DNA from: a virus
IMG/VR virus record: IMGVR_UViG_3300038620_000126
Coordinates: 1 to 64,000 of that record
Strand: one strand, 5' to 3'
DNA: 64,000 nucleotides
Under the pieces are notes generated by a model. That model worked only from the letters and a program-made list of their open reading frames with translations. It made no database searches and was not told the origin of the DNA. The position numbers and the translations under genes are program-made. This document shows positions 1-64,000 of this stretch, piece by piece; within the stretch, counting starts at the first letter, position 1; each line of letters opens with the position of its first letter.

Positions 1-1
1 T

Positions 2-2158
2 GGGTTATATGTAGTTACGGAAAACGGAACAATAACTGTTTTTGATGTTATTGATCCGTTTAACCCTGTAGAGGTTATTTCAACTAACATTGGATATTCC
101 CCTATAAAAAGATCATTAATTAAAGATGGTATCTTATATTTACCCGATCAAGAATCAGGTAATGATTTAATAAGATTTGTAAAACTTGAAGATTTCCGGG
201 TTTATAATCCTTATAATCAAGTTGTAAAGGGCAAAGTTCAAATTGGAGATAGTAATGCTCCTACCCTGTTGGGGGATGTTAGATTCAATAGTGGTAACAA
301 TCGTTTTCAAGGTTGGAATGGAAGCAATTGGATTAATCTTGACTATAACTTAGAGGATGGAACTACTAACAACTCTAGTTTGAGATGGGACGGAAATAAT
401 TGGGTGGAAAATACTCAAGTAATATTAACCGATTCCGGAGGCATCAATGCAGGTGAGCCAAGCCAAAACACAATATCCGTAAGTAGTTTCTTTGGATTTT
501 CATCTTCAGCAATAGGGTCAGGAAATGACGCCTCAGGCGAACTTTCCTTGACCATAGGTTTAGATAATGTTGCTGCAGGTAATTATAGTGTCGCCCTAGG
601 TCATAAAAACGAGTCATCGGGAAATAATTCTTACGCAACAGGGTTTAATAATGTTGCTTCAGGAAATTATTCTTTCTCAACTGGCAATACCAACATTGCA
701 TCAGGTGAAAGTTCGATCGCCTTAAACGAAGAGACTCTATCTAGGTCTTACGGAGAAGTTGCGCTAGGTCTTTATAATACCGATTACGCCCCAAACGGTG
801 CGGCCTCCTTCGATCCAGATGATCGTTTACTTGTCATCGGAAATGGGGATTCTAATACTAATAAAAAAGATTCTTTAATCGCCTACAAACGAGGCGATTT
901 CCAATTTAGTAATAGCATTAAAGTTGGTGATATTCCTAGCACGGGAAATCAAACCCTAAATGGAGGAGAGATTCGTTGGAATGGTTCTAATTTTCAAGGA
1001 TATAAAAATGGGAGTTGGGTAAACTTAGATGTACAGTTACCTCCCGGAACTGAAAACCAAACAGTAAGATACGATAGTAATAATAAATTAGTAAGTAATG
1101 ATAAATTACTATCTAATAGTGCTGGAAGTATCAACGCTGGAGATACTGGAAATAATCAAGTAAATTCTAATACTCCTTCTTTTACTTTCGGCAGTTCAAG
1201 TGATTCATTGGGATATTATTCAATAGCTATAGGAGTAGGTAGTGTGGCTTCAGGAAATTTTGCAGTAGCCATGGGACAAATTAATCAGGCATTGGGAGAT
1301 CATGCAGTAGCTATGGGTTTAGATAATACGGCCACAGGAAATCAAGCAGTAGCTATGGGTGAAAGTAATGAGTCTTCAGGAATTCATGCAGTAGCTATGG
1401 GTTCACTAAATACGGCCACAGGAAATGAAGCAGTAGCTATGGGAAGAAATAATCAGGTCTCGGAGAATCAAGCAGTAGCTATGGGTTTAGATAATACGGC
1501 ATCGGGAAGAGGTTCAGTAGCTATGGGTTTAGAGAATACGGCTTTGTCTAACGGTGAATTTGTATTAGGGTTGAATAATGATAATAGCAATTACAATAAT
1601 CCTGATAATGTTAGTTGGCAAGCCGAAGATAGATTATTCGTTATTGGAAATGGTCAAGATAGTAATAATAAAAGTAACTCTTTAGTTTCCTACAAGAGGG
1701 GAGATTTTCAATTTACTAATAATATTAAAATTGGAGATATTCCTTCTACAGGTAATCAAACCCTAAATGGAGGAGAGATTCGTTGGAATGGTTCTAATTT
1801 TGAAGGTTACAACGGTTCTAATTGGAAAGTCTTAGATGTTACTATCAATGATTTTCAACGAGATATTTACTTAGAACAAGTTACTGAAAAAACATACACA
1901 ATTATACTTGATCAAAAAATTCAAGTAAATCTGATAGAAGTAACTACTCTAACCGATTCTGGTAATTGTGATCTAGATTTCAAAATCAACGGTTCAACAA
2001 TCTTAAGTTCCGTATCCGCTGATGGCAGTGCTAAGAACACTGTTTCACCATCTAGCACTACAACTCTCAATGTAGGAGATAAATTAGAAATGGAAGTTAA
2101 AAATTCAACCCTTCCCGAGGGTCTAGCGGTATCTATCAAAATTGATCCTGCTCCATAA
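2..2158 (+). CDS. Tail fibre/adhesin (5'-truncated): LVIVD-like fragment, two YadA-head (Hep/Hag) repeat blocks, repeated GEIRWNGSNFQGY joints
   Basis: The frame of the 269..2158 ORF is open back to position 2 (GLYVVTENGTITVFDVIDPFNPV...). It has 14-aa AVAMG...A.G repeats, and RLxVIGNG...YKRGDFQF occurs twice. Confidence 0.8.
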   Translation, partial: GLYVVTENGTITVFDVIDPFNPVEVISTNIGYSPIKRSLIKDGILYLPDQESGNDLIRFVKLEDFRVYNPYNQVVKGKVQIGDSNAPTLLGDVRFNSGNNRFQGWNGSNWINLDYNLEDGTTNNSSLRWDGNNWVENTQVILTDSGGINAGEPSQNTISVSSFFGFSSSAIGSGNDASGELSLTIGLDNVAAGNYSVALGHKNESSGNNSYATGFNNVASGNYSFSTGNTNIASGESSIALNEETLSRSYGEVALGLYNTDYAPNGAASFDPDDRLLVIGNGDSNTNKKDSLIAYKRGDFQFSNSIKVGDIPSTGNQTLNGGEIRWNGSNFQGYKNGSWVNLDVQLPPGTENQTVRYDSNNKLVSNDKLLSNSAGSINAGDTGNNQVNSNTPSFTFGSSSDSLGYYSIAIGVGSVASGNFAVAMGQINQALGDHAVAMGLDNTATGNQAVAMGESNESSGIHAVAMGSLNTATGNEAVAMGRNNQVSENQAVAMGLDNTASGRGSVAMGLENTALSNGEFVLGLNNDNSNYNNPDNVSWQAEDRLFVIGNGQDSNNKSNSLVSYKRGDFQFTNNIKIGDIPSTGNQTLNGGEIRWNGSNFEGYNGSNWKVLDVTINDFQRDIYLEQVTEKTYTIILDQKIQVNLIEVTTLTDSGNCDLDFKINGSTILSSVSADGSAKNTVSPSSTTTLNVGDKLEMEVKNSTLPEGLAVSIKIDPAP
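1262..1527 (+). repeat. 42-bp coding tandem repeat (about 7 units; core GCAGTAGCTATGGG)
   Basis: The core recurs every 42 bp from about 1262 to 1514 and encodes YadA-head 14-mers. Confidence 0.9.
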
Positions 2159-2171
2159 AATAAAATAAGTT

Positions 2172-3680
2172 ATGCTATTAACTAATCGACATCAACATGT
2201 ATATGCTTTAAGTTTTAATGGAACCGATCAATATGTTAATAACTTTGGAGAACCTGATGACTTTTTTGGTTCTTCGGACTTTACATTGTCCTTTTGGGCT
2301 AAGTTAGATGATAATAGTCGGGCCGTTGATATTATATTAGATAAAGGTAATATAACAGTTAAGTTTGAAAGTTCGATTACTATTTCGACAACCGATTATA
2401 AATCTCTTACCATAGATTTAAGCGATACTAATGGTAATAATACCATTATCAATTTTGGTTATGCTAAGGTAGGAAGTCTGCAAGTTGATAACCACTTTCA
2501 TTACTATGTGTTTCAAAAAAACGGTAACGATCCAACTAACTTTACTCTACATAGAGATGGTATTGCTATAGATAATAATGTTTATACTGCCAAGAAAATT
2601 ACTAATAACGTTGGGTCTGCTATTAATGATTTAACGAGTGCTTCTTCTTTAAGGTTAGGATATGACGGAACTGATTATTTTAAAGGGTACTTAGATGAAA
2701 TATTAATACAAAAAAGTTTAGTTACTTTAAATCAAATTCAAGATAGATTTAACAATTTTCAAGGGGCCTATATATCATCATTGGCTAATCTATAAGCCCA
2801 TTGGTTATTCAATCATAATTCAGGTTCTACCCTTGAGGATAGAAGTATTAATAATTATAATGGAACTTTACAAAATTACACTTCCAGCGAAACAAGTGTT
2901 GGCGGTGGAGCATGGGTCAAACACAGAGAAAATAAGTTGAACAATTGCATATCTTTTGACGGGAGTAACGATCAAATAGATTTCCCTACCGCTCCTAGTG
3001 ATATATTTGGTAAATATTACGATCCCTATTCCATAACTTTTTGGGTGTACCTTAACAGTACAACGCCCGGGGTCTATTATGGTATTTTGGGCAATAGAAC
3101 GAGTGGCGGGGATCCGGGTCTATCTATTGCAATAGCCAATTCCAATGAATTCGTATTTGACTTTTTAGGTACAAACGGAGAACAAATAATATATAGAAGA
3201 GACTTGGCAACTTACTTTGTAGCAGGTTGGAACTTTGTAGCATATGTTAGAGACGCAGCGAATATATCTGGACGTGGTAATGCTAATATATTTATCAATG
3301 GTACTTTTACACCTGTAGGCGCCGGTGGAGATACACTACCACCTTCGTCTGGAACGGATTTCTCTTCAAGTAGTTTGCTAAGAATGGGTTATCGACAAAA
3401 CTTTAATAGATATTTTAATGGAAAATTAAATGACTTCATAATTCAAAAGAACTTAGCGTTGGATGAAAAAGAAATAAGACATCGATATAATAGTGGATGG
3501 GGTAATAATCCGGGAAACTTAGATAACTTAGAAGTTTGGTGGCGAATGAATCAGTATCTTTTTGATGAATCTAATAATCCATCAAACACCAAACTTTTGG
3601 ATTTCAGTAATAATAACATAGAAGGAGATATGTATAATTTCGCAAATAACCCATTCGAAAGAAACAATAGTAACTTATGA
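2172..3680 (+). pseudogene. Tandem LamG/concanavalin-like virion protein interrupted by one in-frame TAA (2793-2795)
   Basis: ORFs 2172..2795 and 2937..3680 are in the same frame, and the gap reads AHWLFNHNSGSTLEDRS... with no other stop. LamG motifs SFNGTDQY/SFDGSNDQI, SFWAK/TFWVY and FKGYLDE/FNGKLND are present. Confidence 0.8.
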
Positions 3681-3964
3681 ATCAATACGCATTATTAACT
3701 ACTGAACAGGCGGATACCCTTGCCAATAATTTAGGGAGTAAACTGTCTGATAATTATTTTGCTGTAACTAATAGTTTTTCGGAAAAACTATTTAGCACAC
3801 AAACCGATTCTAAAGGAGAATTCTTAACAAAAGAAATTAAAGTTTGGATAGTAATTGAAGATGATTTTAGTTCTTCTGATGTAACAAGTATTAAAAATAC
3901 AGGTGGAACTGTTTATAACAATTCCACTGATTTGAATAATTATATTAATAATTATTATAATTAA
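3677..3964 (+). CDS. Hypothetical protein (fibre operon)
   Basis: 95-aa ORF coupled to the previous gene by an ATGA overlap. Confidence 0.65.
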   Translation: MNQYALLTTEQADTLANNLGSKLSDNYFAVTNSFSEKLFSTQTDSKGEFLTKEIKVWIVIEDDFSSSDVTSIKNTGGTVYNNSTDLNNYINNYYN

Positions 3965-3983
3965 ATAAATATGTAAAAAGTTA

Positions 3984-6329
3984 ATGTCTGCATATTCACA
4001 AAGACAAAAAACATTAAGTTATAGTGATTTTGTAAATTTATATAATAATTTTGAATTGGTTAAGGGTACTATTTATTGTATTCCTTATTATATTGAACAT
4101 GAAATTCCAAATTCCAATGGGGTTATTAATACTTCAAATGTAGAACATCTTTGTATTGAAGCATTATCTGAACAAAGTTATAATACTAATGTTAGATCAA
4201 TTGAATTTTCCCAAGACATTATTGAATGGACACATGAAAAGTTATACAAAGATAGTTTTAACAATACTTTAAGTTCTAGAGGTACAATAACATATAGACA
4301 TGATACTATTAGAAATATAAGTGCTTACGAAGATTTTAGAAATATAGTTTTAAGACGTTACTTAAGTAACAGTTTTACAATTAATGGGTTTAACTTTTTT
4401 GTAAACTTAACAGACAGTGAAAGTTCTTCTTTTGAAGATTATCCTATGATAGATAATCAAAATGATAAAATTTTAAATGTACACATAGATCCTGTTTTTA
4501 GTTCTAATGGGGAAAAAGTTGTAAGCAACAACTTAATTAAAGATGATAACAATCTTTTTATTTCTAATATAAAATTAAAGTCTACAGTTAAAGACTGTTA
4601 CGTAACAATACTAGATAATTCAAATATTGCAGGTAATGGTATATCGAATATAGAAATTGTTCAATCTTCTAATATTTTGCTTACATCTTCTTCTAATATT
4701 AGTATAAATTTATCTGATAATCTTAACATTGTAAATTCTTTAGAAGTATCACTTATAGATGTAAAGTTAGATGAAATAAGAGATTCAGAAAAACTTTATT
4801 TAGTTTACCAATCGGGAACAGGTGGTAATTTAAACAATTTAATTGATTCACATGGATTGGGATCTAACATATCCCAACTTGAAAATAATTCTTTTAATAC
4901 ACAAAACTTAATTAGTGAAGGATTTGTAAGAGTGGGAGACGTTCTTTCAAGTTATTCTCCAACTGAGGGTGATTTAAGATGGAATGGTTCTAACTTTCAA
5001 GGCTATAAAAATGGAAACTGGGTAAACTTAGATAGCCAAGGAACCGCGCTACCTGCCGGAACTCAAGATGGATCGCATCTAAAGTGGGATACCGGTAATT
5101 CCGAGTGGATAGAAGATCAACGAATTATTACCAAAGATTCTGCAACTTCTAGTAACTTAATAATAGAAAACGGAACTTCTGATATTCCTGGTGTCCCTAC
5201 CCTTGATAGTTCAGGTATTAAAAATACAAATGTTAATTCAGGGGAAATCTTTGGCCTGTTAAATTTTGATCTTTCAGGACAAACTAGAGGTATTCTGGCA
5301 GGTTACACTAGTCAAAATAATCCTAATGAGGGAACCAGATTATTTTTGCAGGAAAACTATGATAATTCTTCGGGAGAGATAGAATTATCAATTAATTCTA
5401 ATGGTTCTGGCTTTGGTTCATTTTCAGGTAATTACGATACCAAAATGAATATGTCTATTGGTGGATTCAATTTAGATTATGAAGATAATGGAGAGGGCTT
5501 TTCTTCAAACTTAAAGTTATCCAATACAATAGACTTCACCCTCAATAATTCTATTGATGACAATAAGTCGTCTTTTAAATCTGATAATACTTTTACTGGG
5601 TTCTTTAGAAGTAATGATTCTCTTACTAAAGAAACCGTTTTTAAGGCTTTTCCGCAAGGCGAAGCAAAAATTGCAGGAAATGATGGTTCTGATAGATTTG
5701 AAGTTGAATATACACCTACTAAAATAGAATGGGATGTATTTTCTTCATCGGATGTATATCGAGTTGAACAAACAGTAAATAATTTTAGGTTTTATAATCA
5801 AATTCAAATAGGTGGACTTCAGCAAAACGTTTCTCCCGTTGAGGGAATGGTTCAATGGAATGGAAATAATTATCAGGGTTATAAAAATGGAACCTGGGTA
5901 AATTTAGATGAAGTAAATAGATTAGAAACTCAAACATTACAGTTTGACTATACTAACCTTCAATCTTCAAGTAACACTGCAACGTACAACTTAGGAAAAT
6001 TAGATAATTCTATAAGTTCAGCCGTTCATATAGTTTCTATTATAATATATAATGAGGCTTATTCAACTACCTCAAGTTCTCAATTGAGGTCTATTCGTTT
6101 ATATAAAAATAGTCTTGAACTTATTCCATCTACTGATGTATCAATTAACTTTTTAAAGTCTTATAATTTATCATTAGATTATTCTTCTGATTTTTTAAGA
6201 GCGAATGATGATATATTTGTTGAATTAACTTCTGATGGTATATTAGATACAACCACTCTAACGTCTGGAAAAACAGATGTTCAAGTAGAGTATGTAAAAT
6301 TATCAAACATAATAAATAATCAACTATGA
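3984..6329 (+). CDS. Tail fibre-like virion protein
   Basis: Two copies of the EGxxxWNGxNxQGYKNGxWVNLD joint shared with the first fibre; beta-rich; AATAAATA at 3964-3971. Confidence 0.7.
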   Translation: MSAYSQRQKTLSYSDFVNLYNNFELVKGTIYCIPYYIEHEIPNSNGVINTSNVEHLCIEALSEQSYNTNVRSIEFSQDIIEWTHEKLYKDSFNNTLSSRGTITYRHDTIRNISAYEDFRNIVLRRYLSNSFTINGFNFFVNLTDSESSSFEDYPMIDNQNDKILNVHIDPVFSSNGEKVVSNNLIKDDNNLFISNIKLKSTVKDCYVTILDNSNIAGNGISNIEIVQSSNILLTSSSNISINLSDNLNIVNSLEVSLIDVKLDEIRDSEKLYLVYQSGTGGNLNNLIDSHGLGSNISQLENNSFNTQNLISEGFVRVGDVLSSYSPTEGDLRWNGSNFQGYKNGNWVNLDSQGTALPAGTQDGSHLKWDTGNSEWIEDQRIITKDSATSSNLIIENGTSDIPGVPTLDSSGIKNTNVNSGEIFGLLNFDLSGQTRGILAGYTSQNNPNEGTRLFLQENYDNSSGEIELSINSNGSGFGSFSGNYDTKMNMSIGGFNLDYEDNGEGFSSNLKLSNTIDFTLNNSIDDNKSSFKSDNTFTGFFRSNDSLTKETVFKAFPQGEAKIAGNDGSDRFEVEYTPTKIEWDVFSSSDVYRVEQTVNNFRFYNQIQIGGLQQNVSPVEGMVQWNGNNYQGYKNGTWVNLDEVNRLETQTLQFDYTNLQSSSNTATYNLGKLDNSISSAVHIVSIIIYNEAYSTTSSSQLRSIRLYKNSLELIPSTDVSINFLKSYNLSLDYSSDFLRANDDIFVELTSDGILDTTTLTSGKTDVQVEYVKLSNIINNQL

Positions 6330-7594
6330 AAATTAGCAATTTACCTAAAAATTCAAGAACAGTAAAAGTAGAACTTGACTATACTGATTTTGTTTATAAA
6401 TCAGTTCCTGTATATAATTTTCAAGATACATCTTTAGTAACAGATTTTATAAAGATAGGTGATGCGGGTGAAAATGTAGTTAGTGGTTTTTTTGAAGTTA
6501 CCGAAAATTTTACTAATGCTCAACAAGATGAATATTCATTTGATTTAATATTCCAAGATAATGCTGGTGTTGATGTTTTTTTTAACTCCGGTTTTTATAG
6601 TGCTGAACTATCTCCATCTTTGACATCGAAAACAGAGTTTTTATTGGAAGAAAATTATGATTCAACAAAGTTATTATTTCAAAATCATTTAGGTGTTTTT
6701 GTAAGAGCCGCAATAAACCTTGGATCAGATTCTTTTTCTCCTTCAGATTTTATTAACTTAATTCAAGGAAAAGCAAGACTATTTTTTAATTTAGAAACTT
6801 TTATTGATTATTCAGAAAATTCCTTTAAAACAGAAGATGAAGTTATTAACTTTTTCAACATTAATAAAGGTTTTAATTTTACACTTCCACAAAGTTTTAG
6901 TACAGTAGAAATAATTAAAAGTTCCGGCCGTAGAGTTGCTATACCACATTTTAACTTTTCTTGTTACGAGAATCCTACTGTTAATTATTCTGTTATATCT
7001 GGAAACTCTAACAACATAGAAATAAATGATCCTCTTTCTTCTTTTCCATCTAATGTAGCAGCAAATACTTTATTAGGTGAAGATAATAGTATTGAAGATA
7101 ATGGATTTTTATTAGAAGTTAAAGCAGATACAAATGCAAATGTGGGAGACACTTTTTCTGTAGAATTTGAAGGATCAGCATGTGGAACAAGTGATACGAC
7201 AGTTGTAAATTTTCAGGTTATTGCAGAACCTGATTTAATTGATATTAACCTTTTACAGGAGGAAGATATTAATTCTCAAGATGAACTAGTTATTAGTGAT
7301 CCATTTTCTGCCAGTCTTGTATTTCAGGTTCATGTTGATAGAAGATTTTGTTATGATAACATAAATATAGATGTTTCTAATAGCAACTTACCACAAGGGG
7401 TTACATTAGGATCAACTTTTCCTATTTTACAATCTAAATTTGATCCAAATGATTACTTTATTGATTTTTTAGTAAATGAAAATCAAACAATTCCCGGTGA
7501 TACTGGGAGCATAACTTTTGAAGCAACGGGGTGTAATGAAACAGTTAGTTTAACTGTTCCAGTTGTTGTACAATCAGGATACTACTACAGTTAA
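6326..7594 (+). CDS. Acidic beta-rich putative virion protein (Ig-like C-terminal repeats)
   Basis: ATGA-coupled to the fibre gene; C-terminal beta-sandwich-like repeats (FEGSACG / FEATGC). Confidence 0.5.
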   Translation: MKISNLPKNSRTVKVELDYTDFVYKSVPVYNFQDTSLVTDFIKIGDAGENVVSGFFEVTENFTNAQQDEYSFDLIFQDNAGVDVFFNSGFYSAELSPSLTSKTEFLLEENYDSTKLLFQNHLGVFVRAAINLGSDSFSPSDFINLIQGKARLFFNLETFIDYSENSFKTEDEVINFFNINKGFNFTLPQSFSTVEIIKSSGRRVAIPHFNFSCYENPTVNYSVISGNSNNIEINDPLSSFPSNVAANTLLGEDNSIEDNGFLLEVKADTNANVGDTFSVEFEGSACGTSDTTVVNFQVIAEPDLIDINLLQEEDINSQDELVISDPFSASLVFQVHVDRRFCYDNINIDVSNSNLPQGVTLGSTFPILQSKFDPNDYFIDFLVNENQTIPGDTGSITFEATGCNETVSLTVPVVVQSGYYYS

Positions 7595-7608
7595 AAAATA
7601 ATAAAAAT

Positions 7609-8337
7609 ATGCTTAAAAAACAGTATGTATTGGTTTTATCGGATGGAAGAAGTGGAACACACTTATTAATGGACAAACTTTCTTCTTCTCCAAAAATTAA
7701 AAGTGGAGATGAACTGGTAGGAAGTAATTGGGGAGGGAATGACTTAGAAGGAGATGAATATTTAAACTTTATTAAAAACAATGTGATTTCTTATTATGAA
7801 TCTCTTAAACCTCCTATAATAGTTACTTCTATAATTTTTTCAAAACTTATTAACAAAAATATAACTTTACATGATATCATTTCTTTGTTTCCGGATGAAA
7901 GCAAAATAATTATATCCACCAGAGAAGATCAAATTAATAGATTTACAAGCCTACAATTAGCCAGAAAAACTAAAAATTATACTAACTCTATAAACTATAA
8001 TAATGAAAAAGTTGAACTGGATATTTCAGATTTATATGTAGAAACACTAAAACAGTTTATATCTTTAAAAGAGTTTTGTAAGTTTGTTTTAGAAAATGGA
8101 AGAGATGCCAAAATATGTGAATATGGTGATATAAATGATATAGAGGAACTTAATTTTTATTTAAAGTGGATAGGCGTCAAAAAACCAGTTTCTGAAAAGG
8201 ATGTTAATAACAATTATCAAAAACAAGAAAGAAGGGATATAAAAGATAGAATTTCAAACTACGATCAATTAAAAAAATACAATCTTTTTAATAAAATTAA
8301 TAATCTTTTTAATAAAATTAAAAAATGGAGAAATTAG
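7609..8337 (+). CDS. Sulfotransferase (Stf0/NodH-like)
   Basis: N-terminal PAPS-binding-like GRSGTHLL; downstream R-x7-S (REDQINRFTS) and C-terminal KQ.R...DRISNYD. Confidence 0.65.
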   Translation: MLKKQYVLVLSDGRSGTHLLMDKLSSSPKIKSGDELVGSNWGGNDLEGDEYLNFIKNNVISYYESLKPPIIVTSIIFSKLINKNITLHDIISLFPDESKIIISTREDQINRFTSLQLARKTKNYTNSINYNNEKVELDISDLYVETLKQFISLKEFCKFVLENGRDAKICEYGDINDIEELNFYLKWIGVKKPVSEKDVNNNYQKQERRDIKDRISNYDQLKKYNLFNKINNLFNKIKKWRN

Positions 8338-9872
8338 AAAAAATTTATTGTATAAATCTTGAAAAGCGTCAAGACAGACGCCAACATATGGAACAGCAAT
8401 TTCAACGTTCCAATATAACAAACTATGAATTTGTAAAAGGATACGATGGAGAATGGCTCCCCAAAAGCATAAGATGGGGAATGGGCGCAAATTATTATGG
8501 TGAAAAATGTAGAAATAAACTAGCCTGCCTTTTTAGTCATTTAGAAACATACATGAAAATTATAAAAAATAATCACAAGTATGCAGTTGTATTAGAAGAT
8601 GACGTTTATTTATGTAAAGACTTTGAAATAAGATTAAATTACCTAATCAATAACTATTTACCGCCAGATTGGGACTTAGTATTTTTAGATAATCCAATAG
8701 GATTTAGAAACCTTTATAGTAGGTTCGAATGGACAAACCCTTACACATTAAGAGTAACCAGAGCACATGGTAATTCAGCCATGCTTCTTAATACCCAATT
8801 TCTTAAGAACTTAGTTCCTAGAATGCAAAGATTGGAAAATTACAATGATGTAATTAAAAATAGAGAATCTTTCAACTTTAGATATTACTTATTTTTACCT
8901 ACACTTGCTTATAGCCAAGAAATGTATTCAGATAACGATCCCAATCCGGGAAAAGATAAAAAACTATATCATTTTACTGATTTAGGGTTTGAAGACAAAT
9001 GGGATTATAGTAAAGATTCCTTAGAATTAAAAATCAAAAAAGATCAAGAAGCATTAGAAAAAGGCAAAAAACCATCTCCCGCCAATAATGACTATGCTCC
9101 TAAAGTTGAAAAACCGTCTAAAAAATCAAAAAAAGTAAGAAAAAAACTTAACTCTACTGAAGGGGGGTGGACTAATCTAAATTATAATGATATTGATAAA
9201 ATATATTACATTAATCTTGACTTTAGAACAGATAGAAAAAATGAAATGGAAAAAGAACTTAAAAGAGTTGATATTGAAGCCGAAAGATTTCCTGCTATCT
9301 ATGGAGATAAATTTAGGCCCAAAATACCTGCAAGGAATTATGGTGTTATTACCAATTATCAACTAGCCACATTGGTTACCCATAAAAGGGTTATGTGTAA
9401 AGCATTAGAAGATGGGTGTAACATAGCCATGATGCTTGAAGATGACATTGAATTTTGTGATGATTTTAAGGAAAGGCTTTCTAATATAAAAATTCCGAAC
9501 GATTGGGATTGTTTATTATTATCTTATACTTGCAATTCAAACTTTCCGGGTTTTGAGTGGATTACACCTAATGTTGCAAAGGCTCAAAGGGTGGATGGAC
9601 TTCATACTTACATTATGAAAAGAAATTTTATGGAAACCTTTTATGAAAGATATAGAAAACAAAATCCAATGGCCCCAAATGACCACATAATTCATCTTTT
9701 AATGCCCGATTTTAACATTTACTTACTTTTTCCTTTTTTTACAAAACAAAGAAACGGATATTCAGATAATAAACAATTAGGAAGGGAAGACTTAAATTCA
9801 AAATATCCTCATTTTAGAAATTATCTTAAAGATTGGAATAATTCAGACTATTCAAAAGGTTCCAAAGGCTAA
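8325..9872 (+). CDS. Tandem double glycosyltransferase family 25 protein
   Basis: Two repeats of KIYxINLxxRxDR ... (S/T)H ... LEDD ... DWD, joined by a Lys/Pro linker. Confidence 0.85.
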   Translation: MEKLEKIYCINLEKRQDRRQHMEQQFQRSNITNYEFVKGYDGEWLPKSIRWGMGANYYGEKCRNKLACLFSHLETYMKIIKNNHKYAVVLEDDVYLCKDFEIRLNYLINNYLPPDWDLVFLDNPIGFRNLYSRFEWTNPYTLRVTRAHGNSAMLLNTQFLKNLVPRMQRLENYNDVIKNRESFNFRYYLFLPTLAYSQEMYSDNDPNPGKDKKLYHFTDLGFEDKWDYSKDSLELKIKKDQEALEKGKKPSPANNDYAPKVEKPSKKSKKVRKKLNSTEGGWTNLNYNDIDKIYYINLDFRTDRKNEMEKELKRVDIEAERFPAIYGDKFRPKIPARNYGVITNYQLATLVTHKRVMCKALEDGCNIAMMLEDDIEFCDDFKERLSNIKIPNDWDCLLLSYTCNSNFPGFEWITPNVAKAQRVDGLHTYIMKRNFMETFYERYRKQNPMAPNDHIIHLLMPDFNIYLLFPFFTKQRNGYSDNKQLGREDLNSKYPHFRNYLKDWNNSDYSKGSKG

Positions 9873-9989
9873 AAGTTGATGATTTTTAAGATTCACTTCA
9901 CAAATAAATAATAAAAAAAAATTATAAACTTAAACAGACTTAAAATTATACTTCAGTTAATTGATGGTCAAGATCTAACTTAACTCTAC

Positions 9990-10456
9990 ATGTTAGTGGT
10001 TTTGTTGCTTTTATTGATGGCCCAAAAATCAAAATACCGGCACTCTTTGGGCTTACGAAAATGTTAATTCGAGCGTCACCTCCGAAGTGCCCATTTTTAA
10101 GTTTGAAAAATGTTGATACTTACAATTGACTAGTAAAACCCGTTAACTTTAATTTAACAAGTGCTAATGGAAGTGGTTTTGTTAGATATAGACTTTATCC
10201 CCAACCCACACTTACGGGCGCTAATTTTTCCAGTGTAGATCCTAATTCTTTTTCAAAAATTGATACAAGTGCCACTGGTTTATCTGGAGGAAAGGTATCA
10301 TTTCAATTTGTGATCCTTATTGGAACTCATAAAGTAATGGATCTAACGGATTCTATATTTGATTCGTTCAAAATCAGTAAAGACGATACTATAACGATAA
10401 CAGCAGAACATACAGGACCAGCCACACCTGCGGTAGGTATTGTTATTAACTGTTAA
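9990..10456 (+). pseudogene. Decayed virion-protein gene remnant (not in ORF track)
   Basis: A start-less open frame 10130..10456 (LVKPVNFNL...PTLTGANFSSVD...DTSATGLSGG...) is preceded by TGA and an apparent frameshift near 10095. An AATAAATA motif lies at 9903. Confidence 0.55.
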
Positions 10457-11106
10457 CTTCTTCTGTTAGCTTGGTATTTTTGAAATATTTGAGCTAATGA
10501 TTTTCCTTTTATTTGTTGACTTTCAAGCATTGAAACTTTAGCCCAATCTTTATAAGTTATAATTTCAGGATTAGTTAAAAAATTTGAGTGAATATAACTT
10601 CTTGTTGCAAATTCAAACCCCGTTCCTGCAAGTAACTTTTTAATTTCATCATAATCTATTTTAATGGGTTTTTGAGATTGTGGTTTACCCTGTTCTATTA
10701 AAAGTTCATTATATTGAATTTGATATTTAAATCTATTGTAAATTCTATCAAGTATAATTATTCTTTGTTTTCGGGGGATAAAGTGAAAATTTATTCCAAA
10801 TTCTTTTACGGTGTTTTGATTTTCAGAAAGTCTTTGCTCTAGTGATAAAACCAGTGGAAATTTATCATAAAATTCATTTTTTAATGGTTTTTTATGATTA
10901 TATCCAAAAAAATAAAACTTTATTGGTGAAAAATATTTTAATCCCATTTGATAATATCTTTCTGATAAAGATTTAGTATTTTGTCCTTTTACGTATATTT
11001 TATAAAACCAACGTTTTACATCTGATTCTAAGGCAGATGTACTTTTATATTCATTAATTAGTTTTTCGAGTTCAATTGATGGTGCTTCTAAGTTAGTTTC
11101 AGGCAT
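10453..11106 (-). CDS. T4 gp2-like DNA end protector protein
   Basis: FYDKFPLVL ... GINFHFIP..QR..ILD resembles the gp2 YYDxFPL...GLNLHYLP motif. Confidence 0.65.
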   Translation of the reverse strand: MPETNLEAPSIELEKLINEYKSTSALESDVKRWFYKIYVKGQNTKSLSERYYQMGLKYFSPIKFYFFGYNHKKPLKNEFYDKFPLVLSLEQRLSENQNTVKEFGINFHFIPRKQRIIILDRIYNRFKYQIQYNELLIEQGKPQSQKPIKIDYDEIKKLLAGTGFEFATRSYIHSNFLTNPEIITYKDWAKVSMLESQQIKGKSLAQIFQKYQANRRS

Positions 11107-11143
11107 TGCTTATTAATTAATTTGAAATAAATACTAAAAAACT

Positions 11144-11335
11144 ATGCAAAAAGATTTATTTACATATGAAGATGTTGAAAATATCCGTACAATAAACGAA
11201 TTAATTCAATCATACTGCAACAAAACATCTACAGACTTTAATAATTTAACAGAACTAGAAAAAGAAGAAATTTATAAAAAATACTTACATGAAAATAATA
11301 ATCAAAATACTAATAACAAGTTTTTAAATTCTTAA
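11144..11335 (+). CDS. Small hypothetical late protein
   Basis: AATAAATA at 11126 and an A-rich leader. Confidence 0.55.
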   Translation: MQKDLFTYEDVENIRTINELIQSYCNKTSTDFNNLTELEKEEIYKKYLHENNNQNTNNKFLNS

Positions 11336-11336
11336 A

Positions 11337-11534
11337 TTAATCGTTTAATTGATTGTAATTTTCATATAAGTTATCATCATTTTCAATATCTTCATTTTCT
11401 TCATCTTCTTCTGCTTGTGTATCACTTACATCGTCATATTCATTATATCCTTCATTAGAAGATAGGTTTTTATAACTTCTAAAATGTGGATTATTCAAAA
11501 GCATTTCGCTTTTGTCATATTTTTCATTCTTCAT
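11337..11534 (-). CDS. Small acidic hypothetical protein
   Basis: 65-aa D/E-rich ORF directly downstream of 11552..11980. Confidence 0.5.
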   Translation of the reverse strand: MKNEKYDKSEMLLNNPHFRSYKNLSSNEGYNEYDDVSDTQAEEDEENEDIENDDNLYENYNQLND

Positions 11535-11551
11535 AGTTACTTGTTTTTTTT

Positions 11552-11980
11552 TTATTTAAGTTCGTTTGAGTAATACATTGAACTTTCATAGGTTGTATCT
11601 ACAGAAAAGCTATCAATATAACCAGATGGTATAGATGTATCATCATATGATCCTCTTATAATTTCTTCTATTATTACCGCAATTTCATCATTATTTGTAA
11701 CATCAAATTCTGAACTTGCTTTCATATTTACTTTAATTCGATTTCCCATTATTTCGATTTTCCCGCTGGACTTAACTGGAAAGTAGGATTTAATACGCTC
11801 CTTAACATAATCAAAAAAATCACTTGTATATCTTTCAGATTCTAATTCACTATTAATATTAACATCAATTTTAAATTCTAAATATTCTGATTGTGACTTA
11901 ACAGCCTCCGCCAAAAACTGATTAAATGTTTTTACTCTATTTTTTTTAACTTTATAAAAATCAGTTAATTTATTTTTCAT
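11552..11980 (-). CDS. Putative capsid-internal protein (CTS-like VKTFNQFLAE)
   Basis: N-terminal motif; late motif at 11992-11999. Confidence 0.6.
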   Translation of the reverse strand: MKNKLTDFYKVKKNRVKTFNQFLAEAVKSQSEYLEFKIDVNINSELESERYTSDFFDYVKERIKSYFPVKSSGKIEIMGNRIKVNMKASSEFDVTNNDEIAVIIEEIIRGSYDDTSIPSGYIDSFSVDTTYESSMYYSNELK

Positions 11981-12069
11981 TACTTTTTTCTTATTTATTT
12001 AAGTTTTTTCAAAAATTGTTTAGAAACCTTATTTTTAGAAAAAGAAATAAATAAGAAAAAAAGAAAACT

Positions 12070-12642
12070 ATGGCTAGCTTACCTCATTATACGAACTCAA
12101 AAGTATCAATGTCAAACGATGAACCCGCATTTCTTAATCGGTTTAAAGTTTACATTGATTTACCTGAAGCACTGCGTTCCAAATACCCAAATCGCGAAAT
12201 TTGGATTGAACAAGTGAAAAAGATTTCGGGTCTGGAAACCGATAAACATCCAGGGACTGGTGCTGAACAACGTTTTGAATTTGCTCAACGCCGTTTTCCA
12301 AAGTCATTACCCGAAAGCACCACTGTTGATCTTGAGATGGAGTTTGAATGTAACATTAATGATCAAGGTGAATTTTATCCCTATAATGTTTTTCAAGACT
12401 GGTCTTATTCAATTTACGATCCTAGGACTGGTGCAATGGGATTAAAGAAAGATGTTGTTGGTTCAATGGAAGTTCTTTGGTTCCGTAAAGATGGTAAAGT
12501 ATTTAAGAAGTATGTATTTCCCGAAATTTGGGTTTCGGAGGCACTCAATGCTCCAGAACTAGATTATACAAGTGAAGATATATTTGTACTAAGTGTTAAG
12601 TTTGCTGCAGACTACTTTAAGATTCTTGATGTTGAACGTTAA
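12070..12642 (+). CDS. Tail tube protein (T4 gp19-like)
   Basis: NRFKVYI..P, DW...IYDPRTG.MG.K, Y.F...W...L...ELDY pattern; 190 aa; late motif upstream. Confidence 0.8.
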   Translation: MASLPHYTNSKVSMSNDEPAFLNRFKVYIDLPEALRSKYPNREIWIEQVKKISGLETDKHPGTGAEQRFEFAQRRFPKSLPESTTVDLEMEFECNINDQGEFYPYNVFQDWSYSIYDPRTGAMGLKKDVVGSMEVLWFRKDGKVFKKYVFPEIWVSEALNAPELDYTSEDIFVLSVKFAADYFKILDVER

Positions 12643-12674
12643 AATTTTGATTTTTTAATAAATAGAAAAAAGTT

Positions 12675-13388
12675 ATGCAAAAAGGAGTTTTATCTTACAG
12701 GGAATTTCTAAATGAAAGTAAAATACCCACTGTTAAAAAGTACAGGGATAGAGAAACCATTTACAATTATGAAAAAGCAAGCAAACGTAATTATATACTA
12801 AAGCAAATTTATGATAAAGGTTTTTTAACAATTGAAGAGTTAAATAATATAGCCGAAAAACCCCATGCTTCATGGTTTAGTAAAAATAAAGATTTTGTTC
12901 GTTCAGAATTTATTCGTGGGCGTAGAGTGTATAAACTTACACGCTGGGGGGAAAAATTGGTTGAAAAAGTTTATGGATTAAATGAGGGTTTTAGTATTAA
13001 TGATAGTATTTTTAATGAAAAGTTAGTAGAACCATCATATTATAAAGGTGATTCACCTGTGAGTTATAATTTTTGGAACCCCAAGTTACTGGCAGATGAT
13101 GATAACGAACTAAACAGACCCTATAAAAAACATAAAGACTTAGCTAAAGAAATTGAAGATTACTATAATCAAAGTAAATCAAAGTTTCGTTATAAAATGG
13201 ATGTTTATAAAAATCAAGTTGTAAATAAAAGTGGTAAAGTTCAAATTAAAAATAAAACGCGCATTCAAAAGATTAAAAATTCTGTAAGATGGATTATCAA
13301 AAATGTTATGCCATATAATAAAGTTCCAAAAGATCATGAATATGAAACTGCATTGAACTTTTTAATGGCTAATAGTCAGAAAAAATAA
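12675..13388 (+). CDS. Putative capsid-internal protein (CTS-like LSYREFLNE)
   Basis: N-terminal motif; possible winged-helix-like segment; late motif at 12657. Confidence 0.55.
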   Translation: MQKGVLSYREFLNESKIPTVKKYRDRETIYNYEKASKRNYILKQIYDKGFLTIEELNNIAEKPHASWFSKNKDFVRSEFIRGRRVYKLTRWGEKLVEKVYGLNEGFSINDSIFNEKLVEPSYYKGDSPVSYNFWNPKLLADDDNELNRPYKKHKDLAKEIEDYYNQSKSKFRYKMDVYKNQVVNKSGKVQIKNKTRIQKIKNSVRWIIKNVMPYNKVPKDHEYETALNFLMANSQKK

Positions 13389-13400
13389 ATACTAAAAAGT

Positions 13401-15500
13401 TTGGCAAACGGAGATTTTGGAAATTCAATTTTTGTAGTACTCAACGATTTTTTGTTGCTTGAGTACACTTATGCAGATTTTAATAATCCATTTACAGTAC
13501 AAGCTGAAATAGGACAAGTTGATAGTCCGGGAAATTTTTATATTTTTCAAAACGGTTACTTTGATAATACAAATTTTGTATCAAACACACCTTTAACACC
13601 TAGAACAAACAATGTACCTGAGCAAATGGTATTGCCTATTAATACCAATCGTTGGGTACTAAATTCAAATAAAACATCAATTCCGTTTTGGGAATCTGAT
13701 AGTAATATTAATCCTGAATTTCCAGCACTAACTTTAAATAACCCTATTAATGTTGTTTATGATAGAGTTAGAATTCATTTAGCATCTGGTTGGAATTTTA
13801 CTGATGTTCAAGGCATAATACCATATGTTCAGGTTTTTGAAAATTCTCAAAATTATTTAACACTTGCAAGTCTTGTACATGAAGATACAGATGATTGGTT
13901 TACTTATAATTCAGATTCTTTTTTATACAATGAAACTTTATTTGATAGATATTTAGAATTTTTAGTTCCTAGCACTCGTGAATTAATTAATGACTATCAA
14001 AGCGCACCTAAAAATGTAAAACCAGATACACTGGCAGCTAAACTTTCTAGTGATGGAAGGGGGTTAAAAGTTGGAAATCCTATATACATAGGTGTTTTCT
14101 TAGTTGAAAGATCATTTCAGCAAGACGGTTTTACTTATTATGCAACTAGTGAACAATTTGAAACTGCCGTCAATCAACAAGACCAGTTTGGTGATTTATT
14201 TGCTGAAATAAGAGAAAGTGAAAATGGAGATTATTTTGAATATGAAATGAGACAGGGTGGAAATTCTATTGAAAATTTTATTTTTTCTCAAAATGCACTT
14301 CCAGAAAACGACTATGTAATTTTACACACTCTTAGGGTTTTGGAGCAAGTGGGGGCACAAGAAATTGAAACTTATAATTTTTCAAACATTCAAAACTCTA
14401 GCTTTGATTCTCCAAACTTTTTTAGACCCATATTAAAATATGCAGAAAATTCGCCTGCATTTTCAATTGAATATCAAGCTACACTTTTTAATCAACTTGG
14501 TGGTAATTCAATGAATCGAAAAGCAGATATAACTTGTACCACACCAAATAAATATGGTCAACAACTGCTTAGGATACCATTAACACCCGTTACTCCACAA
14601 AAAGTTTACAATAGAGTAACAGAAGGTAAAAATATTACAATATCAGATGAAACAACTAGACCAACTACGGTTCGATATTTTCCATCGTTTATTGAAAAAC
14701 AGAAAATAGTTACTCAAAATAAATCATTATCTGTAAATTCACAAGGAGAAATTGTAGAAGAAGGTACGGATGATACTGAAATTCTTTATGGTCAAGGTAA
14801 AGCTTTAATTTATATGAGTCCTTTTGATAATTACCTTGGTTTTACGCTCTATACTAAGAAATCAGATGGATCAGTAACACCGATTAATTTAAGCTTTAAT
14901 TCTGAATATTATTTGGTTTTTGTTGATAATTCGGATTCCAATGTTTATATAAAAGCAAAAGAAAATCAGGACTTTGCCAGAGAAGAAGGTGAATTATATT
15001 TTGTTGTTTCAAAAGAGAACTCCCAAAGGATTGTAAACTTTAATAATAGAGAATTTTACATAGTTGTTATGAATGAAGAATCTGGATTAGAAAGTAACAT
15101 CTATTCAGGAAAATTTACAAATAGCCTTGAAGATATAGAAGCTAGGGATGAATCTGAAAATGTAAGTGGTGGACAAACACAAAGTTCCACACAAAATCAA
15201 CAAAGTGGACAAAATAACCAACAGGGAAATCAATCATCAAATAACCAGTCATCCAGCCAAACACAAACAAATTCCAACCAAGGTGATAGTGTATCAGTAG
15301 ATACTGCCATAAATAACTTAAACAAAAAGTCTGCAACCGTTCAATTGTCAGAACAAGAAAAGAAAAACTATGATAAGCTAAGCCAAAACCAAATTCCAAA
15401 TGTTTCTATTTCAGAAACTAGTGAAAACGAACTAAGTGTTAAAGGTATGATTAAACAACAAAACAAGCGTAAAGCATCTAACAATCAAAACCAAAACTAA
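13401..15500 (+). CDS. Large putative structural protein with Q/N/S-rich linker
   Basis: 699 aa, TTG start after AATAAATA (13384); low-complexity tract about 15160-15290. Confidence 0.6.
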   Translation: MANGDFGNSIFVVLNDFLLLEYTYADFNNPFTVQAEIGQVDSPGNFYIFQNGYFDNTNFVSNTPLTPRTNNVPEQMVLPINTNRWVLNSNKTSIPFWESDSNINPEFPALTLNNPINVVYDRVRIHLASGWNFTDVQGIIPYVQVFENSQNYLTLASLVHEDTDDWFTYNSDSFLYNETLFDRYLEFLVPSTRELINDYQSAPKNVKPDTLAAKLSSDGRGLKVGNPIYIGVFLVERSFQQDGFTYYATSEQFETAVNQQDQFGDLFAEIRESENGDYFEYEMRQGGNSIENFIFSQNALPENDYVILHTLRVLEQVGAQEIETYNFSNIQNSSFDSPNFFRPILKYAENSPAFSIEYQATLFNQLGGNSMNRKADITCTTPNKYGQQLLRIPLTPVTPQKVYNRVTEGKNITISDETTRPTTVRYFPSFIEKQKIVTQNKSLSVNSQGEIVEEGTDDTEILYGQGKALIYMSPFDNYLGFTLYTKKSDGSVTPINLSFNSEYYLVFVDNSDSNVYIKAKENQDFAREEGELYFVVSKENSQRIVNFNNREFYIVVMNEESGLESNIYSGKFTNSLEDIEARDESENVSGGQTQSSTQNQQSGQNNQQGNQSSNNQSSSQTQTNSNQGDSVSVDTAINNLNKKSATVQLSEQEKKNYDKLSQNQIPNVSISETSENELSVKGMIKQQNKRKASNNQNQN

Positions 15501-15504
15501 CATA

Positions 15505-15531
15505 AAAAACCCCAGCATTAAATGCTGGGGG
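15505..15531 (-). terminator. Intrinsic terminator between convergent genes
   Basis: CCCCAGCATT/AATGCTGGGG stem with a T-tract on the minus strand. Confidence 0.75.
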
Positions 15532-15556
15532 TCTGGCAAACAGGTTTACTTAACAC

Positions 15557-16285
15557 TTAATCTAACCATCCAAAACCAGAAAAATAGTCATTTTCTTTTG
15601 CATAACCCCTTTCCCGTGCAAAGTTTTCTGCTAAGTTGGCTAAACACATTTTAATAGCCAAACTTTGATGAAACAATGCCTCTAACGGTGTTCCGTCCTT
15701 TCGATATTTTCGTACTGTTTTCATATCAAAAAGAGTGTAAACCAGATAGTTTGTAAATTCTGGTTGTGTGACTATCGCAAAGGCCCTGGCTACTTTTTGT
15801 AATTTCTTTTTTCTCCCATCATAACGAAAGCGAACAAAACCACATCCACCACCAATTAGTTTACCTCGCTTTTTTGTAGATCCACCGTTATAAAATGGAT
15901 CATCGGAAACTATGGATTCAATACCTAGTTCTTCTTCAACTTTCGCTTTTACTCTATCCAAATTAGATAGAATATAATCCTCGAATTCACGTTCAACAGT
16001 TCCTTTAGGATAGAGACCGTTGATAGCTTTATCTTTCCCCTTTTTGCTTTTTACTAGGGATGCTGCTCTAGCATTAGCCGCTCTAGCGGGACGTTCCTTT
16101 TTACCATTACTGGTTTTTTGGTTTTTGTTCGAACCTTTGTTCGAACTTTTTTTACCTGCTGCGATTTTTTCACTCGCTTCTTTGCGAGTGATTTCCACGT
16201 TTCTCCATTCACCCCCATATATGCAATATAGAGCGAACTTTTGCTTTTTTGTAGCTGGATCGCCTGGATTTTTTACAGTGTCCAT
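15557..16285 (-). CDS. Basic hypothetical early protein
   Basis: 242 aa; PATKKQ..AL start and GGCGF motif; has its own early promoter. Confidence 0.7.
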   Translation of the reverse strand: MDTVKNPGDPATKKQKFALYCIYGGEWRNVEITRKEASEKIAAGKKSSNKGSNKNQKTSNGKKERPARAANARAASLVKSKKGKDKAINGLYPKGTVEREFEDYILSNLDRVKAKVEEELGIESIVSDDPFYNGGSTKKRGKLIGGGCGFVRFRYDGRKKKLQKVARAFAIVTQPEFTNYLVYTLFDMKTVRKYRKDGTPLEALFHQSLAIKMCLANLAENFARERGYAKENDYFSGFGWLD

Positions 16286-16324
16286 AGTTCTGTTTTGCTT
16301 TAATATTTAACCTTTTCTACTGCT

Positions 16325-16353
16325 AATATAATCAAAAAACTAATACGTGTCAA
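16325..16353 (-). promoter_or_regulatory. Early promoter TTGACA-N17-TATATT
   Basis: Exact motif on the minus strand upstream of 16285. Confidence 0.8.
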
Positions 16354-16390
16354 GCAACGAGTAGAAAAATTTTAACTTTTCTAAACAATT

Positions 16391-16422
16391 AAAAAACCAC
16401 CACTGATTTACAATGGTGGTTT
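16391..16422 (-). terminator. Intrinsic terminator
   Basis: AAACCACCA/TGGTGGTTT stem with a T-tract on the minus strand. Confidence 0.65.
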
Positions 16423-16472
16423 GTCCAACTTATAAAAAAAAACATTAAAACATAAAAAATAGAATACCGATT

Positions 16473-16757
16473 TTATTCACCAAGTGCAGGTTGGCGAATA
16501 CTAATTTCTGAACCGGGTGTACCGTTATAACGCCGCCGATATTTTGTAGCAGCATGTCGATAGCGCCACTCGGCGCAAATTTTTGAATCTTTCACCTTTT
16601 CATTTGAAGGTGATTCAAATAAAACATATTTGAATCCATCAATTTGAATTTGCTTTGGCGCTTTCCATTCGTTATTTAGCCCCAATTCTTTTGTTGAAGC
16701 CCCCAGAATCCTTGGAAAACTAACAAGTACGTGAAATTGGTTTTCGGAAAAGTTCAT
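16473..16757 (-). CDS. Hypothetical early protein
   Basis: 94 aa with its own promoter and terminator. Confidence 0.6.
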   Translation of the reverse strand: MNFSENQFHVLVSFPRILGASTKELGLNNEWKAPKQIQIDGFKYVLFESPSNEKVKDSKICAEWRYRHAATKYRRRYNGTPGSEISIRQPALGE

Positions 16758-16792
16758 AGTTGGTTAGCTTTAATGTTTAACTTTCTAATGCT

Positions 16793-16821
16793 AATATAGT
16801 AAAAGTTTTAGCTCATGTCAA
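16793..16821 (-). promoter_or_regulatory. Early promoter TTGACA-N17-TATATT
   Basis: Exact motif on the minus strand. Confidence 0.8.
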
Positions 16822-16899
16822 TAGTTGTAACAAAAAATTGACAAAAGCAAAGTTGTTTACTTATTTTTAATGTTAAAATAAATATAAAAAACAATAAAA

Positions 16900-17253
16900 T
16901 TGAAAAAGAAAAAAGTAGAAACTTTTAATGAGTATTTAAATAACTTAAATGAAAGAACGCTCACACATTACGATATTGAAAAAATTTCAAAATCTAAACC
17001 ACTTAAAGATCTTTTAGAATCTTTTGGTGTAAACCAACTAAGTAAAGATGAAAAGTATCACCTCTATGCATATTTATATCACGGAATTAGAAATGAATTA
17101 GCAAACCCAAGTTCAAGACTTCGTAAAAAACTTGAACGAGAAGGTGAATCTAATGCTTCATCAGTAATATCTTATGTTGGAATGTTTGAAAGTCTTTTTG
17201 AAGACTTAATGTTAAAAAATAAACCACCAAAAGAAAACCGTAGAAGCTCTTAG
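16900..17253 (+). CDS. Putative capsid-internal protein (CTS-like VETFNEYL..LNE)
   Basis: N-terminal motif; AATAAATA at 16877. Confidence 0.6.
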   Translation: MKKKKVETFNEYLNNLNERTLTHYDIEKISKSKPLKDLLESFGVNQLSKDEKYHLYAYLYHGIRNELANPSSRLRKKLEREGESNASSVISYVGMFESLFEDLMLKNKPPKENRRSS

Positions 17254-17381
17254 TTATTAATAAATTCCAAATTAAAAAGTTGCCATGTACACAAACTATA
17301 AGAAGAAAACCGTTGTTACTCAATATACGACTATTGTAAAAGAAAGACTTGCATCTAGCACAAAAAACCAAAAAGTAAAGC

Positions 17382-17789
17382 ATGGTAAAAAGAATTAAAG
17401 ATAGAGCCGATGTTATTGATGCTTTAAAGTCTGGAAACACAATTAAAGTAACTAACAAAGAAACAAGAAATACATTTCAGTTTAGAGCCAGAAAACGAAA
17501 CCTCTCTGGAAATGAATCTTATTGGATTGATATTTTTATAAAAGGAAACTTTCAATACTTAGGAATTTTAGAAAAGCTGGAAAACAAAAATTGGGAGTTT
17601 CGCGTTACGAAAGAAAGCTATGATGTAAACATGGCACAGTCTGCTTTTGAATGGCTTATAAATTTTGTGCAGGATGAATCTATCAAATGGCCCGAAAAAC
17701 TAAGAGTAAGCAGACTACCTAAAAGTGATGAAGTCCCACAACAAAAAAATAGACCTTGGTTAGCCAAACCAAGAAAAAGAACTTGGTAA
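17382..17789 (+). CDS. Hypothetical protein; paralog of the 58310..58837 N-domain without the Zn finger
   Basis: Shared T.N.F/L.F/YR...Y.I/V.......YLG/YIG...F..TK.S...F/I.WLI pattern. Confidence 0.6.
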   Translation: MVKRIKDRADVIDALKSGNTIKVTNKETRNTFQFRARKRNLSGNESYWIDIFIKGNFQYLGILEKLENKNWEFRVTKESYDVNMAQSAFEWLINFVQDESIKWPEKLRVSRLPKSDEVPQQKNRPWLAKPRKRTW

Positions 17790-17832
17790 TGTTTTGACAT
17801 AATAAATTTTGTAACAGTAATCTTTAATCAAA

Positions 17833-18909
17833 ATGAAAAAAGAACTTGACTACCATGATGTTACTATTTACTCTAGAGAAGTATCAAGCGTATTTACAAG
17901 ACATCACGTTAGCGTTTATAGTAAATGTAAAATAGGAGAACGTGAATATAGTATTGTTCCTATTTTAGCATCTCCTATGTATGATGTTTGTGGAACTGAG
18001 CTAGCATACTATTTGTGTAAAAATAATCACATTGGTGGCGTTTTACATAAATTTTTAAACGAAGTAGATATTACCAAGTTTTTTATTAGATGCAGTGAAA
18101 GAAATAAAGCGCAACCAATAGCATTATCTGTACCACTTGTTACAGGAATAGAAGAAAAATTAAAAAGCTTAAAAAAGTCAATAAGTGATTATTTTAAGAT
18201 TACCAACAATAAACCACTAAACCTTGTTATCTGTTTAGATACTGCAAATGGAGCTAGTACATTAGTTTCAAAATCTGTAAACTATGTTAAAAATGAATTA
18301 AAAGAAATTCAAGATAAGTATCCTTCAGAATTTAATTATGAATTAATGTCTGGCAATGTTTTAACAAAAGAAGGTGCAGAACACCTTTATAGCTTAGGTT
18401 GTAAGTTTGTACGTGTATCAGTAGGAGCGGGCAATGTATGTAGAACAAGTCATAATACCGGTATTTATAGACCGCCGATTAGTGCAATTAAGGAAATTGA
18501 TAAATGGCGTAGAAAAAGTAACTTAGATGACTTCTATCTAATTGCCGATGGTGGTATTGATTCCAGCAGCAAAGCAATGAAAGCATTTGCCGCTGGTGCA
18601 GATTTTATAATGATGGGCAAAGCTTTTGCCGATTGGGGTATATCAAACGCACCCATAAAAAGAAAGCTTTTTGGAAAACCCAGAAAAATATACCGGGGTT
18701 CAGCTAGTGCTGAAATAGCAAGAATATCAAATCCACAAGAACAAAAAATTATAGAGGGTACTAAAACACTATTGCCACGTAAGAACCAAACAGAATATGA
18801 AGACTTTTACTCTCAGTTTATTGGTGCTATAAAGTCAAGCATGTCTTATTGCAATGCAAGAACATTCGATGAATTCAAAAAAAATTCTATACTGGTAAAA
18901 AAATCTTAA
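17833..18909 (+). CDS. IMP dehydrogenase / GMP reductase family enzyme (no CBS domains)
   Basis: SPM, D.ANG, GNV, VGAGNVCRT (catalytic Cys), ADGGI, MMG..FA, YRGSAS and IEG motifs. Confidence 0.9.
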   Translation: MKKELDYHDVTIYSREVSSVFTRHHVSVYSKCKIGEREYSIVPILASPMYDVCGTELAYYLCKNNHIGGVLHKFLNEVDITKFFIRCSERNKAQPIALSVPLVTGIEEKLKSLKKSISDYFKITNNKPLNLVICLDTANGASTLVSKSVNYVKNELKEIQDKYPSEFNYELMSGNVLTKEGAEHLYSLGCKFVRVSVGAGNVCRTSHNTGIYRPPISAIKEIDKWRRKSNLDDFYLIADGGIDSSSKAMKAFAAGADFIMMGKAFADWGISNAPIKRKLFGKPRKIYRGSASAEIARISNPQEQKIIEGTKTLLPRKNQTEYEDFYSQFIGAIKSSMSYCNARTFDEFKKNSILVKKS

Positions 18910-18920
18910 AAGTAAGATTT

Positions 18921-19658
18921 TTAAGTTACCATTACTATAAAACTTGGGGGTTGCTGATCATTTAGTATTTCCTGTTCTATATTTTGTTGTTCTTCTTTAC
19001 CTTCTTCTACAAGATATGAAAGATTAATACTAGCACCCCCAATTAGTTGCATTTCAACATAACCAGCTAAGTTTTTACCACTTAATTCTTTAACTTTACC
19101 TATCATATATCTTTGGAATTTTTCATCTTCATAAAGCGATTCTAAGGGTATATCAACATAAGCTTTCATAACTAGTGCTTCATCTGGGTCTCTTCCTATT
19201 ATAACCAAATCATTAGTGTTATTGTTATACTGAAAACGGACTTCTTTAACAATGTATTTAGATGCCAAATCCCAGAAACTAAATTGTGCAGTTCGGTATA
19301 AAAGTGTATCAGAATCAAAGGGTGAAAAATATGCTTCACCCATTATAAATTTGTTTGCATCAAAATCATCATCAGGTGGTGAATTAAAAAACCCAGAACT
19401 TGTTTCCTGTACATCATCTACAGCCCTTACACACTTTGGAAGTTTAATTTTTCTTTTTTCTCGGAACTCTTTGGTGTTAAACTTTTCTTCAGGTATAATA
19501 ACATACTCAGGTTGAACTGCTTCTTCCCAATGTTCATAAAACCAATTTGAAACACGATTAATTACAGAATCAAATTGTTTGGCTTTTATTTTAATAGGAA
19601 ATTCACATTCTGCTGCAATGTTATCTTTTATTAGTTCTAAAAATTCTGTTTTTGTCAA
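18921..19658 (-). CDS. Neck protein (T4 gp13-like)
   Basis: C-terminal MQLIGGASIN....EEGKEE resembles the gp13 LPGGVTLN motif; size fits; late motif at 19671. Confidence 0.7.
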   Translation of the reverse strand: MTKTEFLELIKDNIAAECEFPIKIKAKQFDSVINRVSNWFYEHWEEAVQPEYVIIPEEKFNTKEFREKRKIKLPKCVRAVDDVQETSSGFFNSPPDDDFDANKFIMGEAYFSPFDSDTLLYRTAQFSFWDLASKYIVKEVRFQYNNNTNDLVIIGRDPDEALVMKAYVDIPLESLYEDEKFQRYMIGKVKELSGKNLAGYVEMQLIGGASINLSYLVEEGKEEQQNIEQEILNDQQPPSFIVMVT

Positions 19659-19688
19659 TTTCTTTTTTGTTATTTATTAAAAGTAGTT

Positions 19689-20057
19689 ATGATAAACATC
19701 AAAAAACGTAAAAAAATATACTATGATTCAGATAGTAAATATAAAACTGTAAATCACATATCTCACTTTAAAATGCCTCCAACCGTAACTGAAGATTATT
19801 ATGACAATGTTTTAATTAAACCTACGATGCTTGTATATCATAATAGTTATATTGTTAGTGTAGATTTTCTTATTTTCACTATAGATGGATTTGTTTCCCA
19901 TAATTTATTTGGTCCATGTTTAGTAGCTTTTGGGGCATCACTATCATATGAGTTTAACTATTATGGAAAAACGGTTTCTTATGAAGAACTAAAAAATATA
20001 AAATTAAAAAATCGAATTAAAGAAACAAGTAACAAAAGTAGTTATGATAAACCGTAA
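19689..20057 (+). CDS. Array paralog 1 (HNxFGP...YGK.VSYEELK)
   Basis: ORF track; paralogy. Confidence 0.8.
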   Translation: MINIKKRKKIYYDSDSKYKTVNHISHFKMPPTVTEDYYDNVLIKPTMLVYHNSYIVSVDFLIFTIDGFVSHNLFGPCLVAFGASLSYEFNYYGKTVSYEELKNIKLKNRIKETSNKSSYDKP

Positions 20058-20406
20058 AAAAAAGAAAAAAATATTGTATGATTTATTTGTATATTTAGAT
20101 AGTGAACTTAAAATTGTTTTACAAATAACGGTGGACTATCTTAAGGAAAGATCAAAAGGTTATTACAACAGTCTTACTATAAAACCTTCGAGGTTTGTCC
20201 ATTACGATGGTAATATTACTAAAATAGTTTTTACAGTTCTTATTTTGGGTAATAATTGTGTTATTTCTGAAATTCACAATTCATTTGGTCCATGTATTAT
20301 AGATTTTGAAGCATCAATGACTTATGAATTTGCTTACTGTGGAAAAATGGTTTCTTATGAAGAATTAAAAAACATAAAATTAAAAAATCGAATTAAAGAA
20401 AAGTAA
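20044..20406 (+). CDS. Array paralog 2 (most divergent)
   Basis: ORF track; shared C-terminus. Confidence 0.8.
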   Translation: MINRKKKKKILYDLFVYLDSELKIVLQITVDYLKERSKGYYNSLTIKPSRFVHYDGNITKIVFTVLILGNNCVISEIHNSFGPCIIDFEASMTYEFAYCGKMVSYEELKNIKLKNRIKEK

Positions 20407-20417
20407 CAAAAGTAATT

Positions 20418-20795
20418 ATGATAAACATCAAAAAACGTAAAGAAATATACTATAATTCAAATAGTAAACATAAAACTGTAAATCATATAGTTCATTTTAA
20501 AATGCCTCCAATCGTAACTCAAGATTACTATGACAATGTTTTAATTAAACCTACGTTGTTTGGATATACTGCTAGTAAGATTGGCGTTGCAAGTTTTCTT
20601 GTTTATACTATAGATGAACTTGTTCACCATAACTTATTTGGTCCATGTTTAGTAGCTTTTGGGGCATCACTATCATATGAGTTTAACTATTATGGAAAAA
20701 CGGTTTCTTATGAAGAATTAAAAAATATAAAATTAAAAAATCGAATTAAACAAACAAGTCACAAAAGTAGTTATGATAAACATCAAAAAACGTAA
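20418..20795 (+). CDS. Array paralog 3
   Basis: ORF track; paralogy. Confidence 0.8.
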   Translation: MINIKKRKEIYYNSNSKHKTVNHIVHFKMPPIVTQDYYDNVLIKPTLFGYTASKIGVASFLVYTIDELVHHNLFGPCLVAFGASLSYEFNYYGKTVSYEELKNIKLKNRIKQTSHKSSYDKHQKT

Positions 20796-21126
20796 AAAAA
20801 TATACTATGATTCAGATAGTAAACATAAAACTGTGAATCACATATCTCACTTTAAAATGCCTCCAATCGTAACTGAAGATTATTATGACAATGTTTTAAT
20901 TAAACCTACGATGCTTGTATACCATGATAGTTATATTTTTGGTGCAAGTTTTCTTATTTTCACTATAGATGGATTTGTTTCCCATAACTTATTTGGTCCA
21001 TCTTTCATATTTTTTAAGGTATCACTACCATATGAATATGAATTTGGTTATTATGGAACATCGGTTTCTTATGAAGAATTAAAAAACATAAAATTAAAAA
21101 ATCGAATTAAAGAAAGAAATCACTAA
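20773..21126 (+). CDS. Array paralog 4
   Basis: ORF track; paralogy. Confidence 0.8.
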   Translation: MINIKKRKKIYYDSDSKHKTVNHISHFKMPPIVTEDYYDNVLIKPTMLVYHDSYIFGASFLIFTIDGFVSHNLFGPSFIFFKVSLPYEYEFGYYGTSVSYEELKNIKLKNRIKERNH

Positions 21127-21149
21127 ATAAATACTAAAAAAATTATTAA

Positions 21150-21578
21150 GTGGTTCGAAATTTTTTAATATGGATTATTAAAACTTTAATAGTTTTAGTA
21201 AATTCATTAAACTATTGTATTAATAAAAAAGATAAAAAACTGTGGGATTCTATACCTGTATCTGACTGGTTAGTGCATACTGAAGGGGGGTATGTAAAGC
21301 TTAATGAAGTCCACTTAACAAGACCCTATAAAATACATACAATTCGAACGAAAGATTATAGTTTAAGTTGTGCAGATAATCATTTAGTTTATAATGGTAA
21401 TAAATTATTTAATGTTAGTGATTTGGTTGTGGGTTCAGATGTTTCAACTTTTAATGGAATTCAAAATATTGTAGATATTGAAAAGAGCTTGTTTTATTCA
21501 AATATGTTTGATATAAGTGTTGAATCTACAAGTTACAAACCACACTCATATTATTCGTCTGGGATTTTAAGTCATAAT
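21150..21578 (+). mobile_element. Split intein C-fragment (143 aa; atypical split, lacks block A)
   Basis: Block B CADNH, block F MFDISV, block G ILSHN followed by Thr+1; no N-terminal Cys1 block and no endonuclease. Confidence 0.85.
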
Positions 21579-23057
21579 ACCGTTACTAGTGCTATATATT
21601 TTGCATGGTATAGTATATTCAATTCTGATAAAGTTTTAATGCTTTTGGCTAATAAAGAACGCACGGCTAAAGAGCTAATTTCCAAAACTTCAACTGTTTT
21701 AGAAAATTTACCATTTTTTCTTAAACCCGGAATTATTGAAAAAAACAAAAAGCAGTTAATTTTAGATACAAATTCTAAAATAACATCTGAAACCACAACT
21801 GAAAATTCAGCTAGAGGTGATACTGTACACGTTTTGTATATGGATGAATTTGCATTCGTTCCCGATAACATTGCCAGAAACTTTTATACATCTGCTTATG
21901 CTACCATGTCTTCAAGTGAAATAGCGCAAATTATAATTACATCAACACCAAATGGTAAAAACACCTTTTATGATATATACTCAAATGCTATAAACGGTAA
22001 AAATGTTTTTAAGCCAATACGTGTTGACTGGTGGCAAGATGATAAAAAAGATGACAACTGGTTTTGGGATACCCTTGCTAACTTTAATTATGATTATGAT
22101 AGATTCAACCAAGAATATGGAAACCAGTTTGTATCTGGTAATAAAGTTTTGTTAGAAACGAAAACTTTAAAGCGAATGCAAAAGATGAAATCCAGTTATG
22201 TTTTTAAGCAAATAGATGCGCTAGATGATCTTGGAACCCAAACAACAGCTTTTGATTACTCTGACTTAGTCTGGCATCCTAAATTTAATATAGAAGAACT
22301 TACAAACCCTGATAGTTATTTTGTTTTTTCTGTTGACTTGTCAAGTTCATTAAATCAAGATTATAATGTTGTTAATATATTTAAGGTTATACCTTTTACA
22401 AAAAGTAAAATAAATTCAATCTTAAATTTTTCGGGAGAGCAGGATTTTTTTGGGTTGCTACAAGTTGGAATGCTTCGTTCTAATACAATCAGTTTTGATG
22501 ATTTAACATCTATTGTTTATATTCTTTCAACAAAGTTAATAAATGATGATAATGTAAAAATTGTTGTTGAAATGAATCACAGAGGAGATGAATTTATTTA
22601 TAGATTAGATACAATTTTCGGTGATTGGAATGACTTTGGTTTACATAAAATTGCTAACTTTAAACACACTAAAGATGCAAAACGTGAAAAACCGGGTATA
22701 AAGGTAACAAGCACTAATAAAGCTCTTATATGTAAAAAGGGTAAAGAAAGTATAGATAACAACAGAATATTAGTAACTGAAACCATGAGTTTTGAAGAGA
22801 TTTCTAATTTTGGTAAAAATGAAAGTGGAACTAAATTTGAAAGCAGTGTAGGAACTATGGATATAGCTATGACGGTAATGAATGTTGCCAATATTTTTGA
22901 AACAAGTGATTGGCAGGTTCTTACTGGTGAATTGTTTGAAAAAATGGATAGTGAATTTGTTAACTTAGTAAATGAAAAAATGGGGGATACAAGCGAGTAT
23001 CAAAGTAATGAAGATTTGTTTAATATAAATCTAACCACAAATAACAGAATAAATTAA
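21150..23057 (+). CDS. terL: Terminase large subunit (gp17-like), C-terminal part, fused to the C-half of a split intein
   Basis: ARG coupling region, Walker B VLYMDEFAF, motif III TSTPNG, FNQEY, nuclease SVD...DY and D.AM. The RQxGK Walker A is absent; the extein starts TVTSAI. Confidence 0.9.
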   Translation: MVRNFLIWIIKTLIVLVNSLNYCINKKDKKLWDSIPVSDWLVHTEGGYVKLNEVHLTRPYKIHTIRTKDYSLSCADNHLVYNGNKLFNVSDLVVGSDVSTFNGIQNIVDIEKSLFYSNMFDISVESTSYKPHSYYSSGILSHNTVTSAIYFAWYSIFNSDKVLMLLANKERTAKELISKTSTVLENLPFFLKPGIIEKNKKQLILDTNSKITSETTTENSARGDTVHVLYMDEFAFVPDNIARNFYTSAYATMSSSEIAQIIITSTPNGKNTFYDIYSNAINGKNVFKPIRVDWWQDDKKDDNWFWDTLANFNYDYDRFNQEYGNQFVSGNKVLLETKTLKRMQKMKSSYVFKQIDALDDLGTQTTAFDYSDLVWHPKFNIEELTNPDSYFVFSVDLSSSLNQDYNVVNIFKVIPFTKSKINSILNFSGEQDFFGLLQVGMLRSNTISFDDLTSIVYILSTKLINDDNVKIVVEMNHRGDEFIYRLDTIFGDWNDFGLHKIANFKHTKDAKREKPGIKVTSTNKALICKKGKESIDNNRILVTETMSFEEISNFGKNESGTKFESSVGTMDIAMTVMNVANIFETSDWQVLTGELFEKMDSEFVNLVNEKMGDTSEYQSNEDLFNINLTTNNRIN

Positions 23058-23070
23058 ATAAAATAAACAA

Positions 23071-23619
23071 ATGCAATCGAATTTTAAATTACCAGCATTT
23101 CTAATTAATTACGATCTTAATCCATTAAATTGGATTAGAAAATTTTTTATAGACGTAAATACGTTTCTTTTTATAAAGAAAACGATAAGAGAAAACAAAG
23201 ATACACCCGAATGGGCTAGCTATAAATTAGTTTATAATGAGTTTGGTGTTATCGGTATGGTAGTTAATATACCTCAAGAAGTACAACTTCGTGCAGAAAG
23301 AGAAAATACTAGAATGTATGGTAAAAATGAAACATGGCCTAACATAAAGGAAGAATACTACAGGTATATTGTTGAAGAAATATCTCCACTTGTTCATGAT
23401 TACTTTGTACGAATCGATTTACACTCGGTTTTAGAGTTTGAAGTGAGGAAAATTGAAGAACAGGGTGCATGTTCTTATCTGGTACTATTCATGCCCAATT
23501 ACCTTATACTTAGGTGGAAAAACATTTTTAGATTATTTGGGTTTTCGGCTATTCTTTATTATCTTGAAGTTAGATTTGGCTTTTTAACATCTATCTGGAA
23601 TTTTCTTTACTGGAACTGA
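23071..23619 (+). CDS. Hypothetical protein with hydrophobic C-terminus
   Basis: 182 aa, directly downstream of terL. Confidence 0.65.
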   Translation: MQSNFKLPAFLINYDLNPLNWIRKFFIDVNTFLFIKKTIRENKDTPEWASYKLVYNEFGVIGMVVNIPQEVQLRAERENTRMYGKNETWPNIKEEYYRYIVEEISPLVHDYFVRIDLHSVLEFEVRKIEEQGACSYLVLFMPNYLILRWKNIFRLFGFSAILYYLEVRFGFLTSIWNFLYWN

Positions 23620-23691
23620 TTTTGGTGCTAGAATAGTTATAGGTCTAGTTAAAGGAAGTGTAACCAACTACATGTTTTCCAGTCAAATTCT

Positions 23692-23720
23692 TTGCATTTT
23701 CGGTTAGTTTTTATTATATT
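23692..23720 (+). promoter_or_regulatory. Early promoter TTGCAT-N17-TATATT
   Basis: Same architecture as the other early promoters. Confidence 0.6.
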
Positions 23721-23756
23721 GAAGTCAGATTTGAATAACATAAACTTATTTCAACT

Positions 23757-24242
23757 ATGGGAGAATTTTTGAATGTTGATCGGTATATTCATGAAGCTTT
23801 TGGATCTGAAAGCGATCCTGAATGGGGTTTAGAGCTTCACGATGAAACTTTGGCTTCGCTTAAAAAGTTTGGCGTTATTAAGGATTATAGAGATGAGATA
23901 GATATTTTTGATCACTCTCTTATCGAAGCTTCTCAACGTCTTCCTAATAATCTACTACTTTCTCTTAATCATGAAAGTATCGGCTTGTATGAAAATGATG
24001 GAAAAAATGTTAGCTTAGATACTTTGTTCGGAGAAAAAGACTGGGCGTATTTTAATTTTAGTGATGTTGCATCACTTGATTTGGGATCAGCTAAAGGTTT
24101 GTATTGTCGCCATAAAGATGATTCACCGTATAAAGATCTAATCATTGTAGAGGGAAAAACAGTAAAAAGTTGGCCCGGAGGCGCAGCAGCTAAATTCCAT
24201 ATTTACGATGCAGAAGACTTGGTGCGCTATATAAACACGTAG
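23757..24242 (+). CDS. Hypothetical early protein
   Basis: 161 aa after an early promoter. Confidence 0.65.
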   Translation: MGEFLNVDRYIHEAFGSESDPEWGLELHDETLASLKKFGVIKDYRDEIDIFDHSLIEASQRLPNNLLLSLNHESIGLYENDGKNVSLDTLFGEKDWAYFNFSDVASLDLGSAKGLYCRHKDDSPYKDLIIVEGKTVKSWPGGAAAKFHIYDAEDLVRYINT

Positions 24243-24274
24243 TTTAATTTGTATTAACTTAACTTGATTGGATT

Positions 24275-24448
24275 ATGATTGTTGCAGCTATAATAACTAC
24301 ACTAGCTTTAATTTACCTTGTTAAAACTGCTTTTAATATTTACAAAGAAGGCGGTTATGAAAAACTATTGGTATATGACACGTTAGTTTTTGCCATTATT
24401 TGTGTATTTGTATGTAATACTTTTCTGATTTTGACACTTATTTTTTAG
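24275..24448 (+). CDS. 57-aa two-TM membrane protein (below ORF-track cutoff)
   Basis: Manual translation: MIVAAIITTLALIYLVKTAFNIYKEGGYEKLLVYDTLVFAIICVFVCNTFLILTLIF*. Confidence 0.6.
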   Translation: MIVAAIITTLALIYLVKTAFNIYKEGGYEKLLVYDTLVFAIICVFVCNTFLILTLIF

Positions 24449-24475
24449 TAACAAACCTTTGTCTAATGTTAATTT

Positions 24476-24510
24476 AAAACGGAGTGATTTTTTATTCACT
24501 CCGTTTTTTT
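24476..24510. terminator. Bidirectional intrinsic terminator
   Basis: AAAACGGAGTGA/TCACTCCGTTTT between convergent genes. Confidence 0.85.
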
Positions 24511-24529
24511 ATGTGAGTTTATGAATGGT

Positions 24530-25636
24530 TCACTTTATCCAACCTAAGTTTTCTATAATTTCAAAACTTGTTATAATGTAAGCTGCATAACTCAGAAAAC
24601 TAACTATAAAAGTATATCCCGGTATTATAAGTTCCATCAATGGTATTATAATAGCTTTCTTAAGCGCTTTTTTTGTACCCATTTCAGCAATATAACTTAC
24701 AATCTTAGGAAAATAGTGGAATTTAAAGGGACCTGGACCATCTAGTTTATTTGCTATAAATTCTGATGCTTTATTCATTCCTTTTTCAAGGTTTTTTCCA
24801 TAAAAATTTGCAAGATCAGCAAGCCAACTAAAAGGAGGAACTTTTGCAGATATATCATGAACAACTTTTCCTATCCAACTGTGGCTTCCACCGCCCTCTT
24901 TAATAAGTTGTTCCTTGTCAGATTTAATTTCAGTAACTAGTTCATTCCAGTTTCCTTCATTAATAATATGTATAAATTTTTCTTTTAGGCTTTTGTTAAG
25001 AGATTCATTACTTTTATTTTCTTTTTCATCTTCAAAAGCATCTTTTAATCCTGGTTCAATTTTATTCTTAAACGTTTTATCTATATCTCCTTTAAATTTT
25101 TTACCTACATGAAATACTTCATCTTTTGCGTTTTTTACTTCTTCTACTATTATTTTTCTTTTTTCTTTCATATCTTCATCACCTACGCTTTCTATCTTTT
25201 CTTTAACTTTTTTGGTTGCATTTTTAATATTAACACCTGCGATTTTTAACATAGTTTTCCTATCAAATGAAAATAGTTTTTTTAGTTCATCAAATTGTTC
25301 TTTAATAAAGTTTTTAAACTTTTTAAAACTTTCTGCTGCCTTTTTAAGTTTATTAGCAACTGAATCTTTAATGTCTTTAAATTCTTTACTTTGAAGAAGT
25401 TTATCTAAACTTTTTTGAACAACGTTTTCTGTAAGGGTATCATCAATCATTATCCCATCCAACTTACGATACACTTTTTTACTGGATCGATTTAATTTTT
25501 CAACAAAGTGAATTTCTTTGTTTGTTAATTCACCCGAATTTAATACAAAACTTTCTGATAGGTATTGAATGTTTCTTGTGTATTTACTTAAGTTTTGTTT
25601 TTCACTTATAAATTCATCAAATGTTTTAAGTTGCAT
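24530..25636 (-). CDS. Putative capsid-internal protein (CTS-like LKTFDEFISE) with hydrophobic C-terminal helices
   Basis: N-terminal motif, Lys-rich coiled coil, TM-like tail; late motif at 25651. Confidence 0.65.
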   Translation of the reverse strand: MQLKTFDEFISEKQNLSKYTRNIQYLSESFVLNSGELTNKEIHFVEKLNRSSKKVYRKLDGIMIDDTLTENVVQKSLDKLLQSKEFKDIKDSVANKLKKAAESFKKFKNFIKEQFDELKKLFSFDRKTMLKIAGVNIKNATKKVKEKIESVGDEDMKEKRKIIVEEVKNAKDEVFHVGKKFKGDIDKTFKNKIEPGLKDAFEDEKENKSNESLNKSLKEKFIHIINEGNWNELVTEIKSDKEQLIKEGGGSHSWIGKVVHDISAKVPPFSWLADLANFYGKNLEKGMNKASEFIANKLDGPGPFKFHYFPKIVSYIAEMGTKKALKKAIIIPLMELIIPGYTFIVSFLSYAAYIITSFEIIENLGWIK

Positions 25637-25710
25637 TTTTTACTTTTTTTTATTTATTTATTTTATTTAAAATATAGATTGAATAAATAACAAAAAGAGG
25701 TAAAAAATAT

Positions 25711-28700
25711 ATGCCAGCTTCAAATTCTTTTTCAGACATGCTAACGCAATTGTCTAGAAACCAAAAAAACGTTTTAGAAATACTAAGGTCTTTATCAAAG
25801 ATAGTTCGTTCAGATAAAGAAAATGTTGAAATTAACGTTGAAATAGATGATGGCTCTGTACAAACTTTTAAGGTTCCATCTACTGGGTTTTTGTTAGATA
25901 GAATACAAAGAGCTGAAAAATCAATTGAAAACTTAAGTGGATTAAATCAACGTGAAAGTAACATTAGGCTTCCAGATGGTTCTTTTCGTAAAGTTATTGT
26001 CTCTAGACCACCATCCAGTCCAAGCAAACTAACCAACTTAGAAACCCCATCAAGATTTAACATTCAAAACAACTGGTTTTTTGAACAATTTCTAAATCCG
26101 CAGATATTTGTAAGTTTTGATGGTGGAAATCAAATTCCTGTAGAAGCTACTCAAATAGCCTATAAAAGGTTTATTCTTCAACTCAATACTGATCAGAAAC
26201 AACAATTTTATGACAATAATATTGATGGGCGAAATGATATAAGTTATAATCAATTTTTAATAAATTTACAAAACAACGGAATTCAGTATTTTGTAGATGA
26301 AGATACAATAGACTTACCATTAAATATTCTTACTTATAAAGGAAACTTTGGTCTTGTTAGTAGTTTTACAGAAAAAGTAACTGAAATAGTTGATGGAGAA
26401 GAACAGACTGTAACGCGTAGAAAGTACAAGCTTTCAACATTAGAGTATCAAAATAACATAACTGGTGAATTTTTAAATCTTAAAGTGAATGATTCACTTT
26501 TACTTAACAAAGATAAAGCAACCAGATTTCAAATTAAAAATATTGAACCCGATAGGAATGTAGTTGAACTAAAAAGACTTGAAGGTTTTGAAACACCTAG
26601 CATTGGGGCAAATACTTTCTCAATATCGTCTTCAATATATTCAAATCAAAAAATTCAAATTCCAATAGGCTTTGACGAGTACAATGTTGTATTCATGAAG
26701 CCCGTTAGTCCCAACTTTCAAATTGCTGCAAATGAATGGTCTGATGGGGTTGCTTTTTATAGTAATGACTTAGTCATTAAAGATGGAAATGTAGATAAAA
26801 ACTTTGAAACATTTTATAAAGAAAATGTTTTAGATTTTGGAAAACAAATAATGGATTTTGCGGAAAACCAGACTATTCCATCGAGTGAATCTGTTTTGCC
26901 TGATCCTCCATCAATAAGTCAAGATAATTTTCGGGTTGTATCTGTTAATGACCATAAAGAAAATTCTGGCAACCAGCAAGAAATCGAACGAAAGTTCAGG
27001 CGAAAAAACCAACTAAAGTCTGAAATAGAAGAATTAGAACAAGCAATTGATAAACAAAAAAATAAAATAGCTACTAAAAATTATAACAGTTCATCAGAAA
27101 GACAAAAAGATGTATCCAGAAAAAATGAACTTATTAGTGAAAAAAATTCAAAAACTAATCTTTTTAATTCCTTAGTTACAGAACTTGCAAGTTTTTATAG
27201 AGAAGATGGTGAAGTGCTTAAAAAGAAATATAGAATTAGAGGATTTTGGGAGATACCTGAACCGAAAGAAACAAAAAGCACTAAACCACAAGAGATAGTT
27301 CAGTTTCAATACAGATATAGATATTTAGGACAGGATGGAAATTCTTCTGGTGCACAGGAGTTTAAGTTTCAAGATCAAAGTGGGGTTGAAAAGCAGGGTT
27401 CGTTTTCCAACTGGATTGAAGTTAAAACTCCGTTTAGGGAAAGAATAGTAGATCCCGATACTGGTGAAAAAGTTTGGAAAACTCAAAATGAAAATGATTC
27501 TGATGAAAATAACATAAATCAGTTAGATATTCCAATAACACAAAATGAACAAGTTGAAATTCAAATAAGGTCAATAAGTGAAGCTGGTTATCCACAAGAC
27601 CCAGCTAAATCCGAATATACTGAAAGTGTTATTGTAGAATTTCCAGAAGAACTGCAACAACAAAATCAAGATTCCATAAGAGATCAAGTTCTATCTGAAG
27701 AGTCAAAAGTTCAATTTTCACAAGAATTAAATGCTCGTGGAATCGATCAACACTTAGAAGATCAAACTGTTCAAAATGAACAATTGATTGTTCATAAAGC
27801 GGATACAATAGATTCCCTCTTTAAAAGAACAGATGGAAGTATAATTAATTTGTTTGATAAATTGAAACAAATGGAGGAAGAAATTACATCACTTCAAAAT
27901 TCGCTTGGTAATGTTATAGGGTCTATTGAAGTAAGCATAGTAGATAATGATAATAACGAATTTAGTGTTCAAAATAATTCACTGGTTAAAATATTTTCTG
28001 GTTATTATAAAGATATTGTGAATACTTTTTCAATTAAGAAGGGGGCTATTGTAACTAGAGTTTATAATATTGTTATAAAAAATGTTTCAGCAACGCCTAT
28101 TGAACTTCTTAGTTACTTTGCGGGTAATAGAGAAACTAAAGTTCCTAATTATGATGCAAATAAAGTTCAACAAGGTGAACAACCAACTGATTATAGGCTT
28201 AGACAGTATGGAAAAACACCAATTGGTTTAACAGGATTAGAACAAGCTAATGTATTAAATGAAAATAACATTGATAAATCTACTTCTCTTGATAGTTCTG
28301 AAAAGTTATATAAAAATATAACACCTTTTCAGTCTGCTCAAAGTAAAGGACAATTTATTTATTCCCGATTTAATGATGTGGGCCTTACTGAAAATCTTTA
28401 TATAAAAGATTCAACAAACATTAATAATAATGGATTTTTAGTTCCAGACTTTACTGGTTCACAAAATACAGCCGGTTATATATGGGATGGAACTTTTGAT
28501 TCAAACACAAACCTACCTAACGGAAATGGAAACAAAACCGATTTTTGTGTTCATGTAGACCACCCAGAATTACAACAATCTAATCCAGCCACTGGTGAAC
28601 CAAAAGGTAAAATTCTTAATATTTTTCAAAGTTCACCTAGTAACTATGAAAAAGAATTTAGTTTTATTCCACCTGAATATATTAACACCAATGATGTTAT

Positions 28701-29229
28701 ACAATATCCAATTATTTGCCATTCACAATTTTTCAATATACCATCGGATGAAGCAAATGGAAAAAAACAATTAGCATATTTTTCAAGAGATAATAGTAAC
28801 AATTATTATAACACTTCAACTGGAGAAATTGATTCTAGTAATATTGCAAATGATGATCTAAAAGCCATGCCTAGGAAGTTAGGTTTTTATGAAAGTGATC
28901 AGTATCTTATAGGTTCAAATACTTGTGGATCATACTTATTTTTGGCTCCAGCCCAAATGACTAATATTCAAGTAAATAAAGATAACTTTCTTGGTGTTAA
29001 AGAAGTTGAAACCGGGGATAGCGCTGCGGTTAATATACCTATTGTATTTCAGGCCAGATTAACAGATTACGATGGTTCTAGCAATACTGGTTTTGGAAGG
29101 ATAGGTGGAAAAGACGGTTTAACCAATGTAACTTATTCTAAAAAGATTGGAATTGATATTCAGCTTAGAAATAATGAACTCTTTTCGTTTGACTTTGAAA
29201 CTTCTATGACTTATAAGCGCGAATCATAA
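25711..29229 (+). CDS. Large putative structural protein with coiled coils
   Basis: 1172 aa; AATAAATA at 25682. Confidence 0.65.
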   Translation: MPASNSFSDMLTQLSRNQKNVLEILRSLSKIVRSDKENVEINVEIDDGSVQTFKVPSTGFLLDRIQRAEKSIENLSGLNQRESNIRLPDGSFRKVIVSRPPSSPSKLTNLETPSRFNIQNNWFFEQFLNPQIFVSFDGGNQIPVEATQIAYKRFILQLNTDQKQQFYDNNIDGRNDISYNQFLINLQNNGIQYFVDEDTIDLPLNILTYKGNFGLVSSFTEKVTEIVDGEEQTVTRRKYKLSTLEYQNNITGEFLNLKVNDSLLLNKDKATRFQIKNIEPDRNVVELKRLEGFETPSIGANTFSISSSIYSNQKIQIPIGFDEYNVVFMKPVSPNFQIAANEWSDGVAFYSNDLVIKDGNVDKNFETFYKENVLDFGKQIMDFAENQTIPSSESVLPDPPSISQDNFRVVSVNDHKENSGNQQEIERKFRRKNQLKSEIEELEQAIDKQKNKIATKNYNSSSERQKDVSRKNELISEKNSKTNLFNSLVTELASFYREDGEVLKKKYRIRGFWEIPEPKETKSTKPQEIVQFQYRYRYLGQDGNSSGAQEFKFQDQSGVEKQGSFSNWIEVKTPFRERIVDPDTGEKVWKTQNENDSDENNINQLDIPITQNEQVEIQIRSISEAGYPQDPAKSEYTESVIVEFPEELQQQNQDSIRDQVLSEESKVQFSQELNARGIDQHLEDQTVQNEQLIVHKADTIDSLFKRTDGSIINLFDKLKQMEEEITSLQNSLGNVIGSIEVSIVDNDNNEFSVQNNSLVKIFSGYYKDIVNTFSIKKGAIVTRVYNIVIKNVSATPIELLSYFAGNRETKVPNYDANKVQQGEQPTDYRLRQYGKTPIGLTGLEQANVLNENNIDKSTSLDSSEKLYKNITPFQSAQSKGQFIYSRFNDVGLTENLYIKDSTNINNNGFLVPDFTGSQNTAGYIWDGTFDSNTNLPNGNGNKTDFCVHVDHPELQQSNPATGEPKGKILNIFQSSPSNYEKEFSFIPPEYINTNDVIQYPIICHSQFFNIPSDEANGKKQLAYFSRDNSNNYYNTSTGEIDSSNIANDDLKAMPRKLGFYESDQYLIGSNTCGSYLFLAPAQMTNIQVNKDNFLGVKEVETGDSAAVNIPIVFQARLTDYDGSSNTGFGRIGGKDGLTNVTYSKKIGIDIQLRNNELFSFDFETSMTYKRES

Positions 29230-29261
29230 AAAAAACCTCAACACTTTTAATGTTGAGGTTT
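29228..29261. terminator. Bidirectional terminator
   Basis: AAACCTCAACA/TGTTGAGGTTT. Confidence 0.8.
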
Positions 29262-29288
29262 CAAATACAAACATCAAAACAAACCTAA

Positions 29289-30593
29289 CTAATTGGATTC
29301 TGAATTTGAAGATGAACCCGAAATTGATAAAATAAGGCTTATTAGCTCCCAGTCCTTTGAACTGCATTTCTTTTTGATTTTATCAATTTCTTGTTTTTGT
29401 TGCTTAACGAGTTCCTGTTTAGCTTCATCAAATGATATGTTACTATCATCTGCCCTATCCTGTATATTTTCATCGCTAGAAATTTCAATTGCTTCGGTCA
29501 TTTCGAAGATTAAGTCGTTTATCTTTTCGCTTTTTGCGATGTTATTATACAGGTCTTCCCACATTTTTTGCATATGTTCTTCATATGCATAATCATGCAC
29601 AAAATTGGAAATACTTTTAATGTTTTTCACTGTTAATTTGGATGCAGTTTTGTAATCACATAAGTGTTTACTAAGAACCTGCTCCATTAAGTCAAAAACG
29701 TACCCCTTTTCAATATCCTTGTTTTTGAATTTTTCACCACTTTCGTTGTAGTTTAATACATCTTGAAGTGTGATTTTTTTCAAATTTCCTAGGAAAACTG
29801 AAAATCCGTGATACGCTGATCCTATATAAGACATACCAACGCTATTAACCTCAGATTTTACTGATTTTGGATCATTGGCTTTATCACCTAGTTTGTAGTT
29901 AAGGTAAGCCGAAAGCATTTCCCAACTTCTGGGTGTAGCAAATTGACCAGATGCTTTTTGGGCGTCTTCAATGCTGTATATTTTATCCGAATTTTGATAG
30001 AGATAGTCTCTAATCAATGGATTCACGTTTGCTTTTTCAGCCCAATTAAGCCATTCTTTTGTATTTTCTTCAATCGGGTGGTAAATCAACCTGTTTCTTA
30101 AAGCCGTGTCGAACTCTTCAACGTCTGTGCCGTCTTCTTCGCCTAAGTTACCCGTGGCAACAAAGAAAACATTATCGTTAAATTGAAAAGAACCAGCAAT
30201 CCTACGCTCTAACAATATTTGAAGAGCTGCATTCCTCACTGACAGCGGCGCACGGTTTAACTCCTCAAACACAATAATTGTTGGTTTTTTGTTAGCTTCT
30301 AGTGCCCACGAAGGAACTGCATATGAAAATGTGTAATATGCATTACCATTATCATCATAGTTTACATCAGAATCTGGACGTGGATACAGTCCAACATCGG
30401 TTTCATCCAACATTGATAAGCGTAGGTCTAAATACGCAAAACCTAGCTTATCTGCCAGTTGTTTAACGATTTGGGTTTTACCCACACCTGGTTTTCCGTG
30501 TAAGTAAAGCACGCCCATTTGTGGTGCCATTTTGTACCAAAGCTTTGCTTCAGTATTCGTTAATTTTTCAATGTCCTTTTTTGTTAGATTCAT
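29289..30593 (-). CDS. MoxR/dynein-related AAA+ ATPase
   Basis: GKPGVGKT, IVFEELNRA, ATGN, ALRNR and TPRSW motifs. Confidence 0.9.
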   Translation of the reverse strand: MNLTKKDIEKLTNTEAKLWYKMAPQMGVLYLHGKPGVGKTQIVKQLADKLGFAYLDLRLSMLDETDVGLYPRPDSDVNYDDNGNAYYTFSYAVPSWALEANKKPTIIVFEELNRAPLSVRNAALQILLERRIAGSFQFNDNVFFVATGNLGEEDGTDVEEFDTALRNRLIYHPIEENTKEWLNWAEKANVNPLIRDYLYQNSDKIYSIEDAQKASGQFATPRSWEMLSAYLNYKLGDKANDPKSVKSEVNSVGMSYIGSAYHGFSVFLGNLKKITLQDVLNYNESGEKFKNKDIEKGYVFDLMEQVLSKHLCDYKTASKLTVKNIKSISNFVHDYAYEEHMQKMWEDLYNNIAKSEKINDLIFEMTEAIEISSDENIQDRADDSNISFDEAKQELVKQQKQEIDKIKKKCSSKDWELISLILSISGSSSNSESN

Positions 30594-30634
30594 ACTATAA
30601 CTGTTTTGACGGTTTTAAATTAAAAACTACTTTG

Positions 30635-30743
30635 CAAATATATATAGAAGCTAACTACAAGTCAAGTCTCAAAAAGAATTTTTTTATTCTGAACAAAAAA
30701 TTTGCTTTTGGTTTGTATTTGGCAAATTTTTGTCTTAGTTTAG
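30635..30743. promoter_or_regulatory. Back-to-back early promoters
   Basis: Minus strand: TTGACT(30665-60)-N17-TATATTTG(30642-35). Plus strand: TTGTAT(30713)-N17-TAGTTTAG(30736). Confidence 0.65.
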
Positions 30744-30788
30744 CGTTTGAAATTGTAAATTATTCTTAAACCTAAAATAGTTGTATTT

Positions 30789-32282
30789 ATGTCAATTGAA
30801 ACAAAAATGGAAAAGGGAGAACAAAACATTGTTAGTGGCCGCAGAAAAAAACTTCCTCAAAGATTTTCCTCTGTTGTTGAAGAATTACTTTTTAGTTACT
30901 CACACATTAAAAGTAATACTGAATACTATGCTTGGTTTGCTCTATATCTTGATATTGTAGAAACAGATCAAATACCGACCTGCGCGGTAACAGTTAAAGA
31001 TGGAAAACCCGTGTTTCTTTACAATTCTAACTTCGTTAACAATGAACTAACACAAGAAGAATTCAACTTTGTGTATTTTCATGAAGTTATGCACTTAATT
31101 CTTGAACATGTTTCAAGGACTTCAAGAAACAACCATGATTCACATCTTGCAAATATCGCACAAGATTTAATTATCAATGAATTAATTGCACAGGATAAAA
31201 GTATATTCCGTATTTGTGAAACACCAAAGGTAAGAAAAACCGATAGTGATGGAAACATTACTAGCGAGGTTAATAACAAAAAAAGTAACGAAGATGCGGC
31301 TAATGGTTTGTTCTTAACAAGGGATATACCAAATTACGATGGGAAATGGATATATGAGCACGTTTATAATTATCTTTTGAACCTGAAAGAAAAATATGAA
31401 AAAATCTTAAGTGATGTTTCGGGTGAAAAAACCCAAAACAATGGGGGTGATAGTGGCGAAAATAGTAACGAGAATGGAAACACCGAAGCTGGAGAAAACG
31501 AAAGTGAAAGTGGAGATAATAAACAAAGCAACGAAAACTTAAAGGATAAAATCAAGTCGCATCCAGATTGGGTTCCTGATATGGAAGTCTTAAGTGCTGG
31601 TGATAAAAAAGGACAAACTATAGACGTTCACGTCTTAGATGATTTAACCGAGGAAGAAATAAACCAACTTAATGTAGAAGTTGGAAAGGTTATTTACGAC
31701 ATGAAAAACAGGGGGATCAATGCTGGTGAATCTATTCAACAGATTATTGACTTGCACAAACCAAGTAAAAACTACTTTAAGGAACTAAAGCGCAAATTGG
31801 GTCAAATAAAAGATAATTCAGGTGTTAAACACCATACCTATAAAAAACCTAATAGGAAGTTTCCTGCCTTAAAAGGAAAAGTAAAATATATTGATGAATT
31901 TAACGTTGTTCTTGATACATCAGGATCGATGTATGATACAGTTCAAAAGGTTATTTCAATCCTAAATGTTAAGGGTGTTGTTGTAAATCTTATTGAAGCT
32001 GATTATGAAGTTCAAAAAGTAACAAAAATTAAATCACCATCTCAACTTAAAAACTTTAATCTTCAAGGTTTCGGTGGAACGGATATGAATCCTGCACTTC
32101 GAAATATTGAAAGCGACAAACAATTAAAGGGCAATCCTACTGTTGTAATAACAGACGGTATGTGTCCTATGATTGACTTTAATGGGATTAAAAATGGTTT
32201 ACTTATTTATACGGAGTGTGAACCGGAAGTAACAAATGATGTTGGTATAAGCAAAACTTACGTTGACCCCGAAAATGTTTAA
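30789..32282 (+). CDS. DUF2201-like metallopeptidase-VWA protein
   Basis: HEVMH, NIAQD..IN, MIDAS DTSGS, GGTD and ITDG motifs. Confidence 0.85.
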   Translation: MSIETKMEKGEQNIVSGRRKKLPQRFSSVVEELLFSYSHIKSNTEYYAWFALYLDIVETDQIPTCAVTVKDGKPVFLYNSNFVNNELTQEEFNFVYFHEVMHLILEHVSRTSRNNHDSHLANIAQDLIINELIAQDKSIFRICETPKVRKTDSDGNITSEVNNKKSNEDAANGLFLTRDIPNYDGKWIYEHVYNYLLNLKEKYEKILSDVSGEKTQNNGGDSGENSNENGNTEAGENESESGDNKQSNENLKDKIKSHPDWVPDMEVLSAGDKKGQTIDVHVLDDLTEEEINQLNVEVGKVIYDMKNRGINAGESIQQIIDLHKPSKNYFKELKRKLGQIKDNSGVKHHTYKKPNRKFPALKGKVKYIDEFNVVLDTSGSMYDTVQKVISILNVKGVVVNLIEADYEVQKVTKIKSPSQLKNFNLQGFGGTDMNPALRNIESDKQLKGNPTVVITDGMCPMIDFNGIKNGLLIYTECEPEVTNDVGISKTYVDPENV

Positions 32283-32305
32283 CAATCAGATACAATTCCG
32301 ACATT

Positions 32306-32384
32306 AAATCCTGAAGCCTTTCAAATTTGTTAAAAAGTTGTAGTAAGAACAACTAAAGTTAAGGTTTGAAAGATTTCAGGATTT
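32306..32384. other. Long inverted repeat / about 80-nt stem-loop
   Basis: 20-bp arms (18 Watson-Crick pairs, one G-U, one mismatch) plus an inner AGTTG/CAACT stem. Confidence 0.7.
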
Positions 32385-32441
32385 TTACTATTTTATTACA
32401 TAACTATTTAACATAGAAAAATAAATACATAAAAAAACACT

Positions 32442-33107
32442 ATGGCTTCTGTCCACAATCAAATACTAGTAAGTATGGTTTCACATTTTACTGGTATAAA
32501 AAATTTGAATGTTTCATGGGATAATGAACTACAAAAGTACAATTGGAGATCACTTGATTCAAACCCCCAAACAAATGTAAACGGTGTAATAGAAAAATCA
32601 ACAAAAGGAGGATGGATTATATATTCTAACTATGAAAAAACATCAAATATTGAATACTTTATTGAAGAGAACCTTATGAATGCAGCAACAAAAGTAATAG
32701 AAATAAGTAGATTAGAATCAAAGTATGAATTTGAGTTAATTTCTAAAGAGGATTTTAAAAACCAACTTATACAAACAATAGCAGAATTTCGTGTTATTGA
32801 AACTTCTATAGTTTCTAATACGTTAAAGCTTTTGTCATATGACTTTTATAAAGAATTATCAATGCATTTTTATGATTTGGTTACAAACCTGTTATATGAT
32901 AAAGGTGAATTTATTGAAATAGAAGACTTTTCAGATATTGAAGAAGATTCTAATTCGACAGAAGTTTATACATTAGAAGAACTTGCCGATAACTTTAGTG
33001 ACTATGCTTCACACGAACACGAAATACCATATGGCCATAGTTTTATATTGGAAAATACAGAAAACGTAATAACAGAAACAGGAACTTATTTTATTAATTT
33101 AAACTAA
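32442..33107 (+). CDS. Hypothetical late protein
   Basis: 221 aa; AATAAATA at 32420. Confidence 0.65.
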   Translation: MASVHNQILVSMVSHFTGIKNLNVSWDNELQKYNWRSLDSNPQTNVNGVIEKSTKGGWIIYSNYEKTSNIEYFIEENLMNAATKVIEISRLESKYEFELISKEDFKNQLIQTIAEFRVIETSIVSNTLKLLSYDFYKELSMHFYDLVTNLLYDKGEFIEIEDFSDIEEDSNSTEVYTLEELADNFSDYASHEHEIPYGHSFILENTENVITETGTYFINLN

Positions 33108-33121
33108 AAAAAGTATATAAT

Positions 33122-33712
33122 TTGAGTATATTAGGATTAAGAGAAAATTCATTTAAGATAAGGCTTCCAAAAGATTTCTTTTTTGAAGAAGTTGAAAATT
33201 TTTGGAAACCAAATATTAAAAATATTGGAATTGATTTTGATAGCTTAACTGAGTTTATGAACTCTCAAATTCAGTCCATTACGGTTCCTGAATTTAATAT
33301 GACAAACTTACCCGAACAAATTCGAGAAGGTGGAAGAACTTACAAGCATGCCAGTTCAACACCTCCAATGAACTTTTTTGAAAAAAGTATTAATCTTTCA
33401 ATAAAGTCTACTGAAGGGCTACTTACCTATTGGGTAATGTTTGATCAGTTAACGCAATACCTTTCACACGTTGAAAACACTCCTTATTTGCCACCCCTAA
33501 CAGTAGATATTCTTGATAATAAAGGTTATGCTTATTATACAATGATATTTGAGCAAATAATATTTCAGGGGCTATCTACTATAGAACTTTCAAAAGATTC
33601 AAATTCACCCACATTTAAATCTTTTACATCCACTTTAAGTTACAACAAAATTAAAATCAATTTTAGAAACGGAACTCAAAGTTCTAATTACAAAGATATT
33701 TTTAAAAACTAA
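33122..33712 (+). CDS. Tail tube-fold protein (gp19/gp3/gp54-like)
   Basis: N.F...LP, IQSITVP, L.V.ILD...F......LS.IEL...F...Y pattern; size fits. Confidence 0.5.
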   Translation: MSILGLRENSFKIRLPKDFFFEEVENFWKPNIKNIGIDFDSLTEFMNSQIQSITVPEFNMTNLPEQIREGGRTYKHASSTPPMNFFEKSINLSIKSTEGLLTYWVMFDQLTQYLSHVENTPYLPPLTVDILDNKGYAYYTMIFEQIIFQGLSTIELSKDSNSPTFKSFTSTLSYNKIKINFRNGTQSSNYKDIFKN

Positions 33713-33723
33713 TTATTTGTTTT

Positions 33724-34158
33724 ATGCAAGAAGAAACACAAAAAATTGAAAATTTAGTTTATAAAACCTATAATGAATTTAGTGAAAATGATATAACTGG
33801 GTTTAGGCACTTTGTTATAAACAAACTTGATGAATTAAAAGAAACTTTTTCACATGCTGGTGAAAACTTTTTAAATTTGATACTTGAAAAGGCGGAGGAG
33901 TTTGAAGAGTATGAAGTTTGTGAAGCCATTATAAGAGTTAAACAGGAAATAAAAAATTACTACGGATTTAATAGTGGTGAACAAAGTGTTAGTAATGAAC
34001 TTCTTGAAAGTTATAAAAAAATTATAAATTCAAGTAGTAAAATTGAAAACGATGAAAAGCCAGCAATTGTTCAATTATATGTAACAATTTCTATTATGAT
34101 CATAGTTTATAAAACTGGAATTGATGTAATTTTCACATACTTCAAAAACTTTGAATAA
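33724..34158 (+). CDS. Hypothetical protein (AEEFEEYEVC UVR-like helix)
   Basis: 144-aa ORF in the operon. Confidence 0.55.
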   Translation: MQEETQKIENLVYKTYNEFSENDITGFRHFVINKLDELKETFSHAGENFLNLILEKAEEFEEYEVCEAIIRVKQEIKNYYGFNSGEQSVSNELLESYKKIINSSSKIENDEKPAIVQLYVTISIMIIVYKTGIDVIFTYFKNFE

Positions 34159-34178
34159 ATAAAAAAAAACACAAAAAA

Positions 34179-35858
34179 TTGGCAGGATTTTTAGATAATA
34201 TAACATCTGGAATTGTAAAGCCTATATCTGATGCGTTTAAGCGCCTTAGTTCTGCTGGGCTTCAATATAAAGATCAAGTAATACAAAATTCTATTACGCT
34301 TGAACAAGAACCTGGAAGTGCAGGAAATAGAACGAATCGTTTTAACTTTGGAGACAACCAAAATGATATTGATCCATCATATGCAGAATTTCTAAACAAT
34401 GCCGCACTAGCAGATTATAACTTTAAAAAGTATGTTCCCTTTTTTGATAATGACTATGCATCAAAACGAAGTGAACTTCAAAGATTTTCAATGAATGGTG
34501 AAATTGATTTTATTCTTTCTACATTATCAAATGATTCAATCGTATTTGACACAGAAAACAAATTTTGTTATGTTGATACTTCAAAATTAGAAGACTATTC
34601 AGAAGAGGTTCGAGAAAGTGCCAGAAACAGGTTTGAAGAAATTTATACTTTGTTTTTTGGTTATTCAGATATGCCTTATAGATATTATCGTCAATGGTTA
34701 ATAGAGGGTGTTATTGCTTTTGAAATTGTTTATGACGATATAGCAACCCCCAGTCAAATTATCGGTTTTCATGAGGTTGACCCCGTTACATTAAAACCCG
34801 AAATCCGACAAGAAAATGATGGTAGTTTTTATAAGGTTTGGGTACATGATCAAAATAGTTCAAATTATGGAAACGCACGTAGTACAGCAAATCAAAAAGA
34901 ACTTTATGACAGTCAAATAATTTTTATTTCTTTTGGAACACCGAACCAAACAACTCGTGTTTCATATGCAGAAACCCTTGTACGTTCTTATAATCTTCTT
35001 AGAATTATGGAACACAGTCGGGTTATTTGGAACTTGATGAATTCAAGTTTTCGATTAAAAGCTGTTGTTCCAACGGGTTCCGTTTCTGGTCATAAGATGC
35101 GTCAAAAAGTTTCCGAATTTAAAAATGAATGGAAAGAAGATATTCACATAGATGATGATTCAGGTGAAATATCTGTTAATGGACAGCCCAACTTTCCATT
35201 CCATAAAACATTTGTAATACCCTCAGCAGGTGGTGAACAAGTTGAAATTGACTCTATGAATTTTGAAGGGCCTGATCTTTCAAATATGGAAGCGGTTAAA
35301 TGGTTTCGTGATAATCTTAGACGTGATTCAAAAATTCCCTTTGAACGTTTTGAACGTGAACAAGGTGGCGGAGAATATACAATGAACGTCGAAGGCATTG
35401 CACGGGAAGAAATGAGATATAACCGTTTTATAAACCAACTTAGAAGTACATTTGAAGAAATTATACGTAAACCTTTGTATCATCAAATGTTGCTGGATTA
35501 CCCTCAACTTCAAGATGATATGACTTTCCAAAGTAAGTTGGGCATTAAATACAACAGAAATAATCTTTTTGAAGAAATGAAAAAAGCTGAACTGGTTAAG
35601 AGGGAAGTTGAAACTATATCAACAGTTCAAAATAATTTAATGGAAGAAGGTGGTGAGCAACCTTATATTCCAACAGAATGGGCAATAAACAAATTCTTAA
35701 ATCAGTTTACAGAAGAAGAAATGGAAGACCTCAAAGAAGCCAGAAAAAATCGTGAAATACGAAAGAAAAAAGAAGAACAAGGTGAAGGCGAAGGAGAAGC
35801 TGGAGCCGGAGCTGAAGATATGGGGGGTGATGAAGGAGGCTTAGATATTGGACTTTAA
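34179..35858 (+). CDS. Portal protein (T4 gp20-like)
   Basis: W.I.G.I.F, YN.LR.ME, V.WF...L...SKIP..RF, I.REE..Y..FI..LR..F motifs; acidic G/E tail. Confidence 0.92.
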   Translation: MAGFLDNITSGIVKPISDAFKRLSSAGLQYKDQVIQNSITLEQEPGSAGNRTNRFNFGDNQNDIDPSYAEFLNNAALADYNFKKYVPFFDNDYASKRSELQRFSMNGEIDFILSTLSNDSIVFDTENKFCYVDTSKLEDYSEEVRESARNRFEEIYTLFFGYSDMPYRYYRQWLIEGVIAFEIVYDDIATPSQIIGFHEVDPVTLKPEIRQENDGSFYKVWVHDQNSSNYGNARSTANQKELYDSQIIFISFGTPNQTTRVSYAETLVRSYNLLRIMEHSRVIWNLMNSSFRLKAVVPTGSVSGHKMRQKVSEFKNEWKEDIHIDDDSGEISVNGQPNFPFHKTFVIPSAGGEQVEIDSMNFEGPDLSNMEAVKWFRDNLRRDSKIPFERFEREQGGGEYTMNVEGIAREEMRYNRFINQLRSTFEEIIRKPLYHQMLLDYPQLQDDMTFQSKLGIKYNRNNLFEEMKKAELVKREVETISTVQNNLMEEGGEQPYIPTEWAINKFLNQFTEEEMEDLKEARKNREIRKKKEEQGEGEGEAGAGAEDMGGDEGGLDIGL

Positions 35859-35886
35859 TTTTTTTGGAACTTAAATTTATATAAAA

Positions 35887-36276
35887 ATGAGTTTTTATCA
35901 GGAAAAAACCAAAACTGTAGAAAATCTTGATAGTTCTACTTGGGATAAATTAGTAGAAGATGTTGCAAACAAAGTAATGGAAAAAATTGAAATTGTAAAC
36001 GAAAATCAGGATGAGCAAAGTGAAGAAGCATCTAATTCTGATAACAAACGTAAGTATCCACTTAACTTTCTTAACAAAAAACTTAAACTAACTTATAAAG
36101 ATAGGCATGATCCAAACCTACTATTAGTTATATTTTTAATAGAAGTATTAGAACGTGAGTTTGGAAAGGGACATGATTACTTGTCTCGTCTTAGAGACAA
36201 CTATAAATTTGAATTTGATGATGAAACGCTTTATTCAAGACTGGAGCAAGTATTAACAAACCAATCAAAAAAGTAA
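35887..36276 (+). CDS. Hypothetical protein
   Basis: 129-aa ORF after the portal gene. Confidence 0.6.
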   Translation: MSFYQEKTKTVENLDSSTWDKLVEDVANKVMEKIEIVNENQDEQSEEASNSDNKRKYPLNFLNKKLKLTYKDRHDPNLLLVIFLIEVLEREFGKGHDYLSRLRDNYKFEFDDETLYSRLEQVLTNQSKK

Positions 36277-36282
36277 AAAACT

Positions 36283-36612
36283 ATGTCAACTGAAAATCAA
36301 GAAGAACAAAATCAAAATAGTTTAGAAAATCTTACTGATTTAATATCGGAAAACGAGTATAATGAAATCATGGATTTAATAAATCGCTATCAACAAAATT
36401 ATCAAGATGCCACTAAGCTTAATAATGATGCTAATGAAATTCAGCAAAGGTATCAAAAGCTTCAAGACAAAATACTTAGGGACAAGAGGGATGAAGAAGA
36501 GCTTTTAAGCAGATTAAAAAGTAAGTATGGAGATTTTAATATCAATATAGAAGATTTCGCACAAAATAGTGAAAATGAAAATTTAGAAAGCTATGAACAA
36601 AATGATGGTTAA
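36283..36612 (+). CDS. Acidic coiled-coil protein
   Basis: 109 aa, heptad-rich, ending ...LKSKYG. Confidence 0.6.
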   Translation: MSTENQEEQNQNSLENLTDLISENEYNEIMDLINRYQQNYQDATKLNNDANEIQQRYQKLQDKILRDKRDEEELLSRLKSKYGDFNINIEDFAQNSENENLESYEQNDG

Positions 36613-36645
36613 TCATTTAATTGAAATAAATATATAAAAACTAAA

Positions 36646-37368
36646 ATGGCTCAAATTATACCATCTACAACTGGAGATATAGTTCTTAATCAAATTAATA
36701 ATAAGTTAATTCTATTTGATAGGAATTTAAGTACATATGCTCCCTATATTAATGAAGAAATTATAGATACATCAACTGGTGATGTATTATATACTATAGA
36801 TCAATCAACTCCCCCAATTGCAGGAAAACTTCAAAATTTATCATTAGTTCCTGGTTTTGATAATCTAGGCAATCCTACAAGATTTGATACTATAAAAGGC
36901 GAATTTGTATTTGATGCCGATAACGGAACAATTTACAACTTATATGGTCTCCCAATAAATTATTTGTACTTTATATCCGATAATTTTGTTGCACATCCTG
37001 AAACAATTTTTAATGCTGGCTATAATCAAATAAAGTTAAACAGCAGTGAACCAAATACACAAACAAAAAGTTTTAAGCAGTACATTGTAACTGAAAACAG
37101 TTCAACTGCAACAACTACTGTTAATAAACTCTATAATCCCAACAACCAAGAAGTTACAAATTCAGGAATTGTAACTGTTAGCTCAGGTGGTTCTGTTTCA
37201 ATTTCTAGTTTTCGAACAGAAATAACAGTTGAATTAGATTTTGATAGAACCCAACTTGATGATTTAATTGAAGGTGGTTGGACGGCTGAAATAAAAATAG
37301 AGTTTAACGGTGATTTTATACTTTATAATATTCCATTTTCCAGTAAACGGCAGATTAGCCAACCATAA
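36646..37368 (+). CDS. Hypothetical late/structural protein
   Basis: AATAAATA at 36625. Confidence 0.6.
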   Translation: MAQIIPSTTGDIVLNQINNKLILFDRNLSTYAPYINEEIIDTSTGDVLYTIDQSTPPIAGKLQNLSLVPGFDNLGNPTRFDTIKGEFVFDADNGTIYNLYGLPINYLYFISDNFVAHPETIFNAGYNQIKLNSSEPNTQTKSFKQYIVTENSSTATTTVNKLYNPNNQEVTNSGIVTVSSGGSVSISSFRTEITVELDFDRTQLDDLIEGGWTAEIKIEFNGDFILYNIPFSSKRQISQP

Positions 37369-39065
37369 TGAAAATCAAAAAGATTCAATTTAAGAATATA
37401 GCGTCTTACGGAGAGCGTCTTCAAACAGTAACATTTCCAGAATCTTCTAATGGATTTTATCTTATAACCGGAGAAAATGGTTCGGGAAAATCCACAATAG
37501 GAAATGTTATTGTTTTAAGCATGTATGGAAGAATAGGGAAAACTGGCATTAAGAAGGACGACATATCAAATCGAATTAATCAAAATGGATATACTTATAT
37601 CGAGTTTGAAACTCAAAGTAATGAAGTAGCAATTGAAAGATTTTTTAATCCACATAAAGAGGCCAATATTTATGTAGACGGCGTTAACATTAAAGATAAT
37701 TTGCCTTCAAGCAAAAAAGAAAGAGAAAAATACATTGAAAATGAACTACTTAATTTCCCTTTTTATCTTTTTAACAGCTTAATAACACTTTCTGTTAATG
37801 ATTTTAAGTCATTTGTAAAAATGTCAAAAAGTGATAAAAAAATGATTTTTGATAAAATATTTGGATTTGGAATCATTAACGAAATGCAGGAACTGGTTAA
37901 CACTAAATTAAAAGATGAAAGGTCTCGCTTAGATCAGTTAAACAGCGAAATAAAAACAACAGAACATAATATTGAAAAAACACAAGAAAAACTTAATCGG
38001 TTTTTTGAAAAGGTTAGTGAATCTAATGCACAAAAAATAGAGGAACTTAAAAGCAAAGCCAAAGAGTTAAAAGATCAAAAAGAAAATTACATTTCCAAAG
38101 TAAATCAATTAGAAAAAGAAGTTGAAAATAAAGATTACGAAATATCAGATATAAAAGAGAAAATATCAGCCCTAAAAAATAGAATTGATAATAACAACAA
38201 ACAGTTAAAACTTCTTAATAATGATAGATGTCCAGAATGTGAAAGTGATCTTAACACCAATTATCATATAAGCAAAAAAGAGGAATTAAACCTAAGTCTT
38301 GAAAATGATAAAAAAAGACTAGAAACTTTAGAAACGAATCTACAAGAAATTAAAGATACCAAAAAAGAAATAAAAAGCCGTTATTCTGAATCGCTAAACT
38401 ATCTTAATGAGTTAAAGTCTCAAGTAAAAAGTTATATTGATAAAATTAAAGAATTAAAAAGCAGTTCTGAAAACGATGAAAACACGCAAAACTTAAAGGA
38501 TATTATTTCATCCTTAGAACAGGAAAATAAAGAAAAAAGAAACAAACACAAAAATATTAATTACAGACTAAACTACTTAAAGCTATTAAATGATGTTTTA
38601 AGTGATGGTGGAGTAAAGACCGAAATGATTAAAAGTATTTTGCCACATTTAAACAACGAACTTAAAATAAACACATCTCTTTTAGAGTTGCCCTATGATA
38701 TAATCTTTAATTATCAGTTTGAAACAGATGTTTATCAAATGGGATACGCAATAGATGTAAATACACTCTCAACTGGAGAAATGAAAAAGTTAGATTTTGT
38801 GTGTTTACTTTCTGTTATAAAAATTCTTAAATATAAATATCCTAAAATTAACACATTGTTTCTTGATGAAATATTTTCAAGTTTAGATAGCGAATCAATA
38901 AAGTCTGTCTTGCATATACTTTACACAATAACAAATGAATTTGATATTAACATAATGGTTATTAGTCATTATAGCTTACCCGATGACCTATTCACAGAAA
39001 CTTTAGAAGTTTCTAAAGACAAGGGGTTTAGCGAAATAAACTTCAAAAGCAAAAAAAAGAATTAA
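37368..39065 (+). CDS. gp46/SbcC/Rad50-like recombination ATPase
   Basis: GENGSGKS, zinc hook CPEC, LSTGE signature, FLDE, ISH. Confidence 0.92.
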   Translation: MKIKKIQFKNIASYGERLQTVTFPESSNGFYLITGENGSGKSTIGNVIVLSMYGRIGKTGIKKDDISNRINQNGYTYIEFETQSNEVAIERFFNPHKEANIYVDGVNIKDNLPSSKKEREKYIENELLNFPFYLFNSLITLSVNDFKSFVKMSKSDKKMIFDKIFGFGIINEMQELVNTKLKDERSRLDQLNSEIKTTEHNIEKTQEKLNRFFEKVSESNAQKIEELKSKAKELKDQKENYISKVNQLEKEVENKDYEISDIKEKISALKNRIDNNNKQLKLLNNDRCPECESDLNTNYHISKKEELNLSLENDKKRLETLETNLQEIKDTKKEIKSRYSESLNYLNELKSQVKSYIDKIKELKSSSENDENTQNLKDIISSLEQENKEKRNKHKNINYRLNYLKLLNDVLSDGGVKTEMIKSILPHLNNELKINTSLLELPYDIIFNYQFETDVYQMGYAIDVNTLSTGEMKKLDFVCLLSVIKILKYKYPKINTLFLDEIFSSLDSESIKSVLHILYTITNEFDINIMVISHYSLPDDLFTETLEVSKDKGFSEINFKSKKKN

Positions 39066-39151
39066 ACTAATTTAAAAATATCATAAACGTTATAAGATAG
39101 TGATTTCTTTTCACTGCCATCAAAAAATTAAAAATTTTTTGATGGTAACTC

Positions 39152-39180
39152 TTGACAAGAGTTCTCCTTTTGCCTATATT
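39152..39180 (+). promoter_or_regulatory. Early promoter TTGACA-N17-TATATT, preceded by a 13-bp perfect hairpin (39117-39145)
   Basis: Exact motif. Confidence 0.8.
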
Positions 39181-39247
39181 GCGGCTAGAAAGTTGATAAC
39201 AAAAGAAAAGACTAACTTTAATTAAACCATTAAAAACTTTTTCTACT

Positions 39248-39502
39248 ATGTATTATCTGGGAGTTTACCAGCAAGATGAAGAAAGGAATGTTTTTTACTT
39301 CACCAGCAACCAGCGCGACCGAGATCAGGCGGTTGCTGCGGCTAAATCAGAAGGCTATAGTACGGCTTTTCCAACTACTAGAGAAGAGGTTATCACCCAA
39401 CAGGGTGGAGATCAAGTTTATCATTGTTCTTTCGTTACTCCCTCCGAAAATCGGCAAAACTCCTTCGCTTTTTGGACGGCCGGTTTTGCACGTGTCCTTT
39501 AA
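39248..39502 (+). CDS. Hypothetical early protein
   Basis: First ORF after the promoter; visibly higher GC. Confidence 0.6.
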   Translation: MYYLGVYQQDEERNVFYFTSNQRDRDQAVAAAKSEGYSTAFPTTREEVITQQGGDQVYHCSFVTPSENRQNSFAFWTAGFARVL

Positions 39503-39593
39503 AAACGTTTTTCTAGGGGGTCAAAAATTGCAAATTTTTGGCATAACCTGTCTTAGCAGTAAGCAATAAAACATTTACTCAACTTAAACTTTT

Positions 39594-40094
39594 ATGATTA
39601 TGAATCCTTTGGAAAAATTAGAACAAGCACAACAAAATTTAAGTGCCGCTCAAGAAGAAGTAGTAGAATCGTTTTTAGATTATGCCTTAGCGGAAGGGCG
39701 AGAATTTTCCAGCAAACATTATATGGACGAAATTGAACCCCACGACTGGATATTTTACGCTATCACCCGTAGGCAGGTGGTGCAAACCTTAATTGAGCAT
39801 TACGACTTGCTGGCACCCCAGATTAAAAACTTACTGGCTAAGCGTGTGCCTCGATCAGATATGCATACAAAAAAGATGTTTGAACTTTTCCAGCGAAGTG
39901 ATCTGAATGATGGTTATCAACAAGGTATTGAGGCATCCGAATTGCACGATATGCTGGAATATAACCGAATGGCCAGCAAAGTAGATAGCCCTGCATGGGC
40001 CATTGATTTGCTCCGAGCCCGATTGGGTTATTTGCTTATTTTGCAGGAAAGAGAAGATGAAAAACTAGCAAGCAGTTTTATTTTTAGTAAGTAA
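39594..40094 (+). CDS. Hypothetical early protein
   Basis: 166 aa, higher GC, followed by a terminator. Confidence 0.7.
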   Translation: MIMNPLEKLEQAQQNLSAAQEEVVESFLDYALAEGREFSSKHYMDEIEPHDWIFYAITRRQVVQTLIEHYDLLAPQIKNLLAKRVPRSDMHTKKMFELFQRSDLNDGYQQGIEASELHDMLEYNRMASKVDSPAWAIDLLRARLGYLLILQEREDEKLASSFIFSK

Positions 40095-40119
40095 AGTGAT
40101 AAATGCTAGTTAAGCATTT

Positions 40120-40150
40120 AATCGGGGGCAAAACGTCTCCGATTTTTTTT
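40120..40150 (+). terminator. Intrinsic terminator
   Basis: AATCGGGG/CTCCGATT stem plus T8. Confidence 0.7.
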
Positions 40151-40199
40151 AACACTTCTATTGTAAAAATTTCAAATTATTATAACTTTGTAACTCCCT

Positions 40200-40631
40200 A
40201 TGACAACAAAAGTAACAATTATAGCAAAAGAAGAAGATGATGGTACAATTAAAGGTTTTACTTGCCTTGGTAATGAACCTATTAATACAAGGGGTTTAGT
40301 TCTTTGTGATTATTATTCTGATGAGAACAAATTAAATGACTTAATTAAACTTGGAACTTCGCAACACTTAAAAGAAGAAAGAAAAAATTGCAATCTAACT
40401 AAAAGTTCTCAGGGTATAGCTTATTATTGGAATAACAAATTAGAACTACTTTCCGAAGCTAGAGAATCTTTTATATTTGATTATGTATACTTGTATGATA
40501 GTAGAAAAAGATGGCTAGTTTATAATAAAAAAAGAAAAAAACTTTTATCTTTAAATAGAGTTCTAAATTTTATATACCCCAAAAGAGTTATGTTCAAACA
40601 ACTAAAAGCCTCGATTGAATCACGTCGTTAA
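40200..40631 (+). CDS. Conserved phage hypothetical protein (divergent member)
   Basis: DGTIKG..C......G..L..YY......LI.LG and YVYLYD..W pattern; TAACTTTG at 40183. Confidence 0.55.
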   Translation: MTTKVTIIAKEEDDGTIKGFTCLGNEPINTRGLVLCDYYSDENKLNDLIKLGTSQHLKEERKNCNLTKSSQGIAYYWNNKLELLSEARESFIFDYVYLYDSRKRWLVYNKKRKKLLSLNRVLNFIYPKRVMFKQLKASIESRR

Positions 40632-43600
40632 TTAAAAACTGTTATCCACTTCTTTTTAAATGTTACATCATCATTATAATTCGTATCAAAAATTCTAACT
40701 TCTACACTGTATTGTCCACTACGTTCAAATGTGTAGATAAAGTAATCTAAGTTGTTTACTTGAGCAATAAGCTCACCATTTAGTTCTTCATCAAACAGTT
40801 TCCAAATTATGTTGTGCCTCCCCGGTATTTTGCTTTTATCTGGAACCAATACTATTGGAGCCATAGTTGGTATAGAAATAGTGTTATCATAAAATCTAGT
40901 TTCGCCTAGATTAAATGAATTATCTAACGCTTTTGCAAATTCAAAACTTTCAAGATGGTCAACTCTTACATTCCAGTTCTGAATTTCAAAATCCAAACTT
41001 TCTATAGGTTCGTTTCCAAGTGAATTAAAACCCCTTATGTTAATGGGGCCTTTTAGTCCAATAAAGGCACTTCCTTTAGTTCCAGTATATCTAGCAACTG
41101 CATGAATGTAAGTTGATATATCCTCTTGACTTTTGGGTTCAGCTATAGGTCTCGCGGTGTATTCAAAATCTTTTATACCATCTGCTTGTGAGTCAGATAG
41201 TATTTTTGCAATGGTGGTATAGTCATTTTGTTTTACATTATAAACAGGGAAACCATTAAATGTATTTGAAGATCCATTATAGGCTTTGAACCGTCCATTG
41301 TTGTTAATGTAATATTTTTCGGGTATTGTATAAGGTTCTTTCCCACCGACTTGAATAGATGCACCACTGGAAATATTATCTACTTCAAATCCAGCGGCCG
41401 TTTCACCATGTATATCAAAATATTCAAAACTTACATGTTTTAAGTTGTTAATGGGTGCTCTAAAAAATTCATTAATTTCAAATCCAGTTCCAAAGTTTTC
41501 TGGTCTGTTTTCAATAGTATTTGAAAATATGTAATTAACTCCATTCAAACTTTCGGTTTGAATACTACTTGGAACTTCGCGATTTTCTGGATCTTGTAAT
41601 GGTTTATTTAGTGGTGAAAAAAGTTCTCTAATAGGATAATCATTATTTTTAATAGTATTGATTTCTGGTTTGAAAAATCTAGTAAATGCAAGAAAATCGG
41701 CTTGCTTTGATGAAACATCAATATAGTCATATTTTGTTTTATACGATGTTCCCCCATATCCATTAAACAGTTTTAATGTTACAGTATATTTTCCTTCATA
41801 CGGAAGTATAACCATATAATCTCTAAGATCGTAAATTGTGCCTCGCCTGCTAAATGAAAATGATTTGTTTGGTTCATTTGGAAATGTTTTTTCTACTATC
41901 CATTCCATTTCACGAAAACTACCAATACCAATATTTTCAATACTTGCAAGGTTGGAAAGTGGAAAACTACTATAAACTTCTACCAAACTGTTTTGATCTG
42001 GTTGAGTATCTATAAATATTGTTTCCTCATTTGGCCTTAGTCTAAATTCATATACTATATAGTCTCCACTAATTTGATTTCCATTTTCGTCTATAGCTGG
42101 ATCGGTTACTGGTGTAGTGGTTCTGTCATAAAGGTTAAAATACAGAACACTACCATTTACAAACCACCGTAAAACCGCAGGATCAGTATTGGGTTGAAAT
42201 AAAGAACTATTTTGATTACTAACATTTAGATCTTCCCATCCACCTGCAAACGGAGGTGCTCCAGAAGGCTGTGGAAATTCAATAAAAGCTTTTACAATAG
42301 TAAAGTTACCATTACTATCTTTGAAAGGTTTTGAAAAGTTAATTCCGGGTCTAAGGTTACCAAATGTTTCTGTAAGACTTTCTATGGGTGATGTTTCATT
42401 TTCAACAAGATCAGCAAGTTGAATAAAACTCATATCCAAATCTTTTATAGGAACTTCAAAAGTTGTATTTTTTAGTTTTAGTGGAAAACCGACAGGGATT
42501 CCTTTTTCATTTTGTAATTCAACTGACTCTTTGTTTATATTGTTATAAAATGCTATCCGATCATCTGAAACTCTACTTAACGGAAAATCAAAAATAGGTT
42601 TTTTTTCAATTAATTGTTCTTTGGAATTAACTTTTAGTATATAATTTGATGGTATTCCCTTAAATTTGTTAGAATAGCCATACTGACTTTTCAATAAATC
42701 TGAATTTGGTTCAATTAATTCAATAATATAGCCCTGCCCATCTTTTTCAATAACTTCTGGATATAGTGGTGAGAAAAATTCACTTTGCACGTAATCTTTA
42801 TACTCAAAATTTGTTCTAAACTTTAGGTTAGTCCATTCTGAAAGCGTTCCACTATAGTTTACTCTAACGCGAACTGTTAACCCCCTATCTGATGGAAGAT
42901 TAGAAATTGCAAACTTTGTTTGTGTAGAACTTCCTGATGCAACCACAAGTCCTTGATTATCTATAACTTCGTATTCATAATTTGTTACTGTATTAGCATG
43001 AGAATAATTTTTAAGTTTTAAAGTTAGTTTATAATTTGAGTTAGTTTCTATCAATTCAAATATTCTAAGATTTTGAATGGGTGGATTCGGATCATTTAGT
43101 ATTCCATCGTATAATAAAAGTGATGTAGGTGGTGATATAAAACTATTTTTTCCAGATCCGAATTCTGCTTTTAGTGTTACTTCATTGAATACAACACCAG
43201 ATTCTAAATTAACTTTAATTTTATTATTTGGATACAATTCTGTTTTACCTGATAGATTAGGTGTTGTATTAATCGTGTTAATACCTTCAAAAATTGGTCT
43301 TAAATCTTGAATATATCCATCAGTGCTTTCAGCATGAAACTCTGGATTAAGCGACTGATCAATTCTTGATACTCTATTGTTTGAAGTCCATTTTCTTTGA
43401 TTATAACTTGAAAAGTAAATTGCTTCACCAGTTATGTTAATTATTTGAGCATTTAATGGTAAAAACTGTTCCTGTAACTTTTCTCTAAGGCCATAAAGTT
43501 TTATGAGAACTTCCTCGTTTGTAAAGTCAAATGCTTCTTCTGTTTCTGGAAGACCGAACCGAGTAAATTCACCATCCACAACTCTATTAATATCATAAAA

Positions 43601-44914
43601 TAAACCAAATTTTGAAGTTTTTTTATATTTACTGTTTGGTAAAAAGTTGAAGTTTTCAAAATCTAGTCTTTCATTCAGTACAATATCTTGAATAAGAAAC
43701 TTTTTATAATTTTCATCCTGCATATCCACGTTTAACCAGTACTCTTTAAGGGATAAAGATTCATTATAACCAAAAAAGTTTATTGCATTTAGAACACCTC
43801 TATAACTACCTAAGTATGAATAAATGTTTTCAAATTCAAGCATTAACTCCTTTCTTTTCTGGTTAATAAGTTCATAGTCTGGCTTTGATTCCCAAACATC
43901 TGCATCGCGAAATATATAAGATTCATCTTGAGGTAGTTCTTTTCCAAAATTACTTAAAAGTGTTTTAAGTCTTTCATCTTCATCTACAGTTTGACAGTAT
44001 ACATCAATTTCAGCAATTCGTTTTCCATTATTTTGGTCTTCTATAACTAATGTTCTTGAAAACTCATTTTCAACTTCTGAAGTAAATCCTAAGTTAATTT
44101 GAAGTGGTTGTGTTCTTAAATTACTTATGCTTTTTATTACTTCATTGGAACCACATTCATCATTATAAACAAATTGTAAATTCCAATTTGGATCATAATC
44201 TAATTCATAATCCACTTCTTGAAATTTTGAAATTATCGGACCAACACCAGCCTGTTCAACACATTGTATATTTTCCGTGGTCGGTGTAACATCTAAAATG
44301 GGGTTCAATTGTTCGGATGTTATATCATAGAAAAAGAAGTTATCTTTATTTTCTTCTTCAAGGAAATAAACTTTTATCATTTGAGTTGTATGGCAATTAT
44401 GAATGTGAGGATACCCCCAATCAAACTGTTCATTAATGTCAACAAAGTTTGGGTTATCAACAATTCTTGGATTTTGAACAATATCAACACTTACATTGCC
44501 ATTTGTACAAGCTTTAAGTTTAAAGGTTCCATTTGAAATATCATTTAGTGTTTTTCCAAATGGTATATGAAATTCATCTGCAATAATTACAAAACGATTA
44601 TCATTACGAATAACATTAGCAGCTAGATTAAATTCTTGTGATATACGTTCACGAACTTTTTTTAGATAATCTGTAAAGGATTCACCCGCCTGCCAAAGCA
44701 CACCTTCATTTGGACCAATAGATGGACATGGCATTCCCTCAGGAACTAATGTAAAACCCGTGTTTACTTGACTGGGAAAATTGCCTATTGGATCTACTTG
44801 TATTGTAAATGAATAGTATCTTTTTCCACTTGTGCTACTTGGAGTATAAACAATTTGTTGATCTAAACATACCTCTATATTGTCAGTATGTAATAATTGA
44901 AATTCGTTTGCCAA
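40628..44914 (-). CDS. Large baseplate wedge-like structural protein with FN3/PKD-like domains
   Basis: IYSYLGSYRG..NAINFFGY wedge-like segment; G.Y.V.L/V PKD-like motifs; late motif at 44923. Confidence 0.55.
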   Translation of the reverse strand: MANEFQLLHTDNIEVCLDQQIVYTPSSTSGKRYYSFTIQVDPIGNFPSQVNTGFTLVPEGMPCPSIGPNEGVLWQAGESFTDYLKKVRERISQEFNLAANVIRNDNRFVIIADEFHIPFGKTLNDISNGTFKLKACTNGNVSVDIVQNPRIVDNPNFVDINEQFDWGYPHIHNCHTTQMIKVYFLEEENKDNFFFYDITSEQLNPILDVTPTTENIQCVEQAGVGPIISKFQEVDYELDYDPNWNLQFVYNDECGSNEVIKSISNLRTQPLQINLGFTSEVENEFSRTLVIEDQNNGKRIAEIDVYCQTVDEDERLKTLLSNFGKELPQDESYIFRDADVWESKPDYELINQKRKELMLEFENIYSYLGSYRGVLNAINFFGYNESLSLKEYWLNVDMQDENYKKFLIQDIVLNERLDFENFNFLPNSKYKKTSKFGLFYDINRVVDGEFTRFGLPETEEAFDFTNEEVLIKLYGLREKLQEQFLPLNAQIINITGEAIYFSSYNQRKWTSNNRVSRIDQSLNPEFHAESTDGYIQDLRPIFEGINTINTTPNLSGKTELYPNNKIKVNLESGVVFNEVTLKAEFGSGKNSFISPPTSLLLYDGILNDPNPPIQNLRIFELIETNSNYKLTLKLKNYSHANTVTNYEYEVIDNQGLVVASGSSTQTKFAISNLPSDRGLTVRVRVNYSGTLSEWTNLKFRTNFEYKDYVQSEFFSPLYPEVIEKDGQGYIIELIEPNSDLLKSQYGYSNKFKGIPSNYILKVNSKEQLIEKKPIFDFPLSRVSDDRIAFYNNINKESVELQNEKGIPVGFPLKLKNTTFEVPIKDLDMSFIQLADLVENETSPIESLTETFGNLRPGINFSKPFKDSNGNFTIVKAFIEFPQPSGAPPFAGGWEDLNVSNQNSSLFQPNTDPAVLRWFVNGSVLYFNLYDRTTTPVTDPAIDENGNQISGDYIVYEFRLRPNEETIFIDTQPDQNSLVEVYSSFPLSNLASIENIGIGSFREMEWIVEKTFPNEPNKSFSFSRRGTIYDLRDYMVILPYEGKYTVTLKLFNGYGGTSYKTKYDYIDVSSKQADFLAFTRFFKPEINTIKNNDYPIRELFSPLNKPLQDPENREVPSSIQTESLNGVNYIFSNTIENRPENFGTGFEINEFFRAPINNLKHVSFEYFDIHGETAAGFEVDNISSGASIQVGGKEPYTIPEKYYINNNGRFKAYNGSSNTFNGFPVYNVKQNDYTTIAKILSDSQADGIKDFEYTARPIAEPKSQEDISTYIHAVARYTGTKGSAFIGLKGPINIRGFNSLGNEPIESLDFEIQNWNVRVDHLESFEFAKALDNSFNLGETRFYDNTISIPTMAPIVLVPDKSKIPGRHNIIWKLFDEELNGELIAQVNNLDYFIYTFERSGQYSVEVRIFDTNYNDDVTFKKKWITVFN

Positions 44915-45000
44915 TTTTTTTATATTTATTCAAATAAAAACTTTACTATATTCTTAAACCAAAACTACCATTAATACGCTTTAAATATTCATCAACTTTA

Positions 45001-46365
45001 TTAAACTATTACTCTACCTTCAACATCAGAAACAGCTTTAACATCTTCTTTTGTGAAATCTTTTTTATTTTCATCACAAATAAAATCACCCCCAACTTTT
45101 TCAGGAGCACCTTCAAGGGATGTTAAATTATTACCAAAACAATCAAAATCACCCCCAACTTTTTCAGGGGCACCTTTAAGAGATGTTAGACTATTACCAA
45201 GACAATTAAATTCACCCCCAACCTTTTTAGGTGCATCTTCAAGGGATGCTAAATTGTTATGGGAACAATCAAAATCACCCCCAACTTCTTCAGGTGCACC
45301 TTCAAGTGTTGTTAATTTATTACCAGAACAATCAAAATTACCACTAATATATTTAAGCCTGTAATTGTTTATAATTTTTTTATAATTTTTAGGGTTGAAC
45401 TTTAAATTTACATTACCTTTAATGTTAACTATATTTCCATCTATTTCAAATGTCCCATCAACAACATAATTTAATGTTTCTTTTGGGCTTGAAGAGAAGC
45501 TATTTATATCATAAGATTTAAATTTATCAATAACATCTTTCTTAAAAAATACGGCTTGTTCAGGTTCATTGGGATGAATAAACCAGTCTTCACCTTTATC
45601 AATAAAACCTTCAATATCCAAGTCCAAGTAAATTTTTGTTTTAAATTGTATACTTTTATCTTCTCGTAAAGCTAAATCAACATAGTTATTTACAAAAAAC
45701 CAAAGTGTTTCAACCGTTGGTTGATAATTTTTAGTATTACGCATTATAGTATGACTTAATTCATTCCATTTTGCTGAATATTTTCTGGAATATGTTAAAC
45801 TATTTAAATTAGTTTTCATTTTTTTAAAACTTTCTTTTCTTTCTGATTTATTATTTGATTTCATAGCTTTTATATAGTTAAACAATAAATCGAAAGCATC
45901 TTGTGGAAGATTATTTTTTAATTTCTTGTTAGACTTACAAATTTTGTAGAACTTTTCAATATGTTTAAGAACTTCAGAATCATGAGTTAAAATTTTACCT
46001 TTTTGAATTTTGTTTTCTTTAATTTTAAATAAGTGAATTACATTAGACATATTAGGAATAAAAGGATAAAATCGTTCTAATCTTTCTTTAATTTTTTCAT
46101 TAGGAGTACTATTTGTAAAACCTGCTGTTATCCTATTATAATCTTCTTTGTTAAAAGGGTAAGCATAATATCCAGCGGGTGTATTATAACCAGTAAAAGG
46201 ATTTATAAATGTTACAGTATTTTTCCGTCGAAATGAAATAAACCAATTATCTAAACTGTCATTTCCAATAGTATTTTTAATAAATTCAACAATGTTTATA
46301 TCTCTATTGACTTCAGGGTTTCTTCGCTTTTCCGTTAAGTAATTTTGAAAAGACTTTAAACGCAT
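45001..46365 (-). CDS. CTS-tagged protein: possible ART-like N-domain plus 22-aa LRR-like repeats
   Basis: LKSFQNYLTE; GYYAYP...EGFID.G..IHPNEPEQAVFF; about 4 x LTSLEGAPxxVGGDFxC. Confidence 0.75.
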   Translation of the reverse strand: MRLKSFQNYLTEKRRNPEVNRDINIVEFIKNTIGNDSLDNWFISFRRKNTVTFINPFTGYNTPAGYYAYPFNKEDYNRITAGFTNSTPNEKIKERLERFYPFIPNMSNVIHLFKIKENKIQKGKILTHDSEVLKHIEKFYKICKSNKKLKNNLPQDAFDLLFNYIKAMKSNNKSERKESFKKMKTNLNSLTYSRKYSAKWNELSHTIMRNTKNYQPTVETLWFFVNNYVDLALREDKSIQFKTKIYLDLDIEGFIDKGEDWFIHPNEPEQAVFFKKDVIDKFKSYDINSFSSSPKETLNYVVDGTFEIDGNIVNIKGNVNLKFNPKNYKKIINNYRLKYISGNFDCSGNKLTTLEGAPEEVGGDFDCSHNNLASLEDAPKKVGGEFNCLGNSLTSLKGAPEKVGGDFDCFGNNLTSLEGAPEKVGGDFICDENKKDFTKEDVKAVSDVEGRVIV

Positions 46366-46377
46366 TTTTAATTTTTT

Positions 46378-46650
46378 TTATTTATTTAAGTTATATTCTT
46401 TTATTACATTTTTAGTATCATAGTTAACATTATTAAAAATCTTATTGTCATCTAAATCAAAAGCTTTAAGTTTTCCTTTTATATTATAACCGAATTGTTC
46501 TGAATGGGCATTTCTACCTGAACCCCCACGCCTCAAAAAAGTTAATTCTTTTTTATTGAGATTCATTTGTGATTTTAACCAATCAAGAAAAGGTTTATAA
46601 TCTGTTTTCTTTTTTGATTTTACATAATCTTTGAATTTTTCTAGTTCCAT
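46378..46650 (-). CDS. Hypothetical protein (weak CTS-like LEKFKDYV)
   Basis: 90 aa between the two paralogs. Confidence 0.55.
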   Translation of the reverse strand: MELEKFKDYVKSKKKTDYKPFLDWLKSQMNLNKKELTFLRRGGSGRNAHSEQFGYNIKGKLKAFDLDDNKIFNNVNYDTKNVIKEYNLNK

Positions 46651-46664
46651 TAAACTGATTTTTA

Positions 46665-48326
46665 TTAAGTGTCAATAAATCCACTAACATCTATAACATT
46701 TTTAATTTCTTCTACTGTAAATTCTTTTTTATTATCCATGATCATAAAACCACGGACCTTTTCGGGTGCGCCTTTAAGAGATGTTAAGTTATTATGAGAA
46801 CAATCAAACACCTTTTCAACTTCTTTGGGGGCACCTTCAAGAGATGTTAATTGATTATTAGAACAATCAAAACCTTTTCTGATATAATTAGGAGCACCTT
46901 CAAGTGTTTTTAATTTATTATCAGAACAATTATAGTCACCTCCAAAGTTAAATCCTTTTTGCTCAAATCCAACTTCCTTCGGCCCCCCCTTTAAACTTGT
47001 TAATTTATTATCAGAACATACAAAATTTCCAATAATTTTTTGGGGACAACTTTCTAAAGATTTTAGTTTATTATTAGTACAGTCAAGATCACCACCTATT
47101 TCATTTGGTAAACCTTTTAATGTTTTTAGATCATTAGATTTACATTTTACATTTGTCTTTACAGTTGAAATGCCTTCTAATGTTTTGAGTTCGTTTAAGT
47201 TACATACAAATTCACCATCAACTTTTTTGGGGCATCCTTCTAAAGATTTTAATTTATTATTAGAGCAGTCAAATTTTCTTCCTACATATTCAGGAATTCC
47301 AATTCTTAGAAGAGATGTAATACCGATTGCTTTACAAATAAAACTTCCAGTAACATTACCAAATTTATACTTTTCTGTAATTCTATAAAAATCTGCTTTA
47401 CTATTAAAAAATACATCTCCATCAACATTAATTACATTGTTTTCTTTTATTTCATATCTTCCACGTATTACTTTATTAAGTAAGTTGTTTATGTTACCCA
47501 CAAAATCTATTATGTCGTAGGAATAAAGATTTTCAATAACATCTCTAGTAAAAAATATAGCCTGTTCGGGTTCATTGGGATGAATAAACCAGTCTTCACC
47601 TCTATCAATAAAACCTTCAATACCTAAATCCAAATAAATTTTTGTTTTAAGCTGCGCTCCACCAGTTTTCACTAAGTCAACATAATTATTTATAAAAAAC
47701 CAAAGCATTGAAACCTTTTTCTGTTTTTTAATAACAAGTTTTAACTTACTCCACATTTGATCCATTTCATAATCATTTGGTTTTATATTTTCAATTAATT
47801 CACTGACTTTATTATAGTCTTTTTCTTGATTCACAACAACTTCTAACAAGTCAAAAGCAGCCTGCGGAAGGTTATCTTTTAATATTTTCTTTGTTTTACA
47901 AATTTTATAGAATTCTTTAATATGTTTAAAAGCTTTTGAATTTCTTGTTAATATTTTTCCACTTTTAACTTTTTCTTGTTTGATCTTGAATAGATGAATT
48001 ATGTTAGAACCCCTTGGAAAAAATGGGTAAATATCTTTTATTTTAGTTTTAACTGAACTGTTATCGCTACTTTCATCATATTTACTTAGTAATTCATTAT
48101 AGTCTTCTTTATTAAATGGATATGCATAATATCCAGCAGGAGTATTATATTCGGTAAAAGGGTTTACAAATGTTACAGTATCTTTTTGTCGAAATGAAAT
48201 AAACCAATTATCCAAACTATCATTTCCAATAGTATTTTTAATAAACTCAATTATGTTTATATCTCTATTAACTTCAGGGTTTCTTCGTTTTTCTGTTAAG
48301 TATTCATAAAAATTTAATAACTTCAT
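46665..48326 (-). CDS. Paralog of 45001..46365 with about 9 LRR-like repeats
   Basis: Near-identical first 75 aa; repeated LxSLEGxPxxVxxxFxCSxN. Confidence 0.75.
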   Translation of the reverse strand: MKLLNFYEYLTEKRRNPEVNRDINIIEFIKNTIGNDSLDNWFISFRQKDTVTFVNPFTEYNTPAGYYAYPFNKEDYNELLSKYDESSDNSSVKTKIKDIYPFFPRGSNIIHLFKIKQEKVKSGKILTRNSKAFKHIKEFYKICKTKKILKDNLPQAAFDLLEVVVNQEKDYNKVSELIENIKPNDYEMDQMWSKLKLVIKKQKKVSMLWFFINNYVDLVKTGGAQLKTKIYLDLGIEGFIDRGEDWFIHPNEPEQAIFFTRDVIENLYSYDIIDFVGNINNLLNKVIRGRYEIKENNVINVDGDVFFNSKADFYRITEKYKFGNVTGSFICKAIGITSLLRIGIPEYVGRKFDCSNNKLKSLEGCPKKVDGEFVCNLNELKTLEGISTVKTNVKCKSNDLKTLKGLPNEIGGDLDCTNNKLKSLESCPQKIIGNFVCSDNKLTSLKGGPKEVGFEQKGFNFGGDYNCSDNKLKTLEGAPNYIRKGFDCSNNQLTSLEGAPKEVEKVFDCSHNNLTSLKGAPEKVRGFMIMDNKKEFTVEEIKNVIDVSGFIDT

Positions 48327-48370
48327 TAAACAAACTTTTTAACTATTTATTTAGTAATTGCATTTTTAGT

Positions 48371-49930
48371 TTAGTTGTTAGTCATTTTCCACTTAATTTT
48401 ATCAGTACTATAAATTTTTTCATATCCCATTTTTTTCATGATTTCAGATTCTGTATTATTACTTACAAAACTTTGATCTAGCTTAAATTTTTGTTGTATT
48501 CTTTTTTTAGAAAATGCAGATTTATGAATACGTTTATCACTTTTATAATATGAATAATCTGGTTTAGTTTCATACACTTTTTGAAAACCTAACTTTTGAT
48601 ACATATCTCCTGTAAACATTGAACTATCAGAAAAACTAATAATTTTTTCTGGATTATAATTTTTAACAAAATAATTAAATAGCTTACTAGAACCACCAAT
48701 AACATTTGTGTTAAGAATCGTAGCATATCGAGTAAGTTCCCAAACATCTTCTTTGTTTTTTGATGTTGATATATTTCTAGTTCTTTTGCTAAAACTCATA
48801 CAAGCTACCAGTCTTGTTTTATAATAAAGACCAAAATTTAATTCATAAAAAGAATTTAAACCTTGAATGTGATTTAATTTATAAAACTTTTTGATTTCTT
48901 TTGGATTGACTTTTAACACACTACATTTTCTAGCATATACTTTATTTTCGGTTTTACCAATTGCATTTTTTATAAGCGACTTTACTATATCTGTTTTGTA
49001 TTGCCAGTCATCTTCCCATACATGTATTAACCTGTATCCAGCTTTTTTGCAAAGATCTGTTTTTCTTTTATGGTAATATTTGTCATTTAAAAACTTATGT
49101 GAATGATAGTATAATCCATTGAATTCAATTGCTAATTTATAATTTGGTATTACAATATCAAGTTCATAAGGACTGATAAGTTTTTTATCATTAAAAAGTA
49201 ATTCATTATAATTTATTAAAGAAGTAATATAATTTTTTAGTTGCATTTCGCCCTTAGAAGTATATCTTTGACGTTTGTTATAACAAAGTGGAACACCATC
49301 ATTTAACAACTTATTAACTTGATTTTTATTAATAGAAAATTGATTCTGTGTGCAACTACAATCATGACACTTTAATGTAATAGAGTTGGATTCATTTTTT
49401 AAAATTTTATAATTATCTTTTAATTTTTCATAATTATTTTTTACCCATTCACTTAACACTTTTTCTTTTATATACTTTGATTGAGATGGTACTTTTGTGC
49501 CATATTTTTTAAGATTTGTGTTTTCTCTTTTTGCTTTAATTTCTTCAATTTGGTTGGGATTCTTAACTCCATACTTTTTAAGCAGTGTGTTTTCTTTAGA
49601 TTCTTTAACCGAATTGTCTTGAGAAATATTAGTAACATTATAACGATTTTGATTTGTTGCTTCTCTTTTTTTGTTTGTTATATTCTTTCCTTTTTTACGG
49701 CAATCTGAACTGCAAAATTCAGCAAATTTCTTTTTTTCGTTTATCCACTTTGTTTTTAATCCACACCATTTACATGTTGGTAAAGACTTTAATCCGTTTT
49801 TATACAAATAAAACTTTTGTGAAGTTGTTAAATCTTCAGATTTTTCTACATCACTAAAGTAATCTTTTGTATTATCTTCAAAGTATTGTCTATGCTTTTT
49901 ATATCTAAAATCCAGATTATCCATTTTCAT
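48371..49930 (-). CDS. Free-standing Hef/Vsr-like homing endonuclease
   Basis: Zn-finger CxxC...CSxxC, KKYG..N repeats, SKGE...ELDI.IP..KLAIEFNG.Y.H...IHVWEDDW, and WELTRYA...GG.SKL. Confidence 0.8.
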   Translation of the reverse strand: MKMDNLDFRYKKHRQYFEDNTKDYFSDVEKSEDLTTSQKFYLYKNGLKSLPTCKWCGLKTKWINEKKKFAEFCSSDCRKKGKNITNKKREATNQNRYNVTNISQDNSVKESKENTLLKKYGVKNPNQIEEIKAKRENTNLKKYGTKVPSQSKYIKEKVLSEWVKNNYEKLKDNYKILKNESNSITLKCHDCSCTQNQFSINKNQVNKLLNDGVPLCYNKRQRYTSKGEMQLKNYITSLINYNELLFNDKKLISPYELDIVIPNYKLAIEFNGLYYHSHKFLNDKYYHKRKTDLCKKAGYRLIHVWEDDWQYKTDIVKSLIKNAIGKTENKVYARKCSVLKVNPKEIKKFYKLNHIQGLNSFYELNFGLYYKTRLVACMSFSKRTRNISTSKNKEDVWELTRYATILNTNVIGGSSKLFNYFVKNYNPEKIISFSDSSMFTGDMYQKLGFQKVYETKPDYSYYKSDKRIHKSAFSKKRIQQKFKLDQSFVSNNTESEIMKKMGYEKIYSTDKIKWKMTNN

Positions 49931-50076
49931 ATGTTTTTGTATTTATTTGACCTTTGACGTTAAAGATAATAAAAAGAAAAGTATTTTACAAAAGTTTAAA
50001 AATAAAAAACCCGTTCAACAATAAAACTAAACTGGTTTTTAGGTTTAGTGGTGGTTAGATTAGAGGAAATCAACAC
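49923..50076. repeat. 154-bp direct repeat, copy 1 (degenerate copy of capsid 3' end + terminator + promoter)
   Basis: Matches 50673..50826 with 8 mismatches by manual count. Confidence 0.9.
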
Positions 50077-50155
50077 TAGTGCTAGGCAATTTGAAAATTT
50101 GAACGATCTTAGAAAGGCTATTAACAATTTTTCTATTACTTTTATTTTAATTTGT

Positions 50156-50186
50156 TTGACAATTTACAACCATTTCTGTATATTTG
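50156..50186 (+). promoter_or_regulatory. Early promoter TTGACA-N17-TATATTTG
   Basis: Exact motif. Confidence 0.8.
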
Positions 50187-50279
50187 AAGTTTAAATCACT
50201 TAAAACTTATTTAAGTGGTGGTCGCTATTTTTTAATTTCAAAATTATTTTCAATTATGTAAAATCGAGTGAGAACAACT

Positions 50280-50670
50280 ATGAAGTACAACGCAAAGAAT
50301 ATTCTAGAAAAAATTAAAATCTTTTATTATAAATTAAAGGAGTGCTGGTTCATTTTGAAACAGCCTTATGAAGAAGAAAATCAACCTGAAGAACCAGACG
50401 TTATTGATTGGTTAGAAGTAATTGATAATCATATAGATTGTGCAAGACACCATACAATGCAAGCAAAACAAAAAAATAGAAGCGCTAGAAAACTTACATA
50501 ATAATAATGTAGTAAAAATATATCTATATAAACTATATGGTAAACGTCTAACTGATATAGCGACAAATCTTTATGATCCAGCATATACTACACTTGATAA
50601 AAACAATTCGGAGTTAATTGAAATAAAAAATCAACAATTTGACGCACAAAAGAAAGAACAAAACTATTGA
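50280..50670 (+). pseudogene. Early gene frameshifted at an A7 run (50470-50476)
   Basis: Removing one A joins ...MQAKQK to IEALENLH... into one ORF of about 130 aa. Confidence 0.55.
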
Positions 50671-50672
50671 CA

Positions 50673-50826
50673 ATTTTCATATGTTTTTGTATTTATTTAA
50701 CCTTTGACGTTAAAGATAATAAAAAGAAAAGTATTTTACAAAAGTTTAAAAATAAAAAACCCGTTCAACGATAAAGCTGAACGGGTTTTTAAGTTTAGTG
50801 ATGGTTAGATTAAAGGAAATCAACAC
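50673..50826. repeat. 154-bp direct repeat, copy 2
   Basis: Includes the last codons of the major capsid gene. Confidence 0.9.
50754..50790. terminator. Major capsid gene terminator (bidirectional)
   Basis: AAAAACCCGTTCA/TGAACGGGTTTTT. Confidence 0.85.
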
Positions 50827-52630
50827 CACCAGCATCAGATGTTACGTCGAACGTAAGATAAGAAGTTTCTGGATACTTACCTGCCTCCGTGATAGCAGCG
50901 CGAGACTTAACTGCAATCTTTGGAGCCATAGTACCTTCAGCAATAGTGCTAATCGATTCTGCCATAAGGTATGGCATAAACTTAATTCCAGGTTCTTCAT
51001 CGCTTCCCTTACGCATAACGCAAACGCGAGAATCATTCCACTGCATGTTAGCATCACTATAAACAGTAACACCGAATACAGTACCATGAGGACTTACACT
51101 TGAGTTAGCTTGATCAAATGTATTTTGGAAGCTTGATGGCATGTAACCAGCAACATCTACCATACTCTGAGTTAAACGTCCACTCATAACAGCGCAATTA
51201 CCAGGTCCAATACGGTTGCGGTGATGCAAGAAACTTGCAACAGCACCAATGGTTCTTGGAATTCTCCGTTGAATGGTTTCTTGGTTTTCATACAAGGTTG
51301 TGGTACCAGTGAAACCCAAAGCGTTTGCAGGTTGACCTGCACTAGTTGGGAACGTTGCTAGTGTATTATCTTTACCCGGGTAGGTTGAATAAACACCATT
51401 ATTACCAATGTGTAAGTTGAAGTCCGATCCTTCAGTTTTGTAACTGTTAATATGGTTAGTCCAACCTAGTGCCATTGCGCGTCCAATCAGTGCTTTACTA
51501 AAGCTTTGAGTAAGCTCATTAACACAAGCACTTTCAGACATACCAACAGCATCAATACCCCAAATGGATTGATAGTCTTGGATTTGTTCAGTCTTCAATG
51601 GTAAAGCAATTTGGAAAGTTTCTGCTTCTACCAAACGGCTGAACATTTCCATGCCCAGTTCGCGATAATAGGTATTTTCACCAGTTTCGCGACTCATTGG
51701 GGAAGCATATGGACCTGCGTTAGCACCACTTGCATTACTGTTTGTGTATTGGCCAGCTTCAAAACCTTCAAAGTTAAGAGTAAAATCATCATTGTCTTGA
51801 GAACCAGCACCACTAAATCCGGGAATGTGGTTAGTAAGTGCAGTTGCCAGTTCTGCTCTAACGCCACCAAGCGCATTACTATCAGCAACAACACTACCAC
51901 CACTAGTCGGATCAAACAACCGATAACTTGTAGTGGTTCCCGTAAATACATCACTAATAGCCAAATTACCTGCGTTATTAGTGTATTGCACACGGAAAAT
52001 TGGATCAGGAGTAATACGATGCTTACCTAAGAAAGTCAAGGTCATAACTGTTTGGTTACTACCACTGCTTTCTTGAACTTCGTATTGCCGACCTTTAACC
52101 AAGCTATCAATAGTGCTTTGAGAAAGGTTATTGACAGCAATAACATAAGGAGCATTTTGTTTGCCCTGACCACGAATTTGACCACCAGCATAATTGTACT
52201 CTAGATAAGGCAACATAATTGCAGGCTTATCCATAGGGATAACAGGGAAAAGATCAAAAGCTGGTGTTTCAGCAGCAACCTGAATTGATACAGGAAGGGC
52301 AGCAGGGAAAACATCACCAGACCCCGTGTTACCACGATAAAACACATTTTGTGTAGAACCTTGTGGACCTGCAATTGAATTACCAGCACCATATTGTGCG
52401 GGGTTTGAAGGAGCTTGAACAGCACCAATACCATTAACATTACCCAAGGAAGCAGAAGTTTGACCAGCTTCGTTCAAAGGACCCATTGCACGTTTTGCAT
52501 GGTTATGGCAATATTGGTACAGCCACTGCCTACGGGATTCAGATAGTTGACTAGTATCAATGTTCATACTTTGCAACACTGGATCCCATGTTTCTTTTAG
52601 TTTTTGACTACTGAAGTCTTTAATAAACAT
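50810..52630 (-). CDS. Major capsid protein (T4 gp23-like)
   Basis: W.PVL propeptide, PM..P, EQIQD, G..F.PY, P.IA.KSR; predicted cleavage PLNE/A; highly expressed codon bias. Confidence 0.92.
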   Translation of the reverse strand: MFIKDFSSQKLKETWDPVLQSMNIDTSQLSESRRQWLYQYCHNHAKRAMGPLNEAGQTSASLGNVNGIGAVQAPSNPAQYGAGNSIAGPQGSTQNVFYRGNTGSGDVFPAALPVSIQVAAETPAFDLFPVIPMDKPAIMLPYLEYNYAGGQIRGQGKQNAPYVIAVNNLSQSTIDSLVKGRQYEVQESSGSNQTVMTLTFLGKHRITPDPIFRVQYTNNAGNLAISDVFTGTTTSYRLFDPTSGGSVVADSNALGGVRAELATALTNHIPGFSGAGSQDNDDFTLNFEGFEAGQYTNSNASGANAGPYASPMSRETGENTYYRELGMEMFSRLVEAETFQIALPLKTEQIQDYQSIWGIDAVGMSESACVNELTQSFSKALIGRAMALGWTNHINSYKTEGSDFNLHIGNNGVYSTYPGKDNTLATFPTSAGQPANALGFTGTTTLYENQETIQRRIPRTIGAVASFLHHRNRIGPGNCAVMSGRLTQSMVDVAGYMPSSFQNTFDQANSSVSPHGTVFGVTVYSDANMQWNDSRVCVMRKGSDEEPGIKFMPYLMAESISTIAEGTMAPKIAVKSRAAITEAGKYPETSYLTFDVTSDAGGVDFL

Positions 52631-52675
52631 AATTTTAGTTTTTTTTATTTTTTGTTTTTTTGCGTTTTTTTGTTT

Positions 52676-54982
52676 TTAACGCGAACGGTACTTTAGATTT
52701 TCTTTTAATAGTTTGAGACCATCTTCATATCCCAATTCATTAGTGCTTTGCTCTTGTGCACTTTCATAAATACCGTTGTTACGACTTAGTCCTTGAAAGT
52801 TTTGCGATGATTTTGATTTTGTATCATTCACAATTGAATTAGACTTCCAGAACTTGTTAATTTTGTTTTGAGAATCGAAATTCCAAATTTTTGCCTGATT
52901 GTGAATTTGATTACGTTCACTCTCAGATAAGTTGTTCCAAACATTTACATATTGCTTGGGCATATTTTTTATGTAGCTTGGGGCATTTTGATCGCTTTCA
53001 TAAACCCTTCTACAAACTTCATAAATTTGATTTGGGTGATAAACTTGATTCTTAGCAATCTCATCTGAAACAATTTGCTTTTGTGCACTGGACAATCCAT
53101 AGAAAAACTGTTTCTGATTTTCTGAAAGCATTCTAACAAATGGATATAGTTCATCAACTGATTCTGAATAATGCCTTGAATAAGTTTGATTTGCTGCTTC
53201 TAATGCATTATCTACAGTTTCATCAATACTTTCAATTTCAATTGAATCACCCAATTGATAGTGTTCCGTAATACCAGATTCATTCAGTGATTCTGCTATT
53301 GTTTCCGTATAATTAATGCTACTTTCAACACTAGGTTGTATTACATCTTCCATGTAACTTCCAATTGCTTCAATATTTTCTTTTAGTTTATCTGAATAAT
53401 TAATGCTACCTTCTAGGTATGGCTTAATTTCATCTTGTGTATAATCAATCAAATCATTAGTTCTTTCTGCAATGAATTCTGAATAATCTCTATTGCCTTG
53501 AATATTTTCACGAAGTTCTTCAGTATAATCAACAATGTGGTTTACATGTTCTGCAATGTTTTCGCTATAATTAATAGCACTTTCAACATTGGGGCGAAGT
53601 TCACCGTCCATATATTCACGGTTGTTGTGTATACCTTCTCTTAATTCGTTTTGGGTATAATCAATAAGTTGATTGGTTGTTTGACCAATAGCTTCGGTAT
53701 AACTAACTAGTTTATTGAATTTATTTTCAAGTGTATCAAAAGCATTTTTTATCTGCTTCGAATAGGCATTAATTTCATTTTTCAACTCTTTTATAGAGTT
53801 GTCATTTTCGAAAGTGTTGTTTTCTGCATAACCTGCAACACTATCAATTTTATTTTCAATATCTTCAAACGCTTCATTAATTTTTCTACTATGTTCTTCC
53901 AAATAGTTTGAAATTTGTTCAATTTTGCGTTGTTGATATGAATTTTCTGGAACTTTAGAACGTAGGTTTTTAATTTCTTTTTCTACATTTCTAAAATTTT
54001 TGTTGTGGGCTTCTGCGAGCCTGTCAACTTTTTGCTTTAATTTGTTTGTGGTTTTTTCAGTTTCGTAACCCATTTCTTTTAGTTTATTTTTTGTTTTATT
54101 TATTTCATTTGTTTTATTTATTTCATAATTTAAATTTTCTTCTTCAGATTCATATTCTTCATCTTCAAAGTTTTCTGATTCAAAGTTTATACGATCTATC
54201 ATTCTTTGAACCCTATTAACTTGTGATTCATTTAATGTATAGATAATTTGATTTCCATAGTCAGAATCCAAACCAAAATCTTCATTTATAATGGTAAGGT
54301 CATCTGCATCATTTACAACACCCAATCTTGGTTCATAGTCAAAGCTTGAATAAAGTGAACTATAGTTTTTATTGTTCTTTTCAGCAAGTCTTTGAAGTTG
54401 ATTATCAAGTGTTTTATAATATTCTCTATATTTTTGGCGGAGTTCTTCTCCCTCTTGAACTTGAGAAAGTTGAGCGCCCGAAAAACCGGGAACTGATACT
54501 AAATCATACGTAAAAATCTTTTTAATTTTTACTTTTTTATCATTTCCAACTTGACCTGCTGCTCTCGATGATATGTATAGCGGAACACCAGCATCAACTA
54601 AGTTTCTAGCCTGCTCCCCGTATATAGTGGGGAGTAAGCGAATTCTACCTTCAATTGTATTATTTTTCTTATTATACCAAACATTTTCAACTTTATGAGA
54701 TGCATTTTGAAGTGAAATATCAAAACCTTCTGGGTGATCCATTTCACCCAACAAAGCATTCTTTTTAGCCCTTTCTTGAAGTTGCCCTAACTGGTTTAAG
54801 TATTCCTGTTTTTCATAAATTCGATTATTATCGTTTTCTTTATCAAGTTCTGCAAAAGTACCTTCTAAAATGTAGTCTTTTGTCTTTTTATTTTCATTGT
54901 TACCTTCATTTACAAGCTCAATGTTAGAACTACTTTTTTCCAGTAAAAAAATCCATTGGTTATCATTTGTCTTATTAGACAT
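52676..54982 (-). CDS. Fused prohead protease (gp21-like) and scaffold (gp22-like)
   Basis: LEG.F....N.N.RIY, GEMDHP, SH, SSRAAG, DLV..PGF, then an acidic coiled coil with I(D/N)Y(T/S)E repeats. Confidence 0.88.
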   Translation of the reverse strand: MSNKTNDNQWIFLLEKSSSNIELVNEGNNENKKTKDYILEGTFAELDKENDNNRIYEKQEYLNQLGQLQERAKKNALLGEMDHPEGFDISLQNASHKVENVWYNKKNNTIEGRIRLLPTIYGEQARNLVDAGVPLYISSRAAGQVGNDKKVKIKKIFTYDLVSVPGFSGAQLSQVQEGEELRQKYREYYKTLDNQLQRLAEKNNKNYSSLYSSFDYEPRLGVVNDADDLTIINEDFGLDSDYGNQIIYTLNESQVNRVQRMIDRINFESENFEDEEYESEEENLNYEINKTNEINKTKNKLKEMGYETEKTTNKLKQKVDRLAEAHNKNFRNVEKEIKNLRSKVPENSYQQRKIEQISNYLEEHSRKINEAFEDIENKIDSVAGYAENNTFENDNSIKELKNEINAYSKQIKNAFDTLENKFNKLVSYTEAIGQTTNQLIDYTQNELREGIHNNREYMDGELRPNVESAINYSENIAEHVNHIVDYTEELRENIQGNRDYSEFIAERTNDLIDYTQDEIKPYLEGSINYSDKLKENIEAIGSYMEDVIQPSVESSINYTETIAESLNESGITEHYQLGDSIEIESIDETVDNALEAANQTYSRHYSESVDELYPFVRMLSENQKQFFYGLSSAQKQIVSDEIAKNQVYHPNQIYEVCRRVYESDQNAPSYIKNMPKQYVNVWNNLSESERNQIHNQAKIWNFDSQNKINKFWKSNSIVNDTKSKSSQNFQGLSRNNGIYESAQEQSTNELGYEDGLKLLKENLKYRSR

Positions 54983-55017
54983 AGTTTTATTTTTTCTTTA
55001 TTTATTTATTATAAAAT

Positions 55018-55041
55018 AAAAAAGCGGCTTTGTAGCCGCTT
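55018..55041 (-). terminator. Intrinsic terminator
   Basis: AAGCGGCT/AGCCGCTT plus a T-tract on the minus strand. Confidence 0.75.
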
Positions 55042-55080
55042 AGAATTTGACTTTTAGTAAGTATTTCATTAAAGTGTTAA

Positions 55081-55479
55081 TTAATCATCATCTTCTTCAC
55101 CCAAACCATATCTATCCTCTAACTCTTCCGCTGCTCCTTCTATTCCATAACTATCTTTCATTTCAGCCGTTTCAATAACATGTTTCATAACTTTTTCTTT
55201 TAATGAACCACCATCTTTATCTTCTGCAGCATCTAACAGTGCCATTAAGTCATTTTCAAATTCTAAATCAAATTCATCTGCTGCATCTTTCATAGCATAT
55301 TCAAGTGCATCATCTTTTACATTGTCTGCCACTGCGTCTGCTATATCATCAATATCAAATTCGGAAAATGCTCTGTTAGAACTTAAATTAAATTCAAGTT
55401 CTTCATTTATCTTCTTTTTATTTTTTGAAATTTTATTTTCTTTGATAAATTCATTAAATGTAGGTAGTTTACTTCTCAT
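55081..55479 (-). CDS. Acidic putative internal head protein (MRSKLPTFNEFIKE)
   Basis: CTS-like leader, INE site, very acidic body. Confidence 0.7.
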   Translation of the reverse strand: MRSKLPTFNEFIKENKISKNKKKINEELEFNLSSNRAFSEFDIDDIADAVADNVKDDALEYAMKDAADEFDLEFENDLMALLDAAEDKDGGSLKEKVMKHVIETAEMKDSYGIEGAAEELEDRYGLGEEDDD

Positions 55480-55534
55480 AATTATTGTTTTTGTTATTTA
55501 TTTAATAAAAAAAAATCCCACTTCAAAAGTGGGA
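55445..55534 (-). repeat. 90-bp cassette copy 1 (terminator + late promoter + leader + first CTS codons)
   Basis: 89/90 identical to 56260..56349. Confidence 0.92.
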
Positions 55535-55580
55535 TTTTATAAAATGTTTAATTTATTTTTGTAGTTTAGTAAAAACTTAA

Positions 55581-56294
55581 CTACAGTATAGTTTCCATCA
55601 TATTCTTAACATCTTTTTTGTTTTTAACAGGTTTATTGTAACCTGTAATTGCTTTAATATACTGTATAGAGTGTTTGTTATCAGGATCCAGTAAATCTTC
55701 AAGTCCAGGATCGCCCATTTTATATCTATTGTACAATTTACTTGAAAAATACATAAACGCATCACCAACTGCATTTTTTACTTTTGCTCTTATGGTGTTT
55801 ACTTTATCTTTTATAATGTTATCTACATCGGGTTCATTTTTTATTAATTTACTACTTACCTTTTTAACTGCATCATTAAGTGCAATAATAACTTCAGTTG
55901 CAACTCGTTTCTTAGCAAAGTCTTGAATAATACTTTCAACTTTATCTTCATTATCACCAAAAATTTCAGGCTTTGTTTTTTTATGCCGTTTTGCAATACT
56001 CTCAAAGAGATCGTTAAAAAAATCTATTGTTACTTTTTCAGTAAAGCTTTTAATAAGGTCATTCAATTTTTCAACTTTGTCTTCAGATCCACTTCTTTTA
56101 ATTCTAGTTACTTCATCTTTATAAACTGATAATAAAGATACGTCACCAGAATCAAGTGACTGTAACATATGCTTTGGTGCATGTTTTAGTAATGGATGAT
56201 TAACTGCATCTTGTATAACATCTGGCATATCACTTTTAGCCATGTTTTGATTTTCAGTAATAAATTCATTAAATGTAGGTAGTTTACTTCTCAT
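55581..56294 (-). CDS. Putative internal head protein (MRSKLPTFNEFITE)
   Basis: CTS-like leader. Confidence 0.7.
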   Translation of the reverse strand: MRSKLPTFNEFITENQNMAKSDMPDVIQDAVNHPLLKHAPKHMLQSLDSGDVSLLSVYKDEVTRIKRSGSEDKVEKLNDLIKSFTEKVTIDFFNDLFESIAKRHKKTKPEIFGDNEDKVESIIQDFAKKRVATEVIIALNDAVKKVSSKLIKNEPDVDNIIKDKVNTIRAKVKNAVGDAFMYFSSKLYNRYKMGDPGLEDLLDPDNKHSIQYIKAITGYNKPVKNKKDVKNMMETIL

Positions 56295-56349
56295 AATTAT
56301 TGTTTTTGTTATTTATTTAATTAAAAAAAATCCCACTTCAAAAGTGGGA
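56260..56349 (-). repeat. 90-bp cassette copy 2
   Basis: Contains the TCCCACTT/AAGTGGGA hairpin and AATAAATA. Confidence 0.92.
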
Positions 56350-56356
56350 CTTTAAA

Positions 56357-57019
56357 TTATGGATTTAACCGTTTTCCGATTTCAATAGCAGAACGTTTTT
56401 CTGACATTGAAAGTCCACTGATAGTTATTAGCCTTTCGTTAGGAATAATGGATTCGAATATAAAAGGACGGTTATTTACTGTAGAATGCATTTTTCCATC
56501 TTTACCGAATTTTGGGTAACCTACTTCTTTAATAACGCCCTTTTTACCTCTACCCGGATAACCATCTCGACACTCATTAGTGCTAATTAGGTAATATTTA
56601 CCTCCAGCGTCAGCAAAAGCTACAGAATCTTGTTTAAAGTATTCACCCAGTTTTGTTAAGGTATCTAGTAAATCTCCCGTATTTTCCTTATCAACTACAA
56701 AAAAGGATTCTTCTAATTCTTCTGGTTTTTCGTCCTTTTTTGGAGGATAATTTTTATAAAAAAGTCCTTTAATTGGCGTAACACCATAGTTCAAATACAA
56801 TAGCCTTTGTTTTAGTGTTGAATTGCGGATTTTATTTTCTTCTTTTGTATAGGGATCTCCACTTTGACAATCATCAGTTTCACGAAACGCGGTTATAACA
56901 CCGGTATCGTGATTTTTATAGTGTGTCCACAACCTAGATAATCCTGATTCGTTAATCTGATCAGATTTGCTAATTTTCTTTGCCATTGTAACGCTGTTTT
57001 TTTGATTCAATCGACTCAA
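56357..57019 (-). CDS. Conserved T4-like-phage hypothetical protein
   Basis: INESGLSR..., ITAFR, EN..RN..L, EESFFV, LG..F.QDSV pattern; true start possibly the downstream ATG (MAKK). Confidence 0.65.
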   Translation of the reverse strand: MSRLNQKNSVTMAKKISKSDQINESGLSRLWTHYKNHDTGVITAFRETDDCQSGDPYTKEENKIRNSTLKQRLLYLNYGVTPIKGLFYKNYPPKKDEKPEELEESFFVVDKENTGDLLDTLTKLGEYFKQDSVAFADAGGKYYLISTNECRDGYPGRGKKGVIKEVGYPKFGKDGKMHSTVNNRPFIFESIIPNERLITISGLSMSEKRSAIEIGKRLNP

Positions 57020-57100
57020 CTGTTAAACATTGTTAAGATCAAACAAGTTCCATGAACTATCCAAGATTGATGAGTTTATGCTTCATTTTATAAAAACAGT

Positions 57101-57682
57101 TCAATTAACACCAAGAACTTTTTTGATATCCTTAACAATTTTTTTAACTTTTTTGGGAACCTCTATTTTAATTTTGTCAACATCTAATTCACGTTCTACC
57201 TTTGCTGCTGTGTTTGTGTATAAAGTTTTCATTGTTTTAATATTTTTGTTAAGTTTACTGGAATTCACTGCTTCTGATGCTTCATCAGGATCAACAACAT
57301 TAATAAAAACTTCATAAACGTTTTCATTTTTATGATAAATAACTTCACTATAAAGAGCTGCTTTCTTTTTTTCAATTTTATCTAAAAACTCTTTTACTTT
57401 ATCACCTTTAGATGATTCATCAATTAACTTTTTCGTTGATTTTTGAGAAAGAATTCCAACATAGCTGTATGCATGTTTGTTTCGCTCAAGTCTTAAATTT
57501 TCTTTTTCAACAGTTTTAATTTTGTATTGTTCTTCATAAATATTTATAATACTTCTCATAATTAATGAAGCAAATTCTTCTGTAGGTGCTTTCATATTTG
57601 TAAGCACGCTATCATAAAGACCTTCTTTAACATTTTTATTTTCTTTAATAAATTGACTAAATGTAGGTAGTTTGTTTTTCAA
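57101..57682 (-). CDS. Putative internal head protein (KLPTFSQFIKE)
   Basis: CTS-like leader; late motif upstream. Confidence 0.7.
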   Translation of the reverse strand: MKNKLPTFSQFIKENKNVKEGLYDSVLTNMKAPTEEFASLIMRSIINIYEEQYKIKTVEKENLRLERNKHAYSYVGILSQKSTKKLIDESSKGDKVKEFLDKIEKKKAALYSEVIYHKNENVYEVFINVVDPDEASEAVNSSKLNKNIKTMKTLYTNTAAKVERELDVDKIKIEVPKKVKKIVKDIKKVLGVN

Positions 57683-57694
57683 AGCTGTTTTTTT

Positions 57695-58216
57695 TTATTT
57701 ATTTACTAGGAAAAATTCTACTGCATTTTTATAGTCTTTAGGAACAGAATTTTCAATTGTATCATGTATCCATTCCGATGCAAGCCATGTTAAAATTACT
57801 ATTTTTACTTCAGATTTAGTTAGTTCTTCAAATTTCATTTTTCCCTTTTCAGTTTTAAAAGTTTGATTATAATCTATTATTTCATTTTTTATGTAAATGT
57901 AAAAATCTTTAATTTTATTTCTACTAACTTCATATTTTTTATCAACTCTTTTTCGCATTATATCGTCTATTTCACTAAACATGTAGTCAAACGCCTCGCT
58001 GGGTTTTGGTAACTTTGAATCTTTTTTGTAGGTTTTTCCGTGTTTTGTTCGCTGCTTTTCTTTCATATGTTCTATATCATCAATAACAATAGAAGCGGTT
58101 TCTCTTAATCCACGTTTTATAAATCTTTTACTTTTATTTGTAATGTTAAAGGGGTTATCGTCGTATTCAAACGCTTCAAATAAAAATTCAGAAAAAGTTG
58201 GAATAAAGCTTGACAT
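57695..58216 (-). CDS. Putative internal head protein (IPTFSEFLFE)
   Basis: CTS-like leader; late motif at 58230. Confidence 0.7.
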   Translation of the reverse strand: MSSFIPTFSEFLFEAFEYDDNPFNITNKSKRFIKRGLRETASIVIDDIEHMKEKQRTKHGKTYKKDSKLPKPSEAFDYMFSEIDDIMRKRVDKKYEVSRNKIKDFYIYIKNEIIDYNQTFKTEKGKMKFEELTKSEVKIVILTWLASEWIHDTIENSVPKDYKNAVEFFLVNK

Positions 58217-58309
58217 TCCTAGTTTTTCTTATTTATTTAGAACGTGAAACCAAAGCACATCGGTTTCTGTTCTTACAGTAGGAGGTTAAACATTAAACTT
58301 AGAAAAAAA

Positions 58310-58837
58310 ATGAAAGACAACGTAAAAAAGTTCCAAAAAAAATCCGAAGCTCTAGATTTTATTGTTGGGGACAATTCCCTTTTCACAATTAAAAACATAA
58401 AAACGGGGAATCGCTTAACTTATAGGGTTAAGCGCCCCAAAAAAATTATTGATCAGAATAAAGAGCTTTACTTTGTTGAAGTTCTTAATTCTGAAAATTC
58501 GTATGAATATATTGGTTGCATGCAACTAAATCAAACCAATAATTTGTACTTTTTCAAACTAACAAAAAAGAGTCCTCGGCCATTAGATGATGCGGGTGTA
58601 AAGCCTATTCAGTGGCTTATAAAATACCTTCAAACAGACGGTAATGAACTTCACCCGTCATTGGAAATTTGGCACCACGGAATGTGTGGTAAATGTGGAC
58701 GGGAACTAACCGTTCCCGAATCCATAAAAGTAGGATTTGGACCACATTGCTATAAACTTGTTAAACCACAAGTTGAAGCAGAACTTAAATCTAAGCTCAA
58801 AAATTTGAGTAAAGAGCAAATAGAAACATTGCAATAA
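58310..58837 (+). CDS. DUF6011-like Zn-finger protein
   Basis: CGKCGRELTVPESI..GFGPHC; the likely ATG start at 58310 follows an A-run. Confidence 0.75.
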   Translation: MKDNVKKFQKKSEALDFIVGDNSLFTIKNIKTGNRLTYRVKRPKKIIDQNKELYFVEVLNSENSYEYIGCMQLNQTNNLYFFKLTKKSPRPLDDAGVKPIQWLIKYLQTDGNELHPSLEIWHHGMCGKCGRELTVPESIKVGFGPHCYKLVKPQVEAELKSKLKNLSKEQIETLQ

Positions 58838-60742
58838 TCAATTTCCCATCTTTCCAAAAAGCCCACCGTTTTCGCGAACATAGTTTCCAATCTTTTCTAT
58901 TTCGCCTCGGTGGGTTCTTTTATATTGCTCAGAAGTTTCTGCACCTTCAATTATACCATTGTGAATGGATTCAATATAATTTGAAGGTGTTTGACTGTAA
59001 TCCCGCTTTTCAATTCCATCGCCCCTGTCTTCAAATTCACCACGACTGGGGTTTGCTTGTTCACCAGCAAATTTTTCACTTGGTAATGTTCTATAAAGTT
59101 TACCAGTTCCTCGGTTAAACATAGATTGAATTTCGGCGCCATCTCGTGGTCTTCCATGTGCAAGTTCAACTTGTACACTCATTGATGTTGGAAAATCTTC
59201 AGCCCCCAAATCATCTGAAAATTGAAATATAGCCTGTTCACAAATTAAGTTACCAATCATCATAATTGGATTCATTGGATTTCCAACAACTAAATGCCAA
59301 TTACCAACTGGATTACCAGATATTAGTGATGGTAAAATAATAGCGTCTGGACGAGACTTTGCACTTTCCATATCAAGAAACATTTTAAGCCCACCACCAA
59401 TCATGCTTTTAATTTTATTCATGGTTTCTTTGGGGTCTGAAGACGGATCAAACATTGCTTGAAGATCCGTTTGTATAGAATCCGCAATATTTGAAACATC
59501 AGAACTTAAGGTTCTAAAGTATTCTTGATAATCACCAGCATAAAAACTTGACCAATCACCAAGAAATGGAACTTGTGGAACATCAGGAAAAAATCTTACA
59601 TCACCACCCCACCAAGGTGCATAATCATAACACAAAGCCAACATATTAGCAAGAACATCAAGCATTCCAACTTTTGGACTGATATTACCTCCTGCTGTAA
59701 GATCAAATTGAAAATTAATTTTTAAATTTTGTTGTTCAAATTCAAGACCTTTTTGCCGCTTTTTTGTGTTTTTAATAACATTTACGGGGCCATAAACAGC
59801 ATTAGGATGGGTTTTTTCGTATGCATCTTTACCATAAATTTGTTGAGCCTTTTTTGATCTTTGTGCAAGATCGCCCGAACCAGATGCTTGTCCAGAATAA
59901 AATGCAGTAACAGTTCTCAATGCACCTGAATTCGAAACAGAACCTGGCAGATCCGAAAAACCCGGAATTTTACCATCCTCTTCCCATACGTCTGATTCAA
60001 TATCCTCCCAATTGTACTTAGTTGAAAATTGCATTATTTCACTCAACTTATTTTCAGTCTCTTCACCAAAATAAGTTACAGCTTTTGCAACAGGAGGCAT
60101 ATATTTAACACCTTGAATTTCTGCATTTTTGTTAGTTACTGTAACAGGGCCTAAAGCATCTGTTGTTGGGTAAAGAAATCTTCTTAGTGTTATTAATCGG
60201 TTGTTTGGTATTTCGCCAAAATATCTTGCATAAACAAAATCTTTAGGTTGATAAGCAAATATTGGCCCAACCTTATCACCAAGATTATCAGAGCTAAAAT
60301 AGTTTAATATATTTTTTAGTGTTGGTTCAACATATTCTGGTTTTTGTATATCATTACCAGCTTCTTCTGAAGTATTATTGGGGTTTAGAAAGAAGTCATT
60401 AATTGAATGATAAGCATTTTTATCTTTTGCAAGACTAAAAATAGCAAAGTTGTTCATCATTGCTTTGCCACCCTTTACAACTACTCTGCCTTTTGCACCA
60501 GAACCCGAAACTTGATTCTTTACATCATCAAGACTATTAATTTGAATTATTTTATAAACTTCACTTGAACCGTATTGTTCATATGCTCCCTCGAACACTT
60601 CTTCGGGTATAATTCGTGGATTGACTTCATTTTGAAGGTCTTCATAACTATCAACATTTAATGCATCCCCATTAACACCCGGAAATACTACAGGCTCAAA
60701 CGAACTATTGCTTTCTCGTGCTTGGCTAAGTGATCCCTGCAT
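58838..60742 (-). CDS. Putative baseplate/tail structural protein
   Basis: 634 aa, late motif upstream; tube-initiator-like C-terminus (IGNLIC...F.FS..LG..DFP...V.L). Confidence 0.5.
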   Translation of the reverse strand: MQGSLSQARESNSSFEPVVFPGVNGDALNVDSYEDLQNEVNPRIIPEEVFEGAYEQYGSSEVYKIIQINSLDDVKNQVSGSGAKGRVVVKGGKAMMNNFAIFSLAKDKNAYHSINDFFLNPNNTSEEAGNDIQKPEYVEPTLKNILNYFSSDNLGDKVGPIFAYQPKDFVYARYFGEIPNNRLITLRRFLYPTTDALGPVTVTNKNAEIQGVKYMPPVAKAVTYFGEETENKLSEIMQFSTKYNWEDIESDVWEEDGKIPGFSDLPGSVSNSGALRTVTAFYSGQASGSGDLAQRSKKAQQIYGKDAYEKTHPNAVYGPVNVIKNTKKRQKGLEFEQQNLKINFQFDLTAGGNISPKVGMLDVLANMLALCYDYAPWWGGDVRFFPDVPQVPFLGDWSSFYAGDYQEYFRTLSSDVSNIADSIQTDLQAMFDPSSDPKETMNKIKSMIGGGLKMFLDMESAKSRPDAIILPSLISGNPVGNWHLVVGNPMNPIMMIGNLICEQAIFQFSDDLGAEDFPTSMSVQVELAHGRPRDGAEIQSMFNRGTGKLYRTLPSEKFAGEQANPSRGEFEDRGDGIEKRDYSQTPSNYIESIHNGIIEGAETSEQYKRTHRGEIEKIGNYVRENGGLFGKMGN

Positions 60743-60778
60743 TTAACTTTTTTATATTTATTCTAATAACAAAAACAA

Positions 60779-61231
60779 TTAATTTTTTTCTACATTATCA
60801 TTTAAGCTTGTTTCTACATTTTTTAATTTCTTTTTCATTTTTTCAGGAAACATTTCTAATTCTTCATTTACCACTTTAAGGGGGATTTCTCGCTTCTTTG
60901 CATAATATAATTTTATCTCGTATGAAGGTTCCCAATCACTTTTTTCTTTTTCTGATTTTACGGTTTTTGATTTTGCAAATATAAATTTAGGGGTTCTTTT
61001 AAATTTTCTTTTTAGGGTAAAGAACCATGCAAGTGTAGCTTTATCTGGCTTAACATGTTTATTGTTTAATGCATTAGATTGAAGGGGATAACCCTTAGCC
61101 AAAAATCGATTTAACATAAACCAATTTTTTGATAACTCACTAAAAGACTTATTTTGAAAATTTTTAGGATTTTCAAAAAAATCTTTAATGTAAGCCATTA
61201 AATCATCGGACTTTTGATTTTGTTTTGCCAT
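60779..61231 (-). CDS. Possible clamp loader small subunit (T4 gp62-like)
   Basis: FMLNRFLA...N.LN...KRK and IK.YY pattern; size fits. Confidence 0.45.
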   Translation of the reverse strand: MAKQNQKSDDLMAYIKDFFENPKNFQNKSFSELSKNWFMLNRFLAKGYPLQSNALNNKHVKPDKATLAWFFTLKRKFKRTPKFIFAKSKTVKSEKEKSDWEPSYEIKLYYAKKREIPLKVVNEELEMFPEKMKKKLKNVETSLNDNVEKN

Positions 61232-61243
61232 AGTTTTTATATA

Positions 61244-61831
61244 TTAAATGTGCAATGTCATGTCTTTAGGAGCTGGTATTTTTCCCCCAAAATAAGGATA
61301 CAGGTCGTAAGTCAGTAACTTGTCATACCAACTTACAGGAAAATCCAATTCTTCATAGGATTCAAAATCATTAATATCATTAATATTGAATAATGGTTTG
61401 TTTATTCTAATTTTATATACTTTGAATCGAACTTTTTTTACTTCTGTATTAACTTCTATAACAAAGTTGTAAAGTTCATTAACATTGATACTAGTTAAAT
61501 ATTTATGAATAAAACTGTTACTTAATTCTTTGTTGTAGTAATAAGCAAATATATCTATTTTGTTGCCATTAGGTCGCCATCCGAATCTAAGAGATTTGTA
61601 GTGATGATGAATAAAAGCTACACCAAAAACTTTGTTTATTTGTGTTAACAAATATTGTTTTTCTTTATTCGAAAAATCAGATAGCACTTTATCACTTATT
61701 AAACAGTTTTCATCAAATCTAACAATTTTATGGTATATGAAATTATTCTTAAAACTGTCAAGTAAAATTTTAAAGTTTATTTTAGATGAATTTGATCTAT
61801 GGGTGTGTTCTTTTATAATATGTTTTGACAT
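61244..61831 (-). CDS. Hypothetical protein (INK.FG..HH..S.RFGWR...LYPYFGG..PAP family)
   Basis: ORF track; beta-rich. Confidence 0.6.
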   Translation of the reverse strand: MSKHIIKEHTHRSNSSKINFKILLDSFKNNFIYHKIVRFDENCLISDKVLSDFSNKEKQYLLTQINKVFGVAFIHHHYKSLRFGWRPNGNKIDIFAYYYNKELSNSFIHKYLTSINVNELYNFVIEVNTEVKKVRFKVYKIRINKPLFNINDINDFESYEELDFPVSWYDKLLTYDLYPYFGGKIPAPKDMTLHI

Positions 61832-62412
61832 GATTGTTTTAGTGTTTCTGGTCTTTGTTTCAAAAAAGAATACAAGTTACTTAGCTTTTTAGAGACGGTG
61901 CTCTTATCTAAATGAAGTTTTTGAGATATTTCAGTTATCGTATAATCGTTTTCAAACATTAAAGATAAAATATATGTAGAATTTTCTATATCAAATTTGG
62001 ATCCCAAAAGTAATAATGTTAACTTTTCTTTGAATTCATTGTAATAATAACTTTCTTCATCTGTTAAATGGTTTTCAAACTCGTTCATTTCAAGTAAAGC
62101 GCAGTAAACTGATGCGCTTTTATGTTTCAATACTTTTCTCTTTGTACAGACAATAGCCCAGTTAATAAAATTCAACTTTTTCCAGTAATTAATAACATTG
62201 TGAAGATTTCCCATAAATTCTAAATAAGCATCACTTGTATCTTCAGTATTAAAGTTGTAATCTTTACAAATCTTATTTACAACCAAGTTTTTGTTATTAT
62301 GTGGACTTCCTAGTGCATAATATAATTTGTTAAAGTTTTTATCAGTTTTTTCAAGTTTATAATTTTCAGCTAATTCATTAATATATTGAATTTTTTCTGT
62401 TTTTTTACTCAT
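61813..62412 (-). CDS. ECF-like RNA polymerase sigma factor
   Basis: Region-2-like D...E....L......NF..WA and region-4 HTH TITEISQKLHLDKSTVSKKL. Confidence 0.6.
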   Translation of the reverse strand: MSKKTEKIQYINELAENYKLEKTDKNFNKLYYALGSPHNNKNLVVNKICKDYNFNTEDTSDAYLEFMGNLHNVINYWKKLNFINWAIVCTKRKVLKHKSASVYCALLEMNEFENHLTDEESYYYNEFKEKLTLLLLGSKFDIENSTYILSLMFENDYTITEISQKLHLDKSTVSKKLSNLYSFLKQRPETLKQSCQNIL

Positions 62413-62457
62413 TTTTTGTTTTTAAATTATGTGTTTACATGGAATAAATAAATTGAT

Positions 62458-62736
62458 ATGATCAAAGTTACAAAAACATATCTAGAAATAAAAGTCTGTA
62501 AAACAAAATATAGGCTTTTTCCTGCGTGGGTTAACAGCAAAAGACTTAAATGGCATGTTGACTTAGAAAGTAGACTTGTTCAGGTTTTAAATGGTAGGAT
62601 GTGGAAAATACAATTTGATAATGATATACCTAGATTTCTTTATAAAAACAAAACAGTTTACATTCCCAAAAACCACTATCATAGATTGTTAAAAGGTGAT
62701 GGGCACCTAGTAATTAAAATAAAAGAAATTAATTAA
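62458..62736 (+). CDS. Basic hypothetical protein
   Basis: AATAAATA at 62443. Confidence 0.55.
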   Translation: MIKVTKTYLEIKVCKTKYRLFPAWVNSKRLKWHVDLESRLVQVLNGRMWKIQFDNDIPRFLYKNKTVYIPKNHYHRLLKGDGHLVIKIKEIN

Positions 62737-62739
62737 CTT

Positions 62740-63618
62740 TTACTTATCTTCTGGATAATCAAAGTCATCCAAATCAACATCATAATCCCAATACTTAACC
62801 TTATCAAACTTTTCTTTATCTCTTAATAATGTTCTAAACGATTGTGGAGCATACTTTTTTTGAAAAAATCTACACCACTCATCATGTGGATTACAAAAAG
62901 CACTTGCTTCATCTACTTCTTCTGAAAAGGTTACTTTTTGTGGTTGATAGCGCGTTGAAATTTTGAATTCTGCAAAACCAGCAGGGGTTACATGTACATC
63001 TTCATTTGTGTGTTCAACCTTTTTCATGTACTTGCTGATTTTATCAATAAGGAATGGTTCTTCATCTGTTCTGCTTTCAAACCCTATCATATAAACACTT
63101 AGTTGGCGAACTTTTTTAAGACTTTTTATATAAATAATATGATCTTCAAATGGTTTTATAACATTATAAATTTTTTCTGGAAGTTTATCTTTTGGGTTCT
63201 TAACTTTTACTAAATATTCATTAAGTGTTTCTGGTACATAACCCTCACCAAGTACATGTTCATAATCTTCATAATTATCTTCTTCATCTTCGTCGTCATA
63301 CATTTTATCATTATATCCAAGGGGTGTGAGTATATCACCACTTCCAGTTTGTCCAGTATAAAAATCACCAGATGGTGCTTGAACTGGCCCCATACCACCT
63401 ACATTTGAAAGTGTTGCTTCATATTCACTAAGTTTCTTAGGCAGACCTTTTCTATCGGTTTCTGCATATTCTCTAGCTGTATCCATAGATACACCATCTG
63501 CTATATTTTTAACTTTTTTAGCTAAGCTATCACTTAATTCATCAAGATCCAATTCTCCTTGTTTATAAGCATATACCATTCCAAATAATCTTTGTTGTTC
63601 TTTACTCTTTGCTGGCAT
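62740..63618 (-). CDS. Late protein with MPAKSKxQQR (DUF3008-like) N-terminus and a capsid-arm-like segment
   Basis: MPAKSKEQQRLFGMV...A.T..KGLP.K; residues 68-96 resemble MCP residues 60-107. Confidence 0.7.
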   Translation of the reverse strand: MPAKSKEQQRLFGMVYAYKQGELDLDELSDSLAKKVKNIADGVSMDTAREYAETDRKGLPKKLSEYEATLSNVGGMGPVQAPSGDFYTGQTGSGDILTPLGYNDKMYDDEDEEDNYEDYEHVLGEGYVPETLNEYLVKVKNPKDKLPEKIYNVIKPFEDHIIYIKSLKKVRQLSVYMIGFESRTDEEPFLIDKISKYMKKVEHTNEDVHVTPAGFAEFKISTRYQPQKVTFSEEVDEASAFCNPHDEWCRFFQKKYAPQSFRTLLRDKEKFDKVKYWDYDVDLDDFDYPEDK

Positions 63619-63631
63619 TAATTACTTTTTT

Positions 63632-64000
63632 TTATTTATTATTTTTATTTGATGACAAGTTATTTTCATCTAATTTTGAACTACCTAAATCTCTAGGCTT
63701 ATCATTATACAATCTATCTTTATATAGGGGATATGGAGTTTCTGCAACTTCTGGATCAACAAAAATTCTTGGTTTAATACCATCTTGCATTCTATGGCCA
63801 GAGTGTCTAGATTCTGTTGGATCAAAAGATGGTATATAAGATTCTACTTCAAAATTAATCTCCATACTGATTTCATCTTCTATTGGATAACTAAACTCAG
63901 AACGGGTTTCTCTACTAAAGTCTTCTTGAAGCCCCATTTGAACAGGGATATTCATGTTTTCAAAATTTATGTAAAACTCTTGAACTTTATAATAATTTCT
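63632..64000 (-). CDS. Possible gp15-like tail completion/sheath terminator, C-terminal part (truncated by window)
   Basis: Frame open to position 64000; NIPV...D......I...NFEVESYIP pattern. Confidence 0.45.
   Translation of the reverse strand, partial: RNYYKVQEFYINFENMNIPVQMGLQEDFSRETRSEFSYPIEDEISMEINFEVESYIPSFDPTESRHSGHRMQDGIKPRIFVDPEVAETPYPLYKDRLYNDKPRDLGSSKLDENNLSSNKNNK

Follow-up and report, generated by a model that had tools for sequence, protein, structure and literature searches.

Ten open reading frames in the window, the 64,000-nucleotide stretch at positions 1 to 64,000 of the IMG/VR virus record IMGVR_UViG_3300038620_000126, begin with a common leader. Judging from sequence comparison, it is likely to be a propeptide that targets proteins to the capsid in the manner of the T4 internal proteins. 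This reading is based on the presence of an S77 protease and a gp23-type capsid protein, on the recovery of T4 ipII and ipIII with a profile of the leaders, and on a late-type motif, AATAAATA, which is common to the tagged and the structural genes. The tagged proteins would probably be packaged in virions, where the head protease would trim them, and would enter the host along with the DNA. Some may instead belong to the core or scaffold and not be injected as effectors.

A motif of the form [KP]-[TS]-F-x-[EQ]-[FY]-[ILV]-x-E lies within the first 25 residues of all ten ORFs, each present at the start, and carrying the peptide, that the sequence-only reading had given. The leading V assigned to the ORF at 11980 is a GTA codon, however; the true start is the ATG at 11980 and the leader is therefore 25 aa long. 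The ORF at 16900 has the motif, but in a spaced variant (TFNEYLNNLNE). TTG starts are used by ORFs 16900 and 57682. The consensus is M-x-x-[KP]-[TS]-F-x-[EQ]-[FY]-[ILV]-x-E, usually in 12–14 residues and in up to 25. A helix is predicted for the leader, at low confidence, and it is amphipathic.

The motif is concentrated at N-termini. The strict pattern [FY]x[EQND][FY][ILVM]xE was counted throughout the 110-kb record: the first 30 aa of the ORFs (3,450 residues) contain 13 occurrences and the 31,313 internal residues 4 (Fisher p 1.4e-10, odds ratio 29.6). Shuffled N-termini, a comparison the earlier reading had set as its refuting test, gave a mean of 0.13 and a maximum of 2 matches in 2,000 shuffles. 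With a threshold of ≥8 bits, the leader profile matches 43 times in the 300 ORFs of three contigs; 42 of these matches fall in the first 40 aa (12,000 residues in all) and 1 among the 66,138 internal residues. The motif closes with [ILV]-x-E in all 13 training leaders, and the Glu is at a fixed position in 30 of 41 leaders across the three contigs. In type-C heads, I-[DN]-E stands five residues beyond the usual spot, and a few heads, those of the type MRLKSFQEYINSSSI[ND]E and G002 2200, lack the terminal Glu there. Codons vary within the motif (Ser is TCN and AGT, Leu is TTR and CTN, and Pro, Thr and Ile have several each), and F/Y and I/L/V interchange among the leaders. As synonymous codons and conservative exchanges occur while the Glu is mostly kept, it is, on this codon evidence, the peptide and not the DNA that is under selection.

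A profile built from 13 leaders, all of this phage, was used in a six-frame search of T4 (169 kb) and had three matches only. The top two are residues 2–12 of ipII (15.8 bits) and ipIII (13.9 bits), MKTYQEFIAE, and the third is ORF 61.1 (MKTFKEFIKE). The 462-kb relative LR756500.1, with a capsid protein 34% identical, has N-terminal MKFLKSYEEFLNE, MKYIKSYENFIFE, MEFVKTYLEFINE and MKFLETYENHIEE. No match to the profile was found in PTm1, MaF61, MA9V-2, PAU, Lak-A1 or syn9, which share the protease or capsid family, and the distribution of the tag is therefore patchy. The likeness to the T4 tag could also have arisen by convergence.

The bodies behind the leaders are unrelated, as had been proposed, save for one pair: BLASTP of the mature parts links only the products of the ORFs starting at 46365 and 48326, at 51% identity. 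The gene at 11552..11980 (− strand, 142 aa) has the leader MKNKLTDFYKVKKNRVKTFNQFLAE, ending in KTFNQFLAE (22.0 bits), and an acidic mature part (pI 4.5), with AATAAATA 19 nt upstream. The gene at 12675..13388 (+ strand, 237 aa) has the leader MQKGVLSYREFLNE (19.7 bits) and a basic cargo, with AATAAATA 18 nt upstream; neither product has a match in Pfam or PHROG searches. The spaced leader KKKKVETFNEYLNNLNE belongs to 16900..17253 (+ strand, 117 aa; 12.0 bits), where AATAAATA is 23 nt upstream. The leader of 24530..25636 (− strand, 368 aa), MQLKTFDEFISE (24.7 bits), is the nearest to T4 MKTYQEFIAE; its helical body is rich in Lys and Glu, ends in a hydrophobic C-terminus and contains a second site resembling the motif, FKNFIKE, near aa 107, and a search of 5.8 billion clustered proteins recovered only the protein itself.

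The paralogous pair consists of 45001..46365 (− strand, 454 aa; leader MRLKSFQNYLTE), with a conserved N-domain followed by about 4 LRR units, and 46665..48326 (− strand, 553 aa; leader MKLLNFYEYLTE), with the same N-domain and a longer LRR array of the YopM/IpaH/SspH/internalin type (PDB sequence matches to Internalin-J at 3e-7, YopM at 1.6e-6 and SspH2 at 1.4e-5). The ORF between them at 46378..46650 (− strand, MELEKFKDYV...), which had been offered as a weak extra member, scores <6 bits and has no AATAAATA, and is therefore left out of the tagged count. It has a 275-aa homolog on a sister contig, with the first 45 aa in common.

The remaining four are on the − strand. The product of 55081..55479 (132 aa; leader MRSKLPTFNEFIKE, 25.5 bits) has a very acidic mature part (pI 4.1, 31% D+E) and for this reason may be a core or scaffold-type protein. 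The gene at 55581..56294 (237 aa; leader MRSKLPTFNEFITE, 27.6 bits) encodes an ORFan cargo, for which an exhaustive HMMER search of 1.84 billion representatives returned the protein itself and one weak repetitive match. These are followed by 57101..57682 (193 aa; leader (M)KNKLPTFSQFIKE, 24.3 bits) and 57695..58216 (173 aa; leader MSSFIPTFSEFLFE, 21.7 bits). A SAM-lyase gene inside this cluster at 56357–57019 was considered as tagged cargo and rejected, having no leader-profile match and no AATAAATA upstream; the I-N-E at its residue 13 is weak alone.

The repertoire is larger than the ten genes first proposed. About 15 tagged genes are present in the 110-kb record, and with two IMG/VR contigs there are 42 in 31 BLASTP sequence families, from a total of 253 kb. 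These contigs are probably further parts of the same uncultured ~260-kb jumbo phage, since GC content and leaders are the same. Cargo ranges from 100 to 550 aa and is of mixed charge. T4 internal proteins are small and basic. Although 11 of 14 cargo proteins in the 110-kb record are basic, the median pI over all 42 is 6.1, equal to that of the other ORFs, so basic charge fails as a trait of the full set and the cargo is not of the small, highly basic kind that defines T4 internal proteins in the narrow sense.

Pfam and PHROGs gave almost no functional matches for the cargo, and an ESM Atlas search of 83104 was uninformative. The families include an 11-member LRR family of the YopM/IpaH type and a CCA-adding-type nucleotidyltransferase tagged on a sister contig; these, with an HExxH motif, are hints of an anti-defence or takeover role. 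Thus the proposal of a T4-type leader on many unrelated late proteins stands in silico, whereas its anti-defence or takeover part does not go beyond such hints. An ART fold, as in T4 Alt, was considered for the N-domain of the LRR family and may be present, since an R...T/S...ExE-like pattern is visible (FISFR, TPAGYY, EPEQAVFF). Foldseek against the PDB and a wide structure search with the AF2 model (pLDDT 68, with a poorly modelled core) matched only helical bundles.

The machinery for tag removal appears to be encoded in the window. The gene at 52676..54982 (− strand, 768 aa) encodes a prohead protease with an N-terminal gp21-family Peptidase_S77 domain (PF03420, 36.3 bits against a cut-off of 27; phrog_207, 4e-38), and tblastn matches it to gp21 genes of T4-like cyanophages. 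Aligned with T4 gp21 (5JBL), it has His (MDHP) and Ser (ISSR) at two positions where the crystal chain has Ala; we take these two positions to be the catalytic residues. No close relatives of the protease were found in IMG/VR by peptide patterns or among phages by megablast. Its long C-terminal extension has ~14-aa YSExIAE-type repeats at aa 423–575 and would, from this scaffold-like character, serve as a scaffold. To the eye the repeats resemble the tag, but mimicry of the repeat by the leader was dropped as evidence, as a profile of about ten 14-aa repeats (..NYSENIAE, ..DYSEFIAE) scores the leaders at ~0 bits, which is background; the internal DYSEFIAE is not kept in LR756500.1.

The major capsid protein of the gp23 family (50810..52630, − strand; PF07068, 46.8 bits) has its nearest matches, at 26–34% identity, in uncultured huge phages, Lak, Tenacibaculum, Flavobacterium and Chryseobacterium phages, and PAU. 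The portal protein is encoded at 34179..35858 (+ strand; phrog_213, 2e-61), with AATAAATA 25 nt upstream, and is 38% identical to an ORF adjoining the protease gene in LR756500.1. An ORF at 58838–60742 was rejected as the portal, having no similarity to the portals of PTm1 or LR756500.1. With the portal at 34179–35858, the T4-like order of portal, small core genes and protease fails here.

Four tagged genes are directly upstream of the protease-scaffold and capsid genes. This location would suit a tag that is the protease-removed propeptide of core, scaffold or structural head proteins, like T4 gp67, gp68 and gp22, rather than of injected effectors, as would the core-like acidity of the 55479 product; in T4, gp21 acts on core proteins as well (PMC5694885). 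As an account of the whole set this is unlikely. The 31 unrelated families and their ORFan turnover are unlike conserved structural parts, an LRR family of 11 members resembling type III effectors and a CCA-adding-type enzyme are not expected among them, and the closest T4 sequence matches are the injected internal proteins.

The late motif that had been reported ahead of each of the ten ORFs is confirmed: AATAAATA precedes every one of the ten starts by 18–26 nt. The genome has 58 copies, of which 45 are followed within 60 nt (nearly all at 15–32 nt) by an ORF start in the same orientation. Of the tagged genes, 13 of 14 have the motif ahead of them, versus 29 of 101 other ORFs (p 5e-6), and it is also upstream of the portal, protease, terminase, tail-tube and adaptor genes; its presence at the portal gene in particular indicates that it marks structural (late) genes. 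Late expression of the tagged genes is inferred from this sharing. In some cases the motif is part of a longer conserved unit. The head cassette at 55445..55534 (− strand) contains a terminator hairpin (CCCACTT..AAGTGGG) with a T run, TTAAATAAATAAC, an A-rich 5' leader and the first 12 codons, and a second copy with terminator, late motif and leader is at 56260..56349 (− strand). The two are near-identical in alignment over ~95 nt, non-coding sequence included, with identity ending at the start of the cargo. Likewise, the 17-aa head MRLKSFQEYINSSSI[ND]E is found on unrelated bodies on different contigs.

The near-identity of the 55479 and 56294 copies, together with the frequency of AT-rich first codons in highly expressed genes, might suggest that the common head is a DNA-level expression cassette spread by recombination, its terminator, promoter, 5' UTR and first codons being suited to translation start, and that the peptide has no role in sorting or cleavage. 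This is very improbable, because the peptide persists despite synonymous and conservative changes whereas the UTRs diverge, the same peptide is present in T4 and LR756500.1 amid unrelated DNA, and the motif ends in the sequence at which proteases of the encoded family cut. Recognition of the tag by some other partner (a modifying enzyme, a chaperone, a membrane, or a secretion or compartment-import route) would fit the low-confidence amphipathic helix but is similarly remote, as no radical-SAM enzyme was found in the 253 kb of the three contigs (control genomes all gave matches), the leader is not hydrophobic, unlike a signal peptide, and outside the lineage it matches the T4 capsid tag best.

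If the leader is a capsid-targeting propeptide, the tagged genes would be transcribed with the virion genes from the AATAAATA late-type promoter, a timing deduced from the shared motif. The leader, probably as an amphipathic helix, would dock each protein on the scaffolding core that is fused to the prohead protease, and the capsid shell would then close around this core. The gp21-family serine protease would cleave after the conserved Glu of [ILV]-x-E, the leader peptide would exit, and the mature protein would stay in the head and leave with the DNA at infection. New cargo could be gained when an ORF comes to lie behind the module, which consists of a terminator, the late promoter, a 5' leader and the tag codons; recruitment through such a portable module would account for unrelated bodies behind near-identical heads.

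On a more tentative reading, which is possible but goes further than the evidence for the tag, this jumbo phage, probably of Bacteroidota, would load about 1 gene in 7 by the tag (at least 42 genes, 31 families, 253 kb) for co-injection, as a cassette-renewed repertoire resembling an arsenal of type III effectors. YopM/IpaH-type LRR proteins and a tRNA CCA-adding-type enzyme would then be delivered ready-made. Should the tag function as it does in T4, the proteins that a whole group of uncultured large phages delivers at time zero could be listed by a simple sequence rule, and it is there that anti-defence and takeover factors are expected; almost all of the proteins listed are without known relatives. 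In that case the capsid-loading code of T4 would also be much older than the T-even phages, or more portable. A tag so close to that of T4 might function in T4-based protein-delivery vectors.

In T4 the capsid-targeting sequence is MKTYQEFIAE (PMC8442874); the tag alone is enough for encapsidation, gp21 cuts it once (PMC8442874, PMC5694885), and the T-even internal proteins are diverse, with only this tag in common (PMC3012670). The phage described here and T4 IPII/IPIII (also IPI and Alt) are the same in having an N-terminal tag of ~10–14 aa with near-identical chemistry and an [IL]-x-E end, for example MQLKTFDEFISE and ...KLPTFNEFIKE, and in having an S77 protease, a gp23-type capsid, a late-type A/T-rich promoter and unrelated cargo behind one tag. 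The lineage is distant, however, as the capsid groups with Lak, Tenacibaculum and huge phages and the GC content is 30%. Unlike in T4, there are 10–15 tags in the record, and 42 with the sister contigs, rather than a handful; cargo is up to 550 aa and not uniformly basic; 2–4 extra residues usually precede the K/P-T/S-F core; scaffold and protease form one fusion protein; and the tag travels with a terminator-promoter cassette.

In phiKZ, 201phi2-1 and SPN3US, many head-internal proteins are cut after Glu by an S77-family protease, and their propeptides are thought to be prohead-targeting (PMC5694885, PMC10052503). Those propeptides are mostly >100 residues, with no common sequence and an S/A/G-x-E cut motif, whereas a single short conserved tag ending in [ILV]-x-E is found here. 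The Dar proteins of P1 are packed in the head, enter with the DNA and counter host defence (PMC9024508, PMC12810830), but P1 loading follows an ordered protein hierarchy (DarA, Hdf and others), with no common short cleavable tag and no S77 protease. The system would be a large, modular variant of T4-type tag loading, a kind already known.

Short peptides such as MQLKTFDEFISE and MRSKLPTFNEFIKE begin otherwise unrelated ORFs of this phage. All ten ORFs in which the sequence-only reading had seen a T4-like leader exist, each starting with the peptide quoted for it, with corrections to 11980, 16900 and 57682 (named by start coordinate). The valine taken as the start of 11980 is encoded by GTA; the true start is an ATG 16 codons earlier, giving a 25 aa leader. 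TTG is the start codon of both 16900 and 57682. The weak eleventh candidate, 46650, is rejected as a tagged ORF, having less than 6 bits with the leader profile and no late motif. The strict pattern [FY]x[EQND][FY][ILVM]xE is found 13 times within the first 30 residues of the 115 ORFs versus 4 times in the remaining 31,313 residues (odds ratio 29.6, p 1.4e-10), and shuffles of the N-termini average 0.13 matches and never have more than 2. Past the leader, BLASTP relates only 46365 and 48326. Tagged ORFs are also present beyond the window in the same record, at 67269, 77870 (a spaced variant), 78962 and 83104, and 80425/80472 is a decayed pair of heads. The stretch from 79834 to 80566 (L010:3834–4566) carries these two decayed heads in tandem. 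The leader of the first, KILTFFEFLNE, is now read as the C-terminus of ORF 79834, which is untagged and shows an R...S...ExE-like pattern (VVFRG, FTAS, EHE); the second, after this ORF, is a 31 aa stump of the LRR family, MKLKSFENYITEKRKKP....

The similarity between these leaders and the T4 tag is measurable rather than impressionistic. A 14-column profile, A1, made from 13 clear leaders of this record, was scanned against other genomes in all six frames. T4 (168,903 bp) gave three matches, the top two being residues 2–12 of ipII and ipIII, both MKTYQEFIAE. Published accounts describe this sequence as the capsid targeting sequence (CTS), which suffices for the loading of foreign proteins and which gp21 cuts once (PMC8442874; PMC5694885, citing Mullaney and Black 1996). 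Since the profile recovers ipII and ipIII and the published CTS agrees, the sequence-only reading had the T4 tag right. [quoted passage not shown] The third and last T4 match is ORF 61.1, MKTFKEFIKE. This uncharacterised 54 aa protein (NC_000866 18966–19130; L032:167–331) has a start that closely copies the internal protein CTS.

A homology search with an LRR paralog found the IMG/VR contig 3300038620_000134 (81.7 kb, 31% complete), and a DNA pattern for KLPTF[NS][EQ]F[IV]xE matched only this contig and 3300038620_000113 (60.9 kb, 23% complete). Both have a GC content of 30% and the same leaders as this record. Almost no genes are common to the three contigs beyond the LRR family and one small family, and their completeness estimates total 95%. 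We infer that they are parts of one jumbo phage of about 260 kb, or of very close kin. In the window, four small paralogs of 117–125 aa are found in tandem at 19689–21126 on the plus strand, starting MINIKKRKKIYYDSDSK... or MINRKKKKKILYD...; related ORFs starting MVNYKKRR... are present on both sister contigs, and their shared N-terminus differs from the tag. Across the three contigs A1 identifies 42 tagged ORFs out of 300, the lone internal match being the relic in ORF 79834. The distribution of the tag is patchy: the distant 462 kb phage LR756500.1 has MKFLKSYEEFLNE, MKYIKSYENFIFE, MEFVKTYLEFINE and MKFLETYENHIEE at N-termini, and A1 matches nothing in PTm1, MaF61, MA9V-2, PAU, Lak-A1 or cyanophage syn9. 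Phages without A1 matches may use other heads. LRR homologs on other large contigs begin MKNILDLERFLLLE, MISFREYLIE or MKKYFEFILE. In a literature search with thin coverage of subscription journals, the tag was described nowhere outside the T4-type phages.

The 42 tagged bodies fall into 31 BLASTP families: an LRR family with 11 members, one pair and 29 singletons. The same heads are found on unrelated bodies, with MRLKSFQEYINSSSI[ND]E on a 358 aa HExxH-containing protein here and on LRR proteins of the other contigs. Pfam and PHROGs searches of the cargo returned almost no matches. C-terminally, 46365 and 48326 have LRR arrays of the YopM/IpaH/SspH/internalin kind, and the N-domain common to the two has conserved FISFR, TPAGYY and EPEQAVFF blocks. 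This domain may be an ADP-ribosyltransferase; no enzyme fold turned up among the matches to its AF2 model (pLDDT 68). A tagged ORF on a sister contig, G002 29550–30743 (L024:9550–10743; MKIKSFYEFVNE...), has PolyA_pol head and RNA-binding domains and is a nucleotidyltransferase of the CCA-adding/poly(A) polymerase type (E 2e-33). It may be a tRNA-repair enzyme that the virion carries ready-made. Another sister-contig cargo contains DUF5824. No relatives were found for 25636 among 5.8 billion clustered proteins, or for 56294 among 1.84 billion representatives. If the tagged proteins were purely structural, they would be core proteins consumed at maturation. This fits a few members, and the product of 55479 may be a core part, as it is very acidic and its gene adjoins the scaffold gene. 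Cargo charge across the 42 tagged ORFs is not like that of the T4 internal proteins overall, and cargo turnover and effector-like domains are at odds with a purely structural role.

Also within the tagged cluster is a gene of the S-adenosylmethionine lyase family (56357–57019, minus strand; PF23780, 38.6 bits versus a cut-off of 28). Because the gene is untagged and AATAAATA is absent upstream of it, its product is probably a separately (early?) expressed anti-restriction protein rather than packaged cargo.

The motif AATAAATA has 58 copies in the record, 45 of which are no more than 60 nt upstream of a same-strand ORF start, nearly all at 15–32 nt. It is positioned ahead of 13 of the 14 tagged genes versus 29 of the 101 other ORFs (p 5e-6), and also heads the genes for the portal, protease, large terminase, tail tube and head-tail adaptor. 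It is a putative late-expression motif, resembling TATAAATA, the late promoter of T4. TATAAATA itself is absent upstream of every ORF in this record. In a 199 aa ORF at 61813–62412 on the minus strand, a C-terminal HTH weakly resembles sigma-70 region 4 (E 0.007), making the product a candidate late transcription factor for AATAAATA promoters.

A rival reading is that the shared head is an expression cassette and nothing more. The cassettes at 55479 and 56294, each with a terminator hairpin, TTAAATAAATAAC, an A-rich 5' leader and 12 codons, are near-identical over about 95 nt, the sameness ending where the cargo begins; copying at the DNA level therefore does occur. That the cassette is the whole explanation is contradicted by the codons, and by T4, where the tag has unrelated flanks. 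In 41 leaders the peptide is retained despite codon changes, which means that the constraint acts on the protein. Serine is encoded by both TCN and AGT, leucine by both TTR and CTN, and proline, threonine and isoleucine each by several codons; substitutions exchange phenylalanine with tyrosine and interchange isoleucine, leucine and valine. The motif ends in glutamate in 30 of the 41, and in another six I-[DN]-E is found five residues further on. A modification tag linked to a radical-SAM enzyme is opposed by the failure to find such an enzyme in the 253 kb of the three contigs.

The parent record, whose first 64 kb make up the window, is a linear IMG/VR virus record of 110,246 bp with a GC content of about 30% and a CheckV completeness estimate of 41%; no near-identical phage was found in GenBank. 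The major capsid protein (50810–52630, minus strand) is of the gp23 family, PF07068, and is 26–34% identical to those of uncultured huge phages, Lak megaphages, Tenacibaculum, Flavobacterium and Chryseobacterium phages and Sphingomonas phage PAU. These relatives suggest a Bacteroidota-type host. Adjoining the capsid gene on its downstream side is a 519 aa homing-endonuclease-like ORF (48371–49930, minus strand; phrog_3339 at 1e-108; DUF7487, DUF559), and PTm1 has a Hef-like homing endonuclease at the same relative position. Directly upstream of the capsid gene is that of the 768 aa prohead protease (52676–54982, minus strand), for which tblastn finds matches in the gp21 genes of T4-like cyanophages. 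Its first 200 or so residues are Peptidase_S77, the T4 gp21 family, and in an alignment with the T4 gp21 structure 5JBL the two positions that are Ala in the crystal chain are His (MDHP) and Ser (ISSR) here. The remainder, a repeat-rich extension that LR756500.1 has too, is scaffold-like and may be a scaffold cleaved into short peptides. Residues 423–575 contain about ten repeats of about 14 aa, all of them containing Y-[STM]-[EQD]-x-[ILV]-x-[EQ], and comparable repeats are found in LR756500.1. As tag-like sequence, these repeats failed a profile test. The portal gene (34179–35858, plus strand) is not adjacent to that of the protease.

The putative system is of a kind already known from T4. 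Here, however, it is found in another lineage and at a scale of about 14% of ORFs, with cargo that differs in size and variety and with the terminator, promoter and tag forming a portable module.

Follow-up and report, generated by a model that had tools for sequence, protein, structure and literature searches.

The assembly of T4-type phage heads is a textbook system, in which it is already known that prohead proteins are handled by the gp21 protease and that one of them, gp67, mimics the major capsid protein (MCP). The cleavage motif of gp21 is L/I-x-E; gp67 and gp68 are cut by this protease, and the core proteins have been linked to head size (PMC9026906). In the mature capsid, residues 66–91 of gp23* form the N-fist, a segment of 25 residues that clamps four subunits of neighbouring capsomers (PMC9958956, PMC7136217). 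The fist contributes to the Soc site as well and is disordered or unpaired where it faces the portal, and gp24* has no fist (PMC9958956, PMC9546572, PMC7136217). An unassigned density under gp24* has been mentioned for T4 (PMC9546572). In the literature searched there was no description of proteins bearing a copy of the peptide at the N-terminus of a mature capsid protein, nor of a conserved module co-evolving with it.

The protein considered here, P0001, carries behind a candidate prohead-protease site a copy of the N-fist equivalent of the MCP encoded in the same genome. Copies of this kind are conserved in related phages and keep pace with their own MCP, and they suggest that a class of head proteins has gone undescribed. 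Tentatively, and as the preferred reading, P0001 is regarded as a head protein that is trimmed by the protease, docks through its imitation of the MCP and belongs to a widespread, unannotated class of the T4 superfamily.

The head module and the P0001 gene

The stretch of DNA analysed (the window) has 64,000 nucleotides and forms the beginning of a 110-kb virus record from IMG/VR, which is ~41% complete according to CheckV and has a G+C content of 30%. The features of the capsid and protease genes are as follows:

50810..52630, minus strand: P0002, gp23-like MCP of 606 aa (Pfam Gp23, E = 3.6e-12)
52469..52477, minus strand: L52-N53-E54, candidate maturation cleavage site of the MCP (conservation in 25 MCPs)
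52310..52453, minus strand: N-fist equivalent of the MCP, residues 60–107 (120 aligned MCP N-termini; position relative to T4 gp23)
52676..54982, minus strand: prohead protease (Peptidase_S77, T4 gp21-like) with a long coiled-coil, scaffold-like region, 768 aa (phrog_207, E = 4e-38; PF03420, E = 5e-9)

The gp23-type MCP and the adjoining gp21-like protease fusion indicate a head module of T4 type. The fusion gene is located directly upstream of the MCP gene and 7.8 kb from P0001, and a homolog of it was found at 75 of 80 related loci. Its protease domain occupies residues ~15–207 and a repetitive coiled coil accounts for ~560 of the 768 residues, so that protease and scaffold apparently form one polypeptide. 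An HNH/homing-endonuclease-like gene (519 aa; 48371..49930, minus strand; phrog_3339, E = 1e-108) lies ~880 bp downstream of the MCP gene, an arrangement that we take to resemble that of T4, where segD adjoins gene 23.

A search of 5.8 billion proteins returned 284 homologs of the MCP, with identities of at most about 40%. Among 25 MCPs the candidate cleavage site shows no variation at N53 and E54 and a conservation of at least 90% at L52. When 120 MCP N-termini are aligned, the near-invariant L-N-E is followed by two conserved blocks, SLGxVNGMGxVxxP and FYxxxxGSGDKFP, separated by a variable loop of Gly, Ala and Asn. The MCP profile is collinear with full-length T4 gp23, KTVGFDIVPVIPMSGPTG of this family corresponding to NLIAFDICGVQPMNSPTG of T4; judging from this alignment, the segment shared with P0001 forms the very start of the mature MCP, at the position of the T4 N-fist. 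AlphaFold2 assigned pLDDT values below 35 to MCP residues 45–161, fist included (monomer, 25 sequences); these values would be compatible with a segment that is ordered only in the lattice, and they carry no positional information.

The P0001 gene, on the minus strand like the MCP gene, comprises the following parts:

62740..63618, minus strand: P0001, late protein of 292 aa (ORF and translation)
63633..63640, minus strand: AATAAATA, T4-late-promoter-like motif whose end is 14 nt before the P0001 ATG (sequence)
63433..63612, minus strand: DUF3008 domain, residues 3–62 (three-helix bundle predicted; PF11450 match)
63424..63432, minus strand: L63-S64-E65, candidate prohead-protease site (T4 gp21 motif L/I-x-E)
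63331..63417, minus strand: copy of the MCP N-fist equivalent, residues 68–96, ATLSNVGGMGPVQAPSGDFYTGQTGSGDI (BLASTP and profiles)
63259..63309, minus strand: acidic linker, residues 104–120, DKMYDDEDEEDNYEDYE, where most relatives are basic (sequence)
63124..63231, minus strand: residues 130–165, two degenerate CTS-like stretches in a Lys-rich context (loose pattern match)
62743..63123, minus strand: orphan C-terminal domain, residues 166–292 (no homolog; AlphaFold2 pLDDT below 50)

P0001 reads, from start to end, DUF3008, L-S-E, N-fist copy, acidic linker, degenerate CTS-like stretch and orphan C-terminal domain. A late-type motif of the form [AT]ATAAATA precedes 29 of 111 ORFs at a distance of at most 45 nt, compared with a background of 1.3%, and the protease, the tagged cargo genes and P0001 are among these ORFs. 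The PF11450 profile covers positions 1–56 of 57 in P0001 with E = 2.1e-4 and 21.8 bits, against a gathering cut-off of 24 bits. Twenty homologs of P0001 match only its DUF3008 part (within residues 1–65, 41–65% identity), and in many of them PF11450 is a precomputed match. A single-sequence AlphaFold2 prediction gave pLDDT values of 73–83 for residues 6–58 and below 50 outside DUF3008. No relative of residues 60–292 was found at E ≤ 0.001 among 1.84 billion representatives; for the C-terminal domain the Atlas gave no usable match and a fold search peaked at Z 3.6. The Pfam Gp23 model has no match in P0001, and BLASTP likeness to the MCP is restricted to residues 65–97. The earlier view that the rest of the protein is not capsid-like thus agrees with the presence of DUF3008 at residues 3–62 and of no relative for residues 60–292.

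Tags resembling the T4 CTS are common in this record: the pattern [LIVM].[STN][FY]..[FY][ILVM].[EQ] has 14 matches, 12 of them at ORF N-termini (for example MRSKLPTFNEFIKE), and related phages use the same tag. P0001 starts with MPAKSKEQQRLFG and has no N-terminal tag of this type (~10 residues ending in L/I-x-E). Its two degenerate stretches read ETLNEYLVK and NVIKPFEDHII (residues 131–139 and 153–162), and the first includes a second L-N-E (residues 132–134) identical to the MCP site. At G000:C1:80431-80460 (plus strand), outside the window, a 217-aa frame carries a CTS-like ILTFFEFLNE at its C-terminus and not at its N-terminus, a position that recalls T4 Alt, which is processed at its C-terminus.

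The copied fist and its family in huge phages

The initial annotation had matched residues 68–96 of P0001 with residues 60–107 of the MCP, apart from an insertion present only in the latter. Residues and coordinates are exact, and BLASTP aligns P0001 residues 65–97 with MCP residues 57–108 at E = 2e-5, with 19 identities in 52 positions and one MCP-only gap of 19 residues; P0001 retains exactly the two blocks that are conserved across 119 related MCPs. The significance of the pairwise match is borne out by two independent profiles scored against the 1332 ORFs of at least 30 aa in the 110-kb record. With a profile of the segment from the MCPs of 119 other phages, the resident MCP came first (E = 7.5e-12), P0001 second (E = 0.012) and P0003 third (E = 0.052), noise starting at ~4. 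With a profile of 120 small-protein relatives containing no MCP, P0001 ranked first (E = 6e-9) and the resident MCP next (E = 1.8e-5). A protease site had also been proposed ahead of both segments; an L-x-E does precede each of them, the one in P0001 reading LSE65/Y and not KLSE.E/A. As for mimicry of the N-terminal arm, an MCP N-terminal copy is indeed present; it consists of the cut site and the N-fist equivalent and does not include the N-arm proper. The copy stops at G-S-G-D, approximately where the arm proper starts, for which reason it is more accurately called an N-fist copy than an N-arm copy.

P0003 (58838..60742, minus strand) was considered as a further member of the system and rejected: its fist-like FYSGQASGSGD is part of a variable region, and none of five homologs has it. 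This protein of 634 aa has no Pfam or PHROG match, shares 32–42% identity with proteins of G001, G003, G005, G018 and LR756500, and is encoded at a distance of ~14 kb from the MCP in each of three genomes examined.

According to family profiles, a fist protein of the same plan is encoded by seven of seven related huge-phage genomes that are at least 85% complete, in addition to LR756500. When the whole records of relatives were searched with an arm-only MCP alignment, each of the five complete ones (270–430 kb) yielded exactly one further fist match (E from 7e-9 to 1.5e-13), in an ORF of ~150 aa located ~80 kb from the MCP. Strong matches were found in six more records, and divergent forms in G017, G018 and G020. 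Using their own MCP fists as queries, LR756500 (462 kb) gave one copy (E = 1.6e-7) and PAU and MA9V-2 gave no second copy. Within 10 kb on either side of 80 related MCPs there was no second fist, because the gene lies farther off (~80 kb in close relatives). A profile search of metagenomes returned at least 204 clusters, all of them "hypothetical" and none with a Pfam domain.

In the family plan a variable N-domain is followed by a hydrophobic-x-E site and the fist; after these come a charged linker and a short amphipathic motif within a Lys-rich end, a CTS-like tail being usual. The N-domains fall into four subtypes: a Cys-rich domain; NEDCGCGG…FRVFKDK; DUF3008 followed by NEDCGCGG…FRVFKDK; and DUF3008 alone. 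With membership defined by A-[TS]-L..[VT].G-M-G....P and G-S-G-D, the G-M-G, one Pro and the G-S-G-D are invariant in the 120 listed members, and 119 of them have a hydrophobic-x-E (L/I-x-E in 89) no more than ~30 residues ahead of the fist. In one subtype the spacing, cut site included, is the same as in the MCP (INESEGAMASL..V.GMG compared with LNESAGAYNSL..V.GMG). The core of the CTS-like motif occurs in the last 30 residues of 12 of 12 aligned fist proteins, against a mean of 0.09 after shuffling; 65 of the 120 listed members have the strict tail pattern and the others have variants such as VMGWNEFRK.

P0001 shares the fist, the site and DUF3008 with this family and is therefore considered a member. 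Its fist retains the invariants A-T-L, G-M-G, P and G-S-G-D, with L-S-E 9 residues ahead of G-M-G, the single exception being the F after GSGD-x, which is replaced by L as in LR756500. Fusion of DUF3008 to a fist is known from three lineages (the window, G018/G020 and LR756500), and an N-terminal DUF3008, the mark of subtypes C and D, is found in L120/P0232, L133 (LR756500), P0230, P0247 and P0260. Residues 1–96 of P0001 and the LR756500 protein align over 96% of their length (E = 2e-4), and in G001 a DUF3008 gene adjoins the fist gene. P0001 departs from the family in size (292 aa, compared with ~150 aa and a family range of ~130–180), in having an acidic linker and an added C-terminal domain, and in that its tail motif is degenerate; DUF3008, fist and orphan domain are a new architecture. 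Residues 130–165 are a possible counterpart of the CTS-like tail of the family, judged by position and motif, and the tail part of the family profile had no significant score against P0001 (-2.4 bits). A DUF5661-like gene (L133:1824-2135, minus strand) lies directly upstream of the DUF3008-fist gene of LR756500.1, and fusions of DUF5661 with DUF3008 occur in several metagenomic proteins (P0006, P0011 and P0012).

Conservation in relatives and co-variation with the resident MCP had been chosen beforehand as the test on which the match could fail, and both were found. For 12 distinct genomes, identities over 31 core columns were counted between every small-protein fist and every MCP fist: pairs from the same genome shared 18.0 identities and pairs from different genomes 16.0 (permutation p ≈ 1e-4, with kinship among close relatives only partly corrected). 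The pair of the window ranked first, with 19 identities compared with at most 16, and the pairs of G018, G014, G015 and G004 were also first; the signal comes mainly from divergent lineages. Paralogs evolving independently should not give such a same-genome diagonal. In the window pair the same codon is used at 8 of 19 identical residues with degenerate codons, compared with 8.9 expected, which excludes recent gene conversion in the window; the match has been kept at the protein level or stems from an old recapture. A shared third partner, or old and repeated recapture, could also be the source of the co-variation.

Possible roles of the copied fist

In the docking reading, the P0001 gene would be expressed late, together with the head genes, and its product would enter the prohead, where the gp21-like protease would cut after L63-S64-E65, thereby removing DUF3008 and exposing an MCP-like N-terminus. 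On the MCP lattice, the freed fist would take up a fist-acceptor site in the way that the fist of an MCP does on the capsomer next to it; once docked, it would tether to the shell what is left of the protein, ~225 residues made up of acidic linker and orphan domain. Candidate acceptor sites are those beside the portal or the vertices, where no neighbour supplies a fist; such sites are plausible since in T4 the fist holds adjacent capsomers together and has no partner at the portal. We infer the prohead entry, cleavage, docking, location and stoichiometry of P0001 from sequence comparison. The cut after L63-S64-E65, in particular, is predicted from the motif. The T4 fist lies on the outer surface, so that the N-terminus of a protein loaded internally would, like that of the MCP, need to be threaded through to the outside; anchoring to the inner shell, which had been suggested earlier, is not implied, the equivalent T4 peptide ending on the outside.

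A distinctly doubtful extension of the docking reading is that free fists across the T4 superfamily, from gp61.1 to the megaphages, are trimmed ligands acting in trans, which would fill empty acceptor sites at portal or vertices and rivet charged tails or cargo domains there (the 125-residue C-terminal domain of P0001 would be an example of such cargo). If this were true, the fist would be a modular capsid-anchoring tag evolving in step with each MCP. The idea of a vertex location found no support in the distribution of a compact, ~300-aa MCP paralog that has no propeptide, fist or arm: it is present in G001–G003, G005 and G007, and it is absent from several lineages with fist proteins, having been found neither in G015, G018 and LR756500 nor in this record by a search of limited sensitivity. 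The paralog, which may be a gp24-like vertex protein, starts at the GILSYLDY strand in G001 (L142:785-1690, plus strand; G001:C1:73784-74689), and those of G002 and G003 contain one in-frame TAA each.

A somewhat doubtful alternative, which fits the data almost as well as docking, is that P0001 acts as a transient prohead-core or assembly factor of the gp67/gp68 kind. It would bind the partner of the immature MCP N-terminus (scaffold, protease or the MCP inner face), couple the core to the shell or set timing or size, and then be cut up and mostly lost. There is a precedent in gp67, which copies the gp23 propeptide and cut site; the MCP N-terminus is disordered inside the prohead before expansion (PMC9546572), the family tails carry a CTS-like motif of the core-targeting kind, and cleavage at the second L-N-E of P0001 (residues 132–134) would excise an acidic peptide of 69 residues. 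However, the part copied by P0001 is the segment retained in the mature MCP and not the propeptide, the invariants of the fist are residues conserved in mature MCPs, and the similarity of gp67 to gp23 is weak and was obtained with no composition adjustment.

It is improbable that the fist and cut site serve as a recognition signal (exosite or decoy) for the prohead protease, a chaperone or a modifying enzyme, tuning or competing with MCP processing. The cut site is always part of the similarity and keeps an identical spacing in one subtype, and a common partner would also yield co-variation with the MCP. Other presumed substrates, however, have no fist, which makes this role less likely: among the 1332 ORFs the profiles pick out only the MCP and P0001, and neither the 12 tagged proteins nor the protease–scaffold fusion. 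The T4 gp21 protease, moreover, reportedly needs little beyond L/I-x-E (PMC9026906).

That the match has no function, being a chance resemblance rich in Gly, Ser and Ala or a decaying MCP fragment captured by recombination, is effectively excluded, since the short Gly-rich segment, the E = 0.012 of the MCP-only profile, the unconserved look-alike of P0003 and a lone arm-proper fragment gene in G001 are outweighed by the E = 6e-9 of the family-only profile, the invariant residues in at least 204 clusters, the presence of the gene in all seven related genomes that are at least 85% complete (family profiles), the randomised synonymous sites with residues kept, and the independent recurrence of the design in T4 and a cyanophage. 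The G001 fragment is an ORF of 114 aa (L144:343-687, plus strand; G001:C1:414642-414986) that copies the MCP N-arm proper and the next strand, SLFLPIQRVFAKTVGLDLVEVKPMSGPRGILHYMD, and among 12 records searched it occurs only in that 430-kb phage.

Returning to docking, if the copies do attach to the capsid in this way, a role would be explained for T4 gene 61.1 and for hundreds of "hypothetical" genes of jumbo phages and megaphages. They would also represent a new mode of protein attachment to capsids, with possible use in phage display and cargo loading, and would be candidates for unassigned densities near T4 vertices.

T4 and cyanophage counterparts

The copied MCP segment has its closest structural reference in the N-fist and N-arm of T4 gp23* (PDB 5VF3 and 7VS5), since it likewise lies between the maturation cut, which it follows directly, and the conserved arm strand. 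The fist of this MCP clade differs from that of T4 by its length (~45–55 residues compared with 25), with no similarity at the residue level. We know of no structure of an MCP of this clade.

Among the core proteins, T4 gp67 resembles P0001 in copying an N-terminal part of gp23 with the cut site included: its residues 2–48 match gp23 residues 20–67 with 35% identity (E = 0.005, with no composition adjustment). Unlike P0001, it copies the discarded propeptide and not the retained mature N-terminus, and the two proteins have no sequence relationship. T4 gp68 carries an internal CTS-like MPLNEFIVKH and a basic tail, and like gp67 it is unrelated to P0001 in sequence. The T4 internal proteins and Alt have in common with P0001 the context of the head module, a gp21-type protease and an L/I-x-E site, whereas P0001 has no N-terminal tag and starts with DUF3008. 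To our knowledge, no internal protein carries an MCP copy.

The homologs of DUF3008 in T4-like cyanophages are located inside the structural module. In S-ShM2, the protein SShM2_108 (T4-GC 119; L140:5001-5471, plus strand), encoded between gp16 and gp17, shows KKTYEEFVSE right after DUF3008 and then a basic region; we take this motif to be close to the T4 CTS KTYQEFIAE. A CTS-like motif of the strict pattern follows DUF3008 in 4 of 22 homologs, so that the link is a hint and not a rule. The literature search returned no paper on DUF3008, and a link with head-targeted proteins would be the first functional context for this domain.

Another protein of S-ShM2, SShM2_188 (286 aa, T4-GC 426), begins with a copy of the fist of its own MCP (70% identity over 27 residues, E = 5e-10). 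As in P0001, the chain is longer and continues beyond the fist into a body; unlike P0001, it has no DUF3008. Its gene is two genes away from the primase gene, and in T4 gene 61.1 adjoins gene 61.

The T4 protein gp61.1 (54 aa, "hypothetical protein", phrog_1823; long form phrog_2086) has the same design, as it copies residues 66–93 of its own gp23; the alignment with gp23 residues 57–93 shows 46% identity (E = 6e-9). It consists of a CTS-like leader (MKTFKEFIKE), a cut site, the fist copy DMVAGDSGGNPENISIGTTSGAVVNKGP and a Lys-rich tail (…KKKK), and its x-E site is followed by "DM", as in subtype A of the huge-phage family ([ILMV]-x-E-D-M). In the literature searched gp61.1 is scarcely mentioned, and never in a title or abstract. 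It differs from P0001 by its N-terminal tag and by having neither DUF3008 nor a C-terminal domain. The phrog_1823 and phrog_2086 profiles gave no match at E ≤ 0.1 to P0001, to its residues 63–165 or to three family members. As far as sequences tell, the T4 and S-ShM2 proteins share their design with the huge-phage family, gp61.1 having no detectable sequence relationship to it. P0001 and T4 gp61.1 each copy the cut site and mature N-terminus of their own MCP; the design is shared and the sequence content is independent.
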